From a virus, in IMG/VR virus record IMGVR_UViG_3300043446_003110: a DNA stretch of 64,000 nt, one strand, 5' to 3'. The notes beneath the pieces were generated by a model. The model was not told the origin of the DNA and searched no databases. It saw only the letters and a program-made list of their open reading frames with translations. The position numbers were made by a program, and so were the translations under genes. This document shows, one piece after another, positions 1 through 64,000 of this stretch. The first letter of the stretch is position 1; each line of letters begins with the position of its first letter.

Positions 1-435
1 GGCCCTAAGATTTATATCATTATTCGTAAATTTATTCTTAAATGATATATCACTTATTGGATATAACTTAGATGATGGTTGAAAGTTTAGCTTAGAGCCG
101 GAAAATTTGTCAGTTTTAGTATTTCTTATGGCACCAATCGATGAAACTCGTTGTTTAACAGCAAGATTAGCTGTGGTTCGTGCGCGAATGTTGCCAATAG
201 CAGATTCTGACATATCTTCGCGTGGAGCAAAATTCATATTCTCATATGCGCGCATGTTAGATGAACCTCGCGCACTAGCAATAGAATTTCTATAAACTCC
301 AGCAAGCAATCTGATTTTAGAGCTAGATGATAATCTTTGCTTAATTCCAAAACTAATTGAAGAAATTTTAGCAGATAGCTTACTATCTGAATTCAATTGT
401 GTTTTAGCATTTACTATGCATACAGAACAATTCAT
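1..435 (-). CDS. Hypothetical virion/tail protein, N-terminal part (runs off window)
   Basis: Manual translation from ATG at 435 (MNCSVCIVNAKTQ...) is open to position 1; follows the tape measure gene; absent from the ORF track because there is no stop. Confidence 0.7.
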   Translation of the reverse strand, partial: MNCSVCIVNAKTQLNSDSKLSAKISSISFGIKQRLSSSSKIRLLAGVYRNSIASARGSSNMRAYENMNFAPREDMSESAIGNIRARTTANLAVKQRVSSIGAIRNTKTDKFSGSKLNFQPSSKLYPISDISFKNKFTNNDINLRA

Positions 436-451
436 ATATAATCCTAAATTA

Positions 452-3400
452 TCATGTTGATAGTATATTACCAGACTTCTTCAATCTTCCATCCTCGACT
501 CTAAAGCTATTTTCTATTAGTCTAAATATTTCATCTTTTACTTGACCCGTTACTGCTCTAATCAATCCACCATCATTTAGATTAACATTAACGGCTGTGC
601 TATCTAGTTTGATGCTTATATTTGTTTTAGATAGTTTATCTATATTTGATCCCAACTCTGAGTTGAAATTGGTCAATGCTGATGCAAATTTTGATAAATT
701 GTCAAAAGTGCCGCCACCCCCAGCCTGTGGTTGTCCACCGTCAGTAAAATACTGCACCCTGCCACCCCTAGCCATAGTAGCCACGCCATTCTGAGAACTT
801 GATGTATTTGCACCACCATTCATGGCTTGTAAAATCTGTAAATTATTTCCACGCTGAACAGCACCTCTATTGACTACAAATTCACCGGGGGTTAACATGG
901 CTGGAACAGTATCAGTGCCACGGGGTACAAAAATACCACGATTTGCATAGATCAAACCGCCTCTTGCTTTTGCTACGGCTGGCATACTTTCTGATTCTTG
1001 AGCTTTTCTAGCTGCTTCATTTCCTCTTGCCATAGTTTCATCAAACTTTACTTGTGCTGCCGTAAGATTAACGACAGATGTATTTACTTGCATTTCTGCC
1101 ATATCTACACCAAGCTGTCCGGTTTCTCCAAGCATACCGCCAAGTTCACGAAGTCTAGATTTACTTGCTTCTTCTTCCGCCGTAGTGCCAGCCATAACTT
1201 GGGCTGCTCTCATATCGGTAACTCCTCTTGCAGATAATGCAGCACCGGCAGCTGCTTCCGCTAAACCGCCAGCCCCACCAAGCTGTTGACCGTATAATGT
1301 TTGAACTCCAGCCTCTTGTTGTCGTTGAATGTCTAATGCTGCTGTACCTAAAGCTTCTGCTCCATATAATCTCATTAATCGTTCATCACCAGTAGCAATA
1401 GCAGCTGTGGCTCCAACGGCAGACTGCTTTTTGAAAAACTCTTCTATATCTCCCTTGACCAAAGATTCCATAGATTCTTTTTCAAGTTTATTTTTTTCTT
1501 GAGTAATTTTAAGTTGTTCTTCTTCTAATTTGATTAAACCTCTAATAGTGTCAACCTGTGTTTTATATGCTTTTTGTAAATCTTTTTGTGCTTCATCGGC
1601 AACTACACCTTCTTTGTTACCCACTCCACCTCTCTGAGTTCTAGTTGATTCAATATTAGCAAATGCACCTCTAATTTCAGCATTTCTAGCTCTAAGCTCT
1701 CCCATATCTCCAGTTCGCATATTGGTCAATCCTAGTCTTTGACCTTCTACATTAGATTTACCCAATATATTAGCACGTTTTTCTTGATAACTTACGGCTG
1801 GACCGCCATACTTGCCTTGAATTTCTCTTCCTTCTAATGCTAAATCTAGTGCCTCTTGTTGAGCTTGTACAAAATTTCTTTCTGATTCAATTCTTTTCTT
1901 TGTAAAGTCTATCAATACCTGTTCAGCTTTTGCTCTTTCTTGAGAAATTTTCTCAATAGGCTCAAGCATCTTCCTTTGCGATTCTGTCAACTTGTCGCCA
2001 AATACGCTGATATCACCCATTAATATCTTATTTATATCTGATTTATCTAATTCTAAATCCATAATTACATCTTTTAGATTTTTTTTGGCATCTTCGCTTA
2101 CCCCTTTTCCCAAACCTTTAGTCAATTCTTCAGCAAATTTTTTCTTCATATCGTCAGCATCCATGCCTTTGAAATCTTTTCCTTTGATAGTATTTTTTAC
2201 AATTTCAAAAGCTTTATTGTAATCTGCTTGAGCTTGAGTGAAAGCTAAAATATTTCCTTCAAATTTTTTGATGTATTCTTCTGATACTCCAAATTCTGCT
2301 AAATTTGCAGATACATTTTTCATTGCACTCTGAATATCTGCTGGATCCATGGCTTGAGCGGCACTGCTCAGAGCTTGTTGTAAATATTCTACGTCGCTAA
2401 TAAATGTAGATCCGCCAACTTCTAAGCCGGAACTAAATCTATCCATATCAGCAGACAAAGCAGAAGAAGTGGCTGATGCAGATCTTAAACCAAGATTCAT
2501 GGCTTCAAAAGCTGCTTTGGATCTACTTACTTCTTTTTCTAAATTAGCTATTTCTTGATCTATTTGTCTGACTTCAGCAGCTAATTGTCTAAATGCCTCA
2601 TGGGCAGCTTCTGCGCCAACAAAATCTTTAGCTTCTCCGAGTCTAGAGGCTTCGTCTGATAATTTTTTCATTCTTGCTATTTTATCATAATCAGTACCAA
2701 TTCCAAGTGCTTGATTTTTTATATCTTGTTTTGATTTACCAGCTGCAAATCCAGATCTAATAGTTGCAACTCTAGCTCCAGTTTCCATTTGAAATTGTTG
2801 AGATCTCATCTTTGCGGCTTGATTAATTTGTTCTGCACTTTGCTTTCCTAATTCAGTATTCCTTTTTTCTACGCTGTCTACAAATCCAAGTGTTAAATTA
2901 GAACTAACATCTCTACCATAACCGAGTACACCGCCAGTATTCCTGTTTTCTAAATTTTGTTGAGCAAATTTGAAAGCTCTTTGTTCTTGGATTGTAGCTT
3001 CTTGTCCAGATGATCTTATGCGATTTAGTGCTTCTACAGCTGTAATAGTACCATCTTCAAAATCTTTCATCGCTTGAGTAGCAGAAAGTTGTGCTTGCTC
3101 TAATGATTTTTGTGTTTTAACTGCTCCCGCTTGACTTGCAGCTAATGATTCTATGCTAGATAATGTATTTCCTCCAAATCCTCTCATTATGTTTACAGCC
3201 GCACTTTTGATCATGGGTCCAACTACTGGCAATTCACTTCCAAGCTTAATTACACCAGCTGTAAGACCAGCTATGGCAACTCCGGGAGGTCCAAATAATG
3301 AACTAAGACCTATCAAGCCAGTTGAAAAAGCATTTACAGCATCTGCTCCAGCAGATTCTACTGAATTTTTTCTAGCTTCTGATACACTGCCTTCAGAGAT

Positions 3401-6400
3401 AGCTTTATTTAATTTACCTTGATAATCTAGATAAGAATCTATCATGCCACTTATAGCTTTAAAGCCTATACTGACAGCAAGCGATGGACCTAAAGAAGCT
3501 TTTAGATTTGTTCCAAGTTTTGTAATAGATTGACCTACGGAACTAATGCCAGAGGTAAGAGAATTTAAACCGGGTATCGATCCTATACCTTGGCCTATTT
3601 TACCAGAAATACCCAATGCCCCAGCTGTATTTCTAGTAATCTGTGTCGCTCCAATACCTTGATTCATACCTACGCCTATGCCAGCCTTTAAACTACTAAC
3701 CGATCTACCAATAGGACCATTTTTTATAGATCCGATTGCTTGTCCAGCCCTTGCTCCAATTGTAGTTGCTCCGACAGATAAATTTTGCATAAATGGTGAA
3801 GCATTTTTAGCGAAATAAGCCTGTGCCCCCGGCATACCTTTCATCCCCTGAGAAAATCCACTCATAGCACTTTTGCCAACTCTTTCAAAAGTTTTAGACA
3901 ACTTATCTAAGCCGGGAATTTGAATTTTTGTACCTAATATTGATCCAATTTTAGAGCCAATTCCACCACCCAAAGGCATTGGTCCAGCTTGACCAGCAAT
4001 ACCCATTTTCAAGCCTTTAAAAACATTAGATAAAATATTTCCTAGACCGCCAGCGCCACTTCCAAATAATTGTAAAATTTGATTAGCACTTAAAGCAATT
4101 CCAAAAGCCTCTAAGGCAAAGCCAACAGAAGTTATAGTAGTAATTAGTCCTAAAAAGCTATGTGTAGCTTTAAGAGTAGCAGATGAATTTTCATCAACAG
4201 CTGGCAAAAATCCTTGAATAAGACTAGTAGCCATAGAAGCGGCAAACATTTTATTGCTATTTACTACATCTCCCATAGATCTAGAAGCATTTTTAGCAGA
4301 TTTGTCTAGGCTATCTATTCCAGCTGTAGAAGAAGAAGCAGCAGTAGCAGCACCTCCAGCAGCAAAATGTTGAACAACTCCACCCTTGGCATATTTACCA
4401 ACCTTATTCATACGGTTGAGATTACCGTAGCCGATTCTTTGGGCAGATGAACGATTAACAACGAATTCGCCGGGAGTTAATAGGGCCGGAACAGTATCTG
4501 TTCCAACTCCACCGCCTGTAGCAAACCGTTGGATAAGACCACCAAGATTTCTCAAAGTAAATAGTTGACGGTTGCCAGACTTACGAGATAGATTAGCAAC
4601 TCCTTGTAGATCTGCTGTAGTCGCCTTGGAATTACCAGTAATTCTTCGGTATTCAGTCAAATCAAACTCTCTGCCTTTTAACTTATCTAATCTGCCTTGA
4701 GAAATTTGACTTTGAAGTGTGGTATATTGTGGAGATTTTTTGACTATTGCAGCAAAGAAATTCGGTATTTTTTTATATAACATCTCGCTAATTTTTTTAG
4801 AATCAGATGTTTTCTTTGCATCTACTGGCATATTATCTAAAGTTTTAAATGGGGCACTGAATCTTCCAAGACCTCTAGGAAAGTCAATAGCGGCGGTAGA
4901 TTTACCAGCAGAAAATGGGGCACCTAATAATCCTAATGCTCCCTCAAATACACTGCCAATAGTTGAATCTGTTCCAACTTTGGCAAGAACTTTATTAGGA
5001 TTAATTGGTCTTTTTCTCATCGAAATTCCGGTATCATTGCTCAATGCCGCAGCTGAACTTGTTATTAATCCATACATTTGATTTTTAATATTATTGTATA
5101 TAGCATTTTTGATGCCGGGATCACTTAGGGCAATAGTATCTGATTTTGCTGTAACAGATAAATCAGATCCTTTTAAGCCTAATACTCCTCTAATTGTATT
5201 TTCAACATTTTTATTGTTAGATTTATCTAAATTAATTCCTAATTTTTCTCTTATAGATGAAATAGGAAGTTTGTCAGATTTTGATAGTATATCTCCATCA
5301 AGTGCTGCTATTCCGAACGTTCTGGCCTTTCCGCCAAAAGCATAACGATTCTCATTCATCGCTGCCAACGTACCAGCACCCATTTTATTCACGCTACTCT
5401 TGCGTATAACAAACTCGCCGGGACTTAGCATTGCTGGAACAGTGTCCCTATTTCCAGTACCGGGTACTAATCCGCCACTAGCAAATCCGAGTACTTTTCC
5501 ACCTTTGTTGTACTGTCTACCAGAAGTGGCACCACTCATCATTCCGCCAAAAAAACCAGCCATACCTTTTGCCAACCTTATAGCTGATAGAGCAGCAAGC
5601 ATTGGCAACAATGGCTTGATAGCATCTCCAATTTTTATTAATGCTGATGCTAATGATAATGCAGTATTAGCCATTATTTGGAAAGTAGAAGTTTCTGTGA
5701 CACTACGAATTAACGCAAGGAATTCTTCTTTAACTTTCATCACTCTAATAGCAAGTGCCGCTTGTGCTGATGCAGCATCTTGTGTCAAAGAGTCTCCAGC
5801 TTTCATAGCCACATTTAGTGCAGATTGAGCGGTAGAAAATTGTTGTAATAGTGGAAGAACCTTACCAATTTGTCGGAATCCGCCAAGTTCTTCAGCGATT
5901 CTGATAAAAGTAATATCTCCTTCACCTAGTCCAGACAATGCTTCACTGAGTCTTTTGACAGCTTCGTAAGGGCCAACGAACTTACCATCTAAATCTACTA
6001 ACTCTACACCGAATTGTTTTAAGAACTCAATTGTTTTGGGACGCTGAATACGTGTAAAAATAGTACGTAAGCCAGTACCAATACTCTCCGCACTTTCTCG
6101 CGTTGTTGCTCTAACACTAGTAAATAATGCAAGCAATTCGTTTAGACTACCGCCAGATGCTTTAAACACACCGCCCGTTCTACGAATAACATCAATCAAA
6201 TCACTGGCTTCTACAGCAAATGCGCCAGCAACAGCATTGATAGAACCAAGCTGCTTTTCTAAAGAACCAACACCTTCTTGAAACTGAGCAAGAATAGCAA
6301 TAGCACCCTCTGCCGTTTCAGAAATACTATCAAAGTTGGGAGCCAATGCGGCTTTTGCTAATGTTTTTAATGCTACGGCAGTATCTTCTGCACTTAAACC

Positions 6401-6856
6401 AGCCTGTGCTAATACTGTAGATACTTCTAACAAATCAGATGAAGCAACACCAAATCCAGTAGAAAGATTAGTAATTTGTTTCGTTAATCCACGGAGTTGA
6501 CCAATACTTTTACCAGTTACTTGAGCAACTTTAATTAACTGTCTTTCAAAATCAATAGCATCTTGAACAGCACTTCCAAGAGTACTAGTAAATAAACTAA
6601 CAGCCCTAGTAGCAATAGAAAAAGCAGCAAACCGCCTAACAGAAAGGGCGAATGCTTTACCCATTCTTTCGGCGGCTGTAGTTGCTTGATTAGTTGCTTG
6701 AGTTACTTGCTGTATTTGACGTTGAGCCTGTGCAGAGTTTTGCACTTGTACATTTATATTAACCCCATTTAATTGGGATTGAATTTGTTGTACAATTTGA
6801 CGAACGTTATTTGGGGCTTGTAACTGTAATTGTGCGGTCAGTACGAATCTTGACAT
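452..6856 (-). CDS. Tail tape measure protein
   Basis: 2134 aa, Ala/Gly/Gln-rich helical; TMP-like N-terminal region (AIDFERQLIKVAQVTG...LAQAG); three GG..DTVPAxLxPGEFV modules; downstream of tail tube. Confidence 0.9.
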   Translation of the reverse strand: MSRFVLTAQLQLQAPNNVRQIVQQIQSQLNGVNINVQVQNSAQAQRQIQQVTQATNQATTAAERMGKAFALSVRRFAAFSIATRAVSLFTSTLGSAVQDAIDFERQLIKVAQVTGKSIGQLRGLTKQITNLSTGFGVASSDLLEVSTVLAQAGLSAEDTAVALKTLAKAALAPNFDSISETAEGAIAILAQFQEGVGSLEKQLGSINAVAGAFAVEASDLIDVIRRTGGVFKASGGSLNELLALFTSVRATTRESAESIGTGLRTIFTRIQRPKTIEFLKQFGVELVDLDGKFVGPYEAVKRLSEALSGLGEGDITFIRIAEELGGFRQIGKVLPLLQQFSTAQSALNVAMKAGDSLTQDAASAQAALAIRVMKVKEEFLALIRSVTETSTFQIMANTALSLASALIKIGDAIKPLLPMLAALSAIRLAKGMAGFFGGMMSGATSGRQYNKGGKVLGFASGGLVPGTGNRDTVPAMLSPGEFVIRKSSVNKMGAGTLAAMNENRYAFGGKARTFGIAALDGDILSKSDKLPISSIREKLGINLDKSNNKNVENTIRGVLGLKGSDLSVTAKSDTIALSDPGIKNAIYNNIKNQMYGLITSSAAALSNDTGISMRKRPINPNKVLAKVGTDSTIGSVFEGALGLLGAPFSAGKSTAAIDFPRGLGRFSAPFKTLDNMPVDAKKTSDSKKISEMLYKKIPNFFAAIVKKSPQYTTLQSQISQGRLDKLKGREFDLTEYRRITGNSKATTADLQGVANLSRKSGNRQLFTLRNLGGLIQRFATGGGVGTDTVPALLTPGEFVVNRSSAQRIGYGNLNRMNKVGKYAKGGVVQHFAAGGAATAASSSTAGIDSLDKSAKNASRSMGDVVNSNKMFAASMATSLIQGFLPAVDENSSATLKATHSFLGLITTITSVGFALEAFGIALSANQILQLFGSGAGGLGNILSNVFKGLKMGIAGQAGPMPLGGGIGSKIGSILGTKIQIPGLDKLSKTFERVGKSAMSGFSQGMKGMPGAQAYFAKNASPFMQNLSVGATTIGARAGQAIGSIKNGPIGRSVSSLKAGIGVGMNQGIGATQITRNTAGALGISGKIGQGIGSIPGLNSLTSGISSVGQSITKLGTNLKASLGPSLAVSIGFKAISGMIDSYLDYQGKLNKAISEGSVSEARKNSVESAGADAVNAFSTGLIGLSSLFGPPGVAIAGLTAGVIKLGSELPVVGPMIKSAAVNIMRGFGGNTLSSIESLAASQAGAVKTQKSLEQAQLSATQAMKDFEDGTITAVEALNRIRSSGQEATIQEQRAFKFAQQNLENRNTGGVLGYGRDVSSNLTLGFVDSVEKRNTELGKQSAEQINQAAKMRSQQFQMETGARVATIRSGFAAGKSKQDIKNQALGIGTDYDKIARMKKLSDEASRLGEAKDFVGAEAAHEAFRQLAAEVRQIDQEIANLEKEVSRSKAAFEAMNLGLRSASATSSALSADMDRFSSGLEVGGSTFISDVEYLQQALSSAAQAMDPADIQSAMKNVSANLAEFGVSEEYIKKFEGNILAFTQAQADYNKAFEIVKNTIKGKDFKGMDADDMKKKFAEELTKGLGKGVSEDAKKNLKDVIMDLELDKSDINKILMGDISVFGDKLTESQRKMLEPIEKISQERAKAEQVLIDFTKKRIESERNFVQAQQEALDLALEGREIQGKYGGPAVSYQEKRANILGKSNVEGQRLGLTNMRTGDMGELRARNAEIRGAFANIESTRTQRGGVGNKEGVVADEAQKDLQKAYKTQVDTIRGLIKLEEEQLKITQEKNKLEKESMESLVKGDIEEFFKKQSAVGATAAIATGDERLMRLYGAEALGTAALDIQRQQEAGVQTLYGQQLGGAGGLAEAAAGAALSARGVTDMRAAQVMAGTTAEEEASKSRLRELGGMLGETGQLGVDMAEMQVNTSVVNLTAAQVKFDETMARGNEAARKAQESESMPAVAKARGGLIYANRGIFVPRGTDTVPAMLTPGEFVVNRGAVQRGNNLQILQAMNGGANTSSSQNGVATMARGGRVQYFTDGGQPQAGGGGTFDNLSKFASALTNFNSELGSNIDKLSKTNISIKLDSTAVNVNLNDGGLIRAVTGQVKDEIFRLIENSFRVEDGRLKKSGNILST

Positions 6857-6888
6857 AATTCTCCTTTACTGATGCCACACAACGCTGT

Positions 6889-7782
6889 CTATTCACTATC
6901 TGTTGATGTTGACTTCTTTTTCTTTAGGGGTTTTTCATCTAACGCTACGTCTTCGCTCTTTGGCTTTATTTCTTTATCATTATCATCTAGATAAGTTACT
7001 TCTGGTATATAGTTGCCATTTTCGTCAAGAATATTCCCATCTTTGTCTATTCTTTGACCTTGATCATTTAACCAATATCCACTCTTGTCTATTCTTCTGC
7101 CTTCAGTGTCTACTGTTTCGCCCTTATCATTCACTAGGCTAAGATCGTCATTAACGAAATTAAACATTTTAAGGAATTTATTTTCTGGTAGTTTAGATTC
7201 AAAGTCTTTATCTACAGAATACATCATCCCCGCTAGGGTAGACGCGGCAGTAAATGCTATTTCATCGTCAGATCTCTCTTTATAGTCATCCATGCTATTA
7301 TACACTTTCTGACCATTTTCATAAAAGACACAATTGGCTACTAGATAGTCAAATCGAACATTATCAGATATGGCTTCTGCCGTATTCTGTTCTAAGCTCA
7401 TTTTTTCAGCAATTAAATCTCTAAGTTCATTTCGTTTGATTCTCATATCAATAGCAATTTTTTTACCTTCTGAAGCCTTGAGCTTTTTGCCGCTAGAACC
7501 ACTAACGTATAGTCTTTTTTCTAGGTCGGCAATTTCCTGCACTACTTTCTTTTGTTCTTCATCTTTGCCCTCATCCCAAATACCCTGCTGCTTCATAAAC
7601 TTCTCAAGCTCTTTTTTAGTCATAATTCCATCACGAACACAATCGGTCCAAGCTTTTGCTCCAACGCGCTGCGCCTGAGAAATTAATGAGCTACTTGGTC
7701 GCCTTACGAGAATCTTAACAATTTCTTCTTTGCCATTTTGTGTTTTCTTGATTTCTACAATTTTTTCCTTTTCCTGAGACAT
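6889..7782 (-). CDS. Putative tail assembly chaperone-like protein
   Basis: Charged protein directly upstream of TMP with C-terminal DxxG repeats; ATG 7782 preceded by GGAGG; function from position only. Confidence 0.45.
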   Translation of the reverse strand: MSQEKEKIVEIKKTQNGKEEIVKILVRRPSSSLISQAQRVGAKAWTDCVRDGIMTKKELEKFMKQQGIWDEGKDEEQKKVVQEIADLEKRLYVSGSSGKKLKASEGKKIAIDMRIKRNELRDLIAEKMSLEQNTAEAISDNVRFDYLVANCVFYENGQKVYNSMDDYKERSDDEIAFTAASTLAGMMYSVDKDFESKLPENKFLKMFNFVNDDLSLVNDKGETVDTEGRRIDKSGYWLNDQGQRIDKDGNILDENGNYIPEVTYLDDNDKEIKPKSEDVALDEKPLKKKKSTSTDSE

Positions 7783-7794
7783 AACTTCCTCCAA

Positions 7795-8127
7795 TTATTT
7801 GTTAGGGTTTATTACTGGCATTTTGATTTGATATCTTAACCACTCTACTTCATATTGAGCTAGTTCGGCGTCAATATTTCTAGCTTGGTTATTTCCACGG
7901 TCTAAAATTTCTGAACGTATTTTGTTATATAAGTCTTTCATAACTTCTTGATCTTTGGTCAATGGGCCACCAGATTCATTGGTCCATAAAAAACTAAAAT
8001 TTTCTTCTATTGTACTTAACGCACCTATCATAGTAGTTTGAATTTTTTTCTTCAATATCTTAGATAGTCTTTCTTTTGACTCTGCCTTATACTTAGAATC
8101 TCTAATTTTTTTATAGTCAGGTTCCAT
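7795..8127 (-). CDS. Hypothetical protein (tail module)
   Basis: 110 aa ORF tightly packed in the operon. Confidence 0.7.
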   Translation of the reverse strand: MEPDYKKIRDSKYKAESKERLSKILKKKIQTTMIGALSTIEENFSFLWTNESGGPLTKDQEVMKDLYNKIRSEILDRGNNQARNIDAELAQYEVEWLRYQIKMPVINPNK

Positions 8128-8128
8128 A

Positions 8129-9175
8129 TTATCCTCCTATTTTTCCTCTCATTTGATTAGTAGCCATCATTTGAATTTTTTGACGCTGATCTGGTAAATG
8201 TTGTTCTTCTACGAGGCCGTTTTGTTCAATAACTTTTTCTCTTTGTCTTTTAATGGATCGAGAAAATGGATCATTCATATTATTGATTTTATTAATTTTA
8301 TCATTTTCACCATTTGATATGATATAGACTTCAGATGCATTTTTGATTTTTTCGCTTACTGTGTCTTGCTCAAAATCTTTTTCTGATCTTTCTCTTTCTC
8401 TCTTTTTGTTCTGCACAATGAACCATCCGTCGAGCATATCATCATCTTCTATTACTTCTTTACTGGGGCAGTCTATAGACTCTTGTATATTATCATACAT
8501 TTGTGACCAAATTAATAAGTTTTTTTGATTATATGTTAGTTCTGTATTTGGAGGGTTGCAAAATAGTGGAACTTTTGAACTTTCTCTAACAATCCACAAT
8601 GATTTCCAAGGATCATTTCGTGCTAGATCTCTATATTGTTTTTCTGACAAAAAATGTGACTGCCACTCATCTACAACATACTGTAGGGATACATCCTCAA
8701 AATCATATAGTTTATTATTTTTGTATGTAGTATTCTTGATAATCCAGATCAATCTTTCTGTGGATGCTATACCTTCACAAGTATTTTGATGATACATATA
8801 TTTTTTATTTAGATGAGAAGAAAGCTGAGATTCCCCCGCGCGTAAATATTTTCTTATATTATTGACCATTGAGGTATTTTTTCTAGCATTATATATTTCT
8901 TCTTTTAATTTTTCAATATCTTTCTTAAGACCTTCTTCCTTTTTATCGTCATGTATTGTCCAAAGTTCATTTTCTATCATCCATTGATTAACATCATCTT
9001 CTGTCATCATTTCTTCCGATAAAGCCTTTTCATATGATTCTTGATAAACTTTGCAAGATTTAAAAGATTGGTCAAGTGTAAGTGGGCATATTTCTAATTC
9101 TAAGTCCTTATATGTTATGAAAACTTTTCCAGATCTTATCATAGAAACAAAAAACTCCCGCTCATGATGCTTCAT
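8129..9175 (-). CDS. Hypothetical protein, possible tail assembly chaperone
   Basis: 348 aa between tail tube and TMP. Confidence 0.55.
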   Translation of the reverse strand: MKHHEREFFVSMIRSGKVFITYKDLELEICPLTLDQSFKSCKVYQESYEKALSEEMMTEDDVNQWMIENELWTIHDDKKEEGLKKDIEKLKEEIYNARKNTSMVNNIRKYLRAGESQLSSHLNKKYMYHQNTCEGIASTERLIWIIKNTTYKNNKLYDFEDVSLQYVVDEWQSHFLSEKQYRDLARNDPWKSLWIVRESSKVPLFCNPPNTELTYNQKNLLIWSQMYDNIQESIDCPSKEVIEDDDMLDGWFIVQNKKRERERSEKDFEQDTVSEKIKNASEVYIISNGENDKINKINNMNDPFSRSIKRQREKVIEQNGLVEEQHLPDQRQKIQMMATNQMRGKIGG

Positions 9176-9198
9176 ATAGCTTTCTCACAAGCGGGAGT
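9154..9198 (-). terminator. Hairpin (terminator/attenuator) overlapping the start of the 8129..9175 gene
   Basis: mRNA ACTCCCGCTTGTGA...TCATGAGCGGGAGT 14-bp stem (2 GU) followed by a U-run; the ATG lies in the loop. Confidence 0.55.
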
Positions 9199-9239
9199 CT
9201 CATTTTGTATCCTTAAGATTCCTAAAATTATTTATTTAA

Positions 9240-10391
9240 TTATGGCGCATTGTATGTAGGGGAACCAGATAGTCTTGCGCCAGTTGCGGGATCTTCTGGA
9301 TGATATACTGAAAGATTATTGAATGTACTATAACTGTATGTTATAGTGGCATTGCCACCGCCAGCATCACCACCAGTATAATTTACTGAAGATAATCTAT
9401 TTTTTGTACCTAAGTCAATAGTTGTTCCATCGTGTAAAACAATTTTGATAAATTCTTCTGCTGTATTGTTACCGTAATTTATATTGCCTACTGCATATGG
9501 TCCTGCTTCGGTAGCATTAATCATATCACCACTAACAGCTATTACTTCAAATTCGCATGTAACTTCTACTGGGAAGTTGGCATATCTTGTATAAGGAGCT
9601 TTACGGCCTAGTTCTTGCACACTTTCTCTATTTAAATCACAACTAATATTTATATTTTGAATATGTACTTTTGGAATCTTTTTGCTTGAGTCATAGCCAT
9701 TTCCAACCCCAGAAGCACCGGCGATTGAAGCTGGTAAGGCTGATAAACTCATAGAAACATTTTCTCTACGCTGTATGCCGCCTTTTGCTGGACTTCCTTG
9801 TAAATTTTTTGGAGTATCTGTATAGACATTTGAAGCAACAGTACCTAATGTTTTTGCTACAGCACCTGTAAATAGATTACCTGCTACATTCCAAGCCTTG
9901 TGATTACCAACTAAAGTTAAAGATTCTGTGCAGTTACCATCTACTGGAATAGTATATCCAATACTACTTATATACATTCCACTCATATAAACTGACTGTG
10001 CGGGGTCATTAGTATTTCCGATATGTTCAACAGTATCTGGAAAAATACCTAAAATTACATCGCATCTTTGTTTTGCTCTTGCAACTAATGCTGTTTTTGC
10101 TGATGGTGTAGTAAGGGCACTATCTGATTGCACGGTACTACTAGCAAGATGTAACATTAAAGGATAACCATCAAGGACTTTTTCTAAAGTCACTTCAACG
10201 TCTGGAACACCTTCAATATTTTCATAAATATGAATTTGACCTAATTCAAAGACTTGTTCTAGATTAAATGTCGTATTAATTCCAACGCTTTGTACGCCAT
10301 GAACGACTGTTGCCGCAGCGGTACTACCCATTGGCTTTATGGCAACGGCTTGACAAGCGTAGAAGATTCTATTGTTGTTAGCGACAGGCAT
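9240..10391 (-). CDS. Major tail (tube) protein
   Basis: 383 aa beta-rich; VQSVGINTTFNLEQVFELGQ and QELGRKAPY...VEVTCEFEV pattern; between neck genes and TMP; own late promoter. Confidence 0.7.
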   Translation of the reverse strand: MPVANNNRIFYACQAVAIKPMGSTAAATVVHGVQSVGINTTFNLEQVFELGQIHIYENIEGVPDVEVTLEKVLDGYPLMLHLASSTVQSDSALTTPSAKTALVARAKQRCDVILGIFPDTVEHIGNTNDPAQSVYMSGMYISSIGYTIPVDGNCTESLTLVGNHKAWNVAGNLFTGAVAKTLGTVASNVYTDTPKNLQGSPAKGGIQRRENVSMSLSALPASIAGASGVGNGYDSSKKIPKVHIQNINISCDLNRESVQELGRKAPYTRYANFPVEVTCEFEVIAVSGDMINATEAGPYAVGNINYGNNTAEEFIKIVLHDGTTIDLGTKNRLSSVNYTGGDAGGGNATITYSYSTFNNLSVYHPEDPATGARLSGSPTYNAP

Positions 10392-10440
10392 AATTCTCTC
10401 CTATTTTAAGATGGTAAGCTCTAGTTACTTATACACTAAA

Positions 10441-11415
10441 TTAGACTGAAAGTTCTATTGTTTCTAATGTTAACCGCACAATCCCAGCATAAAAATTGCT
10501 GTTAATTAATTTCATATTTTGGACACTAGAATTTTTTAATCTGAGACTTCCACGTAAAAAATTATTTATTAGATCTGGATATCTCATGGCTCCAGAAACT
10601 GGAAAACCCATATAATCTAATGGAAAAGATCCACTAGAAGCTATTTGGTTGCTATTAAACATATATATAGTTTTATCATTTTGCAGTGAGATAATATCTA
10701 CTAATTTATTTCTGGTATATTCATCCTCGGCCAAACAATGGAAAAGAACATCAGTTTCTACCCATTGACCGCCGCCAAGTTGATATCCACGTAATGATCT
10801 TTTTGGTACTATTTCAACCGCTATAGTTGGTAGTTGAATTCTAGCTTCTGCTGGTATATCATATTTACCCTTATTTAATACTGCAAAATCTGGGCCTAGA
10901 TCCAAAGAAGAATATTGCACTTCTGCGAGCCAAGGTAGACTGTTAGCATAGACTACGTTTATATATTTATAACTAAATTCAGCTTGTACTAAACTGCCGG
11001 TGGGAATTGGATTATTGAATATTATTCTTCCATTATAATAGTCTACTTTATGAGCATATGTACCAGACGAACTAGACGGATGAAAAGTGCCGTTTACATA
11101 AACTCCAGAAATGCCGGGAATGGTATTGTTAGATCCAACTATTGGTGGTGGATTATATGATATTCCGCTTTGCCAAACCCAATTTTGTCTAAATCCTTCC
11201 CAAGCTTTTCCACTTGGATAAGAAGTATTTGACGATATTCTTAGTTTACTGGAGTCTATTCCTTGATTAGACAGTTCACCCAAGGTAACATTCATATAGT
11301 TACCCTTTTCAAGTAATGACCAATCTAAAAATTCAATTATATTATCTTGTAGTTCATTATTTAGAGTATTGTCGAATACACTATTAAATCCTTTTAAATT
11401 AAGATAATTACTCAT
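10441..11415 (-). CDS. Putative tail completion/terminator protein
   Basis: LPTIAVE...DVLFHCLAEDEYTRNKLVDII C-terminal pattern; immediately upstream of tail tube. Confidence 0.5.
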   Translation of the reverse strand: MSNYLNLKGFNSVFDNTLNNELQDNIIEFLDWSLLEKGNYMNVTLGELSNQGIDSSKLRISSNTSYPSGKAWEGFRQNWVWQSGISYNPPPIVGSNNTIPGISGVYVNGTFHPSSSSGTYAHKVDYYNGRIIFNNPIPTGSLVQAEFSYKYINVVYANSLPWLAEVQYSSLDLGPDFAVLNKGKYDIPAEARIQLPTIAVEIVPKRSLRGYQLGGGQWVETDVLFHCLAEDEYTRNKLVDIISLQNDKTIYMFNSNQIASSGSFPLDYMGFPVSGAMRYPDLINNFLRGSLRLKNSSVQNMKLINSNFYAGIVRLTLETIELSV

Positions 11416-12062
11416 TATGTATCCAATACCTTCTTAAATACTTTAGTAATTTCTTTTTCTTGGGTCGAACCTGATAAGGCTCTAGTAATAAAATTGTTTT
11501 TTTCAGTACCAGAATATTGCGGTGGAACTCTAAATCCCTTGCCGGATATCATATTACCAAGACCAGTTCTTCCAATGCCAGTTCTAGGGTTGTATTCATA
11601 TCCAACAACAATTATTTCGTCGCCACGTATTAACATCCATTCTAGCCAATGTAAATCTCCACCGGGAGCAAAGTTGGTAGCTTGATATATTGAATGCCCC
11701 TGCGGTAATCCCAATAAATTGATAAAATTATCTGGTTGAATACTTATCTCTAAACCGCCACCCTTTAATTTATTATTGTAAGTCTTGACAGATATGGATA
11801 TTGAATTTATAACAGAATCAATTATCGAATTCACTATAGATTGTGGAGATATGGTTATGCCAAATTGACCAACTAATTCTCTAGATAATAAAGCATTAAT
11901 TTCTGGCTGAGAATTAATCCAACTTGGTATCAAAGATTTGATTTCTTCTGTTATTTTATAGGCATTATTTCTAATAGCACTGTTGAATTGGTCTGATAAT
12001 GCAGATAAAATCATTCCTTCTATTTGTTTTTCACTGTCTAAAAGTTTTATAGATATGGTCAT
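11415..12062 (-). CDS. Putative neck/tail-completion protein
   Basis: WLEW...NFITRAL pattern; position in neck module; ATG 12062 overlaps upstream stop. Confidence 0.45.
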   Translation of the reverse strand: MTISIKLLDSEKQIEGMILSALSDQFNSAIRNNAYKITEEIKSLIPSWINSQPEINALLSRELVGQFGITISPQSIVNSIIDSVINSISISVKTYNNKLKGGGLEISIQPDNFINLLGLPQGHSIYQATNFAPGGDLHWLEWMLIRGDEIIVVGYEYNPRTGIGRTGLGNMISGKGFRVPPQYSGTEKNNFITRALSGSTQEKEITKVFKKVLDT

Positions 12063-12541
12063 ACTCGACTCCATAAACATGAAAAATATCTATTTTGTCT
12101 TAATCCCATTGGAATATGTTCGCCCATTCTTTGAAATCTCATTTGTTTGATATCCAACAAATCTTTATTTACTATTAATGCTTTTGCTTTTAGTATTTTC
12201 GGAAGATCGGACATAAATCCTATGGTCTGTATTACATTATCGGGAACTTGTATTGCGCCCGTAACATTGATCCACTCTTTTGGATTCCAATAAACTTTGA
12301 GTTTAATATCAGTTAAGATTTCTACTTCTTTTATGATTTTATTGCCTCTTTCATAATCTCCATCACGAAGGCGATGAACATTAATAGAATTTTTTTCTGG
12401 AATATTGTTATGTGGACTATAAATAACTTCTTCTACTTTATCAACAGAAACTAATTGACACATAATTCCAAAAATATCAAATGTTGAATCAATAACGTCA
12501 TAATATTTATCGAATACGCTCTCTGGCACATTTACTGGCAT
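12059..12541 (-). CDS. Putative head closure/head-tail joining protein
   Basis: 160 aa; size and position in neck module. Confidence 0.4.
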   Translation of the reverse strand: MPVNVPESVFDKYYDVIDSTFDIFGIMCQLVSVDKVEEVIYSPHNNIPEKNSINVHRLRDGDYERGNKIIKEVEILTDIKLKVYWNPKEWINVTGAIQVPDNVIQTIGFMSDLPKILKAKALIVNKDLLDIKQMRFQRMGEHIPMGLRQNRYFSCLWSRV

Positions 12542-12549
12542 AGTTGCAC

Positions 12550-13062
12550 CTATAGATTAATATTAATTGCTTCTAATTCTTCTACTGAAGTTGCGTTATT
12601 GATTAATTGCTTGATTGAAGCATAAGAATTACTTAAAGATGATCGGGCCTGACCGTATTGTAACATGAGCATCGTTAAATCTTGTAAATTCATAGAGTGA
12701 GATTGGCCGTCAATGTCAACTATACTGACGGGATCTGTGATACCCATAGCACTAGCTTCTTTAGCTAATGTAAAAGCTCCGTTTAGTAATGCCACATCAG
12801 AAATATCTATACCTAAATAATATCCTTCTGGAGTTTGCCAACCAGCATCTATTTTAATTTTCCAATTATTATCTAGAAGTTGTATTTTTTCTAATTTAGA
12901 TTTTGTTAAGGGCCATGTATTTACTAAATTATTAATTTCATTTAGTTGACTTTCATTTGGAAAATTATTATTATAATAACTTATCTCAATACCATCAGCC
13001 GATTCAGATAAAGATTCTATTGGTAGGATAGAATTAATCTTATTATATAGCGTATATAGCAT
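12550..13062 (-). CDS. DUF4376-like fibre-associated protein
   Basis: C-terminal INNATSVEELEAININL and SIVDIDGQSHSM patterns typical of fibre-adjacent proteins; follows a fibre gene. Confidence 0.5.
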   Translation of the reverse strand: MLYTLYNKINSILPIESLSESADGIEISYYNNNFPNESQLNEINNLVNTWPLTKSKLEKIQLLDNNWKIKIDAGWQTPEGYYLGIDISDVALLNGAFTLAKEASAMGITDPVSIVDIDGQSHSMNLQDLTMLMLQYGQARSSLSNSYASIKQLINNATSVEELEAININL

Positions 13063-14912
13063 TAACACCTCCAAGAAGTAGAAATTCCATTAGAATAATC
13101 TAAAACTAAATTGGGAGAATTTTTACCAGTTAATATTTTTTCTGCCATATAATATGTATTTAATCCAATTGGAACATGATGTGATAATGATCCACGAATT
13201 TGACTGTTTATATTGTCATTACTATCAGTAGATAAAATACCAATACTATATGATGTCGGCTCACTAAAACTAGAGTATGGATTATCTATTTCTGTAAGAT
13301 TAATTCTGCTATTATTAACAGTTAACATATAATTACTATTTGGAGTTAAAGATGATATATAGTATACAGAACCATTAACAGATATTGTATCCTCTTGAAT
13401 GCCACATAAAAGATTGATTGTCATGCTATTCAAAAAAGCAATATAGGTATTCGGTATTTCTCTCCAGACATTGGAAGGACAGGTCCAAGTTCTAGACAAT
13501 GTTCTTAAAGTAGAGTATGCCAACACTTGAGTTTTATTATAGTGATTATATATATATCTATAATTATTTATATTATGAAATTTATTGCCACCTGTCGGCG
13601 GATAACCCGGATATGTTATTGGCATAACTGATCCAATGTATCTTCTAGTATTATCGCCAGATTTTACATATACACCATCTTTTATGCCGAGTTGCGTGGC
13701 TCTTTGGGTTTGGTTAGACCAAGCTACTGATTCAAAAGATATTGCGTTATTGTCTAAATAAGCAAATATATCAAATATAATATTTGCTGGATTAACTGGT
13801 GATCCGGGGGCATATAGTGTACTAACCGTTTTTGCAACCATCGAATTAAAAGATACTTGTTGCCATGAAGATCCATTATATAATGATATAATATTTCCAT
13901 TATGTGGAACAAAATATATTGTATCAGAATACCCTTCAGCAACTGAGTTTGTAGGACTTATAGATAATCTTCCATAACAAACGTTGGTTGATAGATTTAT
14001 TGATGAAATATTATTATATACAACAGCAATTTGGTCATTCAGTGCGCCAGATACGGTATCTATTTTATTATTTAACACTCCAGAAATTTGTGTAGCGACT
14101 CCAGAAACAGTTTCTCCATTTATAGTAGTAAAATATAAAGAAGATAAGTCTGGCAAATCTTCTTTTATTAAATATCTAAAAGTAGGATAGTCTGGATCGC
14201 ACGATGGATTGCACAGACCGGATGGACCGGCAAATACCATTCCGGTATTTTGCTTTTTAAGTAATATATTTTGATTTACAATACCACTCAGTTGTAATAT
14301 AGATATAAGAGGAAAGGATAATTGATTGGGTTCAAAATGAACGAATTGTATTCCACCAGAATACGATGAAGTGCCATCATTGCCAGATGGAAAATATATT
14401 CCAGAATCTCCAACAAAAAAGCCAGATGATCTGATAATAGAGTTTGCACTTAATCCACCTATGTCAATAGCATAATATGGATTGGATTTGTTGATTCCTA
14501 TGTTTCCACGACCAGAATCCACTATAAACTTATTGCTGTAAGACAAAGAGTTAGATGAAGTCCAAAAAGCTATACCACTATTTTGTGGAACTGGACTTAA
14601 ACCAGATGTATTGAAAACAGCATTTGTAGCTGGATAATTTACATATATCTCTTTGGTGCCTTCTGAAAAATTAACTATATTATTGCTATTTGTGCTTTTT
14701 ACTGGAAATCTTTGTATAGCATTTGTTGCTGACAAATATACTCCAGACCCTAGCTCATAATTAGTTCCATCATTTATGACATAAAAAAAAGAATCATTAT
14801 TGGAATAACAAGATGAGAACGTAGTAAATCCACCAACAGCACCAGACAATATTGCATTGCCTGTGCCGATTACATAACTTAATTCTTTTACTCTGTCATG
14901 CAGTTTAATCAT
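13062..14912 (-). CDS. Virion structural/fibre protein
   Basis: 616 aa; N-terminal DRVKE...YELGSG...VNFSEGTKEIYV module; GNIGIN repeat; GRLS...RRYIGS module. Confidence 0.6.
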   Translation of the reverse strand: MIKLHDRVKELSYVIGTGNAILSGAVGGFTTFSSCYSNNDSFFYVINDGTNYELGSGVYLSATNAIQRFPVKSTNSNNIVNFSEGTKEIYVNYPATNAVFNTSGLSPVPQNSGIAFWTSSNSLSYSNKFIVDSGRGNIGINKSNPYYAIDIGGLSANSIIRSSGFFVGDSGIYFPSGNDGTSSYSGGIQFVHFEPNQLSFPLISILQLSGIVNQNILLKKQNTGMVFAGPSGLCNPSCDPDYPTFRYLIKEDLPDLSSLYFTTINGETVSGVATQISGVLNNKIDTVSGALNDQIAVVYNNISSINLSTNVCYGRLSISPTNSVAEGYSDTIYFVPHNGNIISLYNGSSWQQVSFNSMVAKTVSTLYAPGSPVNPANIIFDIFAYLDNNAISFESVAWSNQTQRATQLGIKDGVYVKSGDNTRRYIGSVMPITYPGYPPTGGNKFHNINNYRYIYNHYNKTQVLAYSTLRTLSRTWTCPSNVWREIPNTYIAFLNSMTINLLCGIQEDTISVNGSVYYISSLTPNSNYMLTVNNSRINLTEIDNPYSSFSEPTSYSIGILSTDSNDNINSQIRGSLSHHVPIGLNTYYMAEKILTGKNSPNLVLDYSNGISTSWRC

Positions 14913-14920
14913 ATTTTATG

Positions 14921-15892
14921 TTAAGCATTGTATGTTGGATTAATTACAACAAAATCTGCATATCCGCTTCCTGCTGGCTCTGTGCCAAACACAACTAAAT
15001 CATTGATTTTACCATCTAGATATGCTCCAACATCTTCTCCCATAACAACAAAGCTTATTGATCTTAGCTTAGTGGCGTCATCGCCAGTTCTATATGACAT
15101 AGCTACAGTATTTTCACTAAAATCTTCCATACTGCCAGCCAAACTCCTTCCATTACTGTGTCCTACTGCTACATAGTTATTATCTTTAAACACACCTGAG
15201 TTAAAAATAATAGTGAACTTACCAATATCTTGTTTTTTAATACCAGAAACATTGTAAGCATCTTTAACGACCGGCCTACCATCTCCACCAACTCCACTAG
15301 CTTCGAATCTAATCCAAGCTTTTGCGACACCTCTAGAAGAATTCATTACAGAGTTATCTTTTAAGAAAGTAAACTGAGTACCACTGCCAACATTGATATT
15401 TTCTTTTGATGATGAAAGATATCTAAACTGTAATCCTTTTCCAAGGGTTGTTTCTGCGTTTGAACTACCGCTTGAATTAATCCAGCAATTGCTAAATCCT
15501 ATATTACCAAGTTCAAAGACTCGGCTTCCATTTTTTGGAATGTATTGCGTATGTGGATCACCCTCGTCTAATTTATCTAAATCATTATGCTCTATATGTC
15601 CCGGACCCGGATATGCAACGGTTTGAAGACTATTACTATCATTAGCAAATCTGATGCCAGATTCCACAATGATCTGACCAGTACCATTGTCACCTATTGT
15701 TCTTTTTATAGTTATATTTTTTAAAAATGGATTGACATTGGTAAAATCTCCATTAGCAACAATATGATTTATAGAAGCAACAGTATCTAGTATACTATTT
15801 CTAACGTCGGCAGCAGATATTTCTCCAGCATTATTGTCTGCCAAAGCGATGCCAATGTCAGTTGTTAATTGTCCGCTAGTTTTAATAGGCAT
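14921..15892 (-). CDS. Virion structural/fibre protein
   Basis: N-terminal DNNAGEISAADVR; DPHTQY motif; C-terminal AKAWIRF...YNVSGI...GKFTIIF domain. Confidence 0.55.
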   Translation of the reverse strand: MPIKTSGQLTTDIGIALADNNAGEISAADVRNSILDTVASINHIVANGDFTNVNPFLKNITIKRTIGDNGTGQIIVESGIRFANDSNSLQTVAYPGPGHIEHNDLDKLDEGDPHTQYIPKNGSRVFELGNIGFSNCWINSSGSSNAETTLGKGLQFRYLSSSKENINVGSGTQFTFLKDNSVMNSSRGVAKAWIRFEASGVGGDGRPVVKDAYNVSGIKKQDIGKFTIIFNSGVFKDNNYVAVGHSNGRSLAGSMEDFSENTVAMSYRTGDDATKLRSISFVVMGEDVGAYLDGKINDLVVFGTEPAGSGYADFVVINPTYNA

Positions 15893-15904
15893 TGTAAATC
15901 TCCA

Positions 15905-16420
15905 TTAGTATCTGAAATAACCGCCTCTGGAATCATAATCACCATGAGTTCTAACAACGTAATCACTAGCGGGGCTGTATGGGCCAAGTATGGCGTGTCC
16001 AACAACGCTTCCGCCAGCGCGATAATCTAATAACATTTGTTTATATTTATCTGACAAATCTTTGTATAGAACTGATAGGGTAGAGGCTACTCCCCTTAAG
16101 TCTATAGCAGAAGGTCCATCTTTGATGGATATAGCATTAGAAGCTTCTGTCTTTAATTCACTACCAACAATAAAACAAGCAGTCTTGAGAGCAGATAAAT
16201 TTATGAAGGCATTATCTTTTATATCTACTGGGTCTGGGGACAAATTTCCATTGGCTATATCAATAGAATATGTTTCACCAAAATCAGTTTCTATGGTCAA
16301 AAGCTGCGCCCCTACAAGAATAGATGTTTCTATTCTTTCATCAGAATATTTATAATTAGACTGATCAACATCATTGATCAAATATCTGACTACAAGCGGT
16401 ATTTGACTTCGCCAAGACAT
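15905..16420 (-). CDS. Putative head-tail adaptor protein
   Basis: VRYLINDVD...YSDERI N-terminus, 171 aa; preceded by late promoter motif. Confidence 0.5.
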   Translation of the reverse strand: MSWRSQIPLVVRYLINDVDQSNYKYSDERIETSILVGAQLLTIETDFGETYSIDIANGNLSPDPVDIKDNAFINLSALKTACFIVGSELKTEASNAISIKDGPSAIDLRGVASTLSVLYKDLSDKYKQMLLDYRAGGSVVGHAILGPYSPASDYVVRTHGDYDSRGGYFRY

Positions 16421-16471
16421 AGAAATTCCCCGATTTAGTTATATATTCTTCTACTATAGTATACACTAAAA

Positions 16472-17071
16472 CTATATTGTATCTAATTCTTCGTCATTTT
16501 CTGGAATTGGTTCATTAGCTAGTAATTTGCGCGATTTTTTTATGGCTCTACCTACCAATAGTTTGCCTATAGTATCAATAAAAGGTAAATTTCTGCGATG
16601 CGCTTCATCTCTAAGCCACCCAACTATGGTATCTATATTTTGCTCACACCAATCGTTCCCTTTGTCATTCATTTCTAGAGCGTGGCGTTTACATGAACAA
16701 CTATCAGTTATTTGTATTCCTAAAGATTTAATCATTTTTGATAAAATAGTTCCGGGATGATTGGGATGTTCTTCTAAAGTTTTTGGATATAAAGATCGTA
16801 AATATTTTGATGGATCATCGCCAAGTAGTTCTGAAATTTTAGTTTCTGCTTGTGATTTAGTCCAATCTCCAATAAGATCATATTCATTTCCATTCCAAAT
16901 AGGTATGTTTAAAGGTAATCCTTGTATTTGTGCGCTAATTATTTTTGCTTTTGGATTGTCTATAAAAATAAAATGTAATTCATTTAGATTGAGTTCTGGT
17001 GGATTAAAGATTTGTCCAGAATTATCTGAATATGGAGGGGGTTGAATTTTTATACTGTTTGTTAATTTCAT
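16472..17071 (-). CDS. Hypothetical Cys-motif protein
   Basis: GTILSKMI...CSCKRHALEMNDKGNDWC motif. Confidence 0.65.
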   Translation of the reverse strand: MKLTNSIKIQPPPYSDNSGQIFNPPELNLNELHFIFIDNPKAKIISAQIQGLPLNIPIWNGNEYDLIGDWTKSQAETKISELLGDDPSKYLRSLYPKTLEEHPNHPGTILSKMIKSLGIQITDSCSCKRHALEMNDKGNDWCEQNIDTIVGWLRDEAHRRNLPFIDTIGKLLVGRAIKKSRKLLANEPIPENDEELDTI

Positions 17072-17085
17072 AATCTATTCCTTTT

Positions 17086-18480
17086 TTAGTTATACAAATA
17101 TTTTGAAATGCAACCTACATTGTAAGTATCTCCATAAAATTCGATTGGCGGATCGGGACATATACAGTACTCACCGTTGCAATCGGACTGATAGGTTTTG
17201 TAAAAACCAAATATGCCTTCTGGTCCTTGATTAGTTGTCCATATATATATACACGATTCTGTTACGCACGGATATGGGGTTGTGCTGGTTGAGGTCGAAG
17301 TACTAGTCGAGGTCGAAGTACTAGTCGAGGTCGAAGTACTAGTCGAGGTCGAAGTACTAGTCGAGGTCGAAGTACTAGTCGAGGTCGAAGTACTGGTTGA
17401 GGTCGAAGTGCTAGTGGAGGTAGTTGTTGTAATTGAATAACAAGGAACAGTTATTATATCTTTAACAGTACCTGTAACGTGGATATTAAAGCAATCGCAT
17501 CCATCAAGACAATTATTATCGAATAGCAAATGTACGTTTTGGAATTCAATCCATTGATATAAACAAGAGCCGCAAGGGTAGTCCCAAGGAGGATTAGTAG
17601 TGGATGTACTTGTCGTTGGATCAACTATAATTGTGGGACAAATAAAGTCATAAACAACTACGCCCAAAAAAGTGTTAAGTTCAGCATTAACGATCTTATA
17701 TGTTCCATTCAGATTAGAATAATTTCGACAAGTTATTTGAATTATGTCTCCAATACGAAGATTCAATGGAACAAATGGATTTAAAGAATAAAGAAAACCA
17801 CGTTGTGGATTTGGAAAATTTCTACTATTAATATAAGCCAGTTTAAAATCACCCCACCCTCTTCCGCCCGTACCTAGCACTCTTATAAAATCATTTCCAC
17901 CATCCTCGTATTGCCAACTGTCAAAACAAGCATAATTAGGTGGTATAGTAGTTGTGGTTGTAGATGTTATAGGAGAAATAGTTGTAGATGTTGTAGTAGG
18001 TCTATCTTTTACGCAAGGTATTTTGACAATATAGGATGAATTTAAACTAGTATTTGCCCCGCGACAACATGGATCAGAGTAAAAGTCGCATAAACTTTTT
18101 ATTGATACGGCAAATTTTTTCTCTGTAGATATATCAATATTATCTGTTTTTATGGATATTTTATCTTTTGTTATTGAATTTATATTTTGAGATCCAAGAT
18201 ATTCATCTGTAACATAATCATAAATAGAAATTTGGATATTATTTTTTAGATTATGATTTGATCCACTACCCCAATACAATTCGAATCCAAGAATATCAGA
18301 ATCAAAACTTTGTTTGCTTGTCGTAGTAACAAATTTTTGACCGCTGGAAACAATGCAAGTGATATTATGTACTAATTTTAGGTCAGTAGTTTTGTCGCCG
18401 TGGATAGCCATCAAGCCAAGGCCATTGGCTTGGTATTTAGTTCCAGATGGTATAAAAATTGATCCGCATGAGCAATTCAT
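17086..18480 (-). CDS. Cys-rich protein with Thr/Ser mucin-like linkers
   Basis: 464 aa with (TS)n tract and Cys-rich domains. Confidence 0.7.
   Translation of the reverse strand: MNCSCGSIFIPSGTKYQANGLGLMAIHGDKTTDLKLVHNITCIVSSGQKFVTTTSKQSFDSDILGFELYWGSGSNHNLKNNIQISIYDYVTDEYLGSQNINSITKDKISIKTDNIDISTEKKFAVSIKSLCDFYSDPCCRGANTSLNSSYIVKIPCVKDRPTTTSTTISPITSTTTTTIPPNYACFDSWQYEDGGNDFIRVLGTGGRGWGDFKLAYINSRNFPNPQRGFLYSLNPFVPLNLRIGDIIQITCRNYSNLNGTYKIVNAELNTFLGVVVYDFICPTIIVDPTTSTSTTNPPWDYPCGSCLYQWIEFQNVHLLFDNNCLDGCDCFNIHVTGTVKDIITVPCYSITTTTSTSTSTSTSTSTSTSTSTSTSTSTSTSTSTSTSTSTSTSTSTSTSTTPYPCVTESCIYIWTTNQGPEGIFGFYKTYQSDCNGEYCICPDPPIEFYGDTYNVGCISKYLYN
17283..17430. repeat. 18-bp coding tandem repeat (GAGGTCGAAGTACTAGTC)n encoding (TS)n
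   Basis: About 7 near-identical units seen directly. Confidence 0.95.
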
Positions 18481-18490
18481 AATTATACCT

Positions 18491-20620
18491 TTAGCAATCT
18501 TCTGATGGAATTACAATTACGCATGGTGGTGGACCTATTTCTATTGGATAAGATACATATGGATCTTCTACAATATATACATCAACACACAAGTATTCAG
18601 TATTGAGTTTATATATTGATAAATTAGTATTAATATAATTTTTAATCTCTGAAAAAGATAATGATGATGCTATTTTGATAGCCTCTTTCATATTTGCATC
18701 AACTCTATATATACTATTAGTAGGTATATTTTTGTAATAAATTGTTGAATCTTCGTCAAAAACAAAACAATACAAATTCATTGGATTGTTAGGAGTAGGA
18801 TTAAGACAACTATATTCTACGTTTATTGTAGAGCCTAGACAACGATCTTGATCCATAATTATTGCCGGTGTTTCATTTATAGTTGTACCATTTGTTATAT
18901 CGCACCTCAATCCCGGTCTGCAATCATATACAAATTCGATGGTAGCGTCCATTGGTATTTTTGGTTCATACCAAGATTCCTCATTAGAAAATTGATATAC
19001 ACCTCTAATATAGGAATCACAATCCCCAAGATATTGTCCGCTAGTTTGGTAAGAAAAGCCAAATTCATATGTTCCACTACTGCATACTTTATTAAATCCT
19101 CCATTTTCTATTGGTATGCTATAGTTAGGACAGCCCCTCAATTCGTGGGGATTTTTTAAATAAGTATTTTTATTATAAAGTCTGTCAACAACAATCCAAT
19201 CTTCATATGCCCACCTATAACGTATTGGTAATGTAAATCCAATAGATGCTTTATATCCAATACCATCTTGAGTTGATGGAGATTGTATAATTCTAATAGA
19301 ATATTTAGCTGGATATTTATATTCATGATCCTGCAAAGAATCATCTGTGTATACTTCTTGATAACAATTATTGTCATCGTATTCATCGAAAGCAATTAAA
19401 TACGTTGTTGGTGGATCATTAGTACTGCTCCACACGCATGGATTAATATGTGTATCGCTTAAAGATGAATTAAACAACCAATCATTTGGTCCTCCTAACC
19501 TATCAAATATATATGTGCCACTAAAAATAGGATCTGTAGGAATAACTAATTTTATTCTATTAGATACTCTAAATGTGGTTCGTGGATTTGCACATAATAA
19601 TCCAGACGCCTCCGGTGGAACAAGTGGGATATGATAGCTAGGAGGATCAGAAGGAAGAACAGGTTTATCGTAATAATATGGAGTAAAAGGAATATCTACT
19701 GAATAAGTTTTACTAATTCTATTTAACATATCTCCAGTGGGGGCATAACAATCATCATTATCAGCTACTTCTATACTATCCGAGCAATTACAATCTGAAA
19801 TTTTCCAAGATGTATTAGATAAAATAGGTGAACATGTTGTCGAAGTCGAAGTGCTAGTCGAGGTCGAAGTGCTAGTCGAGGTCGAAGTGCTAGTCGAGGT
19901 CGAAGTAATGGGCGGTGCAGTAGTAGAAGTACTAGTCGAGGTCGAAGTGCTAGTCGAGGTCGAAGTGCTAGTCGAGGTCGAAGTGCTAGTCGAGGTCGAA
20001 GTGCTAGTCGAGGTCGAAGTAATGGGCGGTGCAGTAGTAGAAGTACTAGTCGAGGTCGAAGTACTAGTCGAGGTCGAAGTACTAGTCGAGGTCGAAGTAC
20101 TAGTCGAGGTCGAAGTACTAGTCGAAGTCGAAGTACTGGTTGAAGTCGAAGTACTGGTCGAGGTGGAAGTGCTAGTTGAGGTCGAAGTAGTAGTACATGC
20201 TAATACCTCAACGTATATTACAAATGTATCTGAATCCAGTACTCTTTTTTGTAAATCTAGCGTATTTATAGTTACTGTATAGTATCTACTAGTTGCGCCA
20301 GCATTTAAAAAATTAAAAAACAATTCACTATTGTTTATTTTAAAGAAAGATCTATCTGGACCAGACAATGAAAAATTAAAATAATCACATGTAGAATTTA
20401 CTACAATGTCGGCTACTTTTATGTCTGTTGAGTCTAAAATATCAAATTTAAAAGTTGTTTTTTTTATTTGAAGATTACTTGCATAACAATCTGTTTGCGT
20501 TTCAGAAAGTGCAAAAAAATCTGTATCTATCTTTACTGGGGGAAGTGTTGTAGTTATGGGTTCAGCATATCTCACATACGGCAATGGATATTTAAAGCAT
20601 TGGTCAGGTGCGCGCCCCAT
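18491..20620 (-). CDS. Cys-rich protein with cadherin/Ig-like N-terminal domain and long (TS)n linker
   Basis: 709 aa; FSLSGPDRSFFKI...YTVTI cadherin-like pattern; about 120-aa TS tract. Confidence 0.65.
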   Translation of the reverse strand: MGRAPDQCFKYPLPYVRYAEPITTTLPPVKIDTDFFALSETQTDCYASNLQIKKTTFKFDILDSTDIKVADIVVNSTCDYFNFSLSGPDRSFFKINNSELFFNFLNAGATSRYYTVTINTLDLQKRVLDSDTFVIYVEVLACTTTSTSTSTSTSTSTSTSTSTSTSTSTSTSTSTSTSTSTSTSTSTSTSTSTSTTAPPITSTSTSTSTSTSTSTSTSTSTSTSTSTSTSTSTTAPPITSTSTSTSTSTSTSTSTSTSTSTTCSPILSNTSWKISDCNCSDSIEVADNDDCYAPTGDMLNRISKTYSVDIPFTPYYYDKPVLPSDPPSYHIPLVPPEASGLLCANPRTTFRVSNRIKLVIPTDPIFSGTYIFDRLGGPNDWLFNSSLSDTHINPCVWSSTNDPPTTYLIAFDEYDDNNCYQEVYTDDSLQDHEYKYPAKYSIRIIQSPSTQDGIGYKASIGFTLPIRYRWAYEDWIVVDRLYNKNTYLKNPHELRGCPNYSIPIENGGFNKVCSSGTYEFGFSYQTSGQYLGDCDSYIRGVYQFSNEESWYEPKIPMDATIEFVYDCRPGLRCDITNGTTINETPAIIMDQDRCLGSTINVEYSCLNPTPNNPMNLYCFVFDEDSTIYYKNIPTNSIYRVDANMKEAIKIASSLSFSEIKNYINTNLSIYKLNTEYLCVDVYIVEDPYVSYPIEIGPPPCVIVIPSEDC
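19835..20194. repeat. 18-bp coding tandem repeat, same unit as 17283-17430, with two APPI interruptions
   Basis: GAGGTCGAAGT(A/G)CTAGTC units seen directly. Confidence 0.95.
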
Positions 20621-20637
20621 AATTTATCCAATCTATA

Positions 20638-23600
20638 TTATGAATTACAACAAGAGCAAGATGTATCCTCTGAACTAATCCATATTGGTTTATACTCACT
20701 ATTGACTTGAGCAGCTATAACGTATGCACCAGTTTGAACAACTAAGCTTGTATCGCGATTAGTTATGAATATAACCCCAGAATCGGCCCATAGATAATCT
20801 TTGGGTATCATAATACCGCTTGTTTTTTGACCAATTGATGGCGCTGGCAACCCAGTGGGCATAAAACCTTCAATAAACAGAGTTTCTATGTTTTTTGCTA
20901 TTTTTATACCGCTATTTCCCAAATCTATACCACTATTAGCTAATAATGTATTTGTCTGTATTGGCTTAGTGCTTCCAATATATGTTCCATCAGCGAACTG
21001 TATATTGCCTTTGATTTGAAGATTTCCATTTAATCTCGCGTATGGTTGCGGAGGTAAATCGGAAAGTTGTCCGCTAGTTGGGAACCAAAAATAGTCATTA
21101 TACTTCACATTACTATTGGTTATGATGGTTGGATATCTCCAATCGCCAGCATATACCGAAGACGCAGCATTATGATCTAATGTTAATAAATTGCTTGATT
21201 TATTACCAATAAAAGTGAAAGTTAAGGTATTTTCTGGATAATCACTGCCGCCACTATCTATAATTTCAATAACATTAGACTTAATGCATAAGCCTTCTGT
21301 ATTATCATTATTATTTATATATAGTTTTCCACCACTTGGTAATATGAGTCGCTTATCATTGTTAGTGGGTCCAAGCTTACCTTCTAACAAAACAATGTTT
21401 TCAGTATATCCAAGAGCAAAATTATAAGATCCACTTACAGAATTGCCAACCCCATTATTTCCTATAATGATATTTCCACTAGTATTGATTAATTCTGACT
21501 GTCTGTTAAAAGATAGATTACCAATAACAATATTATTGTATGAATTCACTAGTCCGCTACCGGCGTATTTACCAATTATTAAATTATTGTTACCACTAAC
21601 CAATGTATCTAAAGCATTTGTGCCAATTGATATATTTCCAGAGCCAGATCTGAATCGATATAACGATCTATATCCATAAGATGTATTGTCTATTACTGCG
21701 TCATTGATATTGAATCTTCCAGATGGAGACTCATATCCAGCAAATGTATTTCCACTTGAGTTTGTAAATACTGCTCTGCCATCTATGCTATCATTCTTAT
21801 TTACAACTAAATTGAAAGAATTTCCAGAACTGTCCATGAAAACAAGATTATTGTGTTGCTTGGCATGGAATTGATCATTTTTAATATTGTATATCTTACC
21901 ATAACCACTTGATGGTATAACATTTATATCAGTAATGTATTGACTATCTTTCAGTGATATAGCTGGAATATTGCGCATTCCAGAGTGACCAATAGTAATG
22001 ACTTCATTAGTTATACCGCTTGAGAATATTCCCATTGTTCCACTATCAGTTATTCTGATAGCGTTGGTCTTGAGTTCATTTTTGTATATATTAAAATCAG
22101 CAATACCACTATTATTTAAATAAGCAATTTCTAGCCCGCTAGATAAACAATTATTGCCACCCAATAATTCGATAGAAGCTTTATAGTAACCGTTGCTTTC
22201 GGCGGTGAATCTAGCAACACAATCATTTTTAGATCTCACATTGAAGATGGTATTTGGCAAAACATATTCTGTATATTCTGGTATATTTGTAACAGAAAGA
22301 ACAGCACCATCGGTTGAGTCTTTCATCAAAATCAAACCGTTTACAAAATTAGATGTATTGTTATATGAACCAAAAACTAATCTATCATTCAGCCGGGTAT
22401 TGTTAAAATTATCAATATATTTGATTTCAAAACCACAGAGTTTATCTTTGTTATTATTAGTAATATCTTTTATTCTAGATTTTGTTCCAGTTAAAAATCT
22501 TTGACTAACATTAACACCTGACTCTAATGAAGAAATAGATAGGCTATAATCATTAGCTTCACCAGAATTAGAAATAAAATTTACATTTCCTATGCCAGCT
22601 ATGTGGCCCTCTGATAAACTTGGATTAATATTTAATATTTTTTTACGAGAAATATATGAACGTCCAGTTTTGAAGAATAAACCAAAACAATCTCCATTAT
22701 TCAAAGATGATATATCATAGGATATAATATTATTTGTTTGAATATATCTATCACTTGGCACTTTAAAATTTATATTGCTATACCATGTGGCATTGAAATC
22801 TCCAGCAAAACATGGCACACCTTCTGATTGTGGTTGAAAAGAAATTTTATATTCTTTTAAACTAAAAACATCTGGGCTAGATTGATAAGTAGTTGTTGAC
22901 TTTAAGAGTATACCGCCATCATTTAATTGATCGTCACTTAATATTGGCATTCCACCATTATTTGTTGCAAGATAAAGTATTTTATTGGTATAAACTGAGC
23001 TTTGTAGAGTTATTAATTCATTGATTGTGGCTCTGCCAGTTACAACTAAATCTTTAAAATATCCAGAACACCAAGAGTATACAGGTGAACCAAAATTGTA
23101 TTTTTCAGTAGTACTTGGATAAATGCTATTATTTGAAATAAGCAATGAAGTACCACTGGAAAAAATGGATGATAGATTGCTAAACTCAATAGATTTTGAA
23201 AGATATAAATTTTTCCATGGATATAAACTGTGTCCTAAAGTGCTAATATCGCCGCCAGAGGGCAAAATATTTCCACCAACATGTAATATTCCATAATTAT
23301 TTAAAATTCTTGTGCCAATTCCAAGTTTTATGCTAGATAGATCGCCATAAATCAGTGGCATCCACCCGTCGCCATGTGGATTATCACATATATGTTGCTC
23401 ATCTACTGGATGATAACCAATAAACAATTGATGGCTGGTATTTTTTGATGTATAGTATCCAGCGCCATGACCTATAGCTATATTGCCTTGGCCAGACTTA
23501 TTGTTATTTAAAGCAAAATTTCCAATACCAATATTGAGATGACCAACTGTATTGCCGCCTAATGCATTGTAACCTACTCCAATATTTCCTTCTCCATACA

Positions 23601-23934
23601 CATTACAGGATAAGGATTGAGATCCAACGGCGGTATTTTTTGAGCTTTGATAGCTTGATCTTAGAGCATAATTTCCTATAGCAGTATTGTCGGAACTAGT
23701 AGATCCAACCGTAGTTTTGAAATTTTCTAAAGCGGATTGACCAACTACAGTATTACCGGTAGGAAATGTGGCAAAGTTTAGACTTTTTAAGTCATTTGAA
23801 AGAGTAAGATTATGTATAGAATCTACAATATCTATAAGATTATGTCTAATATCATACGGACTTATTTGACCATATGACTGATCAGAAATTTCTGCGTTGA
23901 TATTATTAAGAAGCTGGGACTTGCTTAATATCAT
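20638..23934 (-). CDS. Large fibre/adhesin-like structural protein
   Basis: 1098 aa; two blocks of NTAIG/NIGIG/NIAIG repeats (YadA-head-like beta-roll); N-terminus resembles that of 14921..15892 (DQSYGQISPYDIR vs DNNAGEISAADVR). Confidence 0.7.
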   Translation of the reverse strand: MILSKSQLLNNINAEISDQSYGQISPYDIRHNLIDIVDSIHNLTLSNDLKSLNFATFPTGNTVVGQSALENFKTTVGSTSSDNTAIGNYALRSSYQSSKNTAVGSQSLSCNVYGEGNIGVGYNALGGNTVGHLNIGIGNFALNNNKSGQGNIAIGHGAGYYTSKNTSHQLFIGYHPVDEQHICDNPHGDGWMPLIYGDLSSIKLGIGTRILNNYGILHVGGNILPSGGDISTLGHSLYPWKNLYLSKSIEFSNLSSIFSSGTSLLISNNSIYPSTTEKYNFGSPVYSWCSGYFKDLVVTGRATINELITLQSSVYTNKILYLATNNGGMPILSDDQLNDGGILLKSTTTYQSSPDVFSLKEYKISFQPQSEGVPCFAGDFNATWYSNINFKVPSDRYIQTNNIISYDISSLNNGDCFGLFFKTGRSYISRKKILNINPSLSEGHIAGIGNVNFISNSGEANDYSLSISSLESGVNVSQRFLTGTKSRIKDITNNNKDKLCGFEIKYIDNFNNTRLNDRLVFGSYNNTSNFVNGLILMKDSTDGAVLSVTNIPEYTEYVLPNTIFNVRSKNDCVARFTAESNGYYKASIELLGGNNCLSSGLEIAYLNNSGIADFNIYKNELKTNAIRITDSGTMGIFSSGITNEVITIGHSGMRNIPAISLKDSQYITDINVIPSSGYGKIYNIKNDQFHAKQHNNLVFMDSSGNSFNLVVNKNDSIDGRAVFTNSSGNTFAGYESPSGRFNINDAVIDNTSYGYRSLYRFRSGSGNISIGTNALDTLVSGNNNLIIGKYAGSGLVNSYNNIVIGNLSFNRQSELINTSGNIIIGNNGVGNSVSGSYNFALGYTENIVLLEGKLGPTNNDKRLILPSGGKLYINNNDNTEGLCIKSNVIEIIDSGGSDYPENTLTFTFIGNKSSNLLTLDHNAASSVYAGDWRYPTIITNSNVKYNDYFWFPTSGQLSDLPPQPYARLNGNLQIKGNIQFADGTYIGSTKPIQTNTLLANSGIDLGNSGIKIAKNIETLFIEGFMPTGLPAPSIGQKTSGIMIPKDYLWADSGVIFITNRDTSLVVQTGAYVIAAQVNSEYKPIWISSEDTSCSCCNS

Positions 23935-23946
23935 TTTAAGTTCCAG

Positions 23947-24648
23947 TTATTTTAGACTGATTTCTAACGAATTACTATCAAATCTTATATTATCTCCTAA
24001 AAATACATATCGTGGATTTGCTAACGGTGCATACATCAATAATTTGCCAGAACCAACAGTGCCATGGTCAACTATTGCAATGCCAGAAACCCAGCCCCAT
24101 TCAGTCAATGCTGTATCAAATACAAGTTGATTTTTATTTCGAATAAATCCATTACCTTCATAATCTTGATACATAGACTTAACTAATACACCCGAGTTGA
24201 ATGAATTAATTGCATTTGGAGCATAAAATTTAACAGAAGGAAATTCTGCAAATTGATATTCTGTACTCGTTTCTGCTCCACCGGCAGCTTTACTAACGGT
24301 ATTGGCTACCGTTGAACTAAGATAGAGTGGATAAAAATATGATGGAGTATTGTCGTGCCTTCTTCCAGAAACGCTATATGCTGTTGCGTTATCTAAACCA
24401 ACAAGATTCCAAGTAGCATCTCCGTTAGAAGCTGGAGGCCCAAGAGAAATACGCTTATAATTTGTTGGAACCCAATCGTATCCACTATAAACTCCAGATG
24501 GCAATTCCAAAATAGTTTCACCAGTGTCAGAATCTCTAGGCACACCGCTAGTTAAAGCAATTGCTATTGTGGCTGGTCTGGGAAAAGCAGTATTTCTAAA
24601 GAGGTGACTTAGAAGACCAGACTCAAGATAATCCGATAGTGCGGCCAT
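23947..24648 (-). CDS. Virion structural protein
   Basis: MAALSDYLE...IALT...WGWVSGIAIVD...GKLL pattern common in phage structural proteins; preceded by late promoter. Confidence 0.6.
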   Translation of the reverse strand: MAALSDYLESGLLSHLFRNTAFPRPATIAIALTSGVPRDSDTGETILELPSGVYSGYDWVPTNYKRISLGPPASNGDATWNLVGLDNATAYSVSGRRHDNTPSYFYPLYLSSTVANTVSKAAGGAETSTEYQFAEFPSVKFYAPNAINSFNSGVLVKSMYQDYEGNGFIRNKNQLVFDTALTEWGWVSGIAIVDHGTVGSGKLLMYAPLANPRYVFLGDNIRFDSNSLEISLK

Positions 24649-24699
24649 ATATTTCTCCTATTCTTATCCTTAAATAACGTTATCTACTCTATTATACAC

Positions 24700-24733
24700 A
24701 AAAAAGCCACCCCCAATCTCTTGAGGATGGCTT
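24700..24733 (-). terminator. Intrinsic terminator after major capsid gene
   Basis: AAGCCATCCTCAA-GAGA-TTGGGGGTGGCTT plus U-run, running directly into a GTGTATA promoter motif. Confidence 0.8.
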
Positions 24734-24760
24734 AATTGTGATTGATATTTATAGACTATA

Positions 24761-25768
24761 TCAGAAAGAACCAAGAATGATTCTACGATTGTCTAGAACA
24801 CCAAAGCCAAGTTCAGCCCAACCGTAATAGCCAGCGCGCTGCTGACGATGTAGAGTTGGATCTTCGAAGACCTGTAGCTGTTGCTTAACGGGCATTACGA
24901 AGCTATCGTTCATTGACTGATCAAGGCCAACAACGAGTTCAACGTCGCTTGTCTGAACAGCGCCGCCAAGGTCGCTAGTTACAAAGTTTTGGTACTGTTG
25001 ACCTTCGCCTAGTTCATCTAGGTCATGAAGATTAACACCAAATACTCTTGTGATTACCGAACCGTCTGGAGCGGCATTGTAGATTTCGCGACGAGTAACA
25101 TCGTCAACTTGATCTAGACCCCAATTACGAATATCTTCTAAAGCTTCGGGCGATAGATAGATATCTGTTAAGCGACCACGACCAACTGATGCAGAGTTAC
25201 CGCCCGAGTTACGACGCATCACTGTTTGCATTAGTGATACTAGTCTCTTTGAGAATAGACCAGCTGTTGCATCAGCGTCATAAACTAGGATGTTACGATC
25301 AACGCCAGCGGCTAGAATTGTGTGCCAGCCATCGTCGTTCATCTTCTTGGTAAAGCCAGCTTCCATCACCTGCATAGCGCGACCAACGATATCCCATCTG
25401 GCTTCGCGGGCAAAACGAAGTAGATAGTCAACCGATGAAGCGATTGTGTAGGTTGGAATCATTACGTAGTCGCCTTCGACTGAACGCTCTGGAATCCTAC
25501 CATGGCCGGGATTGGTGTAAGCAACATGCTCACCTTCTAGGCCGGGAGAGATAAGATCAAGAGGAAATTCAGTTGTTGAACCGGCTTCCACGTTGATGGT
25601 TTCAAAGATATTACCGAGGATATTACCACCTAAAACGCCCTTACGAAGAGGGAGTTCCAAAGCTTTGGCAAACTCGCGTTGAGCGGCCATTGCTACATTG
25701 ATATCGGCATCCCCTGACTTGCGTAGGAGAGCGATAAAGTCATCGCTAGGTCTTTCAGTTATTGGCAT
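24761..25768 (-). CDS. Major capsid protein (HK97 fold presumed)
   Basis: 335 aa after protease/scaffold and decoration genes; C-terminal GYYGWAELGFGVLDNRRI; followed by strong terminator. Confidence 0.85.
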   Translation of the reverse strand: MPITERPSDDFIALLRKSGDADINVAMAAQREFAKALELPLRKGVLGGNILGNIFETINVEAGSTTEFPLDLISPGLEGEHVAYTNPGHGRIPERSVEGDYVMIPTYTIASSVDYLLRFAREARWDIVGRAMQVMEAGFTKKMNDDGWHTILAAGVDRNILVYDADATAGLFSKRLVSLMQTVMRRNSGGNSASVGRGRLTDIYLSPEALEDIRNWGLDQVDDVTRREIYNAAPDGSVITRVFGVNLHDLDELGEGQQYQNFVTSDLGGAVQTSDVELVVGLDQSMNDSFVMPVKQQLQVFEDPTLHRQQRAGYYGWAELGFGVLDNRRIILGSF

Positions 25769-25795
25769 GTTTAATTCTCCTTTGTTATATTATGA

Positions 25796-26263
25796 TCAGG
25801 GGAGGTTTACTTCTACTTTGGCATAACCATCGGCATCCTTACTGGTAAGGAAACGACCAACGGCTAGTACGCCAGAACTACCGGGGCTATCGCCACGAAG
25901 ATTGCCAGCATTTACATGGCAAGCATAAGCGAGTGAACCGGCAGATGGTGAACCAGTGATATTGTTTGTTACAACGTAACCCTTGCGGAGTACTGTAACC
26001 TTGCCACCCTTCTGTACTTCATCCTTATACTGATTAAGGTGGGTACGGGTTAGATCCTTGTTTACTACATCGTTTAGTAAAATACCAACTGGAACAGTTG
26101 CCGATGTAGCGGCAGCATACTTAACAAGATTTACACCTTGATCCATAGCTGCGCCAGAACCGGCTGTATCATGTACAACGACGCCACCGCGAGTAGCAGT
26201 TCCGGCATTGTAGAAGAAACTGATATCAGTTTGAAACTCATATCTATCTGCTTTTAGGGCCAT
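25796..26263 (-). CDS. Capsid decoration/cement protein
   Basis: 155 aa, PVGILLNDV...VGRFLT pattern, between scaffold and MCP. Confidence 0.65.
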   Translation of the reverse strand: MALKADRYEFQTDISFFYNAGTATRGGVVVHDTAGSGAAMDQGVNLVKYAAATSATVPVGILLNDVVNKDLTRTHLNQYKDEVQKGGKVTVLRKGYVVTNNITGSPSAGSLAYACHVNAGNLRGDSPGSSGVLAVGRFLTSKDADGYAKVEVNLP

Positions 26264-26280
26264 AGTTTTTCTCCTTTATA

Positions 26281-27690
26281 TCACTTACGTAAAACGTTAT
26301 TTGTTAGCCACTCTGCCACACTAGCTCTTGTGGCCTCGACTTCATCGACTTCATCAGAAGCAGCTACTAGAGTGGCTTCTGTTGTTTTTACTTCTTCGAA
26401 GATTTGTTCTGTAGTCTCTTCGGCTACAGATGCCTTGGGATTATCTTCTTCCATTGGCTCATCTTCTTGAATTTTTTCTTGGAACTTCTTCTTTGGCTGA
26501 TCGCCCATCTTCTTAACTTTGGCTAACTGCTTTTCATGCATATTTACAACAGCATCAAAAGCATCATCAGCTAAAGCATCATAAAGAGAAAGAGCTTCTT
26601 CGATTTCGTCGCCCTCAAAACCAGCATAGCCTAGTTTTTCTTTGCGAGCCTTCATTTTCTCTTTCTTCTTCATATCTTCCATTTCTTTATTCATACCAGC
26701 TAATTCTTTTTGTAAATTAGCAAGGGTTTCTTCTAATGTTGCTACTTTTGAAGCATAAGCTTGAAGTTCAGTTTCTTTAGCAGCTAAAGTAGCTTCTAAA
26801 TCAGAAACCTGAGTATCGACTTTTACTTCTTCAACAACAGTTGCAGCTTGCTCTGCCACTGTGGCAACTTCTAGCTGCTTCTCTTCGTTAGTATCTGACA
26901 TATTAACTTCTCCTTCTAAAACATTGGAAATAGTTTGTTCTTCTTTAACAGAGAAAGCTTTGCTAGAATCAAGAATGATACTTCTTGGATTTGCTGGTCT
27001 AGATACTAAACCTTTACCAGAAAATGAAATATCTCTTAATAATCTACCAATTTGATAGCCTTCGTATTCTCCTGTACCACCATACGCTCTTAAGTGTTTG
27101 GTTAAAAATGCTGACTCTTCGCTTCGGGCTACTACTTTGGTTAAACCACCGGTATCCTTTACAGCATAATCAAATCCGGCAAATAGACATTCCATAGAAA
27201 CGAACCATTTGCCCTCTTCTATCTCTGATATAATCTTTCTCATCCTCTCTCTGTTTTCTGGATTTGTCCAGCTATTATAAATTACAGCTTCTGTTACTAT
27301 ATCGAATTCAGATGGTGTAGCATCATTTTCAGATGCGCCGATTTTATTTCCATCGTGATCAATAACATAACATCCAGTAATATGTCCTATTATATCGTTT
27401 TCATTATGCATTAAGTTGAATTGTTTATCTTCTGGGGTACTGCGAGCCGCCCAAGTTTGAGCAGGATCAAAAACATCATCGTTTTTATTCCACCCAGTAG
27501 AAACTAATATAGATTTGATATAGTATAAATCTATTTGATTTGGATTACTTGATGCTTTTACTTTATCAAGTAACTTTTTAATTTGATTAGTTTCATTACT
27601 CAAAACAGCTGGAGAACAATAAGCAACAGTAGTATCGCTATTGATACGTTCTTCTAGGCCGTCAGCTATTTCTTGTGCATATATTTTCAT
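26281..27690 (-). CDS. Prohead protease fused to scaffold-like coiled coil
   Basis: NKNDDVF...FNLMH...IIGH...VSMEC...FSGKGLVSRPANPRS followed by acidic coiled coil; ATG 27690 with GAGG RBS. Confidence 0.75.
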   Translation of the reverse strand: MKIYAQEIADGLEERINSDTTVAYCSPAVLSNETNQIKKLLDKVKASSNPNQIDLYYIKSILVSTGWNKNDDVFDPAQTWAARSTPEDKQFNLMHNENDIIGHITGCYVIDHDGNKIGASENDATPSEFDIVTEAVIYNSWTNPENRERMRKIISEIEEGKWFVSMECLFAGFDYAVKDTGGLTKVVARSEESAFLTKHLRAYGGTGEYEGYQIGRLLRDISFSGKGLVSRPANPRSIILDSSKAFSVKEEQTISNVLEGEVNMSDTNEEKQLEVATVAEQAATVVEEVKVDTQVSDLEATLAAKETELQAYASKVATLEETLANLQKELAGMNKEMEDMKKKEKMKARKEKLGYAGFEGDEIEEALSLYDALADDAFDAVVNMHEKQLAKVKKMGDQPKKKFQEKIQEDEPMEEDNPKASVAEETTEQIFEEVKTTEATLVAASDEVDEVEATRASVAEWLTNNVLRK

Positions 27691-27796
27691 ATTTTCCTCA
27701 TGGTGTCTCTCACAGATAATATACACAAAAACTTTATAATAACGTTAAATACTTAACTTTATGGATATTTTTGTATATGTGAAATTATATTCAAAA

Positions 27797-27973
27797 TTAG
27801 ACAATATTTTCTGCATTTAATGATTGTAAATAATTTTCAACTACAATATTGACTTCTTCTTGAGTTGGATAGTGATCAAATTTAAAAAATTGAGTTGAAT
27901 TTTCATCAACCACTACTCGTACTCTGTATTTGTCAGCAGGATCAAGAAAAACTTCAGTAATTTTGTAATTCAT
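27797..27973 (-). CDS. Small hypothetical protein (58 aa)
   Basis: Manual translation MNYKITEVFLDPADKYRVRVVV...NIV*, AGGTG RBS. Confidence 0.6.
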   Translation of the reverse strand: MNYKITEVFLDPADKYRVRVVVDENSTQFFKFDHYPTQEEVNIVVENYLQSLNAENIV

Positions 27974-27981
27974 ATTTCACC

Positions 27982-30900
27982 TTATGCTTGTATTATAGTA
28001 AGATCATCAATATAGCCTGTATATGTAGTGCCGCCCCAACATTCTGCTAATATTTCAACAACACCATCCTCTGTTGGAGTAAAACTTAGTGATACTTGCT
28101 CCCATGTATCAGAAGCGGCCGTCATATAACTAATTACGTCGCTAGATACTCCAGCTATTTGTCCACCCTTCAATCTTAATCTCATAACTAAACCAGAGTT
28201 TGTACGCCTCATCCATGCTTTAAAAGTAACAAGACTATTAGCACTAACAGCAACTTTACTTATCGGAAATCCTAATGGGTAATTATCTCTTCTATAATCT
28301 GTGTTAGGAGCCATACTCCAAGCATATCCACTGTTAGTGCGTCTAACACTAGTTTGTGGACGTATTAATCCACCATCAGTATATATATACCAATTATTAC
28401 TTGTATTATCATGATTAGAGCAATATATCCTTCCATCTGCTTGACCATAAAATCCAAATTCTGTACTTTCATTAATCAAACAATTATTTAAATATATAGT
28501 TCCACCAAAGCTATAAAAAGCATTACTAATATTTCCTGAAGTTGTACAATTATTAAAAGTATCATTAAATGATAAACCTTGTGTTCTATACGCTTCTAAT
28601 TGATTATTTATAAATTGACAACTATTCCAAGTATTATTAGATCCTCCAGCGCTAGCAAGCATACCATATCCACCATTATTATTAAAATAACAACTATTCC
28701 AGATATTATTATTATATGTACTTAAGTCTAAACCTCTTAAATTATTATTAAGAAAATAACAATTAGTAAATTTATGCATATTAAAACCAAAATCTCCAGC
28801 TAATCCTATATAATTATTATTACAAAATACATTTTCAAATTTACAAAACATACTTGCTGTTGGTAAATTAAAATGATTAGTTGTTGCTGTAAGATAAAAA
28901 TCTTTAAAATAACAAAACCAAGAATTTTGAACATATAATCTGTCATATCTAGTAAATCCTAATTTTTTAAAACTCCATCCAGATCTACTAGATTGTGAAA
29001 TACCATAACCTAATCCATTAACACCATCGTAAAAAGTTATTCCACTTTGAGTACTCATATTTGTTCTGTCATAACCGCCTTCAACACTTATATTTGGAGT
29101 AAAATGACTAGCCGAGTCATTAATTATATGAACACCATTACCAGCAGCACTCTGCGGTGGGGTTTTAATAGTTTCTCTTTTATATGTTGTTATGGTTTCA
29201 GTAGTTCCATAATATCCTTTTGGAAAGTTTCCTTGAGTAGATAAAATGGGTACTGTGGCTAGTCTTCCGTCTATAATAACTCTGGTTCCAACTATACTTT
29301 GTATCGGATACCAACTTTCATTCGTAGTATTTTTACCAACGAGAGATGTTAAACTTAATGAATCGGCACTTGAACTAGATTTACAGGCAATTATATTACT
29401 TAAAAGTATTGTTTGAGCGCCAAGGTCACTTGTGGCATATAAAGCCACGCTTTGTATACTATTACCAAGATTAGATCCTAGGTCTATAGTAAATGGATGC
29501 CAACAGTTTAATGTTCCTAGAGCTGGAATATTAAAAGTATTTACAGCGGTTGCTCCAGCTGTATCACTACATAATTTTAATTGTAGTTGACCGCTGGTTG
29601 CTACTGATCCTGCTGTTTGATGTATGTAAAAGCTTAATTGTTGATATCCACTTAAATCTTTGGCAGAAAATGATTTATAAGCTACTAATCCTGTAGTAAA
29701 AGCAGCACCAATTGATATACTATCGGATACATTTCCCTGTTTAGTAGTAGCTGATGTTGTAGCAGTATTGTTGGTTGTTGCTGTCCATGCTGTACGCCCT
29801 TCTCCAATATTTCCATGACTAGCAATATTTTCAGTCAGAGCCGATGCTAGCCTAACTACACAATTTGTTGCTTTTCTTGATGTTCCTGCTGCTCCTCCGA
29901 CACCATTTCCAGTAGAGCCGGTTAATGTAAAAGTTGTAGAACCAGTAACAGTAATTTCCCATGTTCCGTTAGCATTGGTATTCGTGGTATGATCGCATAT
30001 AAATACAGTATCTCCTGTCGAATATCCATGAGCCGACGATGTGGTTATCGCTATGGGGGTAGCATTAGTTGACGATGCTATAGAAATTGTTGGAAAAGAT
30101 CCTGTTCCACTCCATGTGGCGTTGCCAATACTAGTTGGGTCTGGACTAGCTTTAGTCCTAATAATATCTCCACCAACTAATCTAGCAGCAGTTAAACCAC
30201 TTGTGAATGTTTGTATGCGACCACCAATATAATATTGTCTAGCACTTGTGTTAGCCAATGCTGTTCCACCGCTCAATGCTGCTATAGTTAAACTAGTACT
30301 ATTAATTCTAGCTATTATATGATAATAAGCATATATAGTTCCATTAAATATGCTTAGTATTTGTCCAGGAGGAGTCTCATAACTGGAAACAGAACTTGCT
30401 GCTTCAATTTGAACAGCAGTAAAATATATTCCCTTTGTTGGATCACCATCATAATTAACGTTAGCAGCATCTAAGCCACTATAGCTATCTTGTTCCATAT
30501 AAAATGCAAATAAATCACCGCTTGCCGATGCTGATGAAGTAATAGTCATACTTAATCTATACCATCCATTTCCAGCATCACTTATTGCGGCTGATGCGCT
30601 GGCTCCTGTTGCCTCAACTGTTCCATTAGATAGATTAAATCGTGCTGATTTTGCAGTATCATTCGTCCATTGAAAAATAATTTTATTTCTACCATTGCTT
30701 TTTATATAAACAGAACAAGTATATTGCGTACTATTTGCTATGGTAAAATTATAATTAGTTCTGACTGAATGGGTTGTGAGTGATGGATATTCTTGTAGAT
30801 AATAAATATAAGAACTTAATCCTGTTGGTCCAGTTATATTATCATCAACATAATAATCTAAACTTAGTAATCGACATCCATTATAGCTACCATACCCAAA

Positions 30901-31086
30901 CCAAAAATTACTATACCAACAAATATTTTTTAATGGAGCAATAGTATTGTCGTTGGGGAAATTGGCTGTTGCGGAACTAAAGGTTGAGGACGTTATAGCT
31001 CCATCGCTGCCAGAGGCTAATAAATTAAAACTAGTACCTCCATAATTATCGTTCCCACTTTCATAATCTAAATAAAAAGTTGTCAT
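27982..31086 (-). CDS. Mosaic receptor/carbohydrate-binding protein with beta-helix
   Basis: 1034 aa; GNGWYRL CBM-like domain, TNATPIAITTSSAHG (E1 FCCH-like) domain, parallel beta-helix repeats (NCYFLNNN, SCYFNNN). Confidence 0.6.
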   Translation of the reverse strand: MTTFYLDYESGNDNYGGTSFNLLASGSDGAITSSTFSSATANFPNDNTIAPLKNICWYSNFWFGYGSYNGCRLLSLDYYVDDNITGPTGLSSYIYYLQEYPSLTTHSVRTNYNFTIANSTQYTCSVYIKSNGRNKIIFQWTNDTAKSARFNLSNGTVEATGASASAAISDAGNGWYRLSMTITSSASASGDLFAFYMEQDSYSGLDAANVNYDGDPTKGIYFTAVQIEAASSVSSYETPPGQILSIFNGTIYAYYHIIARINSTSLTIAALSGGTALANTSARQYYIGGRIQTFTSGLTAARLVGGDIIRTKASPDPTSIGNATWSGTGSFPTISIASSTNATPIAITTSSAHGYSTGDTVFICDHTTNTNANGTWEITVTGSTTFTLTGSTGNGVGGAAGTSRKATNCVVRLASALTENIASHGNIGEGRTAWTATTNNTATTSATTKQGNVSDSISIGAAFTTGLVAYKSFSAKDLSGYQQLSFYIHQTAGSVATSGQLQLKLCSDTAGATAVNTFNIPALGTLNCWHPFTIDLGSNLGNSIQSVALYATSDLGAQTILLSNIIACKSSSSADSLSLTSLVGKNTTNESWYPIQSIVGTRVIIDGRLATVPILSTQGNFPKGYYGTTETITTYKRETIKTPPQSAAGNGVHIINDSASHFTPNISVEGGYDRTNMSTQSGITFYDGVNGLGYGISQSSRSGWSFKKLGFTRYDRLYVQNSWFCYFKDFYLTATTNHFNLPTASMFCKFENVFCNNNYIGLAGDFGFNMHKFTNCYFLNNNLRGLDLSTYNNNIWNSCYFNNNGGYGMLASAGGSNNTWNSCQFINNQLEAYRTQGLSFNDTFNNCTTSGNISNAFYSFGGTIYLNNCLINESTEFGFYGQADGRIYCSNHDNTSNNWYIYTDGGLIRPQTSVRRTNSGYAWSMAPNTDYRRDNYPLGFPISKVAVSANSLVTFKAWMRRTNSGLVMRLRLKGGQIAGVSSDVISYMTAASDTWEQVSLSFTPTEDGVVEILAECWGGTTYTGYIDDLTIIQA

Positions 31087-31265
31087 CCTTTAACTCCTAT
31101 ATATGGTTGCGCTTGGTATACAACATCCATATTTTTAGTTTCTTGATTTTTTGTTACAACTTCAACATATGGCTGTGCCTTATATACATAATCCATAGTT
31201 TGTAATTGTGTTTTAGTTAATAGTCTATTTGGTCCCTTTAATAAATTTATTCTTTTATTAAACAT
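31083..31265 (-). CDS. Small protein with internal duplicated motif
   Basis: MDYVYKAQPY / MDVVYQAQPY repeat. Confidence 0.55.
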   Translation of the reverse strand: MFNKRINLLKGPNRLLTKTQLQTMDYVYKAQPYVEVVTKNQETKNMDVVYQAQPYIGVKG

Positions 31266-31270
31266 AGCTA

Positions 31271-33040
31271 TTAACCATAATTTTGTGAAAAAGATCCATA
31301 CCAATAAGAACCATCGCTAATAAAGCTCAATATATCAACTTTACTAGCTGTACTAGTTATAGTTGGAGCTGTACTATCACTCCACCTTACACCACTAAAA
31401 CTCGCAGTATAATTACCGCTACCCGTATTCAGAAACATAGTGAAGCTCTTTCCGGCGGTTGCTGTGGGCATTGTGAAGGTACAATTGCCGGTTAGTGTAC
31501 ATGTTTGAACAGTGCCACTTGTTAAACTAAGAGTTTGACTAGTGCTACTATTTCCAATTGCTACTACACTCTCAGTATAACTATCAAAAGTAAGATTGCC
31601 ATCTATATTAACATTACCATTAACATCTAGTTTTGTTGATGGAGTAGATGTTCCTACGCCCACGTTGCCAGCAAAATAACTATTGCCTGATTGATCAATA
31701 TTCCAATTTATATGACTTAATTTTGTAGCATCTCCAATTGTTAGATCACTATTAGTTGATGTGTCATAGTCGCTTAGAGTTTGTAAATAATTAGTCAATA
31801 TACGATTAGAATTTATAGTACCATTAGTACCCTGAACATCAAGTTCCACAATCGGAGAAACGGTTCCTATACCAACATTACCATCACTAGTTACGACAAA
31901 TTTAGCATCAGTTAAGGATCCTCCTACGCTAGTCATTCCAGAACCAACACCCATACTACCGTTGCTCATTATTTTCCATACAGGATTTGTGGTAATTTCT
32001 GTTCCTGCATCATCGCTAACATCAAATCTAAATTGACCCTCGGTTCCCTGAAAATAAAATAATCCAGCGGCACCGGCCTGTCTTCTTACGAAGGCAGAAC
32101 CATTCAAGTATGCATTTTCGGCTATCCATGCATTATTTAAAGCATAAGGTTGGAATTCTAAACTGCCAACTTTGAGTAAAGAATTTGATGTTGCAGTACC
32201 TTCTATATTTAATTTTGATTCTGGTGATGCGGTTCCAATTCCAATATTATTTCCACTACTATGAATATTAGTATTCGGCTCCCATAATCCTGACGATCCA
32301 TTATAATACAAAAATTGACCGTCAGATACTCCACTTACAGCAACGTTATGAAGTTCATCTAACTCAAATCCATTCTGAACTCTAACCTCAATAACTCCAG
32401 CGTTTTGATGGGTTCTGGTAATAACACCCAATGCAACGATGTGGTTAGGAGCATATGGTTTTGTTGTTGTTAATCCACCAGATACGGTTGGACTAAGATA
32501 CACAACCGTACCGTTAACATCGCCTTGAGGAGCAGAAGGATTGAACTGATCAGTATTGACGCCGCTCAATGCTCCAAAAACTATAACGCGGCCCTCTTGA
32601 TTTATTCCAATAGTTTCATAAGTTAATCCATAAGTTCCAGCACTAGTGGGATCACCGGTAGCAATAGCCTTTTGTATAGTTGGTCTATCTCCGTGACCAC
32701 CATTAATATAAACGGCTGTCATTTTAGCTATTGATGAGCCAGTTTCATTGAAAACGGTAGTAATCAAAGATTCTGACCGCGAAACACTTTCATGCGAATG
32801 ACCACTAACACTAACTGGAACACCATTAACAGCAAGATAATTAAAGAAATTACCGCTAGATGGGGTTATATATGTTCCACTTATACTAGTAACACCAAGA
32901 TTGATAACAGAGTTAACATTATTCTTAGTATATAATTTACCATCAGCAATATTTATTGCAAGTTCACCCTGTGATAAACCGCTAGCAGCGGGAGCAACAC
33001 CAGATGTGCTACTCCTTTTGTGCTGTATAGTATTAGCCAT
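31271..33040 (-). CDS. Fibre protein
   Basis: N-terminal IQHKRS...GELAIN..DGKLY; GNVGIGT repeats. Confidence 0.75.
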   Translation of the reverse strand: MANTIQHKRSSTSGVAPAASGLSQGELAINIADGKLYTKNNVNSVINLGVTSISGTYITPSSGNFFNYLAVNGVPVSVSGHSHESVSRSESLITTVFNETGSSIAKMTAVYINGGHGDRPTIQKAIATGDPTSAGTYGLTYETIGINQEGRVIVFGALSGVNTDQFNPSAPQGDVNGTVVYLSPTVSGGLTTTKPYAPNHIVALGVITRTHQNAGVIEVRVQNGFELDELHNVAVSGVSDGQFLYYNGSSGLWEPNTNIHSSGNNIGIGTASPESKLNIEGTATSNSLLKVGSLEFQPYALNNAWIAENAYLNGSAFVRRQAGAAGLFYFQGTEGQFRFDVSDDAGTEITTNPVWKIMSNGSMGVGSGMTSVGGSLTDAKFVVTSDGNVGIGTVSPIVELDVQGTNGTINSNRILTNYLQTLSDYDTSTNSDLTIGDATKLSHINWNIDQSGNSYFAGNVGVGTSTPSTKLDVNGNVNIDGNLTFDSYTESVVAIGNSSTSQTLSLTSGTVQTCTLTGNCTFTMPTATAGKSFTMFLNTGSGNYTASFSGVRWSDSTAPTITSTASKVDILSFISDGSYWYGSFSQNYG

Positions 33041-33062
33041 TTCAGTCCTTTATAACGTTAAG

Positions 33063-35165
33063 TTAAAATGATCCACCGTCTAATGCGCAATCAACAATTG
33101 CAGCACAAACAGTTCCTGCTGTTAAGTATGTTGCTGTAGTAACAGCTGTAACGTGTCCTAACCCATCTACAGTGATACTGGCGATGCCATTACTACCCTG
33201 CGCTCCAGTTAGTGTAGATGTATCTTCGTGAGCAATTGTTATGCTACCAGCGCCATTTGTAATGTCGATACCAGTGCCTTCGGTGAGTGTAGCCTTAGTT
33301 AAAGTGTTACCAGTAGTATTGCCAATTAATAGTTGACCATCAGTGTAACTAGTTTGACCAGTGCCTCCCTTATTTACAGCTATGGTTGTAGCATTCCAAA
33401 TACCAGTACCTACATATGCTCCACTGATTGCAAATAATACAGTTCCATTATTTTGTGCTACATTAAATGATGGTCCATTAATATTTTCATTGCGAACCGT
33501 AATACCATTATTAGGTTCAATACCAACAACCTCATAACCCGTGACAGTTCGACAAAATATACCTCCATTGCTTATTCCACTACCACCAAAATATGCAACA
33601 GAACCAAAAGTTTTTTCTCCAGTAAATGTTTGAGTTGTACTTAGTCTAGCAATATCTGTAGCTGCAATAAAACCATCTTTAATTATTTTACCAGTAGATC
33701 CATCAAATATAGCAATATTATCACTATTAACAGATGTTGGGCCTGTAACAAGTATACTAGCATCAGCTATATTAGTTTGTAAGATTATCCAATTGCTACC
33801 AACTGCGGCATAAGTTCCAGTAGATGTGCCATCGGTTGTACAAATAACGGTATCATTAACTTCTACTGCTACTCCAGACACTCCACCAATTTTGCCAGCA
33901 ACGCTAATCTTGTATGTCCACCCACGATCAGCGGCTGGATAGTTTGGATTTGTTGAACAATCAATAGCACCTTTGAATATCATTGCATCATTAGTAGCAA
34001 TACCACTGACTATCATATTATCTACATATGTCTTTACAGCATCTGCTCTTGGTAGGTTGGAAGAATTACCAGTTAATACTGTTTCTACGCCATAACCATT
34101 AGCTAAAAGATCGCCAGTTGTGCCATTCCAGAATGGGATATTTCCACTGGTAGAAGATGCTATCTTTTTAATTTGAGCATCGTTGGTAACATTATTTAGT
34201 CCAAGATCTATTTTAAAATCACTATTTGATATAAATACAAGAGGAGATTGTTCTGTGTCTGGACTTTGGACTTCTTTAAATACAGGAATAAAATTAGCAT
34301 TACCTGTTATTCCAGATAGATTGACAAATTGTATAGATCCGTTGAATATGACATCAGACATTGTTTTTTGTCCATCTATACTTTGAGCACCAGTAGTTCT
34401 AACTACCGTACTATTAACAGCAATGCTGTCAGCATTTACCGTGATTCCATCACCTTGACCAATATCAAAACGTCTATTCTGTGACAATGTGCCACCGCCA
34501 ACAAGGCCGCTTCCAGCAGTAATATCTAATCCGCTAGTTGCGGCACCAATGTCATCAAGTATTTGACTTTTACTTACGGATTTTAAAGTTGTCAAAGAGC
34601 TATTTGGGTTACTTTCAAAAACAGCAAAATATTCTACACCACTGTTAGATGTGTTAGGGGCTTTAACTTCAAGTTCAGAATTTAATTGTATTTTTGTACC
34701 ATGAGCAATTTCCATGTTTCCTGTACTAGATGATATATAAGATGATTGTGTGGTATTTTCATAATTTATTCCATCAAATACAATATTGCCATTGTTGGCA
34801 GCACTTGCGCTTTTAAATAACAAAAATGGAGATAAGCTTCCACTTATTTCAACCTGTGAAGTAAATCTTTTTATCCCACCAATGTTTTGATTGCCAGTTG
34901 TATAAACACCATTTGTAACAGTCGCAGCATTACCAGTTACGCTAATCGGCCATAATCCACTCGCATTGATACCGCCACGATGGGCAAAATATCCACTACC
35001 ACCAATCTGCTCAATGCTAGATGCTACGCCACCAACTCCACTACCATAGCCATAATAAAGAATATTATCATTTTCATTGAAGGCTAATTCGCCATTGTAT
35101 AAAGATGATGGTTTTCCGGCAGAGCCGCTAGCTGGTCTTCTCTTAATTTTGATTGTATTAGCCAT
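33063..35165 (-). CDS. Fibre protein
   Basis: N-terminal IKIKR...GELAFNE; KGGTGQT..GQLLIG repeat; C-terminal LDGGSF. Confidence 0.75.
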   Translation of the reverse strand: MANTIKIKRRPASGSAGKPSSLYNGELAFNENDNILYYGYGSGVGGVASSIEQIGGSGYFAHRGGINASGLWPISVTGNAATVTNGVYTTGNQNIGGIKRFTSQVEISGSLSPFLLFKSASAANNGNIVFDGINYENTTQSSYISSSTGNMEIAHGTKIQLNSELEVKAPNTSNSGVEYFAVFESNPNSSLTTLKSVSKSQILDDIGAATSGLDITAGSGLVGGGTLSQNRRFDIGQGDGITVNADSIAVNSTVVRTTGAQSIDGQKTMSDVIFNGSIQFVNLSGITGNANFIPVFKEVQSPDTEQSPLVFISNSDFKIDLGLNNVTNDAQIKKIASSTSGNIPFWNGTTGDLLANGYGVETVLTGNSSNLPRADAVKTYVDNMIVSGIATNDAMIFKGAIDCSTNPNYPAADRGWTYKISVAGKIGGVSGVAVEVNDTVICTTDGTSTGTYAAVGSNWIILQTNIADASILVTGPTSVNSDNIAIFDGSTGKIIKDGFIAATDIARLSTTQTFTGEKTFGSVAYFGGSGISNGGIFCRTVTGYEVVGIEPNNGITVRNENINGPSFNVAQNNGTVLFAISGAYVGTGIWNATTIAVNKGGTGQTSYTDGQLLIGNTTGNTLTKATLTEGTGIDITNGAGSITIAHEDTSTLTGAQGSNGIASITVDGLGHVTAVTTATYLTAGTVCAAIVDCALDGGSF

Positions 35166-35208
35166 GGTGTCCCCTTTGTGGTGTGTGAATATTCAGTATT
35201 TTATACAC

Positions 35209-35910
35209 TTATACAATTCCACCGTCTAATTCATTTTGATTGATCCAACGGGAATTGTTAGAGTCATATTTTATTAGGTCAGAATTAGAAATACCATTAA
35301 AGTATATTTCATTCAACTGACTGAGTTTTGGATTAATAAAGGATCTTACTAAAATTGTGCCATCTGTTGCGTCGGAGTATGTTATTATACCCACTAGAAT
35401 TATATTTTTAGGTGGTTTAACTTTAGTCAATTTTCCATAATCTGTAGGATTTACATATAAAATGTCACCAGTAGACCAAGATTCACTACCATCAGATATA
35501 TTAGAAATTGTACCAGTTGTATTTAGGTTAGAAATAGATCCAAAATTTAAAATAAATCCAGAGTCTCCATTAGACACATAATCAGATATCAACCCTGCGA
35601 ATAGTTGTTCTGATATAGTTCCATTGGCGATATATGGGCTAACAGTAGGAACGTTGAAAGATGAATTGAATCCATTAATATAAACAGCTTGACCCTTTTG
35701 TATAGCAGATCCACTATTATTTTGCACTCTAATTAGATTTTCTTTAGTTCCAACATAGTCTAGTTCATCCCAAGAGCTTGATCCATCTCCAAATTTTAAT
35801 CTACCAGTATCAGTTTCAAGTCCAAGTTCGCCACTTTCTAAAACTGGATTGGTAGATATCCACTGAGATTTAGTCCCTCGTCTGATTTGTATTAGATTTT
35901 GGCGAGGCAT
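35209..35910 (-). CDS. Fibre protein with Mtd-N/hyaluronidase-like N-terminal domain
   Basis: IQIRRGT..W...NPVL..GELGLETDTGRLKFGDG; C-terminal LDGGIV. Confidence 0.75.
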   Translation of the reverse strand: MPRQNLIQIRRGTKSQWISTNPVLESGELGLETDTGRLKFGDGSSSWDELDYVGTKENLIRVQNNSGSAIQKGQAVYINGFNSSFNVPTVSPYIANGTISEQLFAGLISDYVSNGDSGFILNFGSISNLNTTGTISNISDGSESWSTGDILYVNPTDYGKLTKVKPPKNIILVGIITYSDATDGTILVRSFINPKLSQLNEIYFNGISNSDLIKYDSNNSRWINQNELDGGIV

Positions 35911-36194
35911 TATGGAGAACCTCCATCTATTGCTATTGCAGATTGCTGTGGAATAAATGATTGTATATATGTAGCTAGGTCACTAACCCTAGTGTATGGA
36001 AGATCTCCAGATGTAGCTTCTATGGGGTATCCACTTGGAAGCTCAAGACTAATAAAAGTATTCGACGTAGATACTTCGACACTAACATCATTATCTCTGG
36101 TTACGGTAAGGTTAACGGGGCTTTGAACATCTCCATTGTCAACCTCAACATAATATGGTTGGTTGCCACTTATCTCTATGATGTAGTCGCTCAT
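35910..36194 (-). CDS. Small structural protein
   Basis: 94 aa, ends IDGGSP. Confidence 0.6.
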   Translation of the reverse strand: MSDYIIEISGNQPYYVEVDNGDVQSPVNLTVTRDNDVSVEVSTSNTFISLELPSGYPIEATSGDLPYTRVSDLATYIQSFIPQQSAIAIDGGSP

Positions 36195-36590
36195 TTAGCA
36201 CTCCAAAATAGTAGAACTATGACTGCTGCGCTTAACTATTGTTATTACGCCATACAGAATTCTATTAGTATAATTTCCACCACCAGAATAAAGTATATCG
36301 TCTGACTCAAGCTCAAGATCATACTTGGCTGTTTTAAATGTGAAATTGTTTGTAGTAATTGCTGGAAGGAGCAAGGTAATTTTACCATTTGGTCCATCTA
36401 TAGTCATTTTATAATCAGAATTTGTAGTACCAGAGCTATATGTTATTGTTTGGTTGTCACTGGTTGTCATTATAATTCTAGCACACCAATTAGAAATATC
36501 TACTACAGTATTTGTACTATCTTTATATGTGAAAGATATAGCAAAAGAAGAGCCTTGCTGTATAGAAAAATTGTATTCTGCTGCGCCCAT
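36195..36590 (-). CDS. BppU-like Ig-fold adaptor protein
   Basis: YNFSIQQGSSF...GKITLLL...AKYDLEL...RILYG pattern. Confidence 0.55.
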   Translation of the reverse strand: MGAAEYNFSIQQGSSFAISFTYKDSTNTVVDISNWCARIIMTTSDNQTITYSSGTTNSDYKMTIDGPNGKITLLLPAITTNNFTFKTAKYDLELESDDILYSGGGNYTNRILYGVITIVKRSSHSSTILEC

Positions 36591-36591
36591 G

Positions 36592-38682
36592 TTATTCTAT
36601 TTCCTCTAGTGTGGTTTGTATGTATAGGCTGATTACTTTCATGCGATACTTGTCTATGTTCATTGACTCTAGATTAACATCATTAGATTCTAACACTGAA
36701 GAAAATGCCTTTGGAGTTGTCTTTTTAGAAATCAGTATATCTCTTACACTATTAGCATTTACATCTGACATCAATTCTACATTAGTAAGAACGTCTATCT
36801 TCAACTTTTCTAGCTCTAGCACTTCCGATTTAGTTAGCTGACGTAAGTTCTTTTTGGATTTTGAGTTTAAGTATGCGTCAGTCAAGACATCTGATATTTC
36901 TTTCCAAGTAGATTCTGCCCAGTAAACAAATTCAGCAACTCCGGGTTTAGTTCTAGGTTGTTCTGTTCTTTGCTTTCTTGGTCCGGTATCTTTTGTTGCT
37001 GGCGGTCTACCATTAGGATTGCTGGGCTTGGGAGCGTTTGGTAACCCCGTTCCAGTGGGAGCCTTTGGTTGTGGTAATAGCATATCTTTAGGAACGCTAG
37101 TCTTTAAACCAACATCTTGTGGAATAACCTTACCGCTCTGAAGAGCAATTTTCTCAAGATCCATTTTATGATTTGCATTATGGAATGGACCGGCTTTATC
37201 TGGAGTATCATTAGCTTGCCTATCCTCAAACTCTCTTTGAAGCCTAATCTTTTCAATCTGTGGGATTTCTTTGAATCTTTCAAGTATAGTTTCTTGACTT
37301 ATGATATCTCTATCTGCAAGTTGAATTAGAAGAGCTTTTTCTGCTGCTTCATCGGATAGTGTCATCTGATCAAACTGAATATATGCTTTGTATCTAAATC
37401 CCATAGCCTGTCTGACTAACTCTATTTCTTTTTCCCAAAACTTAATTAGTTGATCTCTACCATACTGTAATCTTTCTAGTAGAGTCTTCAGAGAAATAAA
37501 GTTGTTAGTAAAGCCACCGCCATTTGTAGCCATACCAGTTAATGTTGGCGGAACACCTAATCCAGCATAAATACTGTTAAGTACAGAAGTATATTTTTCA
37601 GAACCAAGGAATTTGTATACTTCGCTACTAGATTCTTTAAAGGATAGTTCTGGCCCCCAAACTAATTCCATCGTGCCGCCGCCAACATTACTGGCAAGTA
37701 TATCTCGTAATTTATTGATTGCTGTTTTGTTTGGTAAAATCTTGTGTTCAAGGTTGCCTAAAGTCCAAAGTCTAATATTAGAAATGGCACCGTCTAAAGC
37801 AGACATATCTGCTAGTCTCATTTTTTCTAGCATGATTATGTCATCAAGAATAGCATATATCATGGGATTAGCCCAGACTTGCCAATCATCTTTTTTATAG
37901 TGAAATACGCATAGTCTTTCAGAGTCTAGTGGAATTCTTTTTTCCTTATTAATTAGTGCTTTTTTTACATCGACGGGTAAACTGTCTAAAACATCATTTG
38001 GTATTGTACCACCGGCAAATGAATCAAGGAACGTTCCAGCACTTAATGTATAATTTGATATGCCCATGAATAATGCTAACTTGCCCTCTTTCATCTCTAC
38101 TGTAAGTGGGCTAAAAAAGTTGTATCTCCAAGGAATCATTTTTTGTTTTACGTTTGGTATCTCAACTTTAATATCTTTAGCAAGAGACTTCATGTATTTT
38201 TCTAAGTCTGGAGTAACATTAGCATAACTGCGATACATAATTACATTGCCGGTTTTATATAGATTATTTAGAAAACGTTCTGATCTTTCCTTGCCATTGA
38301 CGCTCTTAAACCATTGCTGATAAAACTTTTCAACACTTTTATTTGGGTGAACAATGTTAATGCCTTGGCTTCCAAAGTCGCCCATCAAATCAATAATATT
38401 ACGAATTATACCAACTTTGTCATATGCATCCATGCACATTTTGATTATGCGACGTTGCTGATTAGGTACAGATTCTGTTTGTCTAAATGCGTAATAATCT
38501 ATTTTATTAAAACCGGGCCTAACAGACCTATTTGGCTCAATATCAATAAATGTTCTATACGCACTAGAAGCTGTAGATTTATTCAATCCAGAATAAGCAT
38601 CAATATTGTCAGATAATTTTTCCATAGCATTAGATTTGCTAGAAAAATCGTCATCCGACCAAGTTATCATTTCGTCGCTCAT
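36592..38682 (-). CDS. Portal protein
   Basis: 696 aa directly after terminase; IIRNIIDLMGDF, IYAGLGVPPTL motifs; Pro-rich C-terminus. Confidence 0.85.
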   Translation of the reverse strand: MSDEMITWSDDDFSSKSNAMEKLSDNIDAYSGLNKSTASSAYRTFIDIEPNRSVRPGFNKIDYYAFRQTESVPNQQRRIIKMCMDAYDKVGIIRNIIDLMGDFGSQGINIVHPNKSVEKFYQQWFKSVNGKERSERFLNNLYKTGNVIMYRSYANVTPDLEKYMKSLAKDIKVEIPNVKQKMIPWRYNFFSPLTVEMKEGKLALFMGISNYTLSAGTFLDSFAGGTIPNDVLDSLPVDVKKALINKEKRIPLDSERLCVFHYKKDDWQVWANPMIYAILDDIIMLEKMRLADMSALDGAISNIRLWTLGNLEHKILPNKTAINKLRDILASNVGGGTMELVWGPELSFKESSSEVYKFLGSEKYTSVLNSIYAGLGVPPTLTGMATNGGGFTNNFISLKTLLERLQYGRDQLIKFWEKEIELVRQAMGFRYKAYIQFDQMTLSDEAAEKALLIQLADRDIISQETILERFKEIPQIEKIRLQREFEDRQANDTPDKAGPFHNANHKMDLEKIALQSGKVIPQDVGLKTSVPKDMLLPQPKAPTGTGLPNAPKPSNPNGRPPATKDTGPRKQRTEQPRTKPGVAEFVYWAESTWKEISDVLTDAYLNSKSKKNLRQLTKSEVLELEKLKIDVLTNVELMSDVNANSVRDILISKKTTPKAFSSVLESNDVNLESMNIDKYRMKVISLYIQTTLEEIE

Positions 38683-38721
38683 GTTTTTCCTTTAATTGGA
38701 ATGTAATCGGATTGCTATTAT

Positions 38722-40710
38722 TTAATACACATCTTTCATATAATCAGAGAACCAACTTGGACCAGTATAAAGCTTGTCATCCAATTTTTCTGGAGTGTGA
38801 CCACCTGTTGCAAAACCACCATAAAATTGATATTCTTCTGGAGTTGGTGTGCGTTGCATTATTCTTCCGGCCATATTAGCCATTAATAAAGCAGAGTATC
38901 GGTCTTTTCTCATCTTGCTTTTTTTACCAGTTCCAACTATAACTTCTGGAGTATCCCACCTATCTCTACCATTAGTAGTTTGTGTCATTTGTATCATAGA
39001 TAGCTCATCTTTTAGCTCTTCTATATCCATTACGCACTCTTCAAGAGTATCATACATTCTATTTTTAAGACCATCTTCTGAATTAGATAATCCAAGTGTT
39101 ATAGAATCAAAAAATGGAAATAACAAAACTTTATCTTCGAAATCTTTTCTCATGCCATGGTTAGCTTCAGAAAGCCATTCATATTTTGCAAATTGACACA
39201 TTTCTAGTATGTGTAGTCCTCTTTCTCCGTCAGTATCTTTTGGCTTGTCATCATCTATAGTCGGCCATATGGGTAATTCACCATCCTTTATTTTATCTTG
39301 ATCGTGGAGAGATTCCATAATTGCAATACCGCCACCTTGAGCATCAAGTGCTATATGATAGCATGGAAATAGTTTCATCAAATCTCTAATTTTTCTAGCA
39401 CAGTATGCATAAAAGTCACTTTCATTTGCATAGCCCTTTTTGACTTTTTCTTTATGTTCTTGTCTAGTTGTTGTCCAACAATGAACTATTCTTCTATGGT
39501 CTGGATTAATTTCTAATACCACTATGCTAAAATTGTCTACTTCGGATGCGGGGTCAACACCAAAAACATATTTTTTATTTTTATCGCCAATTAGTGTTGC
39601 CTCAAATTTGATAATATTTCCATGTAAGTCTTTTACTGGATTATCATTATTGCCAACTACACAAGATTCTATCAAAGATCTTTTAAAGAACCCCTGACTA
39701 TCTCTAGTAAAACAAGCTCCGTATTCCATTTGATAAATACCAGCATGTACAGTGGCCTTTGATCTTGCTACTTGATCAGCATCCATAAAACCCTGCGGTA
39801 GCAATTCATATGGCATACGAATGATAGAATATTGACGCCAATCGAATGTTTCTGGTGGTTTTTCTCCACCAAATACGTCTGTTAATTTAGCAATATTACC
39901 ACGACTTTTGATAATTGCTTTCCATTTTTTCCAATATGTTGCAAAGTGATTAAAATCATAATATGCTGTACCAGATAGAATAATTTGATTGTCTTTTACT
40001 TCGGAATTGTCTTCTTCTGTTTCTAATTCAATACCAAGTTCTGCTGCTTTTTTCTTAGCAGACATTCTTTTTACATTTTGAACTGGATCAGCACTTACGG
40101 CGGCAAAGCCCGCTACTACGTTTTCAAAAATATCTCTTGGTATGGATGCAAATTCGTCAGCAATGATATCATTTGCGCGTTGGCCTCTAATCTTTTGGCC
40201 GTCACCCAGTGGTAAGCAAGTTATAACGCTCTCGTTAATTCTCATGGTACAGCGATCAACATCTCTGGTTGGACCGCTATTGCTATCACACATATCTCTA
40301 AGCATTGGGGCATTGCGCCAAATAGTTTCCATGTATTCAAACAAGACTTTTGATTGTCTAAATGCTGCACCAACTATAACAATTTTGCGCTTGGGCAAAA
40401 GCATTCCACGTATGATAGAATATAGTGCTAATTGAAAAGATTTGCCCAAACCTCGACTGCCAACAAGCATTGGAAATTTTCTAACCCACAATTCATTTAT
40501 AATAAGTGATTGTGATGGTAAAAGTTGTATATTAAGAATTTGATGGCACAAAAATGATAAGTATTCTGGTCTACTCATAAGCCAAGACAACTTTAGATGA
40601 AAGTCATCTTCAGAAGGATTAAGTATAGACATTGGATTGAAGATGTCAGTTTCAATAACATCTAATCCAAGCCAAGCCTCATCAATGATTTTTAATTTAT
40701 CTTTACTCAT
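38722..40710 (-). CDS. terL: Terminase large subunit
   Basis: Walker A GSRGLGKS, RGQRANDIIADE Walker B, nuclease FGVDPA...KDRYSA. Confidence 0.92.
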   Translation of the reverse strand: MSKDKLKIIDEAWLGLDVIETDIFNPMSILNPSEDDFHLKLSWLMSRPEYLSFLCHQILNIQLLPSQSLIINELWVRKFPMLVGSRGLGKSFQLALYSIIRGMLLPKRKIVIVGAAFRQSKVLFEYMETIWRNAPMLRDMCDSNSGPTRDVDRCTMRINESVITCLPLGDGQKIRGQRANDIIADEFASIPRDIFENVVAGFAAVSADPVQNVKRMSAKKKAAELGIELETEEDNSEVKDNQIILSGTAYYDFNHFATYWKKWKAIIKSRGNIAKLTDVFGGEKPPETFDWRQYSIIRMPYELLPQGFMDADQVARSKATVHAGIYQMEYGACFTRDSQGFFKRSLIESCVVGNNDNPVKDLHGNIIKFEATLIGDKNKKYVFGVDPASEVDNFSIVVLEINPDHRRIVHCWTTTRQEHKEKVKKGYANESDFYAYCARKIRDLMKLFPCYHIALDAQGGGIAIMESLHDQDKIKDGELPIWPTIDDDKPKDTDGERGLHILEMCQFAKYEWLSEANHGMRKDFEDKVLLFPFFDSITLGLSNSEDGLKNRMYDTLEECVMDIEELKDELSMIQMTQTTNGRDRWDTPEVIVGTGKKSKMRKDRYSALLMANMAGRIMQRTPTPEEYQFYGGFATGGHTPEKLDDKLYTGPSWFSDYMKDVY

Positions 40711-41351
40711 TCAGTGAAATGCCAATTGCGAAGTATGGAGTCTGCAAAACCGTAATATACAGCTTCTTCAGCATTAAGATACCAATCGCCAGATTTTAAT
40801 TTGCGAATTAAATATTGACGAACTTGTTTAACACTTGGTTTTTTTCCAAATTTTTCATAGAAGAATTTTCCTTCTACACATCTATTAGCATATATGTTAA
40901 ACATGGCATCAGCAGTTTTGCGCTCGTAATCGGCTTGATTCATGGCACTGAGATAATCAGTATTTATATCTGAAGACCCATAGTGACTCATAAAATGCGC
41001 ATTTGGAGTCATATAACGATAATCTGCGGCTTGCATAAAAATACTGCTCATAGATTCAGCTTGGCCGTATATAATGATAGTGACATATGATCTACACATT
41101 TGGATAGCATCGTAAATTGCCATACCGTCAGACCACTCACCGCCAATGCTGTGGCAATGAATAGTTATATTTGCATTGCTGCGCATATCCAAAGCTCTTA
41201 AATTTTTGATAAAGGTATTAGACATACGATATTCTACGCCGGGATTTTGATTATCTTCTGCGTGATAGTGATTGTGTAAGAATATTTCTCTTGTGGCTAT
41301 ATTAGCCCCATAATCATGAAAATCTTTCAGTAACTCTGGTTCAGCCATCAT
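40707..41351 (-). CDS. ClpP-family serine protease
   Basis: HSIGG..DGMAIYD, GQAESMSS (Ser), FMSH (His), DWYLNAEEAVYYGFAD. Confidence 0.85.
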   Translation of the reverse strand: MMAEPELLKDFHDYGANIATREIFLHNHYHAEDNQNPGVEYRMSNTFIKNLRALDMRSNANITIHCHSIGGEWSDGMAIYDAIQMCRSYVTIIIYGQAESMSSIFMQAADYRYMTPNAHFMSHYGSSDINTDYLSAMNQADYERKTADAMFNIYANRCVEGKFFYEKFGKKPSVKQVRQYLIRKLKSGDWYLNAEEAVYYGFADSILRNWHFTE

Positions 41352-41848
41352 TTTTTCCTCCCTATAGTGTACATTTCGTTCACTCGTTTTAGGATGCTAC
41401 TAACAGCTAAAAATGCATTATATTTATTGCCACAGAAGAGAATTTGAATATTATTATACAATTGAAATTCAAATAAACATTTAAGCATGTATTTTCCAGT
41501 TATTTTTAGAGCAGATTTGTTTTTTACTGGTATACGAGTTTCATCTGGAAATTTAATCAAATCTTCTAAAGAAAATTCTAGTACTATAAACTTATGCGGA
41601 AACGATTCCATTCGTTCTATTTCTGCAAGAAAAGCATGTTTTTTTTGACCAAGATTAACTGCTAATTCTTCTACGCATCCTTTACGTTCTATACATATTT
41701 TATCTTCCATACCTTGTATAGAATAATCCCCGGTGTCTAATTTTTCTTCTATCATTCCAGCGCAAGTATTAAATGCGCTAAAAAAATAGCCATCTTGTTC
41801 TCTTGTGTCTTTTATGACAGTAAATGGCGGGGCAACTTTATAGCTCAT
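41348..41848 (-). CDS. ERCC4 (XPF/Mus81-type) domain nuclease
   Basis: DTREQ, LDTGDYS, IERKG motifs. Confidence 0.85.
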   Translation of the reverse strand: MSYKVAPPFTVIKDTREQDGYFFSAFNTCAGMIEEKLDTGDYSIQGMEDKICIERKGCVEELAVNLGQKKHAFLAEIERMESFPHKFIVLEFSLEDLIKFPDETRIPVKNKSALKITGKYMLKCLFEFQLYNNIQILFCGNKYNAFLAVSSILKRVNEMYTIGRKK

Positions 41849-42092
41849 CTATTAATACTCTGAAAAAATGTTCATATTGATGTTCATAACCTTTTATGCG
41901 ATCATGGCATTTTTTACATAATGTTATTCCATTAGATACTTCATATCTTAAGGCGCTAGCTCTAGACCACTTTTTTATGTGATGTACTTGTAATTGTGTT
42001 TTGTTTTTACACATCATGCATTTATACTTGTCACGTTTAAGAACACATTTTCTAAATTCTTTATATGCTGGATCATCATAATTTCTTTTCAT
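41838..42092 (-). CDS. HNH endonuclease
   Basis: RDKYKCMMC...VHHI...NGITLCKKCH. Confidence 0.9.
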   Translation of the reverse strand: MKRNYDDPAYKEFRKCVLKRDKYKCMMCKNKTQLQVHHIKKWSRASALRYEVSNGITLCKKCHDRIKGYEHQYEHFFRVLIDEL

Positions 42093-42337
42093 AATAAATA
42101 TATCTTATCTATTCTAGACTTGCGACGTATTTCTCTACAAATAATTCTCATTTCTATAGATGTATTTTGCTTCATAATAATATTGATTAAATCGTTTAGT
42201 ACTTCAAAACATGCTTCATCTGGATCTTTTGCATTAATAAAAACTGTTGGAAAGGGGCTATTATACGATCTAAGAATTAGATGTCTTATTTTAGTGAACA
42301 CATTGGATATATCCAACATTATTCTGTAAGTTTTCAT
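42089..42337 (-). CDS. Hypothetical protein
   Basis: About 82 aa in operon; start overlaps the gmd 3' end. Confidence 0.55.
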   Translation of the reverse strand: MKTYRIMLDISNVFTKIRHLILRSYNSPFPTVFINAKDPDEACFEVLNDLINIIMKQNTSIEMRIICREIRRKSRIDKIYLL

Positions 42338-43379
42338 TGATTTTCTCATCTATCATTAATTTAATAAGACTATTTAAGTCATATTTTGGATTCCATCCCA
42401 ATTTTTGTTTTGCTTTTGTTGACCTTCCTCTTAGGTAGTCTACTTCTGCTGGTCTATAAAATTTTTGATCTATTCCTACAAAATTAACCCAATCTGTACC
42501 AAAATATCCAAAAGACACATCCAAAAGATCCTTAATTGAATATGTATTTTCTGTACATATGACATAATCATCTGGTTCTCCCTGTTGTAGCATTAGCCAC
42601 ATGGCTTCAACGTAATCTCCAGCATATCCCCAATCCCTACATGCGTCTAAATTACCAAGCATTAATTTGGGGAATTTTTTATCATATAGTCCAAAGATTT
42701 CGGATTCAGAGTAACATAAATGAGAAATATTAAAATTATTTTGTTCTAACCAGTTATGAAAATTAACAACCCAATTTACTACCTTTTTGGTAACAAAGTG
42801 GTCGCCTCTCCTTGGACCTTCATGATTAAATAATATTCCGCAACTTCCATGTATACCATAAGCTTCGCGATACAAGCGTACAGCATAATGAGATGCTACT
42901 TTAGCAACAGCGTATGGAGATTGTGGTAAGAATCTAGTATTTTCGTCTTGATATTTTATGCCGTTGTCATCAATATCATAAGATTTACCAAACATCTCAC
43001 TGGAAGATGCTTGATAAAATTTAGCACCAAGAAGCTCTAAGTCAACTATAGATTGCAACAAATTAAGACAGCCTTTGCCAGTTATATCCCAAGTCAGGGA
43101 CGGCTGAGTGAAAGATGTTCCCACATGCGATTGGGCCGCTAGATTATAGATTTCATCTACATCCTCGTTATTTCTAAAAATATTATTTACGCTACTAGCA
43201 TCTGTTATGTCGCCCTCTTCCAGTTTGAATTTAGGATGAGTTAATATATGTTTTATTCTTTTTGTATTGTCAACGCTAGACCTTCTGCTAACTCCGATTA
43301 CTTCGTAGTCTTTATCTAAAAGTAAATCAGCAAGATGGCTTCCGTCCTGTCCAGTTATTCCAAATATTATTGCTTTCAT
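42291..43379 (-). CDS. gmd: GDP-mannose 4,6-dehydratase
   Basis: GITGQDGS, NLAAQSHV, YQASSSEMFG, SPYAVAK, LGNLDACRDWG, RPAEVD motifs. Confidence 0.95.
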   Translation of the reverse strand: MKAIIFGITGQDGSHLADLLLDKDYEVIGVSRRSSVDNTKRIKHILTHPKFKLEEGDITDASSVNNIFRNNEDVDEIYNLAAQSHVGTSFTQPSLTWDITGKGCLNLLQSIVDLELLGAKFYQASSSEMFGKSYDIDDNGIKYQDENTRFLPQSPYAVAKVASHYAVRLYREAYGIHGSCGILFNHEGPRRGDHFVTKKVVNWVVNFHNWLEQNNFNISHLCYSESEIFGLYDKKFPKLMLGNLDACRDWGYAGDYVEAMWLMLQQGEPDDYVICTENTYSIKDLLDVSFGYFGTDWVNFVGIDQKFYRPAEVDYLRGRSTKAKQKLGWNPKYDLNSLIKLMIDEKINENLQNNVGYIQCVH

Positions 43380-43903
43380 TTTATTCTCCTAATGATCAAA
43401 ACTAAATCATCATATCTATTTTTAATATTTCTTAAATCAACTATTTGAAAAAAACAATTATTTGGTATCCTAGCTATTAGAATATTAAACCAATTTATAG
43501 TCTGAATATCTTCTATAACGCATGTACCATTTATTTTTAGTAATTTAGTATAGTTGTCTATAAAATAGATCATACTCTCTAGAGTGTGGGGGCCGTCATC
43601 TATTATGAGATCATATGTTCTAAGATTTTTTATTAACTCGTCAGAATATGCATTGCCAACTATATGATTGATTCTAGGTTGATTTTTTATTGCTTGACAT
43701 TCATTAATATCTAAAATATCTATATTAGCATTAATAAAGTAGTCTTGCCAGAGTAAAGCACTTCCACCATTGAAAGCTCCGATCTCAAGAATATCTGTAT
43801 AATTTTGATCAGTTATATCATTATACAAGTAATCTATATAGGAGTGATCTGTATTTTTATCTGTATTGTAATTTTTTAATTTGTATTGTTCTGATAGTTT
43901 CAT
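43376..43903 (-). CDS. Class I SAM-dependent (sugar O-)methyltransferase
   Basis: TDK...HSY, ILEIG, DLIIDDGPH, VIEDI motifs. Confidence 0.8.
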   Translation of the reverse strand: MKLSEQYKLKNYNTDKNTDHSYIDYLYNDITDQNYTDILEIGAFNGGSALLWQDYFINANIDILDINECQAIKNQPRINHIVGNAYSDELIKNLRTYDLIIDDGPHTLESMIYFIDNYTKLLKINGTCVIEDIQTINWFNILIARIPNNCFFQIVDLRNIKNRYDDLVLIIRRIK

Positions 43904-43915
43904 GATTTAAATAAA

Positions 43916-44482
43916 TTAGTTATGTACAAATAATACTTTAGGAATATATAAAATTTGTTCATATGGAAATAAGGTTTTAAATTTTTCTACAAACAATCCG
44001 TCAGCGGCATATTCACTTCCAAGATTAATTTGATGTGCAAGATCGGAGCGGGTTGCAAATGATCCCATGTCTATCCTATTAAGGAAAGGTGAACATTGAA
44101 AATATTTATAATCATAATGAGAGTGAATCATGTCCCAATATATCATTCCGGCGTTTTGTTCAGATAAAAGAGATAGTTCATAGACCGTCGTAGGAACATA
44201 ATAATTGTCATCGCCTGTCATGATTATATATTTTGAGTTACTAATTTGTTTACCAATATTTCTAGGCGTGTGACCAAAATCGTTATATCTTTGATCCAAC
44301 TTATAATATCTAATTCTTGGATCAGAAAATGATTTTACTAAATCAACGATTGATGAGTCATCTGGATTATCAATTATTATATTAGCACTCCAATCTGAAA
44401 TTGTTTGGCATAATAATGACTGTAACATACAATTTAATTGTATATTTCTATTGTATGTGGGTATTATGAAGTCAATTAACAT
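43916..44482 (-). CDS. Glycosyltransferase family 2
   Basis: IIPTYNR, RNIG, GDDNYY. Confidence 0.85.
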   Translation of the reverse strand: MLIDFIIPTYNRNIQLNCMLQSLLCQTISDWSANIIIDNPDDSSIVDLVKSFSDPRIRYYKLDQRYNDFGHTPRNIGKQISNSKYIIMTGDDNYYVPTTVYELSLLSEQNAGMIYWDMIHSHYDYKYFQCSPFLNRIDMGSFATRSDLAHQINLGSEYAADGLFVEKFKTLFPYEQILYIPKVLFVHN

Positions 44483-45209
44483 AATTTAATAACAATTTTT
44501 TGTAATTTTTGTTCCACTTAGGCTGTAAATATATGTGTCCGGTTGGTATTTTACCATCTTTGCGTAAATTATCTATATGTTCTGAATGTCTTTGTATTAT
44601 ATTTGGACGATCTGGAGTGTCAGTTCCCATTCCGCTCATATGATAACTTCTATTTGCCCAATAATAGAACCAACTAACTTCGTTATTTTGCGGGGAAGCA
44701 AGTACAATATTATTAGAAGAATGTTTAATCTTAATTACGAATGTCATATCGTGACCAGCATTTTCTAATGGATAGCCACCAAGTTTAGACCATATTTTTT
44801 TACTAAATACTATACCAGAGTTTCCTAGGCTTGAAATTGAAGAAATTTCTCCATTGTTAAATAACACACCGCGTTGCCAATGTAGTAAATCAGAATCATC
44901 TACAAAAAATTTATTGATATTATCAAGATGATTTGGCATAGCTATATCATCATCATCCCAAACTGCTATTATATCATATGAACATTTAGATACCGCAAAA
45001 TTTTCCTTTGATCCTATAGTATCAAAAGTATAATCCATATTATAAATTTTTACTCTAGGATGATCAAAATGTAAAGTTTGCAATGGATAATCATTAACTA
45101 TTATTAGCTCAGAATTGCCTTTATATTCTTGTATTAAAAAAGAATAAAGAGACTCTTCAAGTGTATCTACGCGACCGTAAGTTATACATTTACATGATAT
45201 AGGTTTCAT
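44472..45209 (-). CDS. Glycosyltransferase family 2
   Basis: CITYGR, ELIIVND, WDDDD. Confidence 0.85.
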   Translation of the reverse strand: MKPISCKCITYGRVDTLEESLYSFLIQEYKGNSELIIVNDYPLQTLHFDHPRVKIYNMDYTFDTIGSKENFAVSKCSYDIIAVWDDDDIAMPNHLDNINKFFVDDSDLLHWQRGVLFNNGEISSISSLGNSGIVFSKKIWSKLGGYPLENAGHDMTFVIKIKHSSNNIVLASPQNNEVSWFYYWANRSYHMSGMGTDTPDRPNIIQRHSEHIDNLRKDGKIPTGHIYLQPKWNKNYKKLLLNYVN

Positions 45210-45991
45210 TCTATCACAGTGTCTGGGGTAAGGAAAGGTTGATCAATTTGTCCATCCTCATACTTATGGAACGCGCTCAAGCGTTCCTTTTCTTTTAGCA
45301 TAGCTAGTCTCATTTTCTCCATTTCAATACCATAACGCTTCAGCGTTTCTGGATCTTGCATTAAGTTAGCTACCCATGCCGTAAAGCTTTGCTTGCTATC
45401 TTCTAGTCGCTTAATACGCTGTTCGCGGGTTCCTTTCATTTCGCGTAGAATAGCTGCCTTCTTTGTTTGAAGCTCACGGTAATCCCTGTTAAGAGCTTCT
45501 TGGGATGCCCGCAATGACGCAAGTTGGCGCTCAAGATTAAGAACGTAATCGTGGTCGCGTTGGTCCTTATCGACGGCGCGCTCGTCTGAAAGTAACTTTT
45601 CAAGAGTGGTCATCTCGTTAAGGTTATCCTTATTACTTTTTAAGCAGCGGTTCATAAGTATTTCTAGCTTTATAACATCCACGACCTGTAGTTCTTCTGT
45701 GGGAAATACATCATCTTTGAACTGTGAAATTATGCGCGACCAGTGATACTTAAAAAGTTCTAACTCTGATGGAGTAAATTGATTCTCTAGTTCAATCCAG
45801 TAGGGGCGATCTTCTAGAGAGAACGCGGCGGCTTCTTCATTAGATAATCCAAACTTAAATTTGCGTTTAACGAAGCTATCTATGCTCTCAACGTCGCGGT
45901 CAAGCTGCTTGGCTATATCTTCTACGGTAACATGATCGATAAGGCGACCGATTATACGTTCCTCTTCTTTGGAGATTCTACCCTTCTTCAT
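45206..45991 (-). CDS. HTH plus coiled-coil protein, terminase small subunit candidate
   Basis: N-terminal VEDIAKQLDR HTH-like segment, long coiled coil, upstream in packaging operon. Confidence 0.35.
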   Translation of the reverse strand: MKKGRISKEEERIIGRLIDHVTVEDIAKQLDRDVESIDSFVKRKFKFGLSNEEAAAFSLEDRPYWIELENQFTPSELELFKYHWSRIISQFKDDVFPTEELQVVDVIKLEILMNRCLKSNKDNLNEMTTLEKLLSDERAVDKDQRDHDYVLNLERQLASLRASQEALNRDYRELQTKKAAILREMKGTREQRIKRLEDSKQSFTAWVANLMQDPETLKRYGIEMEKMRLAMLKEKERLSAFHKYEDGQIDQPFLTPDTVIE

Positions 45992-46466
45992 CTAACAACT
46001 CCTTAATTGTTGCAATGATTTCTTCTCTTCTCTTTTTAGGAACATAAACATCGTTGATGATTTTTAGATAGTCGGCGCGGTATTCTGATGGTAATTTGTG
46101 ATCAACAATAGATTGTATACTTTTAGCATCAAGACTATTATCATATACCGGCTCTTCTGTAAGAATTAAGTCTTCATTAGATAAACTACTTGGTTTAAGA
46201 ATTCGCTTTTTTTCTTCTTCACCTTTAACGTAGAAGTTATCGCGAACGAAGTTCTTGAGCCTGTTAGATAAGTGAACTGCTAGAAAATTTTCAAGTGGGC
46301 GGTTTTGATCATATCGTTCCATAGCGTCCATGCAAATAATAAATGCCTCTTGTTTTATATCGTTAACGTCATAACCATGGAAGGTATATCTTGCCGACAT
46401 CCTATTAACGACAATGTTAATCTGATCAATCACCTCTTCTTCTGACATATTTTTTGGAATTTTCAT
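45978..46466 (-). CDS. Phage RNA polymerase sigma-like factor
   Basis: Sigma70 region-2-like DIKQEAFIICMDAMERYD...LENFL...NRLKNFVRD; ATG 46466 overlaps upstream TGA. Confidence 0.7.
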   Translation of the reverse strand: MKIPKNMSEEEVIDQINIVVNRMSARYTFHGYDVNDIKQEAFIICMDAMERYDQNRPLENFLAVHLSNRLKNFVRDNFYVKGEEEKKRILKPSSLSNEDLILTEEPVYDNSLDAKSIQSIVDHKLPSEYRADYLKIINDVYVPKKRREEIIATIKELLDEEG

Positions 46467-47245
46467 TCCGGGTTTTCTTCGTCTGCCCACTTTAGGGTTC
46501 TCCATCTATTTCCATTATAAAACTTTACAGTATCAGTTTCATTATCATATACAAAAGTACCAGCTTTAGCACCAGCGCCATCACTAGACTCTAACTGTAA
46601 CTGCTTTACCGCCAACTTGTTGGCGTTTAGTTTGCTACACTTTAGCGCAAGCTGTTTAGTATACTTCGTTAGGGCAGTTACAACAATATCGCTAAAGTCT
46701 TTGCTATCAAATGATAAGCTAGATAAATCATCTTCAGAAACGCGAGCTAAAAAAGAATTATCAAGAATTTTGATTGGATGTGGTAAAAATGCATCTTTAG
46801 ATGCTAGAATAGAATTTTTTTCAAAATATAAAGCAGTATTATTTGGTGGAATTTCAGATGTAATTATATTGATCGCTCCGGGTGGAGAGTAAAACCGTGA
46901 CTGACTATTTTGTAACACTCGTTGGTGATTTTCGTTTTTACCATATAGCATGGGTGTTTCACGCTTGAAGTAAGTGCTGCCATCAAGATCATATGCGTAT
47001 CCAACGCCATATTCATAAGAAACAAGATTGTTGTCTTTATAAGCAGCAATTTTGTAAAAGAACTTATTTTCGGGGCCGATCCCCATAACATTCTTTACAG
47101 AGTTATTATCAGTAATATACTTATAGTAATGAGCTTCAGAGAAGTATATGTTGGCCTTGTCTATGTTATCAATACCAATAAGCAAAATATCAGCATTATT
47201 TTCACTAAATGAAAATGTTTCAATCGCTAGATTTGGTTTTGTCAT
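46463..47245 (-). CDS. Hypothetical protein (possibly structural)
   Basis: 260 aa; C-terminal GTFVYDNETDTVKFYNGNRW fibre-like motif. Confidence 0.6.
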   Translation of the reverse strand: MTKPNLAIETFSFSENNADILLIGIDNIDKANIYFSEAHYYKYITDNNSVKNVMGIGPENKFFYKIAAYKDNNLVSYEYGVGYAYDLDGSTYFKRETPMLYGKNENHQRVLQNSQSRFYSPPGAINIITSEIPPNNTALYFEKNSILASKDAFLPHPIKILDNSFLARVSEDDLSSLSFDSKDFSDIVVTALTKYTKQLALKCSKLNANKLAVKQLQLESSDGAGAKAGTFVYDNETDTVKFYNGNRWRTLKWADEENPE

Positions 47246-47393
47246 TATTATCCTCGCTATGTGCGGTATCCTTGTCGCTTAATAACGAGGCTAAAGATTT
47301 GTCTTCTTTGAGCAAATCAGATTCTATTTGATCGCACAAAGATGCAACGGCGCGACATTCCAATTGTGTTTCAATTGTTTGTTTAGTTTTCAT
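47220..47393 (-). CDS. Small hypothetical protein
   Basis: AGGAG RBS and GTGTATA motif upstream. Confidence 0.55.
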   Translation of the reverse strand: MKTKQTIETQLECRAVASLCDQIESDLLKEDKSLASLLSDKDTAHSEDNNDKTKSSD

Positions 47394-47604
47394 AAAGTAT
47401 CTCCTATATATCATTATACACCGCATAACGATATTTTAGCAGAATCACATGATTCATAAAGGGGCGATGGGGAGGGATTGGGTAATACATTAATAAATAT
47501 AATGGGAATTGTGTAAGAACTACCCCGGCACTTTCTAGCAGTTTGACACGATGAGCGATATAAAGTAAAACCCCCCAGTATACCCATTTTAACATTAGTA
47601 GATA

Positions 47605-47651
47605 GGGGTGGGCCGCGTTCGCCGTAAACCCTTACTACATATAGACTTACG
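47605..47651 (+). repeat. 82-bp element copy 1 (partial: GC box + palindrome B)
   Basis: GGGGTGGGCCGCG + CGTAAACCCTTA-CTACA-TATAGACTTACG. Confidence 0.85.
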
Positions 47652-47866
47652 ACGATAATCATATGATCGACACGATCTACTGTTTAAGAGTTTTGGCATG
47701 GCATTTGCTATATAGCATATTCTGTACCAAACAAAATATTTTTCTTGGCATGATATTTGCTATATATAATCTTTCGATATTGTAAGAAAGATTTCCCTTG
47801 ACGATTCAAGAAAGCATGGTATAATGTCGATATAAGAAGTAAGAGAGAAAGAAAGAGAGAAAGAAA

Positions 47867-48091
47867 ATGAGAAACTTGGTTGTGTTCAATACGATGAGTG
47901 AGTTGGTTTCTTACCTTGACAACAATGGCCCCGATACGCTGGTGAATGTCGCAGCGTTCGGAATGGATCTTTTCGATTATGCTCGGGATAACGAGTATGA
48001 AATCGAAGTTGGTGAAGATGGTGGATATATTAGGATTGATGAAATGGGATATGTTGTGGAAGATTTCGCAATCGACAACGTTTGCGGATGA
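47867..48091 (+). CDS. Small acidic early protein
   Basis: 74 aa after promoter 47798. Confidence 0.7.
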   Translation: MRNLVVFNTMSELVSYLDNNGPDTLVNVAAFGMDLFDYARDNEYEIEVGEDGGYIRIDEMGYVVEDFAIDNVCG

Positions 48092-48180
48092 TACGGGGCA
48101 ACCTTACGAAAGATTAAGATTTAAGCCCTTGACAACCAAAAGCCGATAAGTATAATAGAATCAACACAAGGGAAAAAGAA

Positions 48181-48312
48181 ATGGAAACGCTAACGCTGAT
48201 CGTCGTGAAGGGTAAGTATAAGGTTTATTGGGAAATGGCTAACGGAAAGCGTATGTTGCTTGGATCATTTAAGACTTCCGCAGAGGCGGAAAGATTCATG
48301 AATGCCACTTGA
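48181..48312 (+). CDS. 43-aa early protein (paralog A)
   Basis: METLTLIVVKGKYKVYWEMANGKRMLLGSFKTSAEAERFMNAT; own promoter; paralog at 50068. Confidence 0.8.
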   Translation: METLTLIVVKGKYKVYWEMANGKRMLLGSFKTSAEAERFMNAT

Positions 48313-48363
48313 TAGGTCGATAAATATCTAGTAAAAATATAACTAACACTAAGTGAAAAGAAA

Positions 48364-48552
48364 ATGAATAGCCTTGACAAGATTCTATCTGCTATGCGTA
48401 CTGGTAAGTATGGTAGCGTTATCGACCCGAAGGGTAACGCTCATGTAGGTATTATCAACTCTATCATGCGAGAGGATGGTAGTGGAAAGAACTGGATCGT
48501 GACAGTGACCAACCGTACAGTAAGTGAACGGGTGTTCATTCACGCCAAGTAG
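48364..48552 (+). CDS. Hypothetical protein
   Basis: 62 aa, A-rich leader. Confidence 0.7.
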   Translation: MNSLDKILSAMRTGKYGSVIDPKGNAHVGIINSIMREDGSGKNWIVTVTNRTVSERVFIHAK

Positions 48553-48654
48553 TATCACACCATCCACGCGGATAAGGCACACCCCTAGCAGGAGGGGAGC
48601 AGTAGCAAATACTGTGCCAAAAAATCGCGGCATGGTATTTGCCTAGATACTTGA

Positions 48655-48736
48655 CGTAAATCCTTATACAGTAAGGACTTAGGGCAAATCGGGCGGGCCG
48701 CGTTCGTCGTAAACCCTTATGGCGTAAGGACTTAGG
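48655..48736 (+). repeat. 82-bp element copy 2
   Basis: Palindromes at 48655 and 48708, GC box 48691-48702. Confidence 0.95.
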
Positions 48737-48915
48737 ACTAATATGATGATCGACAAGATCTTCTGTTTAAAAAAATAAAATATTTGGCACGGGATTTGCT
48801 CTAGAGAATATTTCTTGTTTTGGCACAAGATTATTTTCAAAAATATTTCAGATTGCCTATTGACTTGGCCGATAAGTATGGTATAATAAGAGCATAAGAA
48901 AGAAAGAGAAAGAAA

Positions 48916-49140
48916 ATGGAAAAGGTTACTCACGTTAACGACTTCATCAACAGCCTTCCGCGAATCGTCGCCAAGAAGATTTGGCGGGTTACGGATGAGA
49001 ACGGTACGATTGTTCAGTGTGTTTCGGCTACGGACAATCGAAAGAGTACCGCACAGCGGTATATCGACAACAAGTATCCGGGTCAGGTTCTGACACTGAC
49101 TTTCGACCGTACCAGCGGTCATATCACGATCCCCCGATGA
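48916..49140 (+). CDS. Hypothetical protein
   Basis: 74 aa after promoter 48860. Confidence 0.7.
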   Translation: MEKVTHVNDFINSLPRIVAKKIWRVTDENGTIVQCVSATDNRKSTAQRYIDNKYPGQVLTLTFDRTSGHITIPR

Positions 49141-49207
49141 GAGGGGATTGACGGGGCGGAAAAGTTTCGGTAGAATCCATCCATCACTTCACTTCAAGGG
49201 GAAAATC

Positions 49208-49390
49208 ATGACCAACGATTTTGTCTACGATATGTCGGAAATCAACGAAGAGGAAATCATGCTGGGCTGGGAAGAACTGAACAGCGAGGAAGGTGAGGCC
49301 GACTACATCCCCGGCCTTGACGATGGAGAATGGATGGAAGAGGAAGAGGATGCCGATTGGGATTACTACGGGGAAGAGGAGTTTGCCTGA
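49208..49390 (+). CDS. Highly acidic 60-aa protein
   Basis: MTNDFVYDMSEINEEE...EEEFA; AAGGGG RBS. Confidence 0.7.
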   Translation: MTNDFVYDMSEINEEEIMLGWEELNSEEGEADYIPGLDDGEWMEEEEDADWDYYGEEEFA

Positions 49391-49485
49391 GAAAAATATT
49401 CTTTGGCATACCGTTTGCAGGCAGCGGTGATTGGCACACCGTTTGCTCTGCGGCGGATTGGTATGGGCTTTGCGTAGAGAGTTAA

Positions 49486-49567
49486 CGTAAATGCTTGCAG
49501 GATAAGGACTTAGGGCGAACGGGGCGGGCCGCGTTTGCCGTAAACCCTTATGGCATATAGACTTACA
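49486..49567 (+). repeat. 82-bp element copy 3
   Basis: Palindromes at 49486 and 49539. Confidence 0.95.
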
Positions 49568-49876
49568 TCTAATCATATGATCGTATCGAAGTGGTGTTTA
49601 GGGCCACAGCAAATATCGTGCCACGGAATAAAAAATCTCAACGCCTAGAATATGGGCATGGTAAGATAGGCAACCCGTTGCATATTGCTACATTACCTCA
49701 GTTTCACGGCGGAAATCACTAACGCAAAATGCTACAGGGTGTTGCAAAATGCTACGCTCAAAATCTAGGCACAAAAAATGTCATAGCGTTTTTCCCGCGA
49801 AATACGCAAAAAAAAATAATCTATGATTGGCACACCGATTGCTCTTATATATGGCATAAGAAAGTGAGAGTGAAAG

Positions 49877-50011
49877 ATGATGAATGATATCCTGATCGTG
49901 TCCGATTGCTGTGGGGCTGAAATGACCCCGATTCACGCCGAGCATGGCGTTTGTCCCCAGTGTGGTGAACACTGTGAGGCCGATATTCAAATCTGGCCGA
50001 TCCCCGAATAA
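49877..50011 (+). CDS. Small zinc-ribbon protein (44 aa)
   Basis: SDCCGAE...VCPQCGEHC; downstream of sigma54 box at 49828. Confidence 0.7.
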   Translation: MMNDILIVSDCCGAEMTPIHAEHGVCPQCGEHCEADIQIWPIPE

Positions 50012-50067
50012 GGGGGGTTGCGGCGGCGGGAAAAGTTTGATAGACTCTAAAAACAAAGGAAATGAAA

Positions 50068-50199
50068 ATGGAAACCATGACGATCATCGTAGTCGGAAAC
50101 AAGTTTAAGGTATACCGCGAGTGCGGAAACGGAAAGCGTGTGCTGTTGGGATCGTTCAAGACTTCGCACGAAGCGGAGCGATTCATGAACTCCCGCTAA
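50068..50199 (+). CDS. 43-aa early protein (paralog B)
   Basis: METMTIIVVGNKFKVYRECGNGKRVLLGSFKTSHEAERFMNSR; 31/43 identical to paralog A. Confidence 0.8.
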   Translation: METMTIIVVGNKFKVYRECGNGKRVLLGSFKTSHEAERFMNSR

Positions 50200-50259
50200 A
50201 GGGGGGTTGCGGCGGCGGAAAAGTTTGATAGAATCCACACTCACCCAAGGAAAAAGAAA

Positions 50260-50589
50260 ATGGCTACCAAGTTCAAAATCATCGAAGATGCAAAGCGTCA
50301 AGCACGATCCTGTTTTTTGGGAATCGCCATCCCTCACCAGCCATCCCTCGCCAGTGGGGAGTATGGCCCGATTCGCTCCGAAAAGGTTCTCAAGTTCAAT
50401 CGGAAAGCATTACTCCGAAAGAGGGGTAAGAGCAAGGAAAACGTCGATCCCCGCCTAATGGGGGGTAGCGATCTCATGATTGACAAGGTGGGCAAACCGG
50501 GAAGCCGTGAGAGGGTAGAGGCTTTGCGGGCTATGTATGAAATGTTCGCAGCCGCAGGGCAGGAAGTCTCCGCGTTCTACGACGAATAG
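50260..50589 (+). CDS. Hypothetical basic protein
   Basis: 109 aa, AAGGA RBS, own promoter. Confidence 0.75.
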   Translation: MATKFKIIEDAKRQARSCFLGIAIPHQPSLASGEYGPIRSEKVLKFNRKALLRKRGKSKENVDPRLMGGSDLMIDKVGKPGSRERVEALRAMYEMFAAAGQEVSAFYDE

Positions 50590-50765
50590 GGGGTTTTGGT
50601 AAGATAGGCAATCTAGGGGGTTTGGAGAAGATGGGGAGTCTCGGCCAAAGTGGCCGGATCATAAACCTTGCGAGATAGTCAGCGAGAATATTGTATTTTG
50701 TTGTTGACTTTTAAAGTCTAGGCTGTAGAATACCGATATAAGTAGTAACCAAAGGAAAAAGAAAA

Positions 50766-51065
50766 ATGAACTATCTTGAAGCCGTTGCTATGGTTCGTGG
50801 TAAGACTAACAAGAATACCCGCAAGGTTGGAAATAATACCTACGCTGAAATCGAATATGATAAGAGCGTTTCTATCCGCCTGCATGGTACTACCGTTGTG
50901 CGGTTTTATCCTAACGGGCTTGTAAAGTTGAATAGTGGCGGTTATCATACGCACACCACGAAAAAGCGTATTAACCAGTATTCTCCCGTGCGAGTTTACC
51001 AAAAAAACTTTGATTGGTTTTTGAGTGATGGTACTCCGTTCGAAGATAACATTTTAGTTTCATAA
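50766..51065 (+). CDS. Hypothetical phage protein
   Basis: IRLHGT...LNSGGYHTHTTKKRIN motif. Confidence 0.75.
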   Translation: MNYLEAVAMVRGKTNKNTRKVGNNTYAEIEYDKSVSIRLHGTTVVRFYPNGLVKLNSGGYHTHTTKKRINQYSPVRVYQKNFDWFLSDGTPFEDNILVS

Positions 51066-51080
51066 AGTAAGGAGCCAAGG

Positions 51081-51188
51081 ATGGCAGATATGTTTATAGA
51101 TTGGAACAGTTTTGGTGTGGGACTTGTTTTTGGTATTGTTTGCGTTTGGTTTGTTTCTGATCTTGTTTTTCCAATAAGGAAGAAATGA
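51081..51188 (+). CDS. Small membrane peptide
   Basis: 35 aa with one hydrophobic helix, AAGGAG RBS. Confidence 0.5.
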   Translation: MADMFIDWNSFGVGLVFGIVCVWFVSDLVFPIRKK

Positions 51189-51268
51189 ATATGTGTACAC
51201 TGGACAAGATTACACTAGCGGTGTCGTTTGCGGTGGGATGCGTGGCAGCTTGGATTGTGAACAGTTGA
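51185..51268 (+). CDS. Small membrane peptide
   Basis: 27 aa hydrophobic, ATGA overlap. Confidence 0.4.
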   Translation: MNMCTLDKITLAVSFAVGCVAAWIVNS

Positions 51269-51316
51269 CGTAACTCTATATCTGACAAGGGTTTACGACG
51301 AACGGGGCGGGCCGCC
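51269..51316 (+). repeat. 82-bp element copy 4 (palindrome A + GC box; B replaced by a sigma54 box pair)
   Basis: CGTAACTCTATA-TCTGA-CAAGGGTTTACG then GGGGCGGGCCGC. Confidence 0.85.
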
Positions 51317-51469
51317 GCCGTTTTTTGGCATGGTATTTGCTACATAGCAAGTCATGTGCCAAAAGTAGCCAGAATCCTGTCATCTTTTTAAGAAAAAATA
51401 TTTGTAGGTTGGGGCTTGACGTAGCCGATAATAGGTGTAGAATCAGAGCATCACCAAGGGAGAAATGAA

Positions 51470-51649
51470 ATGAGCATCTTTGAAGATACCGACGCGATCA
51501 ACGCCATCCTCGCTGAACTGGCCGCGAATGAGTCGGTCGAGCCGATGGTCGAGCCGATTGACGATCCCAGCGTGGAAGTCAACTTTTGGGATTGGGCGGA
51601 TATTGTTGGTGCTGTTGACGATTTCATTCCAGAGGAGTATACTGTATGA
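51470..51649 (+). CDS. Acidic 59-aa protein
   Basis: MSIFEDTDAINAILAEL...EEYTV; after promoter 51416. Confidence 0.7.
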   Translation: MSIFEDTDAINAILAELAANESVEPMVEPIDDPSVEVNFWDWADIVGAVDDFIPEEYTV

Positions 51650-51891
51650 GTCACCCTGACCCCTGTTTCGATCCCGCTAACTCTTATGAGGATGATATGA
51701 ACGATAACTATGATGATTTCTGTGATTTCAACGATGACTATGAAAGCCACCGTGACGATTACTATGATGATAGCATGGACGGCGATCATGACTCCGCGAT
51801 GACTTCCGCCGGTTGGGGAACCGATGAGGATTACGGTTCCTATGGTGATGATATCGACGCTTTCCACGATTACTATGGAGATGATTTCTGA
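51646..51891 (+). CDS. Asp/Tyr-rich acidic protein
   Basis: 81 aa, DGDHDSAMTSAGWGTDEDYG motif. Confidence 0.75.
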   Translation: MSHPDPCFDPANSYEDDMNDNYDDFCDFNDDYESHRDDYYDDSMDGDHDSAMTSAGWGTDEDYGSYGDDIDAFHDYYGDDF

Positions 51892-52220
51892 TGTATAACG
51901 GATATACTAACTACGAAACGTGGGTTGTAAATCTGTGGATTGACAATGAGCAAGGCTCACGCGATCACTGGGTTGGTATCGCAGAGTATATTTACAAGCA
52001 TCGTGCGGAAGAGCAAAAGCATTTTTCTAAAATGGATGATGCTATTTATATTCTGGCAGATAAGTTGAAAGAAGATCATGAAGAGGCTAAGGATGAAATC
52101 CTTGAGAATATGAAGTTGACTTCTAGCCTTTGGGCTGATTTGCTTGGTGCGGCACTGAGTGAAACTAACTGGCGAGAAATCGCTAGTAATCTTCTGGAAA
52201 ATGTTGAAGTTGAGGCTTGA
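51891..52220 (+). CDS. Hypothetical phage protein
   Basis: YNGYTNYETW..NLWIDN N-terminal motif. Confidence 0.75.
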   Translation: MYNGYTNYETWVVNLWIDNEQGSRDHWVGIAEYIYKHRAEEQKHFSKMDDAIYILADKLKEDHEEAKDEILENMKLTSSLWADLLGAALSETNWREIASNLLENVEVEA

Positions 52221-52282
52221 CACTGGCCGATAACTAGTGTACAATGGTTGAAAAGGTTTACCCACTAAGGAGTTGATTAGGT

Positions 52283-52687
52283 ATGAATGATGCGTTTACG
52301 GTTGGTGTGATTGTTGCTTGTGCCGCTGCGGCGGTTGCTGTTTTCTTTCTCTATAACGTCTATAGGGGTGTGCATGATAGCCTTGCTAATGCTGTTATTG
52401 GTTCTGTATATAACTTTCGATACTTCCAACCATTGAGTGGTGATTATGAGCGTTATCTTGCAAAGGTTGTTGATATTCGTAATCTGACGCAGGCTGAAAT
52501 CTCGCGTTTGAACTGGACGAGCGATTACCGTCAATATGATAAGAACTTCCATCGTTCACCTACGCTTGTTACATGTAAGATGAGCAACGGTGACTATCGC
52601 CAGTTTTATGCAGAGCGTAGTGATATGTGCAAGCGTACAGCGGTTGGTAACTTGCTTTATAACATGGGTGTAGCATATCTGTTCTGA
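52283..52687 (+). CDS. Membrane-anchored hypothetical protein
   Basis: N-terminal TM helix, AAGGAG RBS. Confidence 0.75.
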   Translation: MNDAFTVGVIVACAAAAVAVFFLYNVYRGVHDSLANAVIGSVYNFRYFQPLSGDYERYLAKVVDIRNLTQAEISRLNWTSDYRQYDKNFHRSPTLVTCKMSNGDYRQFYAERSDMCKRTAVGNLLYNMGVAYLF

Positions 52688-52722
52688 TGTACACTAACTA
52701 ACCCGACAACCTAGACCCTAAT

Positions 52723-52804
52723 CCTAAGTCCTTACGGGACAAGGGTTTAGGGCTAGGCGGGCGGGCCGCGTTCAACGTAAACCCTTACGCCACAACACTT
52801 TACG
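52723..52804 (+). repeat. 82-bp element copy 5
   Basis: Palindromes at 52723 and 52776. Confidence 0.95.
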
Positions 52805-52896
52805 ACAAATCAAAAAATCTTTTATTTTCTGCTTGACAGGCTAAAGTTCCAGTGGTAGAATGTCGATATTAGAAGTAGAAGAAAGAGAGTGAAAAG

Positions 52897-53184
52897 ATGA
52901 GCAATCCCTATTCGCCGTATTGGCTTGGTAATACCCTAAACTTTACCTATCATGGTAAGAATGTCTGGGCAACTATTCTGAAGTTTGGTAAGGATTGGAT
53001 TACTTGTATCACAAAGGACGGCTATCGTACTTATAAGTGGAACAAGATGAGTCCCACACTATTGTATCAGTGCAGGGTGAGTGATTTGATTGTGCATTAT
53101 GAGCGATATGGTAATATGGATTTTGAATATCTGTATCGCTACTATGGACCGTCAACTCCTACGATTCAGTGGAAAGAGGATTAA
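52897..53184 (+). CDS. Hypothetical protein
   Basis: 95 aa after promoter 52833. Confidence 0.7.
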   Translation: MSNPYSPYWLGNTLNFTYHGKNVWATILKFGKDWITCITKDGYRTYKWNKMSPTLLYQCRVSDLIVHYERYGNMDFEYLYRYYGPSTPTIQWKED

Positions 53185-53185
53185 T

Positions 53186-53350
53186 ATGTCAATATGGGAT
53201 GAATGCGTACATTGTGATGAAACGGCAGATTTGGTAGTTTGGGAGGAATGGGTAAACTACGTAGAACAGGGTGGTTTGTCTCTCCCTAAGAATGAAGATC
53301 GATGTTGTGCAGATAGTCAGCGTCAGCGAAACGGTACACTAAGTAGGTGA
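53186..53350 (+). CDS. Small Cys-containing protein
   Basis: MSIWDECVHCDE..., GAGG RBS. Confidence 0.55.
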   Translation: MSIWDECVHCDETADLVVWEEWVNYVEQGGLSLPKNEDRCCADSQRQRNGTLSR

Positions 53351-53416
53351 GAAACGGTACACTTGACAAACTAAACTTTTTAAGGTAGAATGTCGATACA
53401 TACGTTAGGAGAAAAT

Positions 53417-53614
53417 ATGAAACACTTTGTTAAACTTTCTAATGGCAAAACTGCTGTTCTTATTGAAGAAGATAATGCCCTGAGTATTGCCCTAGGTGAT
53501 GGAGATGGAGATATTGACATATACATAGCACAGATTACAAGGGATGGTGTGCTTGCGTACTCAACTGCCGCATGGGCGCCAGAGGATATTTCTACAGGAT
53601 TGAAAAATGAGTAA
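53417..53614 (+). CDS. Hypothetical protein
   Basis: AGGAG RBS, promoter 53363. Confidence 0.65.
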   Translation: MKHFVKLSNGKTAVLIEEDNALSIALGDGDGDIDIYIAQITRDGVLAYSTAAWAPEDISTGLKNE

Positions 53615-53840
53615 TATATTTGGGACGTATACGAGTAAAGAAATCAAGAGCGTTATCAAGAAGCCATTTCATGAGTGGCCCGAAGATATCACTATGTATT
53701 TGCAGGACATTATGGCATATGAACTCATGGATCAGTGGCTAGAGAATCACTCTGACGAAGAATATGTAGAATATATTGAGAATATTGTGGACGATCTTAC
53801 CTCCCATATTGAGGATAATGACGAAGATTTAGACAGTTGA
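53607..53840 (+). CDS. Acidic hypothetical protein
   Basis: 77 aa. Confidence 0.65.
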   Translation: MSNIFGTYTSKEIKSVIKKPFHEWPEDITMYLQDIMAYELMDQWLENHSDEEYVEYIENIVDDLTSHIEDNDEDLDS

Positions 53841-53920
53841 CAACATACGGGTCTATGGTAGAATGATATCAAAGAAGCCATAGATAAAAGACAGTCGAGT
53901 ATGGCAGACACCCGTATTTT

Positions 53921-53993
53921 GGGTCATTAGCTCAGTTGGTAGAGCAAGGAGCTTTTAACTCTTTGGCCGTAGGTTCGAGTCCTACATGACCCA
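53921..53993 (+). tRNA. tRNA-Lys(UUU)
   Basis: Cloverleaf GGGTCAT/ATGACCC, anticodon loop CTTTTAA, GTTCGAGT T-loop. Confidence 0.92.
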
Positions 53994-54000
53994 TTATTTT

Positions 54001-54007
54001 GTGTATA
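54001..54007 (+). promoter_or_regulatory. Late promoter motif GTGTATA upstream of endonuclease
   Basis: Same motif as in the late block. Confidence 0.6.
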
Positions 54008-54049
54008 ATATAGTAACGGACAATGAATCCGCTACTTAAGGAGAATATT

Positions 54050-54463
54050 ATGCACAGTAAGAGAAAAGGGAATATAGGTCAGTTTGCAATAGCATTAGAA
54101 CTATCTAGATTAGGATACTCAGTTTTTACTGAGGAAGGGGATATATCAAAGATAGACATCATCGCAGAAAAAGATGGAAAACTAATAAGGATACAATCAA
54201 AAGCAATAACACCAAAAAATAATACTCTGACATTATCAGTTAAGAAAAGTGGGCCAAACTATCATTATATATATGAACAGGGTATATTTGATTTTTTTGG
54301 TATTGTAGATTTAGAGGATGGAAAGGTATACCTAGTTCCAGATAAGATATTATCAGAATATACTAGCTCTTTTGCATTAAGAAAAATACCGTCTAAGAAT
54401 AATCAAAGCAAAAATGTGCATGATGCCGCCGATTATCTTTTGGAAAAAGTCTTGACAAAGTAG
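54050..54463 (+). CDS. PD-(D/E)XK (homing-type) endonuclease
   Basis: KRKGNIG...LGYSV...IDIIAE...IRIQSK; AT-rich insert between tRNAs; AAGGAG RBS. Confidence 0.8.
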   Translation: MHSKRKGNIGQFAIALELSRLGYSVFTEEGDISKIDIIAEKDGKLIRIQSKAITPKNNTLTLSVKKSGPNYHYIYEQGIFDFFGIVDLEDGKVYLVPDKILSEYTSSFALRKIPSKNNQSKNVHDAADYLLEKVLTK

Positions 54464-54512
54464 CGTGTATAAAGTATAATAGATAAACCATCCTCTAACC
54501 TCCCGGAATACC

Positions 54513-54659
54513 ATGTATAACGAAAACGTCATGAAGTGGTGCGGCCCATACGATCAAGAAGAATACGAAGAACTCATTGGCGATGATGAGCGAGATATTA
54601 TCGTATATGACGATAGCAATGAGTGGTACAATATTTATGCTTCGGAGGCTGACGTTTGA
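54513..54659 (+). CDS. Small acidic protein (48 aa)
   Basis: Manual translation, after promoter 54452. Confidence 0.5.
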   Translation: MYNENVMKWCGPYDQEEYEELIGDDERDIIVYDDSNEWYNIYASEADV

Positions 54660-54671
54660 GTTGCGGTGGTT

Positions 54672-54743
54672 GCCGATATAGCTCAATGGTAGAGCCACTG
54701 ATTTGTAATCAGTAGGTTACAGGTTCAAGTCCTGTTGTCGGCT
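54672..54743 (+). tRNA. tRNA-Thr(UGU)
   Basis: GCCGATA/TGTCGGC acceptor, loop TTTGTAA. Confidence 0.92.
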
Positions 54744-54814
54744 TACGGGATGGTGTAACGGTAGCACGAAAGATTTTGGTCCTTTCTGTCTAGGTTCGAA
54801 TCCTAGTCCCGTAA
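54744..54814 (+). tRNA. tRNA-Gln(UUG)
   Basis: TACGGGA/TCCCGTA acceptor, loop TTTTGGT. Confidence 0.88.
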
Positions 54815-54817
54815 TAT

Positions 54818-54889
54818 TGGCAAATAGCACAACGGTAGTGCAAGCGGCTGTTAACCGCTAGGTTATAGGTTCGAATCCTATTTTGCCAG
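54818..54889 (+). tRNA. tRNA-Asn(GUU)
   Basis: TGGCAAA/TTTGCCA acceptor, loop CTGTTAA. Confidence 0.92.
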
Positions 54890-54892
54890 TTT

Positions 54893-54965
54893 GGCCCTAT
54901 CGTCTAACGGTTTAGGACAACGGATTTTCGTTCCGTTTATCGGGGTTCGAATCCCCGTAGGGTCA
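54893..54965 (+). tRNA. tRNA-Glu(UUC)
   Basis: GGCCCTA/TAGGGTC acceptor, loop TTTTCGT. Confidence 0.9.
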
Positions 54966-54970
54966 CTCGT

Positions 54971-55018
54971 CGTAAGTCCTTATCTAGCAAGTATTTAGGA
55001 ACAACGGGGCGGGCCGCG
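54971..55018 (+). repeat. 82-bp element copy 6 (palindrome A + GC box)
   Basis: CGTAAGTCCTTA-TCTAG-CAAGTATTTAGG then GGGGCGGGCCGCG. Confidence 0.85.
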
Positions 55019-55103
55019 TTTTCCATGCCAAAGATTTTCTAAATATTTCCCCTTGACAGTGCCGATATAGAGTGTAGAATCGGTGAACACAAGGGAGAAA
55101 GTT

Positions 55104-55808
55104 ATGAAAGTCGCAAACGGTAATGATAAGTTAGGCAAGGGTTGCTTGGTCGTTTCTAGGCCAGTTGGTGATACTTGCCCGTCAACGTGTGCATTTTTGG
55201 GTAACGGTTGCTATGCAGAGCAAACCGAGAAGATGTATCCTAACGTGCGTCCTGCTGGTATGCAGAATGTAATCACTGAGCGTGGCCGCATTCGCTCTAT
55301 GATTCTCGACGCTATTCGTCAAGGTAAGTCTATTCGCTGGCATGAGCGTGGTGATTGGTTCCTCGACGGTAAACTTGACACCGACTACGTTGATAATGTA
55401 GTGTGGGCTTGCGAGAGTATTCTTGCCGATGGTACTACACTTCCCGATATGTGGTTTTATACGCATATCTACGATAGTCGCCTTGTGGCTATGGAAAAGT
55501 ATATGAATGTATATGCTAGTGTGCATAACGCTAATGATAAGGCTACGGCATCACTCGCCGGTTTCAAACTGTTCGCATGGTGCGATAGCGACGAGAAGAT
55601 TGCAAAGAAACGCCCCAAGCGTAAGGCTGCGGCGGAAGCGTGGCGTAAGAGTCTCCCGAAACTGGTGATTCTTGACGGCGAAAAGTTTATCACTTGCCCA
55701 GAAATCCGTCGTGGTCGTGGGATTGTGACTTGCACACCGACTAAGGGTAGTGTAGACTGTAATCTGTGCGTCAAGGGTTTGGCTAACGTTCTTTTTCCCT
55801 CTCACTAA
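55104..55808 (+). CDS. Gp88-like Cys-rich (radical-SAM-related) phage protein
   Basis: TCPSTC...CYA, IRWHERGDW, WFYTH, C-terminal CP...C..C. Confidence 0.6.
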   Translation: MKVANGNDKLGKGCLVVSRPVGDTCPSTCAFLGNGCYAEQTEKMYPNVRPAGMQNVITERGRIRSMILDAIRQGKSIRWHERGDWFLDGKLDTDYVDNVVWACESILADGTTLPDMWFYTHIYDSRLVAMEKYMNVYASVHNANDKATASLAGFKLFAWCDSDEKIAKKRPKRKAAAEAWRKSLPKLVILDGEKFITCPEIRRGRGIVTCTPTKGSVDCNLCVKGLANVLFPSH

Positions 55809-55816
55809 GGATAAAT

Positions 55817-56032
55817 ATGGAAACCTTTACATATACTTGCGTTACACTTAGAGACTTTTGTGACTATGCCGATTGGGATTATGATTATGTTCTGGATGAA
55901 CTGCTAGAGAGTGATGTTAGTTGGGGAACTAATGATGATACATTGGTAACTCCAGAAACTGTTGCTCATATTTGTGAATATGCTGTGCCAGAAGGTATTG
56001 ATAAAAACCTTATGATTAGCCTTGGGGGTTGA
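55817..56032 (+). CDS. Acidic hypothetical protein
   Basis: 71 aa, AAGGA RBS. Confidence 0.7.
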   Translation: METFTYTCVTLRDFCDYADWDYDYVLDELLESDVSWGTNDDTLVTPETVAHICEYAVPEGIDKNLMISLGG

Positions 56033-56034
56033 AT

Positions 56035-56541
56035 ATGTATACTATCGTTAAGAAGCGTAGCGGTATGGGTTGTGCTTCCGCGTTCCATAAACTCAAGGGG
56101 TATAAGGATCGTGGATTTAAAATATTTGATAGTAAAGATAGTGCAGAGATTGCCCATACTAATCAAGTAGAACTGTCTATGTATAATCTCGCCCCGTATG
56201 TTTATAGTCAAGTCGGGCGTGTGCGTAAGAGTGATGGTAGTCTAACTCACTGGGGATTCATTACTGAAATCGCGGAACTAATCTGCTGTCCCGGTAATGG
56301 TTGCTACTGTTGTGATCGTGAAGGTATAGAAGATGATTATGAGTATGAGATTAGCAATCTTACTAACGAAATGGAAGAACATGGATTTAGTTTTGGAGAT
56401 AATCATGCCGGTAATGTAGGCTTCGTCAAACGTAACGGAGTAGACGTTATGGTGTGTATCGATACTGGAGATGAGAGCGTAGTGAACGAAGATCGTTGCT
56501 ACTGTATCACTTGCAGAAAGGGCGGTTGCTGCCATGTGTAA
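56035..56541 (+). CDS. Minimal protein-kinase-like protein
   Basis: SGMGCAS loop, GFKIF, LAPYVY, FITE, DNHAGNV catalytic loop, IDTG. Confidence 0.65.
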   Translation: MYTIVKKRSGMGCASAFHKLKGYKDRGFKIFDSKDSAEIAHTNQVELSMYNLAPYVYSQVGRVRKSDGSLTHWGFITEIAELICCPGNGCYCCDREGIEDDYEYEISNLTNEMEEHGFSFGDNHAGNVGFVKRNGVDVMVCIDTGDESVVNEDRCYCITCRKGGCCHV

Positions 56542-56761
56542 GTATTACATTAAGTCTAACACGCTAGAACTTATCTACTCTACAGATAAAACTCCACTTG
56601 AGGCTGCGGTAGTAGCACTAGGTGAGACTAATAAGTTTGACATATTAGATGAATATTTTTATATTGACGAGCGTGGTATGAAAGATTATGCCACAGCAAA
56701 ACCTGACACTATTGTAATCCCTACTAAACTGGTCGCGGCAGAAGCCGGTTGGACAATGTGA
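56534..56761 (+). CDS. Hypothetical protein
   Basis: 75 aa coupled to upstream gene. Confidence 0.65.
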   Translation: MCKYYIKSNTLELIYSTDKTPLEAAVVALGETNKFDILDEYFYIDERGMKDYATAKPDTIVIPTKLVAAEAGWTM

Positions 56762-56843
56762 CGTAAACCCTTGTCGCTATTAGAGTTACGGCGAACGGGG
56801 CCGGGGAGATTTGACGTAAACCCTTATCAAATATAGACTTACA
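56762..56843 (+). repeat. 82-bp element copy 7 (variant GC box)
   Basis: Palindromes at 56762 and 56815. Confidence 0.9.
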
Positions 56844-56906
56844 ACCTAAAGTTTTTTCTTGACAGTGCCGATAGGTATGGTACGATACTTGCATAGGAGA
56901 CAAGGT

Positions 56907-57098
56907 ATGTATATTTGGAGAGTCTGGAAGAATAACCGGTTTGCGGGATATGTATCGTCTGCTAGCCAGTTCGATGCGTATCTTAGGGCAACTGAGCAAT
57001 ATGGGCAAAATGTGTGGGTTGAGCGGACTGTAGAATACAAGGTGGTGTACCACCCAAATAACCAAGATCATTTTGTGGGGGATAGTCAGCCAGCCTAA
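56907..57098 (+). CDS. Hypothetical protein
   Basis: AGGAG RBS, promoter 56859. Confidence 0.65.
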   Translation: MYIWRVWKNNRFAGYVSSASQFDAYLRATEQYGQNVWVERTVEYKVVYHPNNQDHFVGDSQPA

Positions 57099-57130
57099 AG
57101 TTTCTAGAACAGAATGTCGATAATCCTTAT

Positions 57131-57478
57131 ATGAAAAAGGAGAAAGGCATCATGATTCAGTGGATTGGCGTGATCATCACGATTTGTGGATTGGTGTATA
57201 CGGGCTTCAAGGACGTTCAAAATGGCAATATAAAAATCCCGTCAATATCTCAAAACGAGGTCTTGACAAAAACAAACTATCCTATACAATACTGTCTAAT
57301 GGCTTACGATCCTAACACTGACAAGGTTTACTATCAACACGAAAACGGAATATGGTATGATTACCCTCCACAACAACGACGATATGCGGCCACGCCGCAA
57401 CGTAATCAAAATCAAGAAAGTTATGCCTTGGGAAATCCGTCAGGGACACCAAGAGCATCGGGATACGGTGTTCGATAA
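57131..57478 (+). CDS. Membrane-anchored hypothetical protein
   Basis: N-terminal TM segment. Confidence 0.55.
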   Translation: MKKEKGIMIQWIGVIITICGLVYTGFKDVQNGNIKIPSISQNEVLTKTNYPIQYCLMAYDPNTDKVYYQHENGIWYDYPPQQRRYAATPQRNQNQESYALGNPSGTPRASGYGVR

Positions 57479-57545
57479 TCGCCCCAAGCGTCAACGTACC
57501 CGTGGTGCTATTGACAAGCAGTGGCGTAAGGAGTATGATGTATGA
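57357..57545 (+). CDS. Small basic protein
   Basis: DNRPKRQRTR; promoter 57263 lies inside the upstream ORF; ATGA coupling to next gene. Confidence 0.55.
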   Translation: MITLHNNDDMRPRRNVIKIKKVMPWEIRQGHQEHRDTVFDNRPKRQRTRGAIDKQWRKEYDV

Positions 57546-57697
57546 GCATGGTATGTCAAGATTGCGAAAGCGACAACATTGGATGGGATGCTTGGGTTGA
57601 CCAAGATGGTAATGTTGTTGGTGGCCCGTATGATAACTGTCAATGTATGGATTGTGGTTCAGACAACGTAGAAGAAGAAAGGGATATCTATGCCTAA
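57542..57697 (+). CDS. Small zinc-ribbon protein (51 aa)
   Basis: CQDCESDN...CMDCGSDN. Confidence 0.7.
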   Translation: MSMVCQDCESDNIGWDAWVDQDGNVVGGPYDNCQCMDCGSDNVEEERDIYA

Positions 57698-58163
57698 CTG
57701 GTGCATGAACACTCTGACCGTTTCCCATACCGATAAGGATATGGTTCAGAAGTTTGCTGACGCATGGAATACTGGAGCAGTGTGCGAACAGTTTATTCCC
57801 AAGCCGCCAGAAGAAGATTGGTACTCTTGGAATGTCTCTAACTGGGGAACCAAGTGGGACTTTGGACTTGATAAGAACTTTGATGAACCCGTTACTGTCA
57901 AGCAGAACGGCGATAAGTATGAAGTTTGTGTTGCTCCTAACACAGCATGGTCGCCACCTATTGACTTCTATAACCATCTGGTAGAACTGGGATATAATGT
58001 TCACGCCAGTTATTTTGAGCCGGGAATGGGATTCTGTGGTATTTACCATGACGGCTATGATAACTACATTGACTATGGCGATGATAAGGATAGTATTCCA
58101 GTAGGTGTGTGGAATGACTTCGGCTTGGATGAGTTCTTTGAGATGATGGAGGAAGAAGCATGA
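57690..58163 (+). CDS. DUF1281/YubB ferredoxin-like domain protein
   Basis: MPNWC.N, WYSWNVSNWGTKWD, TAWSPP, YFEPGMGFCG. Confidence 0.8.
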   Translation: MPNWCMNTLTVSHTDKDMVQKFADAWNTGAVCEQFIPKPPEEDWYSWNVSNWGTKWDFGLDKNFDEPVTVKQNGDKYEVCVAPNTAWSPPIDFYNHLVELGYNVHASYFEPGMGFCGIYHDGYDNYIDYGDDKDSIPVGVWNDFGLDEFFEMMEEEA

Positions 58164-58570
58164 TCAAGGTACGCTATCATTTGCAAGAAGGCCAGCATTA
58201 TAAGCACTGGCAGTTCAAGGATACTAAAACTAAGGACGTATGGTATGTAAATCCTAATGATGGAATAATCACCCTCAATAACTGTGTGCTGCATAACAAT
58301 CGTAATGTGGCAGACAAGATTTATATGGGGGCTAATAAGGATGTCTGTGCATGGATCAAGTGTAAGGGCGTCATTCATAACTTCGATAAAGAGATTCCCT
58401 CTTGGTGTACGCACCTAAAGTATGACCCTAGGAAACTTCCTTACTGGCATACTTGGTCAGGAAGAAACATTGACGGTTTTGCATTTGACACTCTCTACCT
58501 TACACCTAAAGGCGTATACTACAACGAATGTAGGAATGGTATCCTAAATCCTTTGAAAATAACGACTTAG
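58160..58570 (+). CDS. Hypothetical phage protein
   Basis: VRYHLQEGQHYKHWQ...KDVCAWI...YDPRK. Confidence 0.75.
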   Translation: MIKVRYHLQEGQHYKHWQFKDTKTKDVWYVNPNDGIITLNNCVLHNNRNVADKIYMGANKDVCAWIKCKGVIHNFDKEIPSWCTHLKYDPRKLPYWHTWSGRNIDGFAFDTLYLTPKGVYYNECRNGILNPLKITT

Positions 58571-58624
58571 GAGAAACGCGGCCCGCCCCCTTGCTTCTAA
58601 ACCCTTACCAGCAAACGACTTAGA
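58543..58624 (-). repeat. 82-bp element copy 8 (inverted)
   Basis: Palindromes at 58543 and 58596, CGCGGCCCGCCCC core. Confidence 0.92.
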
Positions 58625-58685
58625 ACTAAAAAAATATTTTTAAGGTTATGGGCTTGACAGGACGATAATAGAGTGTACAATACAG

Positions 58686-59295
58686 GAGTCAAGCAAACGC
58701 TTGTTGGTTATGTCGGGCCGAGTAACCGTAAAACTGAGGATCAGTGTCCTAGGAAACGCTGGTTCTAATCGGTCAAACAATACAAACATTCGTGGGTCTA
58801 TGCTCAGGGACTAGATAAGGTTAAGCCATTACGATAAACCTACTGTCCGTCATGCGGGTCATGCGGGGTGGGGTTGACAGCGGGCTTAAACGCTGTATAG
58901 TAGTGCTTATCTATGGGGGATAGCGTCCTCACCACGATTCAATACAAGGACCATCGGTTGTACAAGCCGGAAAAAATGTGAATAGAGTTTGTTTAAGAAG
59001 GCGAATGTCTTCCGCTCTATTGTGGCCCTTACAATACAATCACACGTTGGATATTATCCTTTACTATGTATGGCGAACAGCCTAGACATTGCAATGCTAC
59101 ATGGCCGTGTGATACAATACAACCAGTAACCGTTCCCAAGAGCCAGACCAAAACGGGTCTTATGTGCTAGCAATGCCCGTTTTGCAGGGAGGATTTCCGT
59201 GGACGGTTTCCACCAGTTTTAACCTTGCTCCAAGGGTTCAAAATATCGGAGTATTGGTGGATTATAGGATCGGGGCGTAAAAGATCCGCTGGTAA
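58686..59295 (+). ncRNA. Putative array of five structured ncRNAs separated by CAATACAA
   Basis: No + strand ORF; own sigma70 promoter; 6-9-bp stems within the units. Confidence 0.6.
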
Positions 59296-59303
59296 CAAAA
59301 CAT

Positions 59304-59501
59304 ATGAAAATAACTAAACAACAAATAACCGACGCTCTTGGTATTGATAGTGATGATCTATCTAAGAAAGAACTCACTATTGCACTAAGAAATCTTGAGA
59401 ATATACTTGACGATGTTGCAGAAGATATTGAAGATGATTTTAAATCTGCTGCTTTAGGCGATGCTTCTAACCTAATCCAAATGATAAGGAACGGGCTGTG
59501 A
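59304..59501 (+). CDS. Hypothetical protein
   Basis: 65 aa. Confidence 0.65.
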   Translation: MKITKQQITDALGIDSDDLSKKELTIALRNLENILDDVAEDIEDDFKSAALGDASNLIQMIRNGL

Positions 59502-59665
59502 CCGACAAAGAAAAGGCGATGCTTAAGATTCTGAAAGTCTTGAAGAGCATGATGGGCGTCACTAATAGATTTAATCGTGAAGAAGCCTTGACTCTCGCCA
59601 AAGAGCATGGTATAACTGTGGAAGATTTGATTGATATGGCACACCAAATAGCAATGAGTGTCTAA
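59498..59665 (+). CDS. Hypothetical protein (55 aa)
   Basis: GTG start overlapping upstream stop; manual translation. Confidence 0.55.
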   Translation: MTDKEKAMLKILKVLKSMMGVTNRFNREEALTLAKEHGITVEDLIDMAHQIAMSV

Positions 59666-59940
59666 TGGAATGGATTAGTTTTCATGGGCCTCGTCGCCCA
59701 ATCAATGGTCAAAAAATCATCTATTATGGTGAGGCTATTGGTGTGTGGCGTGGGGTTTATAAGATAAACTATGAGGATAAGTTTTGTATTCATAATATCT
59801 ACTGTGAGGATGGTTGGGGAAATGTAGATTATATGGATGCTCCATGGTGGATGCCAGATTTAGGACAAGAGAAACCACAACCACCTAGTGAAGATTACCC
59901 TCCCGATTACCCTTGGATTACTAATAAGGAAAACAAATGA
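59665..59940 (+). CDS. Hypothetical protein (DUF551-like)
   Basis: MEWIS...P...WWMP pattern. Confidence 0.55.
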   Translation: MEWISFHGPRRPINGQKIIYYGEAIGVWRGVYKINYEDKFCIHNIYCEDGWGNVDYMDAPWWMPDLGQEKPQPPSEDYPPDYPWITNKENK

Positions 59941-60293
59941 TTAACGTTGGTATGACGATTCGTGAGATGGTGAGCATTGCTACTTCCACCAACAGCCCCG
60001 ATCTTTACGAGAGGATCATCAAGGCTTTGGAACTGGCTACTGGCAATGAGAAGTTGCTGGTGGCTTGCAAGGGTGTTGACTATGATGGTCAATACTGGGA
60101 TCACAAGATCGCTGCCATTAAGGTTCTGCGTCTGGCTACCGGTTGGGGACTCAGGGAGAGCAAGGATTGGGTTGAGAGTTGCCAATACGACTCCAAGACC
60201 AACTTCTCGCCTCCTCTTGATCCCGCTTCAGCACAAAAACTGTGCGACGAACTCAAGGCGTGTGGTATGGCTTGTTGGACCACTAACTCTTGA
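59937..60293 (+). CDS. Protein with ribosomal L7/L12 C-terminal-like domain
   Basis: KIAAIKVLRLATGWGLRESKDWVE resembles the bL12 CTD motif. Confidence 0.7.
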   Translation: MINVGMTIREMVSIATSTNSPDLYERIIKALELATGNEKLLVACKGVDYDGQYWDHKIAAIKVLRLATGWGLRESKDWVESCQYDSKTNFSPPLDPASAQKLCDELKACGMACWTTNS

Positions 60294-60300
60294 AGCTCGC

Positions 60301-60382
60301 CTTAAGTCCTTATCCCACAAGGATTTAGGACCAAGGCGGCGGGCCGCGTTTGCCGTAAGTCCTTACCTCACAACGACTTATG
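60301..60382 (+). repeat. 82-bp element copy 9
   Basis: Palindromes at 60301 and 60354. Confidence 0.95.
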
Positions 60383-60487
60383 ACGAATAAATATTTTTTC
60401 AAGGAACAGGGGTTGACAGGACGATATACTATGGTAGAATGATTGAAGTAATGGTTGATAACACTAACACTTGTAAGGAGTTTGATT

Positions 60488-60751
60488 ATGCAGAAGTATA
60501 CGTTTGTGGTTGATGTGGTTTCGGATTCGGCTATCGACGCGAACGCTGTTCGTGCTTCGCTGCTGGAGACTGTGGATGGTATCGGTACGATTTCTGCCGT
60601 GCATCCGGCGAAGGTTGATTCGCTCAAGGAGCAGGGCTTCAAGGTTTGGCGGGCTAGGGTTGCTGGCGTCAAGGAACCGCCGAAGGTCAAGGCTCCCAAG
60701 GCTCCCAAGGCTGCGAAGGCCGAGGCCGAGGTTGCTACGGCGACCGCTTGA
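60488..60751 (+). CDS. Protein with Lys/Ala/Pro-rich tail
   Basis: PKVKAPKAPKAAKA; AAGGAG RBS. Confidence 0.75.
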   Translation: MQKYTFVVDVVSDSAIDANAVRASLLETVDGIGTISAVHPAKVDSLKEQGFKVWRARVAGVKEPPKVKAPKAPKAAKAEAEVATATA

Positions 60752-60838
60752 TTTTCTAAAGATTGTCTGCTAGAATGTCGATACTGGTGAAGTAGTAGTA
60801 GCCAGTATCCATTCTAGCCCACTAACTAGGAGATTACA

Positions 60839-61198
60839 ATGGGTTTGGATCAGTTCGCACATGCTGTCGATAACAATGGAGAGAAGGAAGAACTCGCCTA
60901 CTGGCGTAAGCATCCTAATCTTCAAGGTTGGATGGAGGATCTGTGGGTTAGTAAGGGTCGCCCTAATGCCCACGAAGATAATCCCAACGAGTTTAACTGT
61001 ATTCCAGTTGAACTTACTAAGGAAGATCTGGATAGTCTAGAGCAGGATGTTACTAATGCTAATCTGCCAGACACCGTAGGTTTTTTCTTTGGTAGCAATA
61101 GCGATGCTGTCTACGGGCAACAAGACTTGGAGTTTGTTATGAAGGCCCGAGAGGCTCTTGACAACGGACTGACCGTAGTGTATGATAGTTGGTGGTGA
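60839..61198 (+). CDS. Hypothetical phage protein
   Basis: MGLDQ...YWRKHPNLQGWM...YDSWW. Confidence 0.8.
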   Translation: MGLDQFAHAVDNNGEKEELAYWRKHPNLQGWMEDLWVSKGRPNAHEDNPNEFNCIPVELTKEDLDSLEQDVTNANLPDTVGFFFGSNSDAVYGQQDLEFVMKAREALDNGLTVVYDSWW

Positions 61199-61224
61199 CA
61201 TTCCGATAATAACGAGGAAATAAG

Positions 61225-61368
61225 ATGAAGATTCTTGGTTTGAATGACGATACTAAGTACGGTAAGGTGGTTAGTATCTCGCGTGATGGTGTGACGTTTG
61301 ATTCTAATGGTAAGAGGGTTGTGTATACCCTCGCTGATGTTGAGAAGATGTTTACTCAAGGAGAATGA
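61225..61368 (+). CDS. Small hypothetical protein (47 aa)
   Basis: GAGG RBS; manual translation. Confidence 0.6.
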   Translation: MKILGLNDDTKYGKVVSISRDGVTFDSNGKRVVYTLADVEKMFTQGE

Positions 61369-61583
61369 AGATGTCGAATAACTTTGCTAGCCTTCGTAAG
61401 AACCGCCATATCAAGTGCAAGTATCCGCTGCACGGTAATAAGAACGTGCTGAAGTATCACGTTGGTCGTATTGAGCGTGTTGGTACTGGTCCGAATGGCC
61501 GATATGCCGTGGTTCGTTCTATGGACCAGACTGTGCGTACACTGTTGTGCGACAAGATGATCGAAACGAAGTGCTATCGTTGA
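61365..61583 (+). CDS. Small basic protein
   Basis: 72 aa, AAGGAG RBS. Confidence 0.65.
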   Translation: MKMSNNFASLRKNRHIKCKYPLHGNKNVLKYHVGRIERVGTGPNGRYAVVRSMDQTVRTLLCDKMIETKCYR

Positions 61584-61640
61584 TTCTCCCTTGAGTGTAC
61601 GGGTGGCGTGTGGTATAATAGCCCGCGTCACCCGTATCAT

Positions 61641-61716
61641 GGGGCGTAAGGTAAGCCGGTTGCATCCGACACTCTTATAAGGTGTTCATAGGTACGTTCG
61701 ACTCGTACACGCCCTA
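61641..61716 (+). tRNA. tRNA-Ile(UAU)
   Basis: GGGGCGT/ACGCCCT acceptor, ACACT-CTTATAA-GGTGT anticodon arm, GTACG-TTCGACT-CGTAC T arm; atypical D arm. Confidence 0.8.
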
Positions 61717-61864
61717 CTGTTCTTTTTTGTAACAGTTTAGGGAGATCATTTGATAGAACTCATGATTATGATTTTCGTTTGGAGTATGTTGTATCAAGAT
61801 AAGTAAATCGGAATAGTTTGACTAATAAAGTAACCAATATTCCCCCAAACATTTAGAGGTAAAC

Positions 61865-62044
61865 ATGCAAGTAAAAGAAGTCAAAATCATGATGCATCTA
61901 TGTCTGCATAACATGCCCGATGTCAAGACTAAGGCAGAGATAGCAGAGACAATCAATCGTTATATTTACGAAGACCCCGAGTTCTTTGGTCAGATTGACG
62001 AAGATAACATTCTAGATGTAAGAGAGTATGAGGTTAACGTATGA
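61865..62044 (+). CDS. Hypothetical protein (59 aa)
   Basis: GAGG RBS; ATGA coupling. Confidence 0.6.
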   Translation: MQVKEVKIMMHLCLHNMPDVKTKAEIAETINRYIYEDPEFFGQIDEDNILDVREYEVNV

Positions 62045-62253
62045 ACGAACTGGTAGCCACCTATGTTATGGATGATGTACACTATGATATTTATGCGTGT
62101 TATGATTCTGCTGATGCTATGGATATTCGTGATGTATCTTTCTATGACGTTTACAACCAAAAGACGGGAGAATGTGTAAACGAGGGTTATCCCTTGTATA
62201 CTATGCCAACGTGGAATGACGTTTTCCATATCTATTACTCACCGGTGAAATAA
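62041..62253 (+). CDS. Hypothetical protein
   Basis: 70 aa. Confidence 0.65.
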   Translation: MNELVATYVMDDVHYDIYACYDSADAMDIRDVSFYDVYNQKTGECVNEGYPLYTMPTWNDVFHIYYSPVK

Positions 62254-62435
62254 TGTACCACTACGTTACTATAGAAGTTGTTATGCGTAACTGTAAATCA
62301 GCAGAGGACGCTAAACAGAAATGCGAGGCTTTACTTCCCCAGTTTCCAGATGAGAATACAACCTATATGGAGTCGTGGGAAATAACTAGGTCTGTTTCTC
62401 CGTTTGCCGTAAGTCCTGTGCCACCAAATGTTTAG
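62253..62435 (+). CDS. Hypothetical protein; C-terminus runs into repeat copy 10
   Basis: 60 aa. Confidence 0.5.
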   Translation: MYHYVTIEVVMRNCKSAEDAKQKCEALLPQFPDENTTYMESWEITRSVSPFAVSPVPPNV

Positions 62436-62489
62436 GACCGACGCGGCCCGCCCCGCTGATCGTAAGTCCTTATCTACCAACAACTTACG
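62408..62489 (-). repeat. 82-bp element copy 10 (inverted)
   Basis: Palindromes at 62408 and 62461, CGCGGCCCGCCCC core. Confidence 0.92.
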
Positions 62490-62564
62490 TCTAGAAGAAA
62501 AAACTAATGCTGACCCCTTGACTCTGCCGATACTCATGGTATGATGGTTGAAAAGGAGACAGTT

Positions 62565-62792
62565 ATGGTTGCTGCGGTTCGTGATACTATTTGCGATGCT
62601 TTTTGCAAGCACTGTGGGCGTCAGTTTGTATTGACGTTTGATGAGAGTGATATGTATGATTGGTTGAGCGGTTCGCTGCCCATCCAAAATGCTTTGCCAT
62701 ATCTTTCTGCTAACGAGCGTGAACTGCTTTTGAGCGGAACGTGCGGCGACTGTTTCGACAAAATGTTTTCGCCCCTTGACAGCGACGAGTGA
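62565..62792 (+). CDS. Zinc-finger protein
   Basis: CKHCG...IQNALPYLSANERELLLSGTCGDC; AAGGAG RBS before ATG 62565. Confidence 0.7.
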   Translation: MVAAVRDTICDAFCKHCGRQFVLTFDESDMYDWLSGSLPIQNALPYLSANERELLLSGTCGDCFDKMFSPLDSDE

Positions 62793-62837
62793 CCCTGTAT
62801 AATACCAAAAGTTGATAACCCACTACTTAGGAGATTG

Positions 62838-64000
62838 ATGATGACTGCCTATAACAAGTTGACGATTGACAGCAACCCCAATGCCGGTTCTTTTGTTCGC
62901 ACTCTCGTCGGTGCTACTGGTACTGGTTTCGCTGAAGGTACGCACGTTCACAAGGATTGGTGGAGCAAGACCAAAACCTACGAGCAAGTCATGCAGGATG
63001 CTCACGTTGCGGTTGAGAACCGCGAGGATATTCTGACTGAGCGTAAGAACATTACCTGTGTTGGTAATGATAAGGGATTTTTTCTGAAGTTGAACGATGG
63101 ACGAGAGTTTCGCCCTACGGACCACGCCATTGAACAGTTTAGCGTTCGCGTGGGTGTTACCTCGTCCTCGTTCCTTCGTGAAATGCGTAACATCGAAGGT
63201 TTCGACGTTGCGGATGCTGATACGATGGCATACGTTGGCAACAATGCTCTGCGGCGTATCGACGCTGACAAGACGTTTCGCCTGCGTACCTATACGGATG
63301 GAACGTGCCGTGCGTTCGTGACTGAGCAGTATGCTCCGGTTGACAATCGCTGGTATCTGGAAACCCTCGCGGAGTTTATTCCCGGTGGTCGTTTCAGTCA
63401 CTGGCGTGGCGATGAGGATACCATCTATGGTAACGTCCTTATCCCCGATACCATCATGGACTACGGTGCTGATGATAGTGATTACGGTGGAATGATTAGC
63501 GTTGGTAACTGCGAGATCGGTACTCGCCGCATTAGTCAGACGCCTAGCCTGTTCCGTTCGATTTGTATGAACGGTTGCATTTGGGGTCAGACTGCCGGTG
63601 AGAAGATTCGCCGTGTCCATCGCGGTAATATCGACCTTGACAAACTGAAGTTGGAAATCGCTCAGAATATCCAGCAACAGGTTCCGCTCCTCGCTCCGGG
63701 TATCAAGCAGTTCCTCGCTACCCGTGCTATGGAAACTGGCAAGGCTAGCGTCAAGGGTATCGTGGCTGCGGTTGCGTCAGATTACAAACTGACCAAGCGT
63801 GAGGCTACGGAGTTCCTTGACCAGTATATTACTCTGGAATCTGGAGAGCGTAACCTGTTCGGTATTATCAACGGTCTGACCCGTGCGGGACAGGTGTTTG
63901 ATAATAAGACTTGGGTAAGGTTTGACGAGATCGCTGGTAGTCTGATGGAAACGTCCTCAGACCGCTGGGCTACGATCCTGCGTCGTGCTGATACCTTCAC
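62838..64000 (+). CDS. DUF932-like protein (partial, runs off window)
   Basis: Open frame from ATG 62838 with AGGAG RBS; RAFVTEQYAPVDN, VGNCEIG, LFRSICMNG, HRG motifs. Confidence 0.7.
   Translation, partial: MMTAYNKLTIDSNPNAGSFVRTLVGATGTGFAEGTHVHKDWWSKTKTYEQVMQDAHVAVENREDILTERKNITCVGNDKGFFLKLNDGREFRPTDHAIEQFSVRVGVTSSSFLREMRNIEGFDVADADTMAYVGNNALRRIDADKTFRLRTYTDGTCRAFVTEQYAPVDNRWYLETLAEFIPGGRFSHWRGDEDTIYGNVLIPDTIMDYGADDSDYGGMISVGNCEIGTRRISQTPSLFRSICMNGCIWGQTAGEKIRRVHRGNIDLDKLKLEIAQNIQQQVPLLAPGIKQFLATRAMETGKASVKGIVAAVASDYKLTKREATEFLDQYITLESGERNLFGIINGLTRAGQVFDNKTWVRFDEIAGSLMETSSDRWATILRRADTF

Follow-up and report, generated by a model that had tools for sequence, protein, structure and literature searches.

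What is the function of an 82-bp element that recurs between the early genes of an uncultured phage? The window, i.e., the whole stretch of 64,000 nucleotides that was analysed, is part of the ~161-kb genome of an uncultured siphophage unrelated to T4. The repeat is represented in it by seven full and three half copies (copies 1, 4, and 6) with 17 palindromes, all located at 47.6–62.5 kb. Judging from sequence comparisons, the element is probably a docking module for a protein. In a large group of uncultured aquatic phages, it shares a face of the helix with strong early promoters.

Anatomy of the element and its copies

The original prediction of a ten-copy 82-bp element with 17 palindromes was confirmed. 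TAA-N19-TTA was present in 17 of 17 palindromes at the predicted positions, and a repeat search of the window independently recovered the 82-nt family. As predicted, the second, promoter-proximal palindrome (P2) started 53 bp after the first one (P1) in all seven complete copies. No further copy was detected by nhmmer in the window outside 47.6–62.5 kb, in line with the claimed absence from the late block, and the copies were spaced by 831–2248 bp, which agrees with the claimed recurrence every 0.8–2.3 kb. With at most one mismatch, TAA-N4-TT-N7-AA-N4-TTA gave 33 matches in the window vs. 12.8 expected; 16 of them were the reported palindromes, and the others were scattered over the late block at chance level. 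The GC box GGCGGGCCGCG, also with at most one mismatch, was found in the window nine times vs. 0.07 expected, always within elements and in two cases (copies 8 and 10) inverted.

All copies lie on the plus strand. Copy 1 (47602–47654), at the junction of the late (minus-strand) and early (plus-strand) blocks, is a right half only (nhmmer model positions 37–89), with a variant GC box GGGTGGGCCGCG at 47606–47617 and P2 at 47623–47651; an orthologous half copy was present in relatives L001, L003, L005, and L009. Copies 2 (48651–48739; P1 48655–48683, GC box 48691–48702, P2 48708–48736) and 3 (49483–49570; P1 49486–49514, GC box 49522–49533, P2 49539–49567) are full. Copy 4 (51266–51325) is a left half with P1 at 51269–51297 and the GC box altered to GGCGG-GCCG-CCGCC followed by T6; it is the sole copy resembling an intrinsic terminator (GC hairpin and T6). 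Full copy 5 (52720–52807; P1 52723–52751, GC box 52759–52770, P2 52776–52804) has a −35 box TTGACA at 52833, 43 bp from the P2 centre. Copy 6 (54968–55024), a left half with P1 at 54971–54999, GC box at 55007–55018, and a −35 box at 55053, begins 2 bp past tRNA-Glu. Full copy 7 (56759–56845; P1 56762–56790, P2 56815–56843) has a variant GC box GGGCCGGGGAGA; the stop codon of ORF 56534–56761 lies in TGACGTAA, and P2 is itself promoter-like (TTGACG-N17-TAGACT). The remaining copies are also full, and the GC core is inverted in two of them. In copy 8 (58541–58627; core inverted, P1 58543–58571, P2 58596–58624), ORF 58160–58570 terminates within P1, and the −35 box at 58654 is 44 bp from the P2 centre. 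Copy 9 (60299–60385; P1 60301–60329, GC box 60337–60348, P2 60354–60382) is followed by a −35 box at 60413, 45 bp from the P2 centre. In copy 10 (62405–62493; core inverted, P1 62408–62436, P2 62461–62489), ORF 62253–62435 terminates within P1, and the −35 box at 62518 is 43 bp from the P2 centre. The predicted position between an upstream stop codon or tRNA end and a downstream sigma70 promoter was found for several copies, which adjoin or contain a stop codon or the tRNA-Glu end, and a sigma70-like −35 box lies within ~30 bp downstream of copies 5–10.

The 53-bp spacing is fixed, as 180 of 186 unique full copies from relatives were free of indels. Among 548 pairs of neighbouring palindromes in all fetched loci, 342 were spaced by 53 bp and 56 by 52 bp. 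The palindrome consensus was cgTAAGTCCTTr-N5-yAAGGACTTAcg, with nearly invariant TAA, TT, AA, and TTA and 5-nt centres carrying no information; each site usually combined one strong and one weakened half-site. The four arms had position-specific variants fixed relative to the direction of transcription, and these variants stayed in place where the GC core was inverted. Only this central core of ~15 bp flipped (22% of copies), so the inversion claimed for copies 8 and 10 holds for the core but not for the element as a whole, the arms of which are not turned. Relative to the A/T contacts, the GC core is displaced by half a turn of the helix.

Pairing between the palindrome arms

Comparison of copies revealed no selection for pairing. 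In 186 copies, Watson–Crick pairs between the arms were at or below the expectation for independence. In 80 diverse copies, 67.8% of arm cells were paired vs. 70.1% in column shuffles, and the covariation score was 0.090 vs. 0.119 in shuffles (500 of 500 shuffles were higher). The central hairpin likewise lacked selection for pairing. A perfect half-site on both arms was observed in none of 372 palindromes, and perfect inverted repeats were avoided (0 observed vs. 12.2 and 8.3 expected). The arm mismatches, described in the original prediction as non-compensatory, proved to be so in both sets of copies. The missing selection for pairing and the avoidance of perfect repeats favour, as had been suggested, recognition of double-stranded DNA by a protein over an RNA hairpin.

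An RNA-level signal, in which transcribed palindromes would fold and terminate, process (RNase III-type), or stabilise the upstream mRNA, is already disfavoured by these comparative data and seems very improbable. It agrees with the location of elements at the 3′ ends of genes and tRNAs, the folding of single copies (−25 to −35 kcal/mol), the GC hairpin with T6 in copy 4, and T-runs after some a-type palindromes in other phages. However, not only is pairing below the shuffled expectation, with negative covariation and avoided perfect complementarity, but the loop is fixed in length and free in sequence, and the sense strand of P1 mostly contains A·C and C·A mismatches. The stems of the palindromes are imperfect and rich in A/T. 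A scan for canonical intrinsic terminators found none in the early block or at elements except for the copy 4 variant. Rfam gave no match at E ≤ 1 in 47–64 kb except tRNAs and nothing on solitary palindromes in 20 loci.

Register with early promoters and candidate binding proteins

Strong TTGACA-N16–17-TAnAAT promoters with UP-like A/T-rich tracts were found after most elements. An example is the module at 52808–52861 (plus strand), in which a UP-like spacer rich in A/T precedes the sigma70-type promoter TTGACA-N17-TAGAAT; comparable promoters are located at 55053–55080, 56859–56886, 58654–58681, 60413–60440, and 62518–62545. The distance between P2 and the −35 box, measured in 156 copies (106 sequence clusters), peaked at 33, 43–44, 54, 65–66, and 77 bp, with a periodicity of ~11 bp (Rayleigh R = 0.55, p < 2e-4), and the same spacer lengths recurred among unrelated spacer sequences. 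The promoter search was limited to 100 bp past the element end, and only ~60% of oriented copies had a strong consensus promoter no more than ~83 bp from the P2 centre. Over half of the window's early promoters lack an element. In other phages, a sigma70-like promoter was present near 17 of 96 solitary palindromes, with no clear distance rule. The layout of a sigma54 enhancer (UAS) is two dyad sites ~80–150 bp upstream of a −24/−12 promoter; a TGGCAC-N5-TTGC box between the element and the −35 box had a fitting geometry in copy 2 and some relatives and was absent from copies 5–10.

A phased nucleoprotein structure, one of the two functions offered by the original prediction, is supported by the nearly indel-free spacing and by the helical register of the element with the −35 box. 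We consider it rather probable that the 82-bp element is a phased protein-binding cis module on double-stranded DNA, controlling sigma70-type early promoters. Its two dyad-symmetric sites, which flank a GC-rich core of presumably irrelevant orientation and have centres exactly 53 bp apart (about five turns), may be occupied on one face of the helix by a sequence-specific protein, most simply as two dimers or a dimer of dimers. The complex would be in helical register with the UP-like tract and the −35 box of the following strong sigma70-type promoter, the centre of the proximal site being placed near −68, −79, −89, −100, or −112. It could set promoter output by activation or by timed shut-off and may also shield the promoter from read-through transcription.

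It is unlikely, in our opinion, that the element is instead a topology or boundary element, i.e., a site for a DNA-wrapping or road-blocking complex (gyrase, another topoisomerase, a nucleoid protein, or an insulator) that would take up supercoils or prevent read-through between tandem units with very strong transcription, as proposed for REP/BIME. Such a role is consistent with the position of the element, which always follows the end of one unit and precedes the next strong promoter, and with the lack of canonical intrinsic terminators in the early block. The fixed geometry, with the GC core half a turn off the A/T contacts, would suit wrapped DNA, and a core usable in either orientation fits a structural role. 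However, the near-invariant specific bases and the dependence on GTCC are unlike the degenerate sites of gyrase and nucleoid proteins, the arms are polar relative to transcription, and the −35 register suggests a relation to RNA polymerase and not to bulk topology. In addition, solitary copies occur in phages without arrays of strong promoters.

The incomplete association with promoters described above counts against the protein-docking module, as does the lack of any recognisable HTH, RHH, or HU/IHF gene among early genes or beside solitary palindromes; no HU/IHF gene was found in the phages. Timing is a difficulty for a phage-encoded reader, since a phage protein that is not yet made cannot serve immediate-early promoters. 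The half-sites had been compared with the IHF core, YAA-N4-TTR, in which the sequence of N4 is free. The invariant positions of the palindrome do match it, but an IHF-type half-site is not supported, given the lack of HU/IHF in these phages and the importance of the N4 core across phages: 77 IMG/VR stretches contained GTCC vs. 1 with CTGC, when the core alone was changed. No conserved WAT flank was present at the palindromes.

Distribution, gene exchange, and comparison with known systems

The element was retained in relatives with terminase identity down to 55%. Five complete or near-complete relatives (149–238 kb) had 7–25 copies each, always in one early block of 15–22 kb; the position of this block relative to the contig ends differed among three contigs with terminal repeats. 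The palindrome is wide and virus-specific in its spread. TAAGTCCTT-N7-AAGGACTTA was found in 77 IMG/VR stretches vs. 0, 4, and 1 for three controls, and its carriers include unrelated phages with 31–66% GC (T4-like, Bacteroidota-type, and the siphophage clade of the window). One complete unrelated carrier, G009, shared only four weak protein matches with G003, a close relative of the window, another point against the protein-docking module. In 401 Pseudomonadota genomes, the solitary G-type palindrome was about as frequent as expected by chance, and among species-representative genomes the composite signature was found only in small mis-binned phage contigs, never in a bona fide bacterial chromosome. 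No description of the element was found in Rfam or the searchable literature, as expected for the undescribed system of the original prediction. Tentatively, TAAGTCCTT-N7-AAGGACTTA might be a virus-specific DNA signal common to very different tailed phages and read by a widespread, as yet unrecognised factor, which would be a new family of small DNA-binding phage proteins or a conserved surface of the host transcription machinery. If so, one large clade of aquatic phages would have multiplied the 82-bp composite in front of its early promoters as a modular "enhancer/insulator" in helical phase.

The idea that elements delimit exchangeable gene cassettes is weakly supported. Edges of gene-content breaks were within 40 bp of an element in 19 of 110 cases vs. 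11.8 expected (~1.6-fold), and in comparisons of the window with relatives G002 and G003, some indels and module swaps begin exactly at an element (e.g., at 62379/62410, 54970, and 48692); on the other hand, many breaks were at promoters or elsewhere, and most were away from elements. A recombination site, with 11-7-11 cores for a tyrosine-recombinase- or type IB topoisomerase-like enzyme or with PeSL- or integron attC-like cassette linkers, would be in agreement with this enrichment, with the 11-7-11 layout and (C/T)CCTT at the inner end of many arms, and with the two orientations of the GC core. Still, we regard it as quite improbable. The resemblance to tyrosine-recombinase cores is not supported: the central 5–7 bp vary between copies, which would block strand exchange, and the enzymes were not recognised; tyrosine recombinase PF00589 was absent from G001, G003, G004, G005, and G009 (all control genomes were positive), and type IB topoisomerase PF01028 was absent from five complete genomes. 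Besides, the CC of the pentamer was only moderately conserved, and 53 bp is too short for inversion by a recombinase. A poxvirus-type topoisomerase IB site was not supported, given the absence of PF01028 and the presence of the strict pentamer in only about half of the arms. Integron attC was not supported either, as arm sequence is conserved and pairing is not, the opposite of attC.

The least probable of the readings is a selfish or mobile repeat (MITE/REP-like), spreading through intergenic DNA without a function for the phage. The many copies, the terminal inverted symmetry, the half copies, and the variable presence between close relatives (copy 8 has no ortholog in G002 and G003) speak for it. 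However, neither a target-site duplication nor a clean empty site was found in relatives for copy 8, which also counts against a recombination site, and copies are mostly orthologous and syntenic among G002, G003, and the window. The architecture, strict spacing, and promoter register are kept down to the terminase identity given above, the repeat is restricted to one block, and the bacterial genomes mentioned above gave only chance-level matches to the solitary palindrome and mis-binned phage contigs for the composite. For the protein-docking module, homologous recombination between copies would occasionally reshuffle adjacent genes as a side effect, not as the purpose.

Among known systems, the element can be compared with the PeSL (promoter-early stem-loop) cassettes of T4-type phages (Arbiol et al., 2010; PMC2839356). 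In each case, a regulatory cassette recurs between the genes of an early region that is variable in gene content and rich in small orphan genes; the cassette joins a G/C-run motif to an A/T-rich tract and a strong promoter of the sigma70 type, and adjacent genes are at times acquired, lost, or exchanged at the repeats. The defining feature of PeSLs is a stable terminating stem-loop with variable placement relative to the promoter, whereas the conserved parts of the element described here are two 29-bp dyads at a fixed 53 bp, with no pairing selection and in register with the −35 box; its break-point enrichment is weak, and its carrier is a siphophage that is not related to T4.

Another comparison is with the phased activator sites that lie upstream of strong promoters in bacteria, such as those of rrnB P1 (three Fis sites and an UP element) and the class I CRP sites. 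As in these, the sites are upstream of an UP-like A/T tract, in steps of about one helical turn, and on one face relative to RNA polymerase; however, the sequence fits neither the Fis nor the CRP consensus, and what is repeated, 7–25 times within one block of a phage genome, is a pair of sites separated by a fixed 53 bp around a GC core. In cluster A mycobacteriophages, the stoperators (L5 gp71) are asymmetric single sites of 13 bp, distributed genome-wide in a temperate phage, with a known repressor. They likewise occur as dozens of copies of one site in short intergenic phage gaps, polar relative to transcription, but the sites studied here are paired dyads, confined to the early block and promoter-phased, with no recognised repressor. 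Finally, the REP/BIME of enterobacteria, like the phage element, are mosaics of imperfect palindromes and linker found where transcription units end. REPs reside in the chromosome, are rich in GC, have conserved hairpins, and are moved by RAYT transposases, whereas in the phage element hairpin perfection is selected against, its solitary G-type palindrome does not exceed chance in the 401 Pseudomonadota genomes, and its composite signature matched no bona fide bacterial chromosome.

The repeat and its genome setting

The window forms part of the genome of a tailed, uncultured phage. Its structural block lies on the minus strand (1-47.4 kb) and encodes the tape measure protein (452-6856), the terminase (38722-40710), and tail fibres. 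The plus-strand block starting at 47.6 kb has a GC content of 41-48%, compared to 30-44% (mostly 30-39%) in the structural block, and carries small genes, six tRNAs, and many strong sigma70-type promoters. The original prediction placed here ten copies of an 82-bp element composed of two palindromes around a GC box, the core of the element. The repeat is real: TAA-N19-TTA was present in 17/17 palindromes, the 82-nt family was recovered by a repeat search, and the GC box occurred 9 times against 0.07 expected. A stricter palindrome pattern singled out the reported sites, with the background elsewhere at chance level. Seven of the ten copies are complete, whereas three are only halves (the right half of copy 1 and the left halves of copies 4 and 6). 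The early, gene-variable block is recognisable by the repeat, which helps in annotating metagenomic phage contigs.

Several other features were observed in the early block. A conserved 32-bp box (TAATCATATGATCGACACGATCTACTGTTTAA-like) immediately follows copies 1-3 (47656-47687, 48739-48770, and 49570-49601) and their orthologs in relatives. Behind a strong promoter, ~640 bp (58654-59295) contained no convincing ORF; this stretch was only partly conserved in two close relatives (G002 and G003) and had no Rfam match. A PD-(D/E)XK endonuclease gene (PF11645) is located at 54023-54463 between tRNA genes, and the small protein encoded at 59937-60293 has a ribosomal L7/L12 C-terminal-like domain. 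Two paralogous small genes (48214-48302 and 50101-50189) share 73% identity over 89 nt. Several start codons are preceded by recurring purine-rich leaders (GAAAGAAAGAGA).

A megablast search of 50,697 cultured phages with the region as query yielded no match. Cultured relatives of the window terminase were only 25-30% identical, so no annotated relative was usable. Contigs with terminases 76-95% identical numbered hundreds in IMG/VR, and more than 4,500 terminase relatives were found in the protein database and public data. The element was found in IMG/VR relatives of the window phage. A profile built from seven window copies and searched over 1.4 Mb of fetched loci gave 333 non-overlapping matches, 228 of full length and 186 unique. 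Each of five genomes that are complete or nearly so (149-238 kb) contained 7-25 full elements, all within a single contiguous block of 15-22 kb. In three of these five genomes, the terminase was only 55-56% identical to that of the window, which indicates that the architecture is old within the clade.

Arm variation and RNA structure

Among the 186 unique copies, 180 had no indel, and the 53-bp offset is therefore essentially invariant. Over all fetched loci, neighbouring palindrome pairs were 53 bp apart in 342 of 548 cases and 52 bp apart in 56. Information in the unique copies was highest at TAA, TT, AA, and TTA; the intervening four bases (GTCC/GGAC) were moderately conserved, and the five central bases were free.

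A rival explanation regards the repeat as an RNA signal. Single-sequence folds of the element look stable, yet neither the two-hairpin model nor that of a long central hairpin survives comparative counting, the second being no better supported than the first. Variable arm positions showed no covariation, and Watson-Crick pairs did not exceed the independence expectation (e.g., 52 observed vs. 84 expected at one pair). In 80 diverse copies, paired cells made up 67.8% compared to 70.1% in column shuffles, and the covariation score was 0.090 vs. 0.119, with every shuffle scoring higher. The perfect half-site TAAGTCCTT was never found on both arms of the same palindrome (0 observed vs. 12.2 and 8.3 expected), and the arms were positively associated in direct orientation. 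No matching family was found in Rfam. As judged from these comparisons, the pattern is that of a predicted dyad-symmetric binding site on duplex DNA, selected against hairpin or cruciform perfection, and not that expected of RNA or single-strand structure.

When 258 unique copies were oriented by the surrounding promoters, position-specific variants appeared on all four arms. The first arm was mostly TAAAC/GCCTT and the last mostly TAAGTCGTT, TAAGTTGTT, or TAAAGTGTT. The GC core read CGCGGCCCGCCCC in 22% of the oriented copies, in which the arm variants and linker flanks were unmoved; the inversion is thus limited to the central ~15 bp and does not involve the whole element. Since short inverted repeats flank the core, we infer that its flip was probably caused by replication template switching.

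Distances to promoters

For 156 oriented copies followed by a strong promoter, we measured how far the centre of the promoter-proximal palindrome lies from the -35 hexamer, counted to its first base. These distances were discontinuous, with peaks at 33, 43-44, 54, 65-66, and 77 bp; copies 5, 8, 9, and 10 of the window belong to the 43-45 class. The ~11-bp periodicity persisted in 106 clusters with related sequences collapsed (Rayleigh R=0.55, reached by 0 of 5,000 uniform resamples). The same lengths recurred in spacers of unrelated sequence, including those with an inserted sigma54-like box, which argues for selection on helical phase. An UP-like A/T tract lies inside the spacer between element and promoter, and a CCGATA motif is common to the spacers of many of these promoters. 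The measured distances place the proximal site near -68, -79, -89, -100, or -112 and the distal site five turns further upstream, on one helical face. About 40% of copies had no consensus promoter at these distances, and over half of the window's early promoters had no element.

Two kinds of spacer motif were observed in the window. The first, TTGACA-nn-GCCGATA-...-TG-TAnAAT, occurs at 48856-48894, 51412-51450, 55049-55087, 56855-56893, 58650-58688, 62514-62552, and 62772-62810. The second (52832, 53362, and 60747) has CTAAAG in the spacer together with TAGAATGTCGATA. This suggests two early promoter families, possibly with different timing. In addition, ten exact TGGCA-N6-TTGC boxes (sigma54-type -24/-12) were located on both strands within 3.7 kb (47694-51361), compared to 0.5 expected in the whole window; some face each other and form a palindrome (51326-51361), and others stand back to back (48605-48645). 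Boxes of this kind are inserted between the element and the -35 box in relatives, with the helical phase kept.

A protein-binding module on duplex DNA is the best-supported mechanism. Such a module would occupy two dyad sites five turns apart and would act at the following promoter, either on RNA polymerase or jointly with it. We infer that the effect would be activation, timed shut-off, or insulation.

The palindrome beyond the clade, its reader, and known systems

IMG/VR was scanned with exact palindrome patterns. The heterotypic form TAAAYCCTT-N7-AAGGACTTA was found in at least 119 stretches, with 40 sites outside any composite element. The perfect form TAAGTCCTT-N7-AAGGACTTA occurred in 77 stretches at 87 sites, 21 of them within composites at the 53-bp spacing and 66 solitary or otherwise arranged (61 loci, 31-66% GC). 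The a-type perfect form was likewise frequent, and some of its sites were ordinary terminators with T-runs. Among the carriers were contigs with a T4-type capsid gene (e.g., L267) and promoter contexts of Bacteroidota type, where a DnaA box comes after the palindrome. A complete 210-kb phage of 57% GC (G009) also carries the palindrome, and no terminase similarity to the window phage was detectable. In 401 Pseudomonadota genomes, the motif was no commoner than a backward control. The palindrome is therefore specific to viruses, and its distribution is much wider than that of the 82-bp composite. Searching species-representative genomes for the composite signature revealed only small mis-binned phage contigs and chance matches in GC-rich genomes, which gives no host. 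Solitary palindromes with a sigma70-like promoter nearby were too few (17 of 96) to reveal a distance rule.

DnaA boxes (TTATCCACA) were observed 4-5 bp from the palindrome in unrelated contigs (L275:7273-7320, L278:1360-1406, and L288:2366-2410). At L277:7616-7720, the palindrome lies ~50 bp upstream of three consecutive boxes, and at L305:5735-5805, ~37 bp from one box. In these contigs, the palindrome and the DnaA boxes make up a putative composite different from the 82-bp element. A non-coding hub of 570 bp in G009 (L453:1950-2490 = G009:188450-188990) contains four palindromes of the family and a long perfect hairpin, and looks regulatory or origin-like. Another unrelated phage contig (L289:2873-2923) carries a pistol ribozyme above the Rfam gathering threshold.

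The rival reading as a topology or boundary element would assign the repeat a structural role. When the arm of the perfect form was shuffled, IMG/VR yielded 0 stretches; with the outer TAAG changed, 4; and with TAA and TT kept and the GTCC core of the arm changed, 1. The last control shows that the GTCC sequence matters, which argues against an IHF-type reading. HU/IHF, type IB topoisomerase, and integrase families were absent from the complete genomes. Pfam and PHROGs gave no DNA-binding domain in ~30 early proteins, and genes beside solitary palindromes had no family in common. Only four weak protein matches, none informative, connected G003 with G009. Conserved early genes of the window include those at 50260-50589, 52283-52687, 56534-56761, 57131-57478, and 58160-58570. 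Eight early genes are common to all five complete or near-complete genomes. One of the eight (50260-50589) encodes a basic 109-aa protein with 1,672 high-identity homologs (~70-100% among the best 120 listed); its structural model was of low confidence (pLDDT 60), with no Pfam, PDB, or Atlas lead. Resemblances to the BirA operator (a-type arms, N15), FRT arms, the PP7 operator, and SD/anti-SD pairing were deemed coincidental or unsupported.

Two further rivals treat the repeat as a recombination site or a selfish repeat. Synteny between the window and G002 and G003 was largely conserved, and most elements were orthologous. Some differences begin exactly at an element: a 558-bp gene of the relatives adjoins copy 10, the first base of copy 6 is the point where homology begins again, and the module behind copy 2 resembles that behind copy 1 of G003. 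Gene-content breaks were, however, only weakly enriched at the elements: 19 of 110 edges in seven genome pairs fell within 40 bp of an element vs. 11.8 expected. Recombination at the repeats occurs, but it does not look like their purpose. Mobile insertion was rejected: when copy 8 was aligned with its orthologous site in G002 and G003, where the element is missing, neither a duplication nor a clean boundary was seen. A 153-aa gene (L138:15720-16181 = G003:157219-157680) lies directly upstream of the copy 10 ortholog in both relatives and is absent from the window; among the small proteins, its product alone had a BLASTP match in G009 (31% identity over 70 aa).

Hardly anything appears to be known about how uncultured aquatic phages control their early genes. 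The repeat is a concrete candidate control element of exact geometry, with 53 bp between sites and ~11-bp steps to the promoter, and this geometry is transferable to reporter plasmids. Because the palindrome occurs in unrelated phages but only at chance level in the 401 proteobacterial genomes sampled, identifying its reader, the protein presumed to recognise it, could reveal a widely used phage regulator. A compact, portable part with which to tune strong promoters could come from the same discovery.

The searchable literature (motif strings and phage intergenic palindromes) contained nothing relevant to the motif. The closest described analogue is the PeSL cassette of T4-type phages, which is defined by a terminator stem-loop (PMC2839356). 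Although this defining feature is unsupported for the 82-bp element, the two are alike in their setting and in the presence of a promoter.

Follow-up and report, generated by a model that had tools for sequence, protein, structure and literature searches.

In the 64-kb window, by which the whole stretch of DNA analysed is meant, boxes resembling the sigma-54 promoter motif TGGCAC-N5-TTGC are clustered in the first 3.7 kb of the early region, among early genes, sigma-70-type promoters and copies of a palindromic element (Table 1). Boxes are named by their leftmost position and strand and scored out of 10 against the motif. The preliminary description had assigned sigma-70 promoters to the neighbouring genes, and these were found before most of them (47798, 48129, 48860, 49148, 50704 and 51416); gene 49877 is excepted because no sigma-70-like site was found on its strand between 49640 and 49877.

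Table 1. Features of the box cluster and its surroundings (positions in the window).
Positions	Strand	Feature	Predicted start or context
45978-46505	-	Gene for phage sigma-70-family factor (PF04542)	
47694-47708	+	Sigma-54-type box TGGCATGGCATTTGC, 9/10	Predicted start ~47720
47715-47729	-	Weak box TGGTACAGAATATGC, 8/10, head-to-head partner of 47694(+)	Toward leftward operon
47746-47760	+	Box, 9/10	37 nt upstream of -35 of sigma-70 promoter 47798
48605-48619	-	Perfect box, left half of back-to-back pair	Predicted start ~48593
48628-48642	+	Box CGGCATGGTATTTGC, 8/10	Predicted start 48654, one base before palindrome 48655-48683
48655-48736	.	Repeated element: two 29-bp palindromes (48655-48683, 48708-48736), 53 bp apart	Around GC box GGGCGGGCCGC
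48785-48799	+	Perfect box	Followed by half box TTTGGCACAAG at 48819, then sigma-70 promoter 48860
49404-49473	+	Tandem triplet: 49404 (9/10), 49432 (10/10), 49459 (8/10)	
49486-49567	.	Repeated palindromic element (palindromes 49486-49514, 49539-49567)	Between convergent boxes
49609-49623	-	Perfect box, divergent partner of 49828(+)	Predicted start ~49597, leftward toward palindromic element
49678-49754	.	Enhancer-like block	Sites TTGCATATTGCTA 49678-49690, ACGCAAAATGCTA 49722-49734, TTGCAAAATGCTA 49742-49754
49828-49842	+	Perfect box of conserved cassette	Predicted start 49854
49877-50011	+	Gene for 44-aa CxxC...CxxC zinc-ribbon protein	Sole recognisable promoter is the sigma-54 box
51326-51340	+	Box, 9/10	Directly after intrinsic terminator 51306-51325
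51347-51361	-	Perfect box, head-to-head with 51326(+)	Leftward into terminator and half element 51263-51315
56878-56892	+	Outlying weaker box TGGTACGATACTTGC, 9/10	Directly after another palindromic-element copy (~56761-56842)

At least 12 boxes in 3.7 kb had been listed in the preliminary description, and all were present on rescanning. Comparison with 1000 dinucleotide-preserving shuffles revealed a strong enrichment between 47601 and 51400, with 10 boxes scoring at least 9/10 (shuffle mean 0.10, maximum 3) and 14 scoring at least 8/10 (0.83 expected); the remaining 60.2 kb of the window held 3 and 19, respectively. All six perfect boxes of the window, 48605(-), 48785(+), 49432(+), 49609(-), 49828(+) and 51347(-), fall inside the 47.6-51.4 kb cluster, where 47694(+), 47746(+), 49404(+) and 51326(+) score 9/10, and 47715(-), 48628(+), 49459(+) and the weak 48575(+) score 8/10 with GG and GC retained. 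The layouts described earlier were likewise recovered, namely the tandem triplet, with starts 28 and 27 bp apart, and the back-to-back pair 48605(-)/48628(+), with a gap of 8 bp. The head-to-head pairs 47694/47715 and 51326/51347 are also present, with starts 21 bp apart, but their 15-mers are separated by 6 bp and not by 4 bp; 51326(+) and 51347(-) jointly form a 42-bp near-palindrome.

The box cluster recurs at corresponding positions in at least 12 related phage contigs of IMG/VR, in which GG and TGC are constant and the 5-nt spacer is variable. In the relative G001 (149.5 kb, 94% complete), six of seven exact matches to TGGCAYN5TTGC lie within 2.4 kb, and the reversed control pattern gave zero matches in that genome. 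The fit to the sigma-54 consensus was checked on 65 distinct boxes, relatives included, at positions not used for selection, revealing T at -27 in 51, a purine at -20 in 64, T at -16 in 48 and T or A at -11 in 48 of them; these counts are not independent because the boxes are related by descent. The non-selected positions agree with the extended consensus and with the experimentally bound Salmonella sigma-54 sites listed in PMC3844500. The earlier reading of the boxes as sigma-54 (RpoN) recognition sites was thus well supported by their exact bipartite geometry and the fit of the non-selected positions, and further by cores kept over variable spacers and a classical upstream enhancer at one pair.

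That pair is 49609(-)/49828(+). Its (+) box belongs to a cassette present at 18 loci (13 distinct), in which the box follows paired GCAWWWTGCTAC sites by 71-72 bp and has invariant GGCAC and TGC around a spacer with five variants. Upstream of 49828(+) stand three invariant GCAAAATGCTAC sites, resembling the LuxO site TTGCAW3TGCAA and centred at about -170, -126 and -106 from its predicted start and at about -87, -131 and -151 from that of 49609(-); an invariant block and an A-tract (49764-49822) come after them. A 49609(-)-type box precedes the (+) box by 218 bp, across the shared sites, in nine of the 13 distinct cassettes; the start predicted for it coincides with the edge of the palindrome in, among others, G001 and G002. 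Rightward, a purine-rich leader of 23 nt separates the predicted start from the ATG at 49877. In relatives, the conserved leader precedes the start codons of no fewer than eight different genes, and in L097 and L099 homologues of the window genes 48916 and 48181/50062 stand behind the sigma-54 cassette. In G002, a cassette copy replaces the window's sigma-70 promoter 47798 on the same leader, with the two predicted starts about 2 nt apart.

The boxes were also found in register with the palindromic element. The distance from the -12 C to the beginning of a palindrome half-site is 13 nt in nine distinct boxes, which lie on both strands, 14-15 nt in two, and 17 nt in six boxes abutting the GC box. 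The register being strict, the start is predicted to lie at the palindrome's edge. Within the triplet, every predicted start abuts the next box, and that of the third box is 49485, the base next to palindrome 49486-49514. Only this genome has the triplet, relatives carrying a back-to-back pair at that place; at the place of 51347 they have a related (-) box abutting the GC box. The back-to-back pair at 48605(-)/48628(+) is kept in G001, G002, L100, L104, L107 and L109, with box starts always 23 bp apart. Its leftward member points into hairpin 48582-48600, antisense to gene 48364-48552.

Some boxes lie at fixed distances 5' of sigma-70 early promoters. On the sense strand, 47694(+) has its predicted start 147 nt before the ATG at 47867, 48785(+) is placed 105 nt before the ATG at 48916, and for 51326(+), which precedes sigma-70 promoter 51416, the distance to the ATG at 51470 is 118 nt. 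The composite of 47746(+) type was found also in L097, L098 and L099, and that of 48785(+) type in G001, L100, L106 and L109; at the place matching 47715(-), the box was absent from G001 and G002.

In G001, 94% complete, no match was found to a sigma-54 DNA-binding domain or to a sigma-54 activator AAA+ domain, nor to a T7-type RNA polymerase, the last result carrying little weight since control genomes were equally without a match. Host factors, that is, host rpoN and a matching activator, are therefore implied. The enterobacterial host assumed in the preliminary description was without support.

As judged from these sequence patterns, the boxes would best be explained, and somewhat more probably than not, as parts of a few conserved, shuffled control modules with activator-dependent sigma-54 promoters; that they are genuine binding sites for the host sigma-54 holoenzyme is included in this estimate. 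Most boxes look like real activator-dependent promoters rather than decoys. The core module would be the bidirectional, enhancer-dependent pair 49609(-)/49828(+), with the three GCAAAATGCTAC sites and the A-tract between its boxes at distances typical of activator sites; its rightward promoter may drive the early gene from the 23-nt leader, and its leftward promoter may fire into the palindromic repeat element. Boxes 47694, 47746, 48785 and 51326 would form dual promoters with the sigma-70 early promoters downstream of them, 48628 and 49459 would be promoters with a start at the edge of a 29-bp palindrome, and 48605 and 51347 would fire leftward, antisense to the early gene before them. Some boxes are probably promoters for non-coding or antisense RNAs. 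An ATP-dependent host activator is proposed to bind the GCAAAATGCTAC sites and, by DNA looping, to open nearby closed complexes, conjecturally all those within about 2 kb. Part of early expression would then be tied to the signalling state of the host, as would a set of short transcripts, non-coding or antisense, running through the palindromic elements.

Some observations fit these promoter modules less well. Neighbouring holoenzymes would clash at the head-to-head pairs and in the 27-28-bp triplet. Of the 65 distinct boxes, 26 (40%) are antisense to early genes, and neither a conserved ORF nor a known RNA family was found behind these 26. As RNA, the element folds modestly better than shuffled sequence (z -1.3 to -3.6), and recognisable activator sites lie near one box pair only.

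The preliminary description had proposed decoys that titrate RpoN, or roadblocks that tie early expression to host state. On such a reading, the main effect of the boxes would be to keep sigma-54 holoenzyme in closed complexes, draining a small host pool as the phage replicates, with sigma-54-dependent stress or defence responses blunted as a result, or insulating early transcription units from read-through. The density and very high quality of the sites, the antisense boxes with no gene behind them, the lack of an activator gene in the near-complete G001 and the position of several boxes directly after gene ends and hairpins without a T-run, e.g., 48582-48600 before 48605(-), are in line with such a function. 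Moreover, binding of sigma-54 holoenzyme can take place without initiation, non-canonical sites have been suggested to act as decoys (PMC4591121), and a promoter can be repressed by binding beside or over it (PMC3844500). However, the function was without computed support, and several results pointed the opposite way. The fixed registers to leader, palindrome edge and sigma-70 promoters speak against it because they matter for start position and not for mere binding; titration needs neither them nor a conserved enhancer. On one and the same leader, a sigma-70 promoter and one type of box can replace each other, and 49609(-), supposedly non-productive, forms a divergent pair with 49828(+) around an enhancer that they share. 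The number of holoenzymes able to bind would be lowered, not raised, by the 27-28-bp tandem spacing and the head-to-head overlap, and these layouts are genome-specific, with one similar case in L104; moreover, there are only about 7-13 sites per genome. In E. coli, RNA-seq showed no roadblock effect of bound sigma-54 holoenzyme (PMC4591121). Sponge and roadblock together are improbable; neither is needed to account for the boxes, and a small share of the probability stays with them.

Somewhat less improbable, though still unlikely, is that function is confined to 49609(-)/49828(+) and, perhaps, to the boxes that precede sigma-70 promoters, the others being inert passengers of mobile promoter/terminator modules. 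Duplicated or inverted pieces would spread by recombination between repeats, as documented for the promoter-early stem-loop (PeSL) cassettes, mobile regulatory cassettes of T4-type phages (PMC2839356, PMC4122927). Indeed, the early region is composed of shuffled repeats, cassettes have been gained, lost and duplicated among the window, G001 and G002, the triplet and the head-to-head palindromes resemble local, genome-specific duplications and inversions, and some E. coli sigma-54 sites are considered noise. Against this, many diverged relatives keep the 23-bp back-to-back offset and the 13-nt palindrome register, with GG/GC intact while spacers change, which argues for selection on those boxes too. 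It is very unlikely that another factor, a phage DNA-binding protein or a phage sigma-70-family factor, reads the motif and that its -24/-12 likeness is coincidental. The phage encodes a sigma factor (PF04542), boxes sometimes combine into palindromes like those of dimer-binding sites, and TTGGCA resembles a -35 hexamer, which a simple scan pairs with weak -10-like hexamers. Yet the unit is a single asymmetric box used in tandem, back-to-back and head-to-head, unlike a dimer site; its conserved blocks lie 12 bp apart centre to centre, as in sigma-54 sites, the -35/-10 spacing of the sigma-70 family being roughly 23 bp. Furthermore, no conserved -10 follows the boxes, the flanking preferences agree with sigma-54 sites, and the late region, which a phage sigma factor would serve, is without the motif.

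Among known systems, glnAp2/NtrC is an example of the classical enhancer-dependent sigma-54 promoters. Such promoters share with the phage boxes the -24 GG and -12 GC at exact spacing, and repeated activator-type sites 90-170 bp upstream with an A-tract between sites and promoter. In contrast, the phage boxes stand on a virulent-type genome in which no activator or sigma-54 gene was found, and the cassette is mobile, preceding many unrelated small genes. As in divergent classical pairs, two promoters face away from a shared site cluster, but the leftward phage partner has no gene and would fire into a palindromic repeat; adjacent sigma-54 sites in the Salmonella list include zraP/zraSR and hycA/hypA (PMC3844500). 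Vibrio qrr promoters carry LuxO sites, TTGCAW3TGCAA, at about -89 to -120 (PMC11443567). The 13-bp phage site has the related form TTGCA-W3-TGCxA, two sites, roughly 20 bp from each other, lie near -106 and -126 relative to a sigma-54 start, and some boxes appear to drive short non-coding RNAs. Unlike in LuxO sites, the right arm is invariantly TGCTA and not TGCAA, no Qrr-like RNA (Rfam) was found, the phage site pattern was not found in 401 sampled Gammaproteobacteria, and nothing ties the phage to Vibrio. The resemblance hints at the family of the activator (NtrC/LuxO type) without identifying it.

Pseudomonas phage YuA has a sigma-54-like promoter (Ceyssens et al. 2008, cited in PMC10914365) and, as summarised there, is likewise a phage without its own RNA polymerase using host sigma-70-type and sigma-54-type promoters, which are predicted in the present case. 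That summary gives one mapped sigma-54-like promoter for YuA, compared with 10-14 boxes in 3.7 kb here, in both orientations and, unlike what it describes, accompanied by an enhancer cassette that is conserved and by a palindromic repeat to which the register is fixed. PeSLs are similar as short conserved promoter and hairpin modules flanking small, variable early genes and mediating gene gain, loss and swapping between close relatives. They consist of sigma-70 early promoters with a terminator stem-loop, whereas part of the modules found here have sigma-54 boxes and an enhancer, and two 29-bp palindromes flanking a GC box make up the hairpin part. For intragenic or non-promoter sigma-54 sites of E. 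coli and Salmonella, decoy, interference and small-RNA roles have been proposed (PMC4591121, PMC3844500). These, too, are high-quality sites in orientations serving no obvious gene, but they are scattered inside genes, whereas the phage sites are intergenic, clustered, modular and near an enhancer.

The window comes from a large tailed phage that is uncultured and whose virion, packaging and sugar-modification genes lie on the minus strand (452-47245, ~35% G+C) and include those for tape measure, tail fibres, terminase, ClpP, GDP-mannose dehydratase and glycosyltransferases. Numerous small genes (~44% G+C) follow on the plus strand from 47.8 kb, most of them preceded by a near-consensus sigma-70 promoter, with tRNA genes farther along. 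Two IMG/VR relatives syntenic with the window and ~68-87% identical to it over the box region were available, G002 (35.8 kb) and G001 (149.5 kb, 94% complete), the latter serving as near-complete comparison genome, and 15 further related loci were gathered by a conserved-pattern search.

A scan for boxes matching TGGCAC-N5-TTGC, scored over ten core positions with GG and GC required at the correct spacing of 10 bp, revealed 10 boxes scoring at least 9/10 (six perfect, four 9/10) at 47601-51400, compared with a mean of 0.10 and a maximum of 3 in 1000 dinucleotide-preserving shuffles, which bears out the density claimed in the preliminary description. At a score of at least 8/10, the numbers were 14 boxes vs 0.83 in the shuffles. 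The remaining 60.2 kb of the window holds 3 boxes at the higher and 19 at the lower threshold, and all six perfect boxes of the whole window fall in the cluster. Every box reported earlier was recovered, and the tandem triplet and the back-to-back pair are arranged as described; the two head-to-head pairs are likewise real, but their 15-mers are 6 bp apart and not, as had been stated, 4 bp. When the 149.5 kb of G001 were scanned for exact TGGCAYN5TTGC matches, six of the seven were found inside 2.4 kb at the orthologous place, with no match in G001 to the reversed control motif, and G002 has four exact matches inside 1.4 kb.

Between orthologous boxes, GG and TGC are constant and the five spacer bases differ. 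The same is evident from alignment A1, which comprises 13 distinct copies of a cassette made up of enhancer-like sites, box 49828(+), a leader and ATG, and in which GGCAC and TGC are invariant over five spacer variants. Comparison across the relatives indicates that the boxes are under selection. The conserved blocks of the box have their centres 12 bp apart, a spacing that suits sigma-54 and is matched by no sigma-70-family -35/-10 geometry, including that of the phage's own factor. The possibility that TTGGCA is the -35 hexamer of sigma-70 promoters was ruled out, as no conserved -10 is found downstream, and the finding that a single asymmetric box is the recognised unit, in tandem, back-to-back and head-to-head arrangement alike, argues against a dimeric DNA-binding protein. 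Outside the selection core, 65 distinct boxes drawn from the window and 12 relatives show T at -27 (51/65), a purine at -20 (64/65), T at -16 (48/65) and T or A at -11 (48/65), where the counts are not independent because the boxes are related by descent. These preferences agree with the extended sigma-54 consensus (pyrimidine at -27, G or purine at -20, T-rich -16/-15, A or T at -11) and with the pattern of experimentally bound Salmonella sites (PMC3844500). We conclude from the sequence pattern that the boxes are very probably sigma-54 sites.

Of the non-coding DNA in the region, the stretch upstream of 49828(+) is the best conserved, with 87% identity to G001 vs ~68% for the neighbouring genes. 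Alignment A1 revealed a common order of reversed box, three GCAAAATGCTAC sites, the block CAAAAAATGTCATAGCGTTTTTCCCG, an A-tract, forward box, the leader TATAAGAAAGAGAGAG and ATG, in which the three sites and the block are invariant and the reversed box, present in 9 of the 13 copies, is a constant 218 bp before the forward box. Measured in the window from the rightward start predicted at 49854, the GCAAAATGCTAC sites are centred at ~-170, -126 and -106; for the leftward start, predicted at 49597, the values are ~-87, -131 and -151. The usual position of activator sites is 70-150 bp upstream (PMC3844500). Repeated sites of the enhancer type, conserved along with the promoters, are thus found for both 49828(+) and 49609(-), and this pair very probably represents real activator-dependent bidirectional promoters. 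Beside the other boxes, no recognisable activator sites were found.

Regarding the activator, the phage sites (TTGCA-W3-TGCTA, 13 bp) resemble the LuxO site TTGCAW3TGCAA, with which two of them agree at 12/13 positions and one at 11/13; the phage arm, however, is invariantly TGCTA where the LuxO site has TGCAA. LuxO sites in qrr promoters lie at ~-89 to -120 (PMC11443567). No Qrr RNA was found in Rfam searches, and the phage shows no link to Vibrio. By analogy, the similarity hints at an activator of the NtrC/LuxO type acting at the GCAAAATGCTAC sites and does not point to LuxO itself or to a Vibrio host.

At 18 loci, the box is located 71-72 bp past the paired sites, with the ATG ~35 nt beyond the box and, in the cassette, a fixed 23-nt leader from the predicted start to the ATG. 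At least eight different genes were found directly behind the cassette, among them five homologues of the 44-aa zinc-ribbon gene 49877, for which no sigma-70-like promoter of its own was detected in the window, and two genes homologous to 48916 and 48181/50062. The window copies of 48181/50062 are preceded by sigma-70 promoters; that in front of 48916 is likewise of the sigma-70 type and has box 48785(+) upstream of it. A second cassette copy in G002 occupies the place of the window sigma-70 promoter 47798, followed by the same leader GATATAAGAAGTAAGA and with predicted starts at most ~2 nt apart. Such an interchange of cassette and sigma-70 promoter is hard to account for unless the box initiates transcription. 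Cassettes have been gained, lost or duplicated across the window, G001 and G002. Conserved promoter-hairpin modules beside variable small genes, with swaps mediated by the modules, are found here as in the PeSLs of T4-type phages, which provide a precedent for shuffled promoter-hairpin cassettes (PMC2839356, PMC4122927); the likeness is one of organisation and implies no sequence homology to T4 PeSLs.

As a compact, portable enhancer-promoter unit, the cassette could help to name the host activator and thereby the host. The composite pattern of enhancer site and box was absent from the 5 + 401 genomes scanned, and none of the 50,697 phage records gave a close DNA match to the window. Searches with capsid, terminase, sigma factor and GP88-like protein returned phage relatives that were distant (at most 28% identity) or none, the hosts of these distant relatives being Bacillus, Microcystis, Streptomyces and Thermus. 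For the window capsid protein, there was no exact match on record, and the top bacterial relatives of the GDP-mannose dehydratase were only ~50% identical and scattered across many phyla.

Other boxes are in strict register with an element that consists of two 29-bp palindromes spaced 53 bp, with a GC box between them. In nine distinct element-facing boxes, on either strand, the palindrome half-site begins 13 nt past the -12 C; two boxes show a register of 14-15 nt, and a 17-nt register was found in six boxes abutting the GC box, where they stand in for one palindrome. Two starts predicted in the window, 48654 and 49485, each precede a palindrome by one base (48655-48683 and 49486-49514). The leftward partner of the enhancer-linked pair keeps the element register on the opposite side in G001 and G002, so that the element is bracketed there by convergent boxes; on this side of the element, the window has a 26-bp insertion. 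The back-to-back pair 48605(-)/48628(+), situated between the palindromic element and a gene-end hairpin, recurs in G001, G002, L100, L104, L107 and L109, with the box starts always offset by 23 bp. Box 48785(+) recurs together with a half box and sigma-70 promoter in G001, L100, L106 and L109, as does the arrangement of box 47746(+), 37 nt before a sigma-70 -35, in L097, L098 and L099. Apart from one comparable case in L104, only the window genome has the tandem triplet and head-to-head palindromes; they look like local duplications and inversions of a unit of box plus 12 nt.

In the window, boxes 47694, 47746, 48785, 49828 and 51326 are plainly placed so as to serve early genes, as is 48628 in a less direct way, which makes six of productive geometry; four point into the element and three or four are antisense; the census over the whole family gave 39 sense and 26 antisense boxes. 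No conserved ORF was found behind antisense boxes, and the antisense ORF 49184-49576 behind 49609(-) was rejected, its protein not being conserved in G001 or G002. Rfam searches returned only tRNAs at gathering thresholds, and relaxing the cut-off to E 1 brought up no credible family in 47400-51600. The idea that the element forms a very stable RNA was likewise rejected, the folding z-scores being only -0.6 to -3.6. Mismatches in the element are mostly A.C/G.U, with 60 A.C vs 31 G.U on the sense strand, and the copies near boxes have A.C mismatches on the sense strand, which implies better folding as leftward or antisense RNA. This asymmetry fits weakly with structured RNA made from leftward boxes and is suggestive only. 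The distal copies at 52723 and 60301 carry G.U rather than A.C and hence appear inverted.

A six-frame search of G001 revealed no sigma-54 activator AAA+ domain (Sigma54_activat), which is also absent from G002, and no sigma-54 DNA-binding domain; a single phage sigma-70-family gene was recovered. No T7-type RNA polymerase was found in G001, a weak result, as this search was also silent in every control genome. With phage genes for activator and sigma-54 not found, host sigma-54 must be borrowed, and we infer that the activator is borrowed as well. That no phage activator was found makes a self-contained phage system less likely but leaves sigma-54 dependence untouched. The boxes are limited to 3.7 kb centred on the GCAAAATGCTAC sites, with an identical layout in G001, and the early region extends over at least 16 kb, all along which the elements and sigma-70 promoters recur. 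One enhancer would loop to all closed complexes within ~2 kb, which would account for the confinement of the boxes to 3.7 kb. Enhancer action from 1.5 kb is known for rocG (as cited in PMC3844500).

The array had been read in the preliminary description as a decoy or sponge for RpoN, or as a roadblock. In principle, either may hold, and ten or more strong sites in each genome could, once replication has multiplied them, deplete a scarce sigma factor, whether this is a by-product or serves a function. A sponge would, however, consist of binding-only sites, all of them occupiable and lacking register and enhancer, whereas registers and an enhancer are present here, and the spacings within the triplet and the head-to-head pairs overlap the expected footprints, making the binding capacity lower, not higher. 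In E. coli, bound sigma-54 holoenzyme was without roadblock effect, and a decoy role of E. coli sigma-54 sites was raised merely as a possibility (PMC4591121). Registers, enhancer and promoter swapping point to initiation and no computed result requires a decoy or a roadblock, leaving the decoy reading unsupported.

Transcription from sigma-54 promoters begins only once an ATP-driven activator has answered a signal. Placing part of the early programme behind sigma-54 without a phage activator would therefore mean that the host signalling state is read at infection. A broader reading, which we regard as unlikely, is that host sigma-54 provides this phage family with a second transcription channel, gated by a signal and organised around one enhancer, where a single host-activator site would govern ~10 promoters lying up to 2 kb away on either side. 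Convergent transcripts starting at the edges of the double palindrome would then give rise to complementary hairpin RNAs or to collisions with early transcription, switching early cassettes off or on by host state, and the array could also drain the host's sigma-54 pool after replication. Should the antisense boxes and those directed at the element prove active, phage early regulation would gain a layer of non-coding RNA driven by sigma-54. The literature search on sigma-54 and phages returned few cases and a single mapped sigma-54-like promoter, that of Pseudomonas phage YuA, which serves as precedent (PMC10914365). New are the dense packing of the boxes, a portable enhancer cassette that is conserved, layouts both divergent and convergent, and the strictness with which boxes keep register with the double-palindrome element, an arrangement that is dense, modular and conserved over a family of environmental phages.

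Other features of the window are compiled in the table.

Features in and around the early region of the window and in the late block
Feature	Position	Strand	Details
Sigma-70-family factor, 175 aa	45978-46505	-	Sigma70_r2, E 1e-5; kept in G001 and G002
Small unlisted gene, apparent start of leftward operon	47246-47460	-	ATG near 47393, RBS GGAGA
Palindromic element, ~10 copies	47606-62489		near 47623, 48655, 49486, 51267, 52723, 54965, 56761, 60301, 62461
Paralogous early genes, 43-45 aa	48181-48312, 50062-50199		METLTLIVV..., METMTIIVV...; own promoter each
Mtd_N-domain protein, 233 aa	35209-35910	-	E 6e-17; plus weak phage cement match
Six tRNA genes	53920-54966 and 61641-61717		Lys-UUU, Thr-UGU, Gln-UUG, Asn-GUU, Glu-UUC, Ile-UAU

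The boxes were rejected as promoter of the leftward sigma-factor operon, which has its own conserved -10 TATAAT near 47415-47430; the sole nearby leftward box, 47715, is weak and missing from the relatives. The -35 of this operon is poor (TGCTAA or TGTCAA), and its -10 region may belong to an activator-dependent middle promoter. The sigma-70-family factor, a member of this operon whose gene adjoins the early region, is probably a late sigma factor; tblastn gave 0 homologues among the 50,697 phage records.

In L103 (~2570, minus strand) and L104 (~5644, minus strand), a perfect box is followed, 16 nt past its end, by a sigma-70 -35 (TTGACC or TTGACG), an arrangement absent from the window. The two holoenzymes would be in competition for one stretch of DNA there, which makes these sites candidates for promoter occlusion. 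A 27-bp direct repeat, TAGGGGGTTTTGGTAAGATAGGCAATC, is present in two copies at 50587-50640 after gene 50260-50589; it resembles the conserved block GGCATGGTAAGATAGG at the left edge of the cassette (49649-49675) and may be the remnant of another cassette. The paralogous early genes share ~73% DNA identity, and a homologue is found behind a sigma-54 cassette in L099. Mtd_N is the N-terminus of the major tropism determinant (Mtd), the protein that diversity-generating retroelements act upon in Bordetella phage BPP-1.

The G+C content is sharply split between 1-47000 and 48000-64000, with ~30-39% in the late minus block vs 41-48% in the early plus block, and reaches 44% in the late block around the capsid gene (24-26 kb). 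The GC skew changes its sign near 47.5 kb, at the divergent junction. The codons read by the tRNAs, whose genes sit within the early region, are all A/U-ending or A/U-rich, consistent with the AT-rich late genes.

Follow-up and report, generated by a model that had tools for sequence, protein, structure and literature searches.

A phage early-region array of five separately folding RNA units arranged on a conserved spacer

The array and its genomic setting

The DNA analysed here, referred to as the window, is a 64,000-nucleotide stretch of IMG/VR virus record IMGVR_UViG_3300043446_003110. Its source is an uncultured tailed lake phage with late structural genes (tape-measure protein, terminase) on the minus strand and an early region of small plus-strand genes with six tRNA genes, all six of which were found by both ARAGORN and Rfam. 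About 730 bases separate the stop of the ORF at 58160-58570 from the ATG at 59304; no credible ORF was found in this interval, which holds an array of five RNA units and their spacers behind a promoter of its own. The tRNA genes of the window stand 3.7 kb upstream and 2.3 kb downstream of the array, which contains no tRNA itself. The features of the region are listed below.

58654..58681, plus strand: sigma-70-type promoter, TTGACA-16-TACAAT (11/12 consensus matches)
58688..58777, plus strand: unit 1, leader module with a 5′-terminal hairpin (58690-58703) and a branched stem (MFE z -2.56, homologues)
58778..58785, plus strand: spacer 1, CAAUACAA (motif scan, spacer density, logo)
58790..58937, plus strand: unit 2, cloverleaf-shaped four-way junction (covariation in 27 distinct homologues)
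58940..58947, plus strand: spacer 2, CAAUACAA (motif scan, spacer density, logo)
58946..59030, plus strand: unit 3, Y-shaped RNA, optional cassette (MFE z -1.96, compensatory changes)
59032..59039, plus strand: spacer 3, CAAUACAA (motif scan, spacer density, logo)
59039..59113, plus strand: unit 4, three-hairpin RNA with an 8-bp closing stem, optional cassette (MFE z -1.65, compensatory changes)
59115..59122, plus strand: spacer 4, CAAUACAA (motif scan, spacer density, logo)
59123..59292, plus strand: unit 5, conserved scaffold with two swap-in hairpins (33 distinct copies, covariation)
59304..60293, plus strand: four small ORFs (neither promoter nor terminator between them and the array)

Isolate phages gave no match for the array region or the surrounding 24 kb (megablast and blastn, 50,697 phage records), and the terminase is only ~25-28% identical to any isolate-phage terminase, indicating a phage without a close cultured relative. 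A scan of genome contigs for the host returned seven chance matches in coding DNA and one true match, a 4.6-kb contig assigned to an alphaproteobacterial MAG from Lake Lanier; this is at best a weak hint to the host. Among the neighbouring proteins of the window, no RNA-processing or RNA-binding family was detected using Pfam and PHROGs. A PD-(D/E)XK endonuclease gene (54023-54463, plus strand) lies between tRNA-Lys and a four-tRNA cluster, a placement resembling that of the homing endonuclease segB within the T4 tRNA cluster.

Promoter, transcript and downstream genes

A sigma70 promoter had been described ahead of the array, and the near-consensus site at 58654-58681 agrees with this, with the -35 hexamer at 58654-58659, the -10 hexamer at 58676-58681 and a likely start near 58688. 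Relatives carry the same promoter type ahead of unit 1. The sense strand had also been reported to be free of ORFs across ~620 nt, and this was confirmed: the longest plus-strand ORF is 46 aa, and the ~610 nt behind the promoter hold no conserved ORF. Homologues differ by whole-hairpin replacements of unequal length, which excludes a coding reading of the region.

Since neither a promoter nor a terminator follows the array, the four ORFs downstream are probably carried on the same early transcript. This probable transcript encodes, at 59937-60293 (plus strand), a 118-aa early protein with a Pfam match (PF00542, 27.4 bits, cut-off 25.9) to the L7/L12 C-terminal domain; a ribosomal-stalk mimic encoded by a phage would be unusual. 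The transcription unit appears to end at a repeated hairpin-rich element (60295-60400, plus strand) ahead of the next promoter at 60413; the same element is present at 58560-58650, before the promoter of the array. In relatives, what comes after unit 5 is a U-run with a new promoter, further RNA modules or a tRNA. A conserved 78-aa protein (N-terminus MTVNELIEQL) is encoded no more than 1.5 kb after the array in 53 of 96 relatives (for example at 14219-14455 of locus L036), and no homologue of it was found within the window.

Folding and covariation of the units

Homologues were collected starting from a flanking ORF, which led to six related IMG/VR contigs, and motif scans then gave many more. 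By blastn, only units 2 and 5 are common to the six related contigs, where they directly adjoin one another. The motif scans placed the start of unit 5 in 43 viral contigs, unit 1 in 30 and unit 4 in 3; at least 120 metagenome contigs were added by motif scan, bringing the contigs with the unit 5 5′ motif to more than 160 in all. Unit 2 is present in 139 fetched loci, as determined by BLAST.

The expectation that the array would fold better than shuffled controls held for the individual units, with MFE z-scores for units 1 to 5 of -2.56, -1.81, -1.96, -1.65 and -1.70, and failed for the whole 616 nt (z -0.57), which was not better than shuffles on either strand. The latter result argues against one large RNA. 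The stems named for the units in the preliminary description can all be found in the sequence, and the MFE folds of the single units contain them too. Taken by itself, folding energy is weak evidence, and the comparison of homologues is decisive; compensatory changes back the folds of all five units, distributed as follows.

Unit 1: 19 distinct sequences, 7 pairs with compensatory change
Unit 2: 27 distinct sequences, 13 pairs changed on both sides
Unit 3: 5 distinct sequences, 6 pairs with compensatory change
Unit 4: 10 distinct sequences, 7 compensatory pairs, two of them in the closing stem
Unit 5: 33 distinct sequences, 8 pairs with compensatory change

On the minus strand, the invariant G-U pairs of units 1, 3 and 5 would turn into C-A mismatches, so the RNA is read from the plus strand. 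Judged by these patterns of substitution, the folds are under selection on that strand.

Unit 2 is a pseudoknotted cloverleaf

The helices of unit 2 are listed below.

58790-58795/58932-58937, plus strand: closing stem, conserved 5-6 bp
58796-58799/58808-58811, plus strand: D-like arm, 4 bp
58812-58819/58906-58913, plus strand: long middle arm, 8 bp
58822-58827 with hairpin loop 58883-58888, plus strand: pseudoknot
58916-58920/58926-58930, plus strand: T-like arm, 5 bp, abutting the 3′ closing strand

Across the homologues, 89.7% of cells in this model are paired, compared to 29-46% when the partners were slid by 1-3 columns. The middle arm opens into an ~85-nt pseudoknotted domain in which a hairpin loop pairs with an upstream strand, and this pseudoknot helix is 95.7% paired with 3 covarying pairs. 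The four-way junction with a long middle arm that had been drawn from the single sequence is therefore borne out by covariation, which places a pseudoknot in the long arm besides.

A sigma-70 promoter-like site (11/12) is present inside unit 2 at 58874-58901 (plus strand), where it coincides with the hairpin that carries the pseudoknot loop. An internal promoter was considered for this site and rejected, because relatives keep the hairpin by compensatory changes and lose the hexamers, indicating that the RNA helix is the selected feature and that there is probably no promoter here. In a further relative (L037, ~12370-12440, minus strand), a full copy of unit 2 is followed by a second, tRNA-sized miniature copy with the same closing stem, D-like arm and T-like arm and a short middle arm, which shows the pseudoknotted body to be an insertion into a frame of cloverleaf shape.

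Unit 2 resembles a tRNA in its closing stem, D-like arm, middle arm and 5-bp T-like arm abutting the 3′ closing strand, and unit 5 shares with tRNA a 5-bp hairpin stacked beside the closing stem. As a tRNA (RF00005), unit 2 was nevertheless rejected, since neither cmscan nor ARAGORN gave a match, the closing stem has 5-6 bp and not 7, there is no anticodon loop, the 5-7-nt T-like loop is non-canonical in the window and no CCA end is encoded. The units might instead be decayed or highly divergent tRNA genes, or a relative of tmRNA or Y RNA, without a function of their own, a reading that draws on the cloverleaf topology, on the T-like arm of some relatives with its 7-nt loop near the T-loop consensus, and on the position of the array between tRNA genes. 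We regard it as highly improbable, given that no Rfam match was obtained at E up to 10, that ARAGORN reported nothing, and that strong conservation with covariation in at least 27 distinct copies of unit 2 argues against decay.

Unit 5 is a conserved scaffold with a palindromic tip

Two stems, one of them closing, and a 5-bp hairpin make up the scaffold of unit 5; the hairpin has a conserved 11-nt loop and abuts the 3′ closing strand. Unrelated hairpins are accommodated at two positions, and among relatives the scaffold carries no fewer than three different inner domains. The core does not vary, and the covariation lies in the variable hairpins and in the 3′ hairpin. The tip of the first swap-in hairpin has the palindrome GCUAGC (59166-59171). 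A 6-nt palindrome was found in 24 of 37 distinct unit 5 tips, compared to 6.5 expected from shuffles, and the seven different palindromes observed include neighbours that are two changes apart and still palindromic. As a 6-nt palindrome is unable to fold on itself, this points to pairing between two unit 5 copies. The pattern thus suggests that the tip is self-pairing, and unit 5 might function as a homodimer. One relative (L047, ~6670-6770, minus strand) carries, directly upstream of a full unit 5 and in tandem with it, a minimal paralogue that shares the unit 5 scaffold but has a short inner domain.

A conserved spacer separates the units

The motif CAATACAR is present on the plus strand at 58678, 58778, 58940, 59032 and 59115, exactly where the preliminary description had placed five linkers. 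Four of these stand as linkers, but the first does not: at 58678 the motif is formed by the -10 hexamer and the ACAG behind it, ahead of the likely start near 58688, and relatives, which have other -10 boxes there, do not keep it as a spacer. With this site assigned to the promoter, the array has four true spacers and five units. CAATACAR occurs at 15 sites in the window against 7.3 expected on both strands, ten of the copies lying in the remaining 63 kb, and the window-wide expectation corresponds to ~0.03 sites in 440 nt of one strand.

In 49 distinct arrays (29 kb), AATACAA is found in 93 sense and 2 antisense copies, a density of 3.2 per kb and thus 24-fold that of the remaining parts of these loci (0.135 per kb per strand), and the spacer logo has the consensus (A/C)-C-A-AUACAA. 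Of 81 distinct inter-spacer units, 62% are closed by at least 5 uninterrupted bp within a few bases of the spacers, compared to 17% in shifted-frame controls. The phage's own compact tRNA clusters are without the AATACAA spacer. Such a spacer would stop neighbouring modules from misfolding and would give every module an identical leader and trailer.

Leader and optional cassettes

The hairpin of unit 1 begins two or three bases past the predicted start. In relatives, unit 1 directly follows the promoter without exception, and its G-U pairs are invariant. Units 3 and 4 are small branched RNAs with 8-bp closing stems that begin within or right after a spacer, that of unit 3 taking in the last two A of spacer 2, and both units are missing in most relatives. 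Unit 4 carries a 10-nt palindrome (59087-59096, plus strand), in place of which most homologues have an 8-nt palindrome; either a small hairpin or pairing between two copies is possible for this segment.

The absence of units 3 and 4 from most relatives, the same 8-bp direct repeat bounding both and the inverted repeats at their ends would also fit miniature transposon-like insertions, with terminal inverted repeats and an 8-bp target duplication, in place of functional RNAs. This is very unlikely, however, because both units are single-copy in the window, their homologues occur only inside arrays, in sense orientation and between the same spacers, and their internal and terminal stems stay paired by compensatory changes and G-U pairs. 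Furthermore, the same spacer flanks the non-optional units too and is conserved in more than 100 contigs.

Modularity and tRNAs in sister operons

The order of the array is kept among relatives as leader, unit 2, optional cassettes, unit 5 and again optional cassettes, with the optional slots filled by many different modules. Comparison of related phages shows that modules are gained, lost and swapped exactly at the spacers. The structural part of the earlier proposal, in which different RNAs fold separately within one polycistronic cassette and are joined by single-stranded spacers, is supported.

Transfer RNAs take part in such operons in relatives. In L005, a tRNA-Gly stands 13 nt upstream of unit 2 with no promoter between them, and in L028 a tRNA comes just after unit 5. 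In addition, operons with the structured RNAs were seen to hold tRNA-like genes that have canonical D and T arms and inserts of 16-32 nt, and that ARAGORN reports solely as intron-containing tRNAs.

L002, 4451-4556: insert-bearing tRNA-like gene
L005, 4451-4550: insert-bearing tRNA-like gene
L012, 2334-2421: insert-bearing tRNA-like gene
L014, 6016-6103: insert-bearing tRNA-like gene

These arrangements bear on whether the array is cut at all. It could stay uncut, its modules strung like beads, and serve as one long 5′ leader of the early transcript or as a sponge RNA. The modules would then bind host factors, titrate them, or have a stabilising or regulatory effect on the mRNA downstream, and unit 1 could act in cis on the polymerase in the manner of the put antitermination RNAs of phage HK022. 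For this window the possibility is a real one, because no terminator (and no promoter) lies between unit 5 and the ORF at 59304; several relatives have the same spacer ahead of the Shine-Dalgarno region of a downstream ORF, and the fixed first place of unit 1 after the promoter also fits a leader. In most relatives, however, what follows unit 5 is a U-run with a fresh promoter, further modules or a tRNA, and no particular gene. The tRNAs within such operons need excision, and each module has its own closing stem and moves independently. We therefore consider an uncut leader doubtful, though deserving of serious attention, as an account of the array.

Proposed processing and function

The whole of these observations is best explained by an early, promoter-driven ncRNA operon of five modules on spacers that is probably, though by no means certainly, cut into stable small RNAs. 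Its modules would be a leader with a protective 5′ hairpin, a pseudoknotted cloverleaf, two optional cassettes and a scaffold with a self-pairing tip. The primary transcript would be cut in or beside the spacers by the host tRNA-processing machinery, with RNase P acting at the 5′ side of the closing stems together with 3′ trimming or a spacer endonuclease, and cutting would free stable small RNAs early in infection, as in the T4 tRNA cluster with RNAC and RNAD. Cutting at the spacers is plausible. We infer it because the tRNAs of sister operons must be excised, because every unit is closed by its own stem and because T4 RNAC and RNAD provide a precedent; transcription, processing sites and stability are likewise deduced from the sequence.

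Host RNase P, together with 3′ processing, matures the transcript of the T4 tRNA cluster. In tRNA, RNase P recognises a closing stem that stacks on a 5-bp hairpin, and units 2 and 5 have this geometry. In units 3 and 4 the closing stem is without a T-arm-like partner, and these two units are not obvious RNase P substrates. RNase E prefers a U two bases after the cut, and the spacer is a poor match to this preference.

Our best guess is that the released RNAs would act by binding proteins of the host or the phage, and a role in protein binding or as decoys is a sensible conjecture; the antitoxin mimics against host defences that the preliminary description proposed would likewise be conjecture. 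A more elaborate proposal, which we think rather unlikely, is a combinatorial RNA-effector toolkit, with AAUACAA as the cut signal of a dedicated nuclease, protein-binding decoys or inhibitors directed at host defence or at translation factors, and unit 5 as a kissing-loop homodimer. The swappable domains of such a toolkit would sit on tRNA-like or stem-closed frames, and the partner specificity of unit 5 would be set by its palindrome.

Few structured RNAs besides tRNAs are encoded by phages, and the T4 examples have been without a known function for fifty years. The array adds no fewer than five new RNA families backed by covariation, among them a pseudoknotted cloverleaf and a scaffold that probably pairs with itself, and its distribution is wide, reaching well over 100 uncultured freshwater phage contigs. 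The organisation is unusual as well, with cassettes placed on a conserved spacer and reshuffled between phages, and this natural variation is useful for finding which parts matter, while the spacer itself is a candidate RNA processing signal. The array can be viewed as a natural counterpart of the engineered "tRNA scaffold" used for stable RNA expression. If its RNAs were effectors of anti-defence or host takeover, phages would have in them a class of weapon that consists of RNA and not of protein.

Comparison with known RNAs

That no known family was recognised at first sight agrees with the Rfam scan, in which no unit was matched: cmscan with Rfam 15 returned nothing in 58400-59500, either at gathering thresholds or at E up to 10. 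ARAGORN called no unit with introns allowed, with a relaxed score or in tmRNA mode, and tmRNA was rejected on these two results. For bacterial Y RNA/YrlA there was no Rfam match, and no TROVE (Ro60) protein was found among the 18 window proteins scanned, which cover part of the genome. A riboswitch or cis-regulatory leader was rejected as well, since the element after unit 5 varies (ORF, promoter, RNA modules, tRNA) and no Rfam riboswitch matched. A CsrA-type GGA sponge was also rejected, the frequency of GGA, from a rough count, being about as predicted by base composition.

The nearest known kind are the small stable RNAs of the lytic phage T4, RNAC (species 1, 139 nt) and RNAD (species 2, 119 nt), which are structured and are not tRNAs. 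Their genes, rnaC and rnaD, stand close against tRNA genes, at a distance of 1-6 nt from tRNA-Arg, and RNAC shows both a T arm of the tRNA type and a closing stem. Homology to rnaC or rnaD was not detected (blastn of 58570-59310, E 0.01, 50,697 phage records including T4). In contrast to the array, T4 has no described set of at least five modules with its own promoter, conserved spacer, cassette swapping, pseudoknotted cloverleaf and self-complementary tip. The function of RNAC and RNAD is still not known (PMC9697503).

A second comparison is with ROOL, GOLLD and OLE, ornate phage and bacterial ncRNAs of unknown function that are often associated with phages or tRNAs and form homo-oligomers (PMC12286853). 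The palindromic tip of unit 5, which suggests a homodimer by loop-loop pairing, is a point of likeness. However, these are single RNAs of 500-800 nt that are represented in Rfam, whereas the array is 610 nt of separable, independently occurring modules without an Rfam match.

The same data source, uncultured viral contigs, was used in the survey of Fremin and Kyrpides (2023), which reported 8,495 candidate structured RNAs in IMG/VR, many of them unnamed, tRNA-like and covariation-backed (PMC10690425). Its text does not contain the words 'array' or 'tandem'. On the comparisons made here, the number and diversity of the modules, the spacer, the swapping of cassettes, the pseudoknotted cloverleaf and the self-complementary tip appear to be new.
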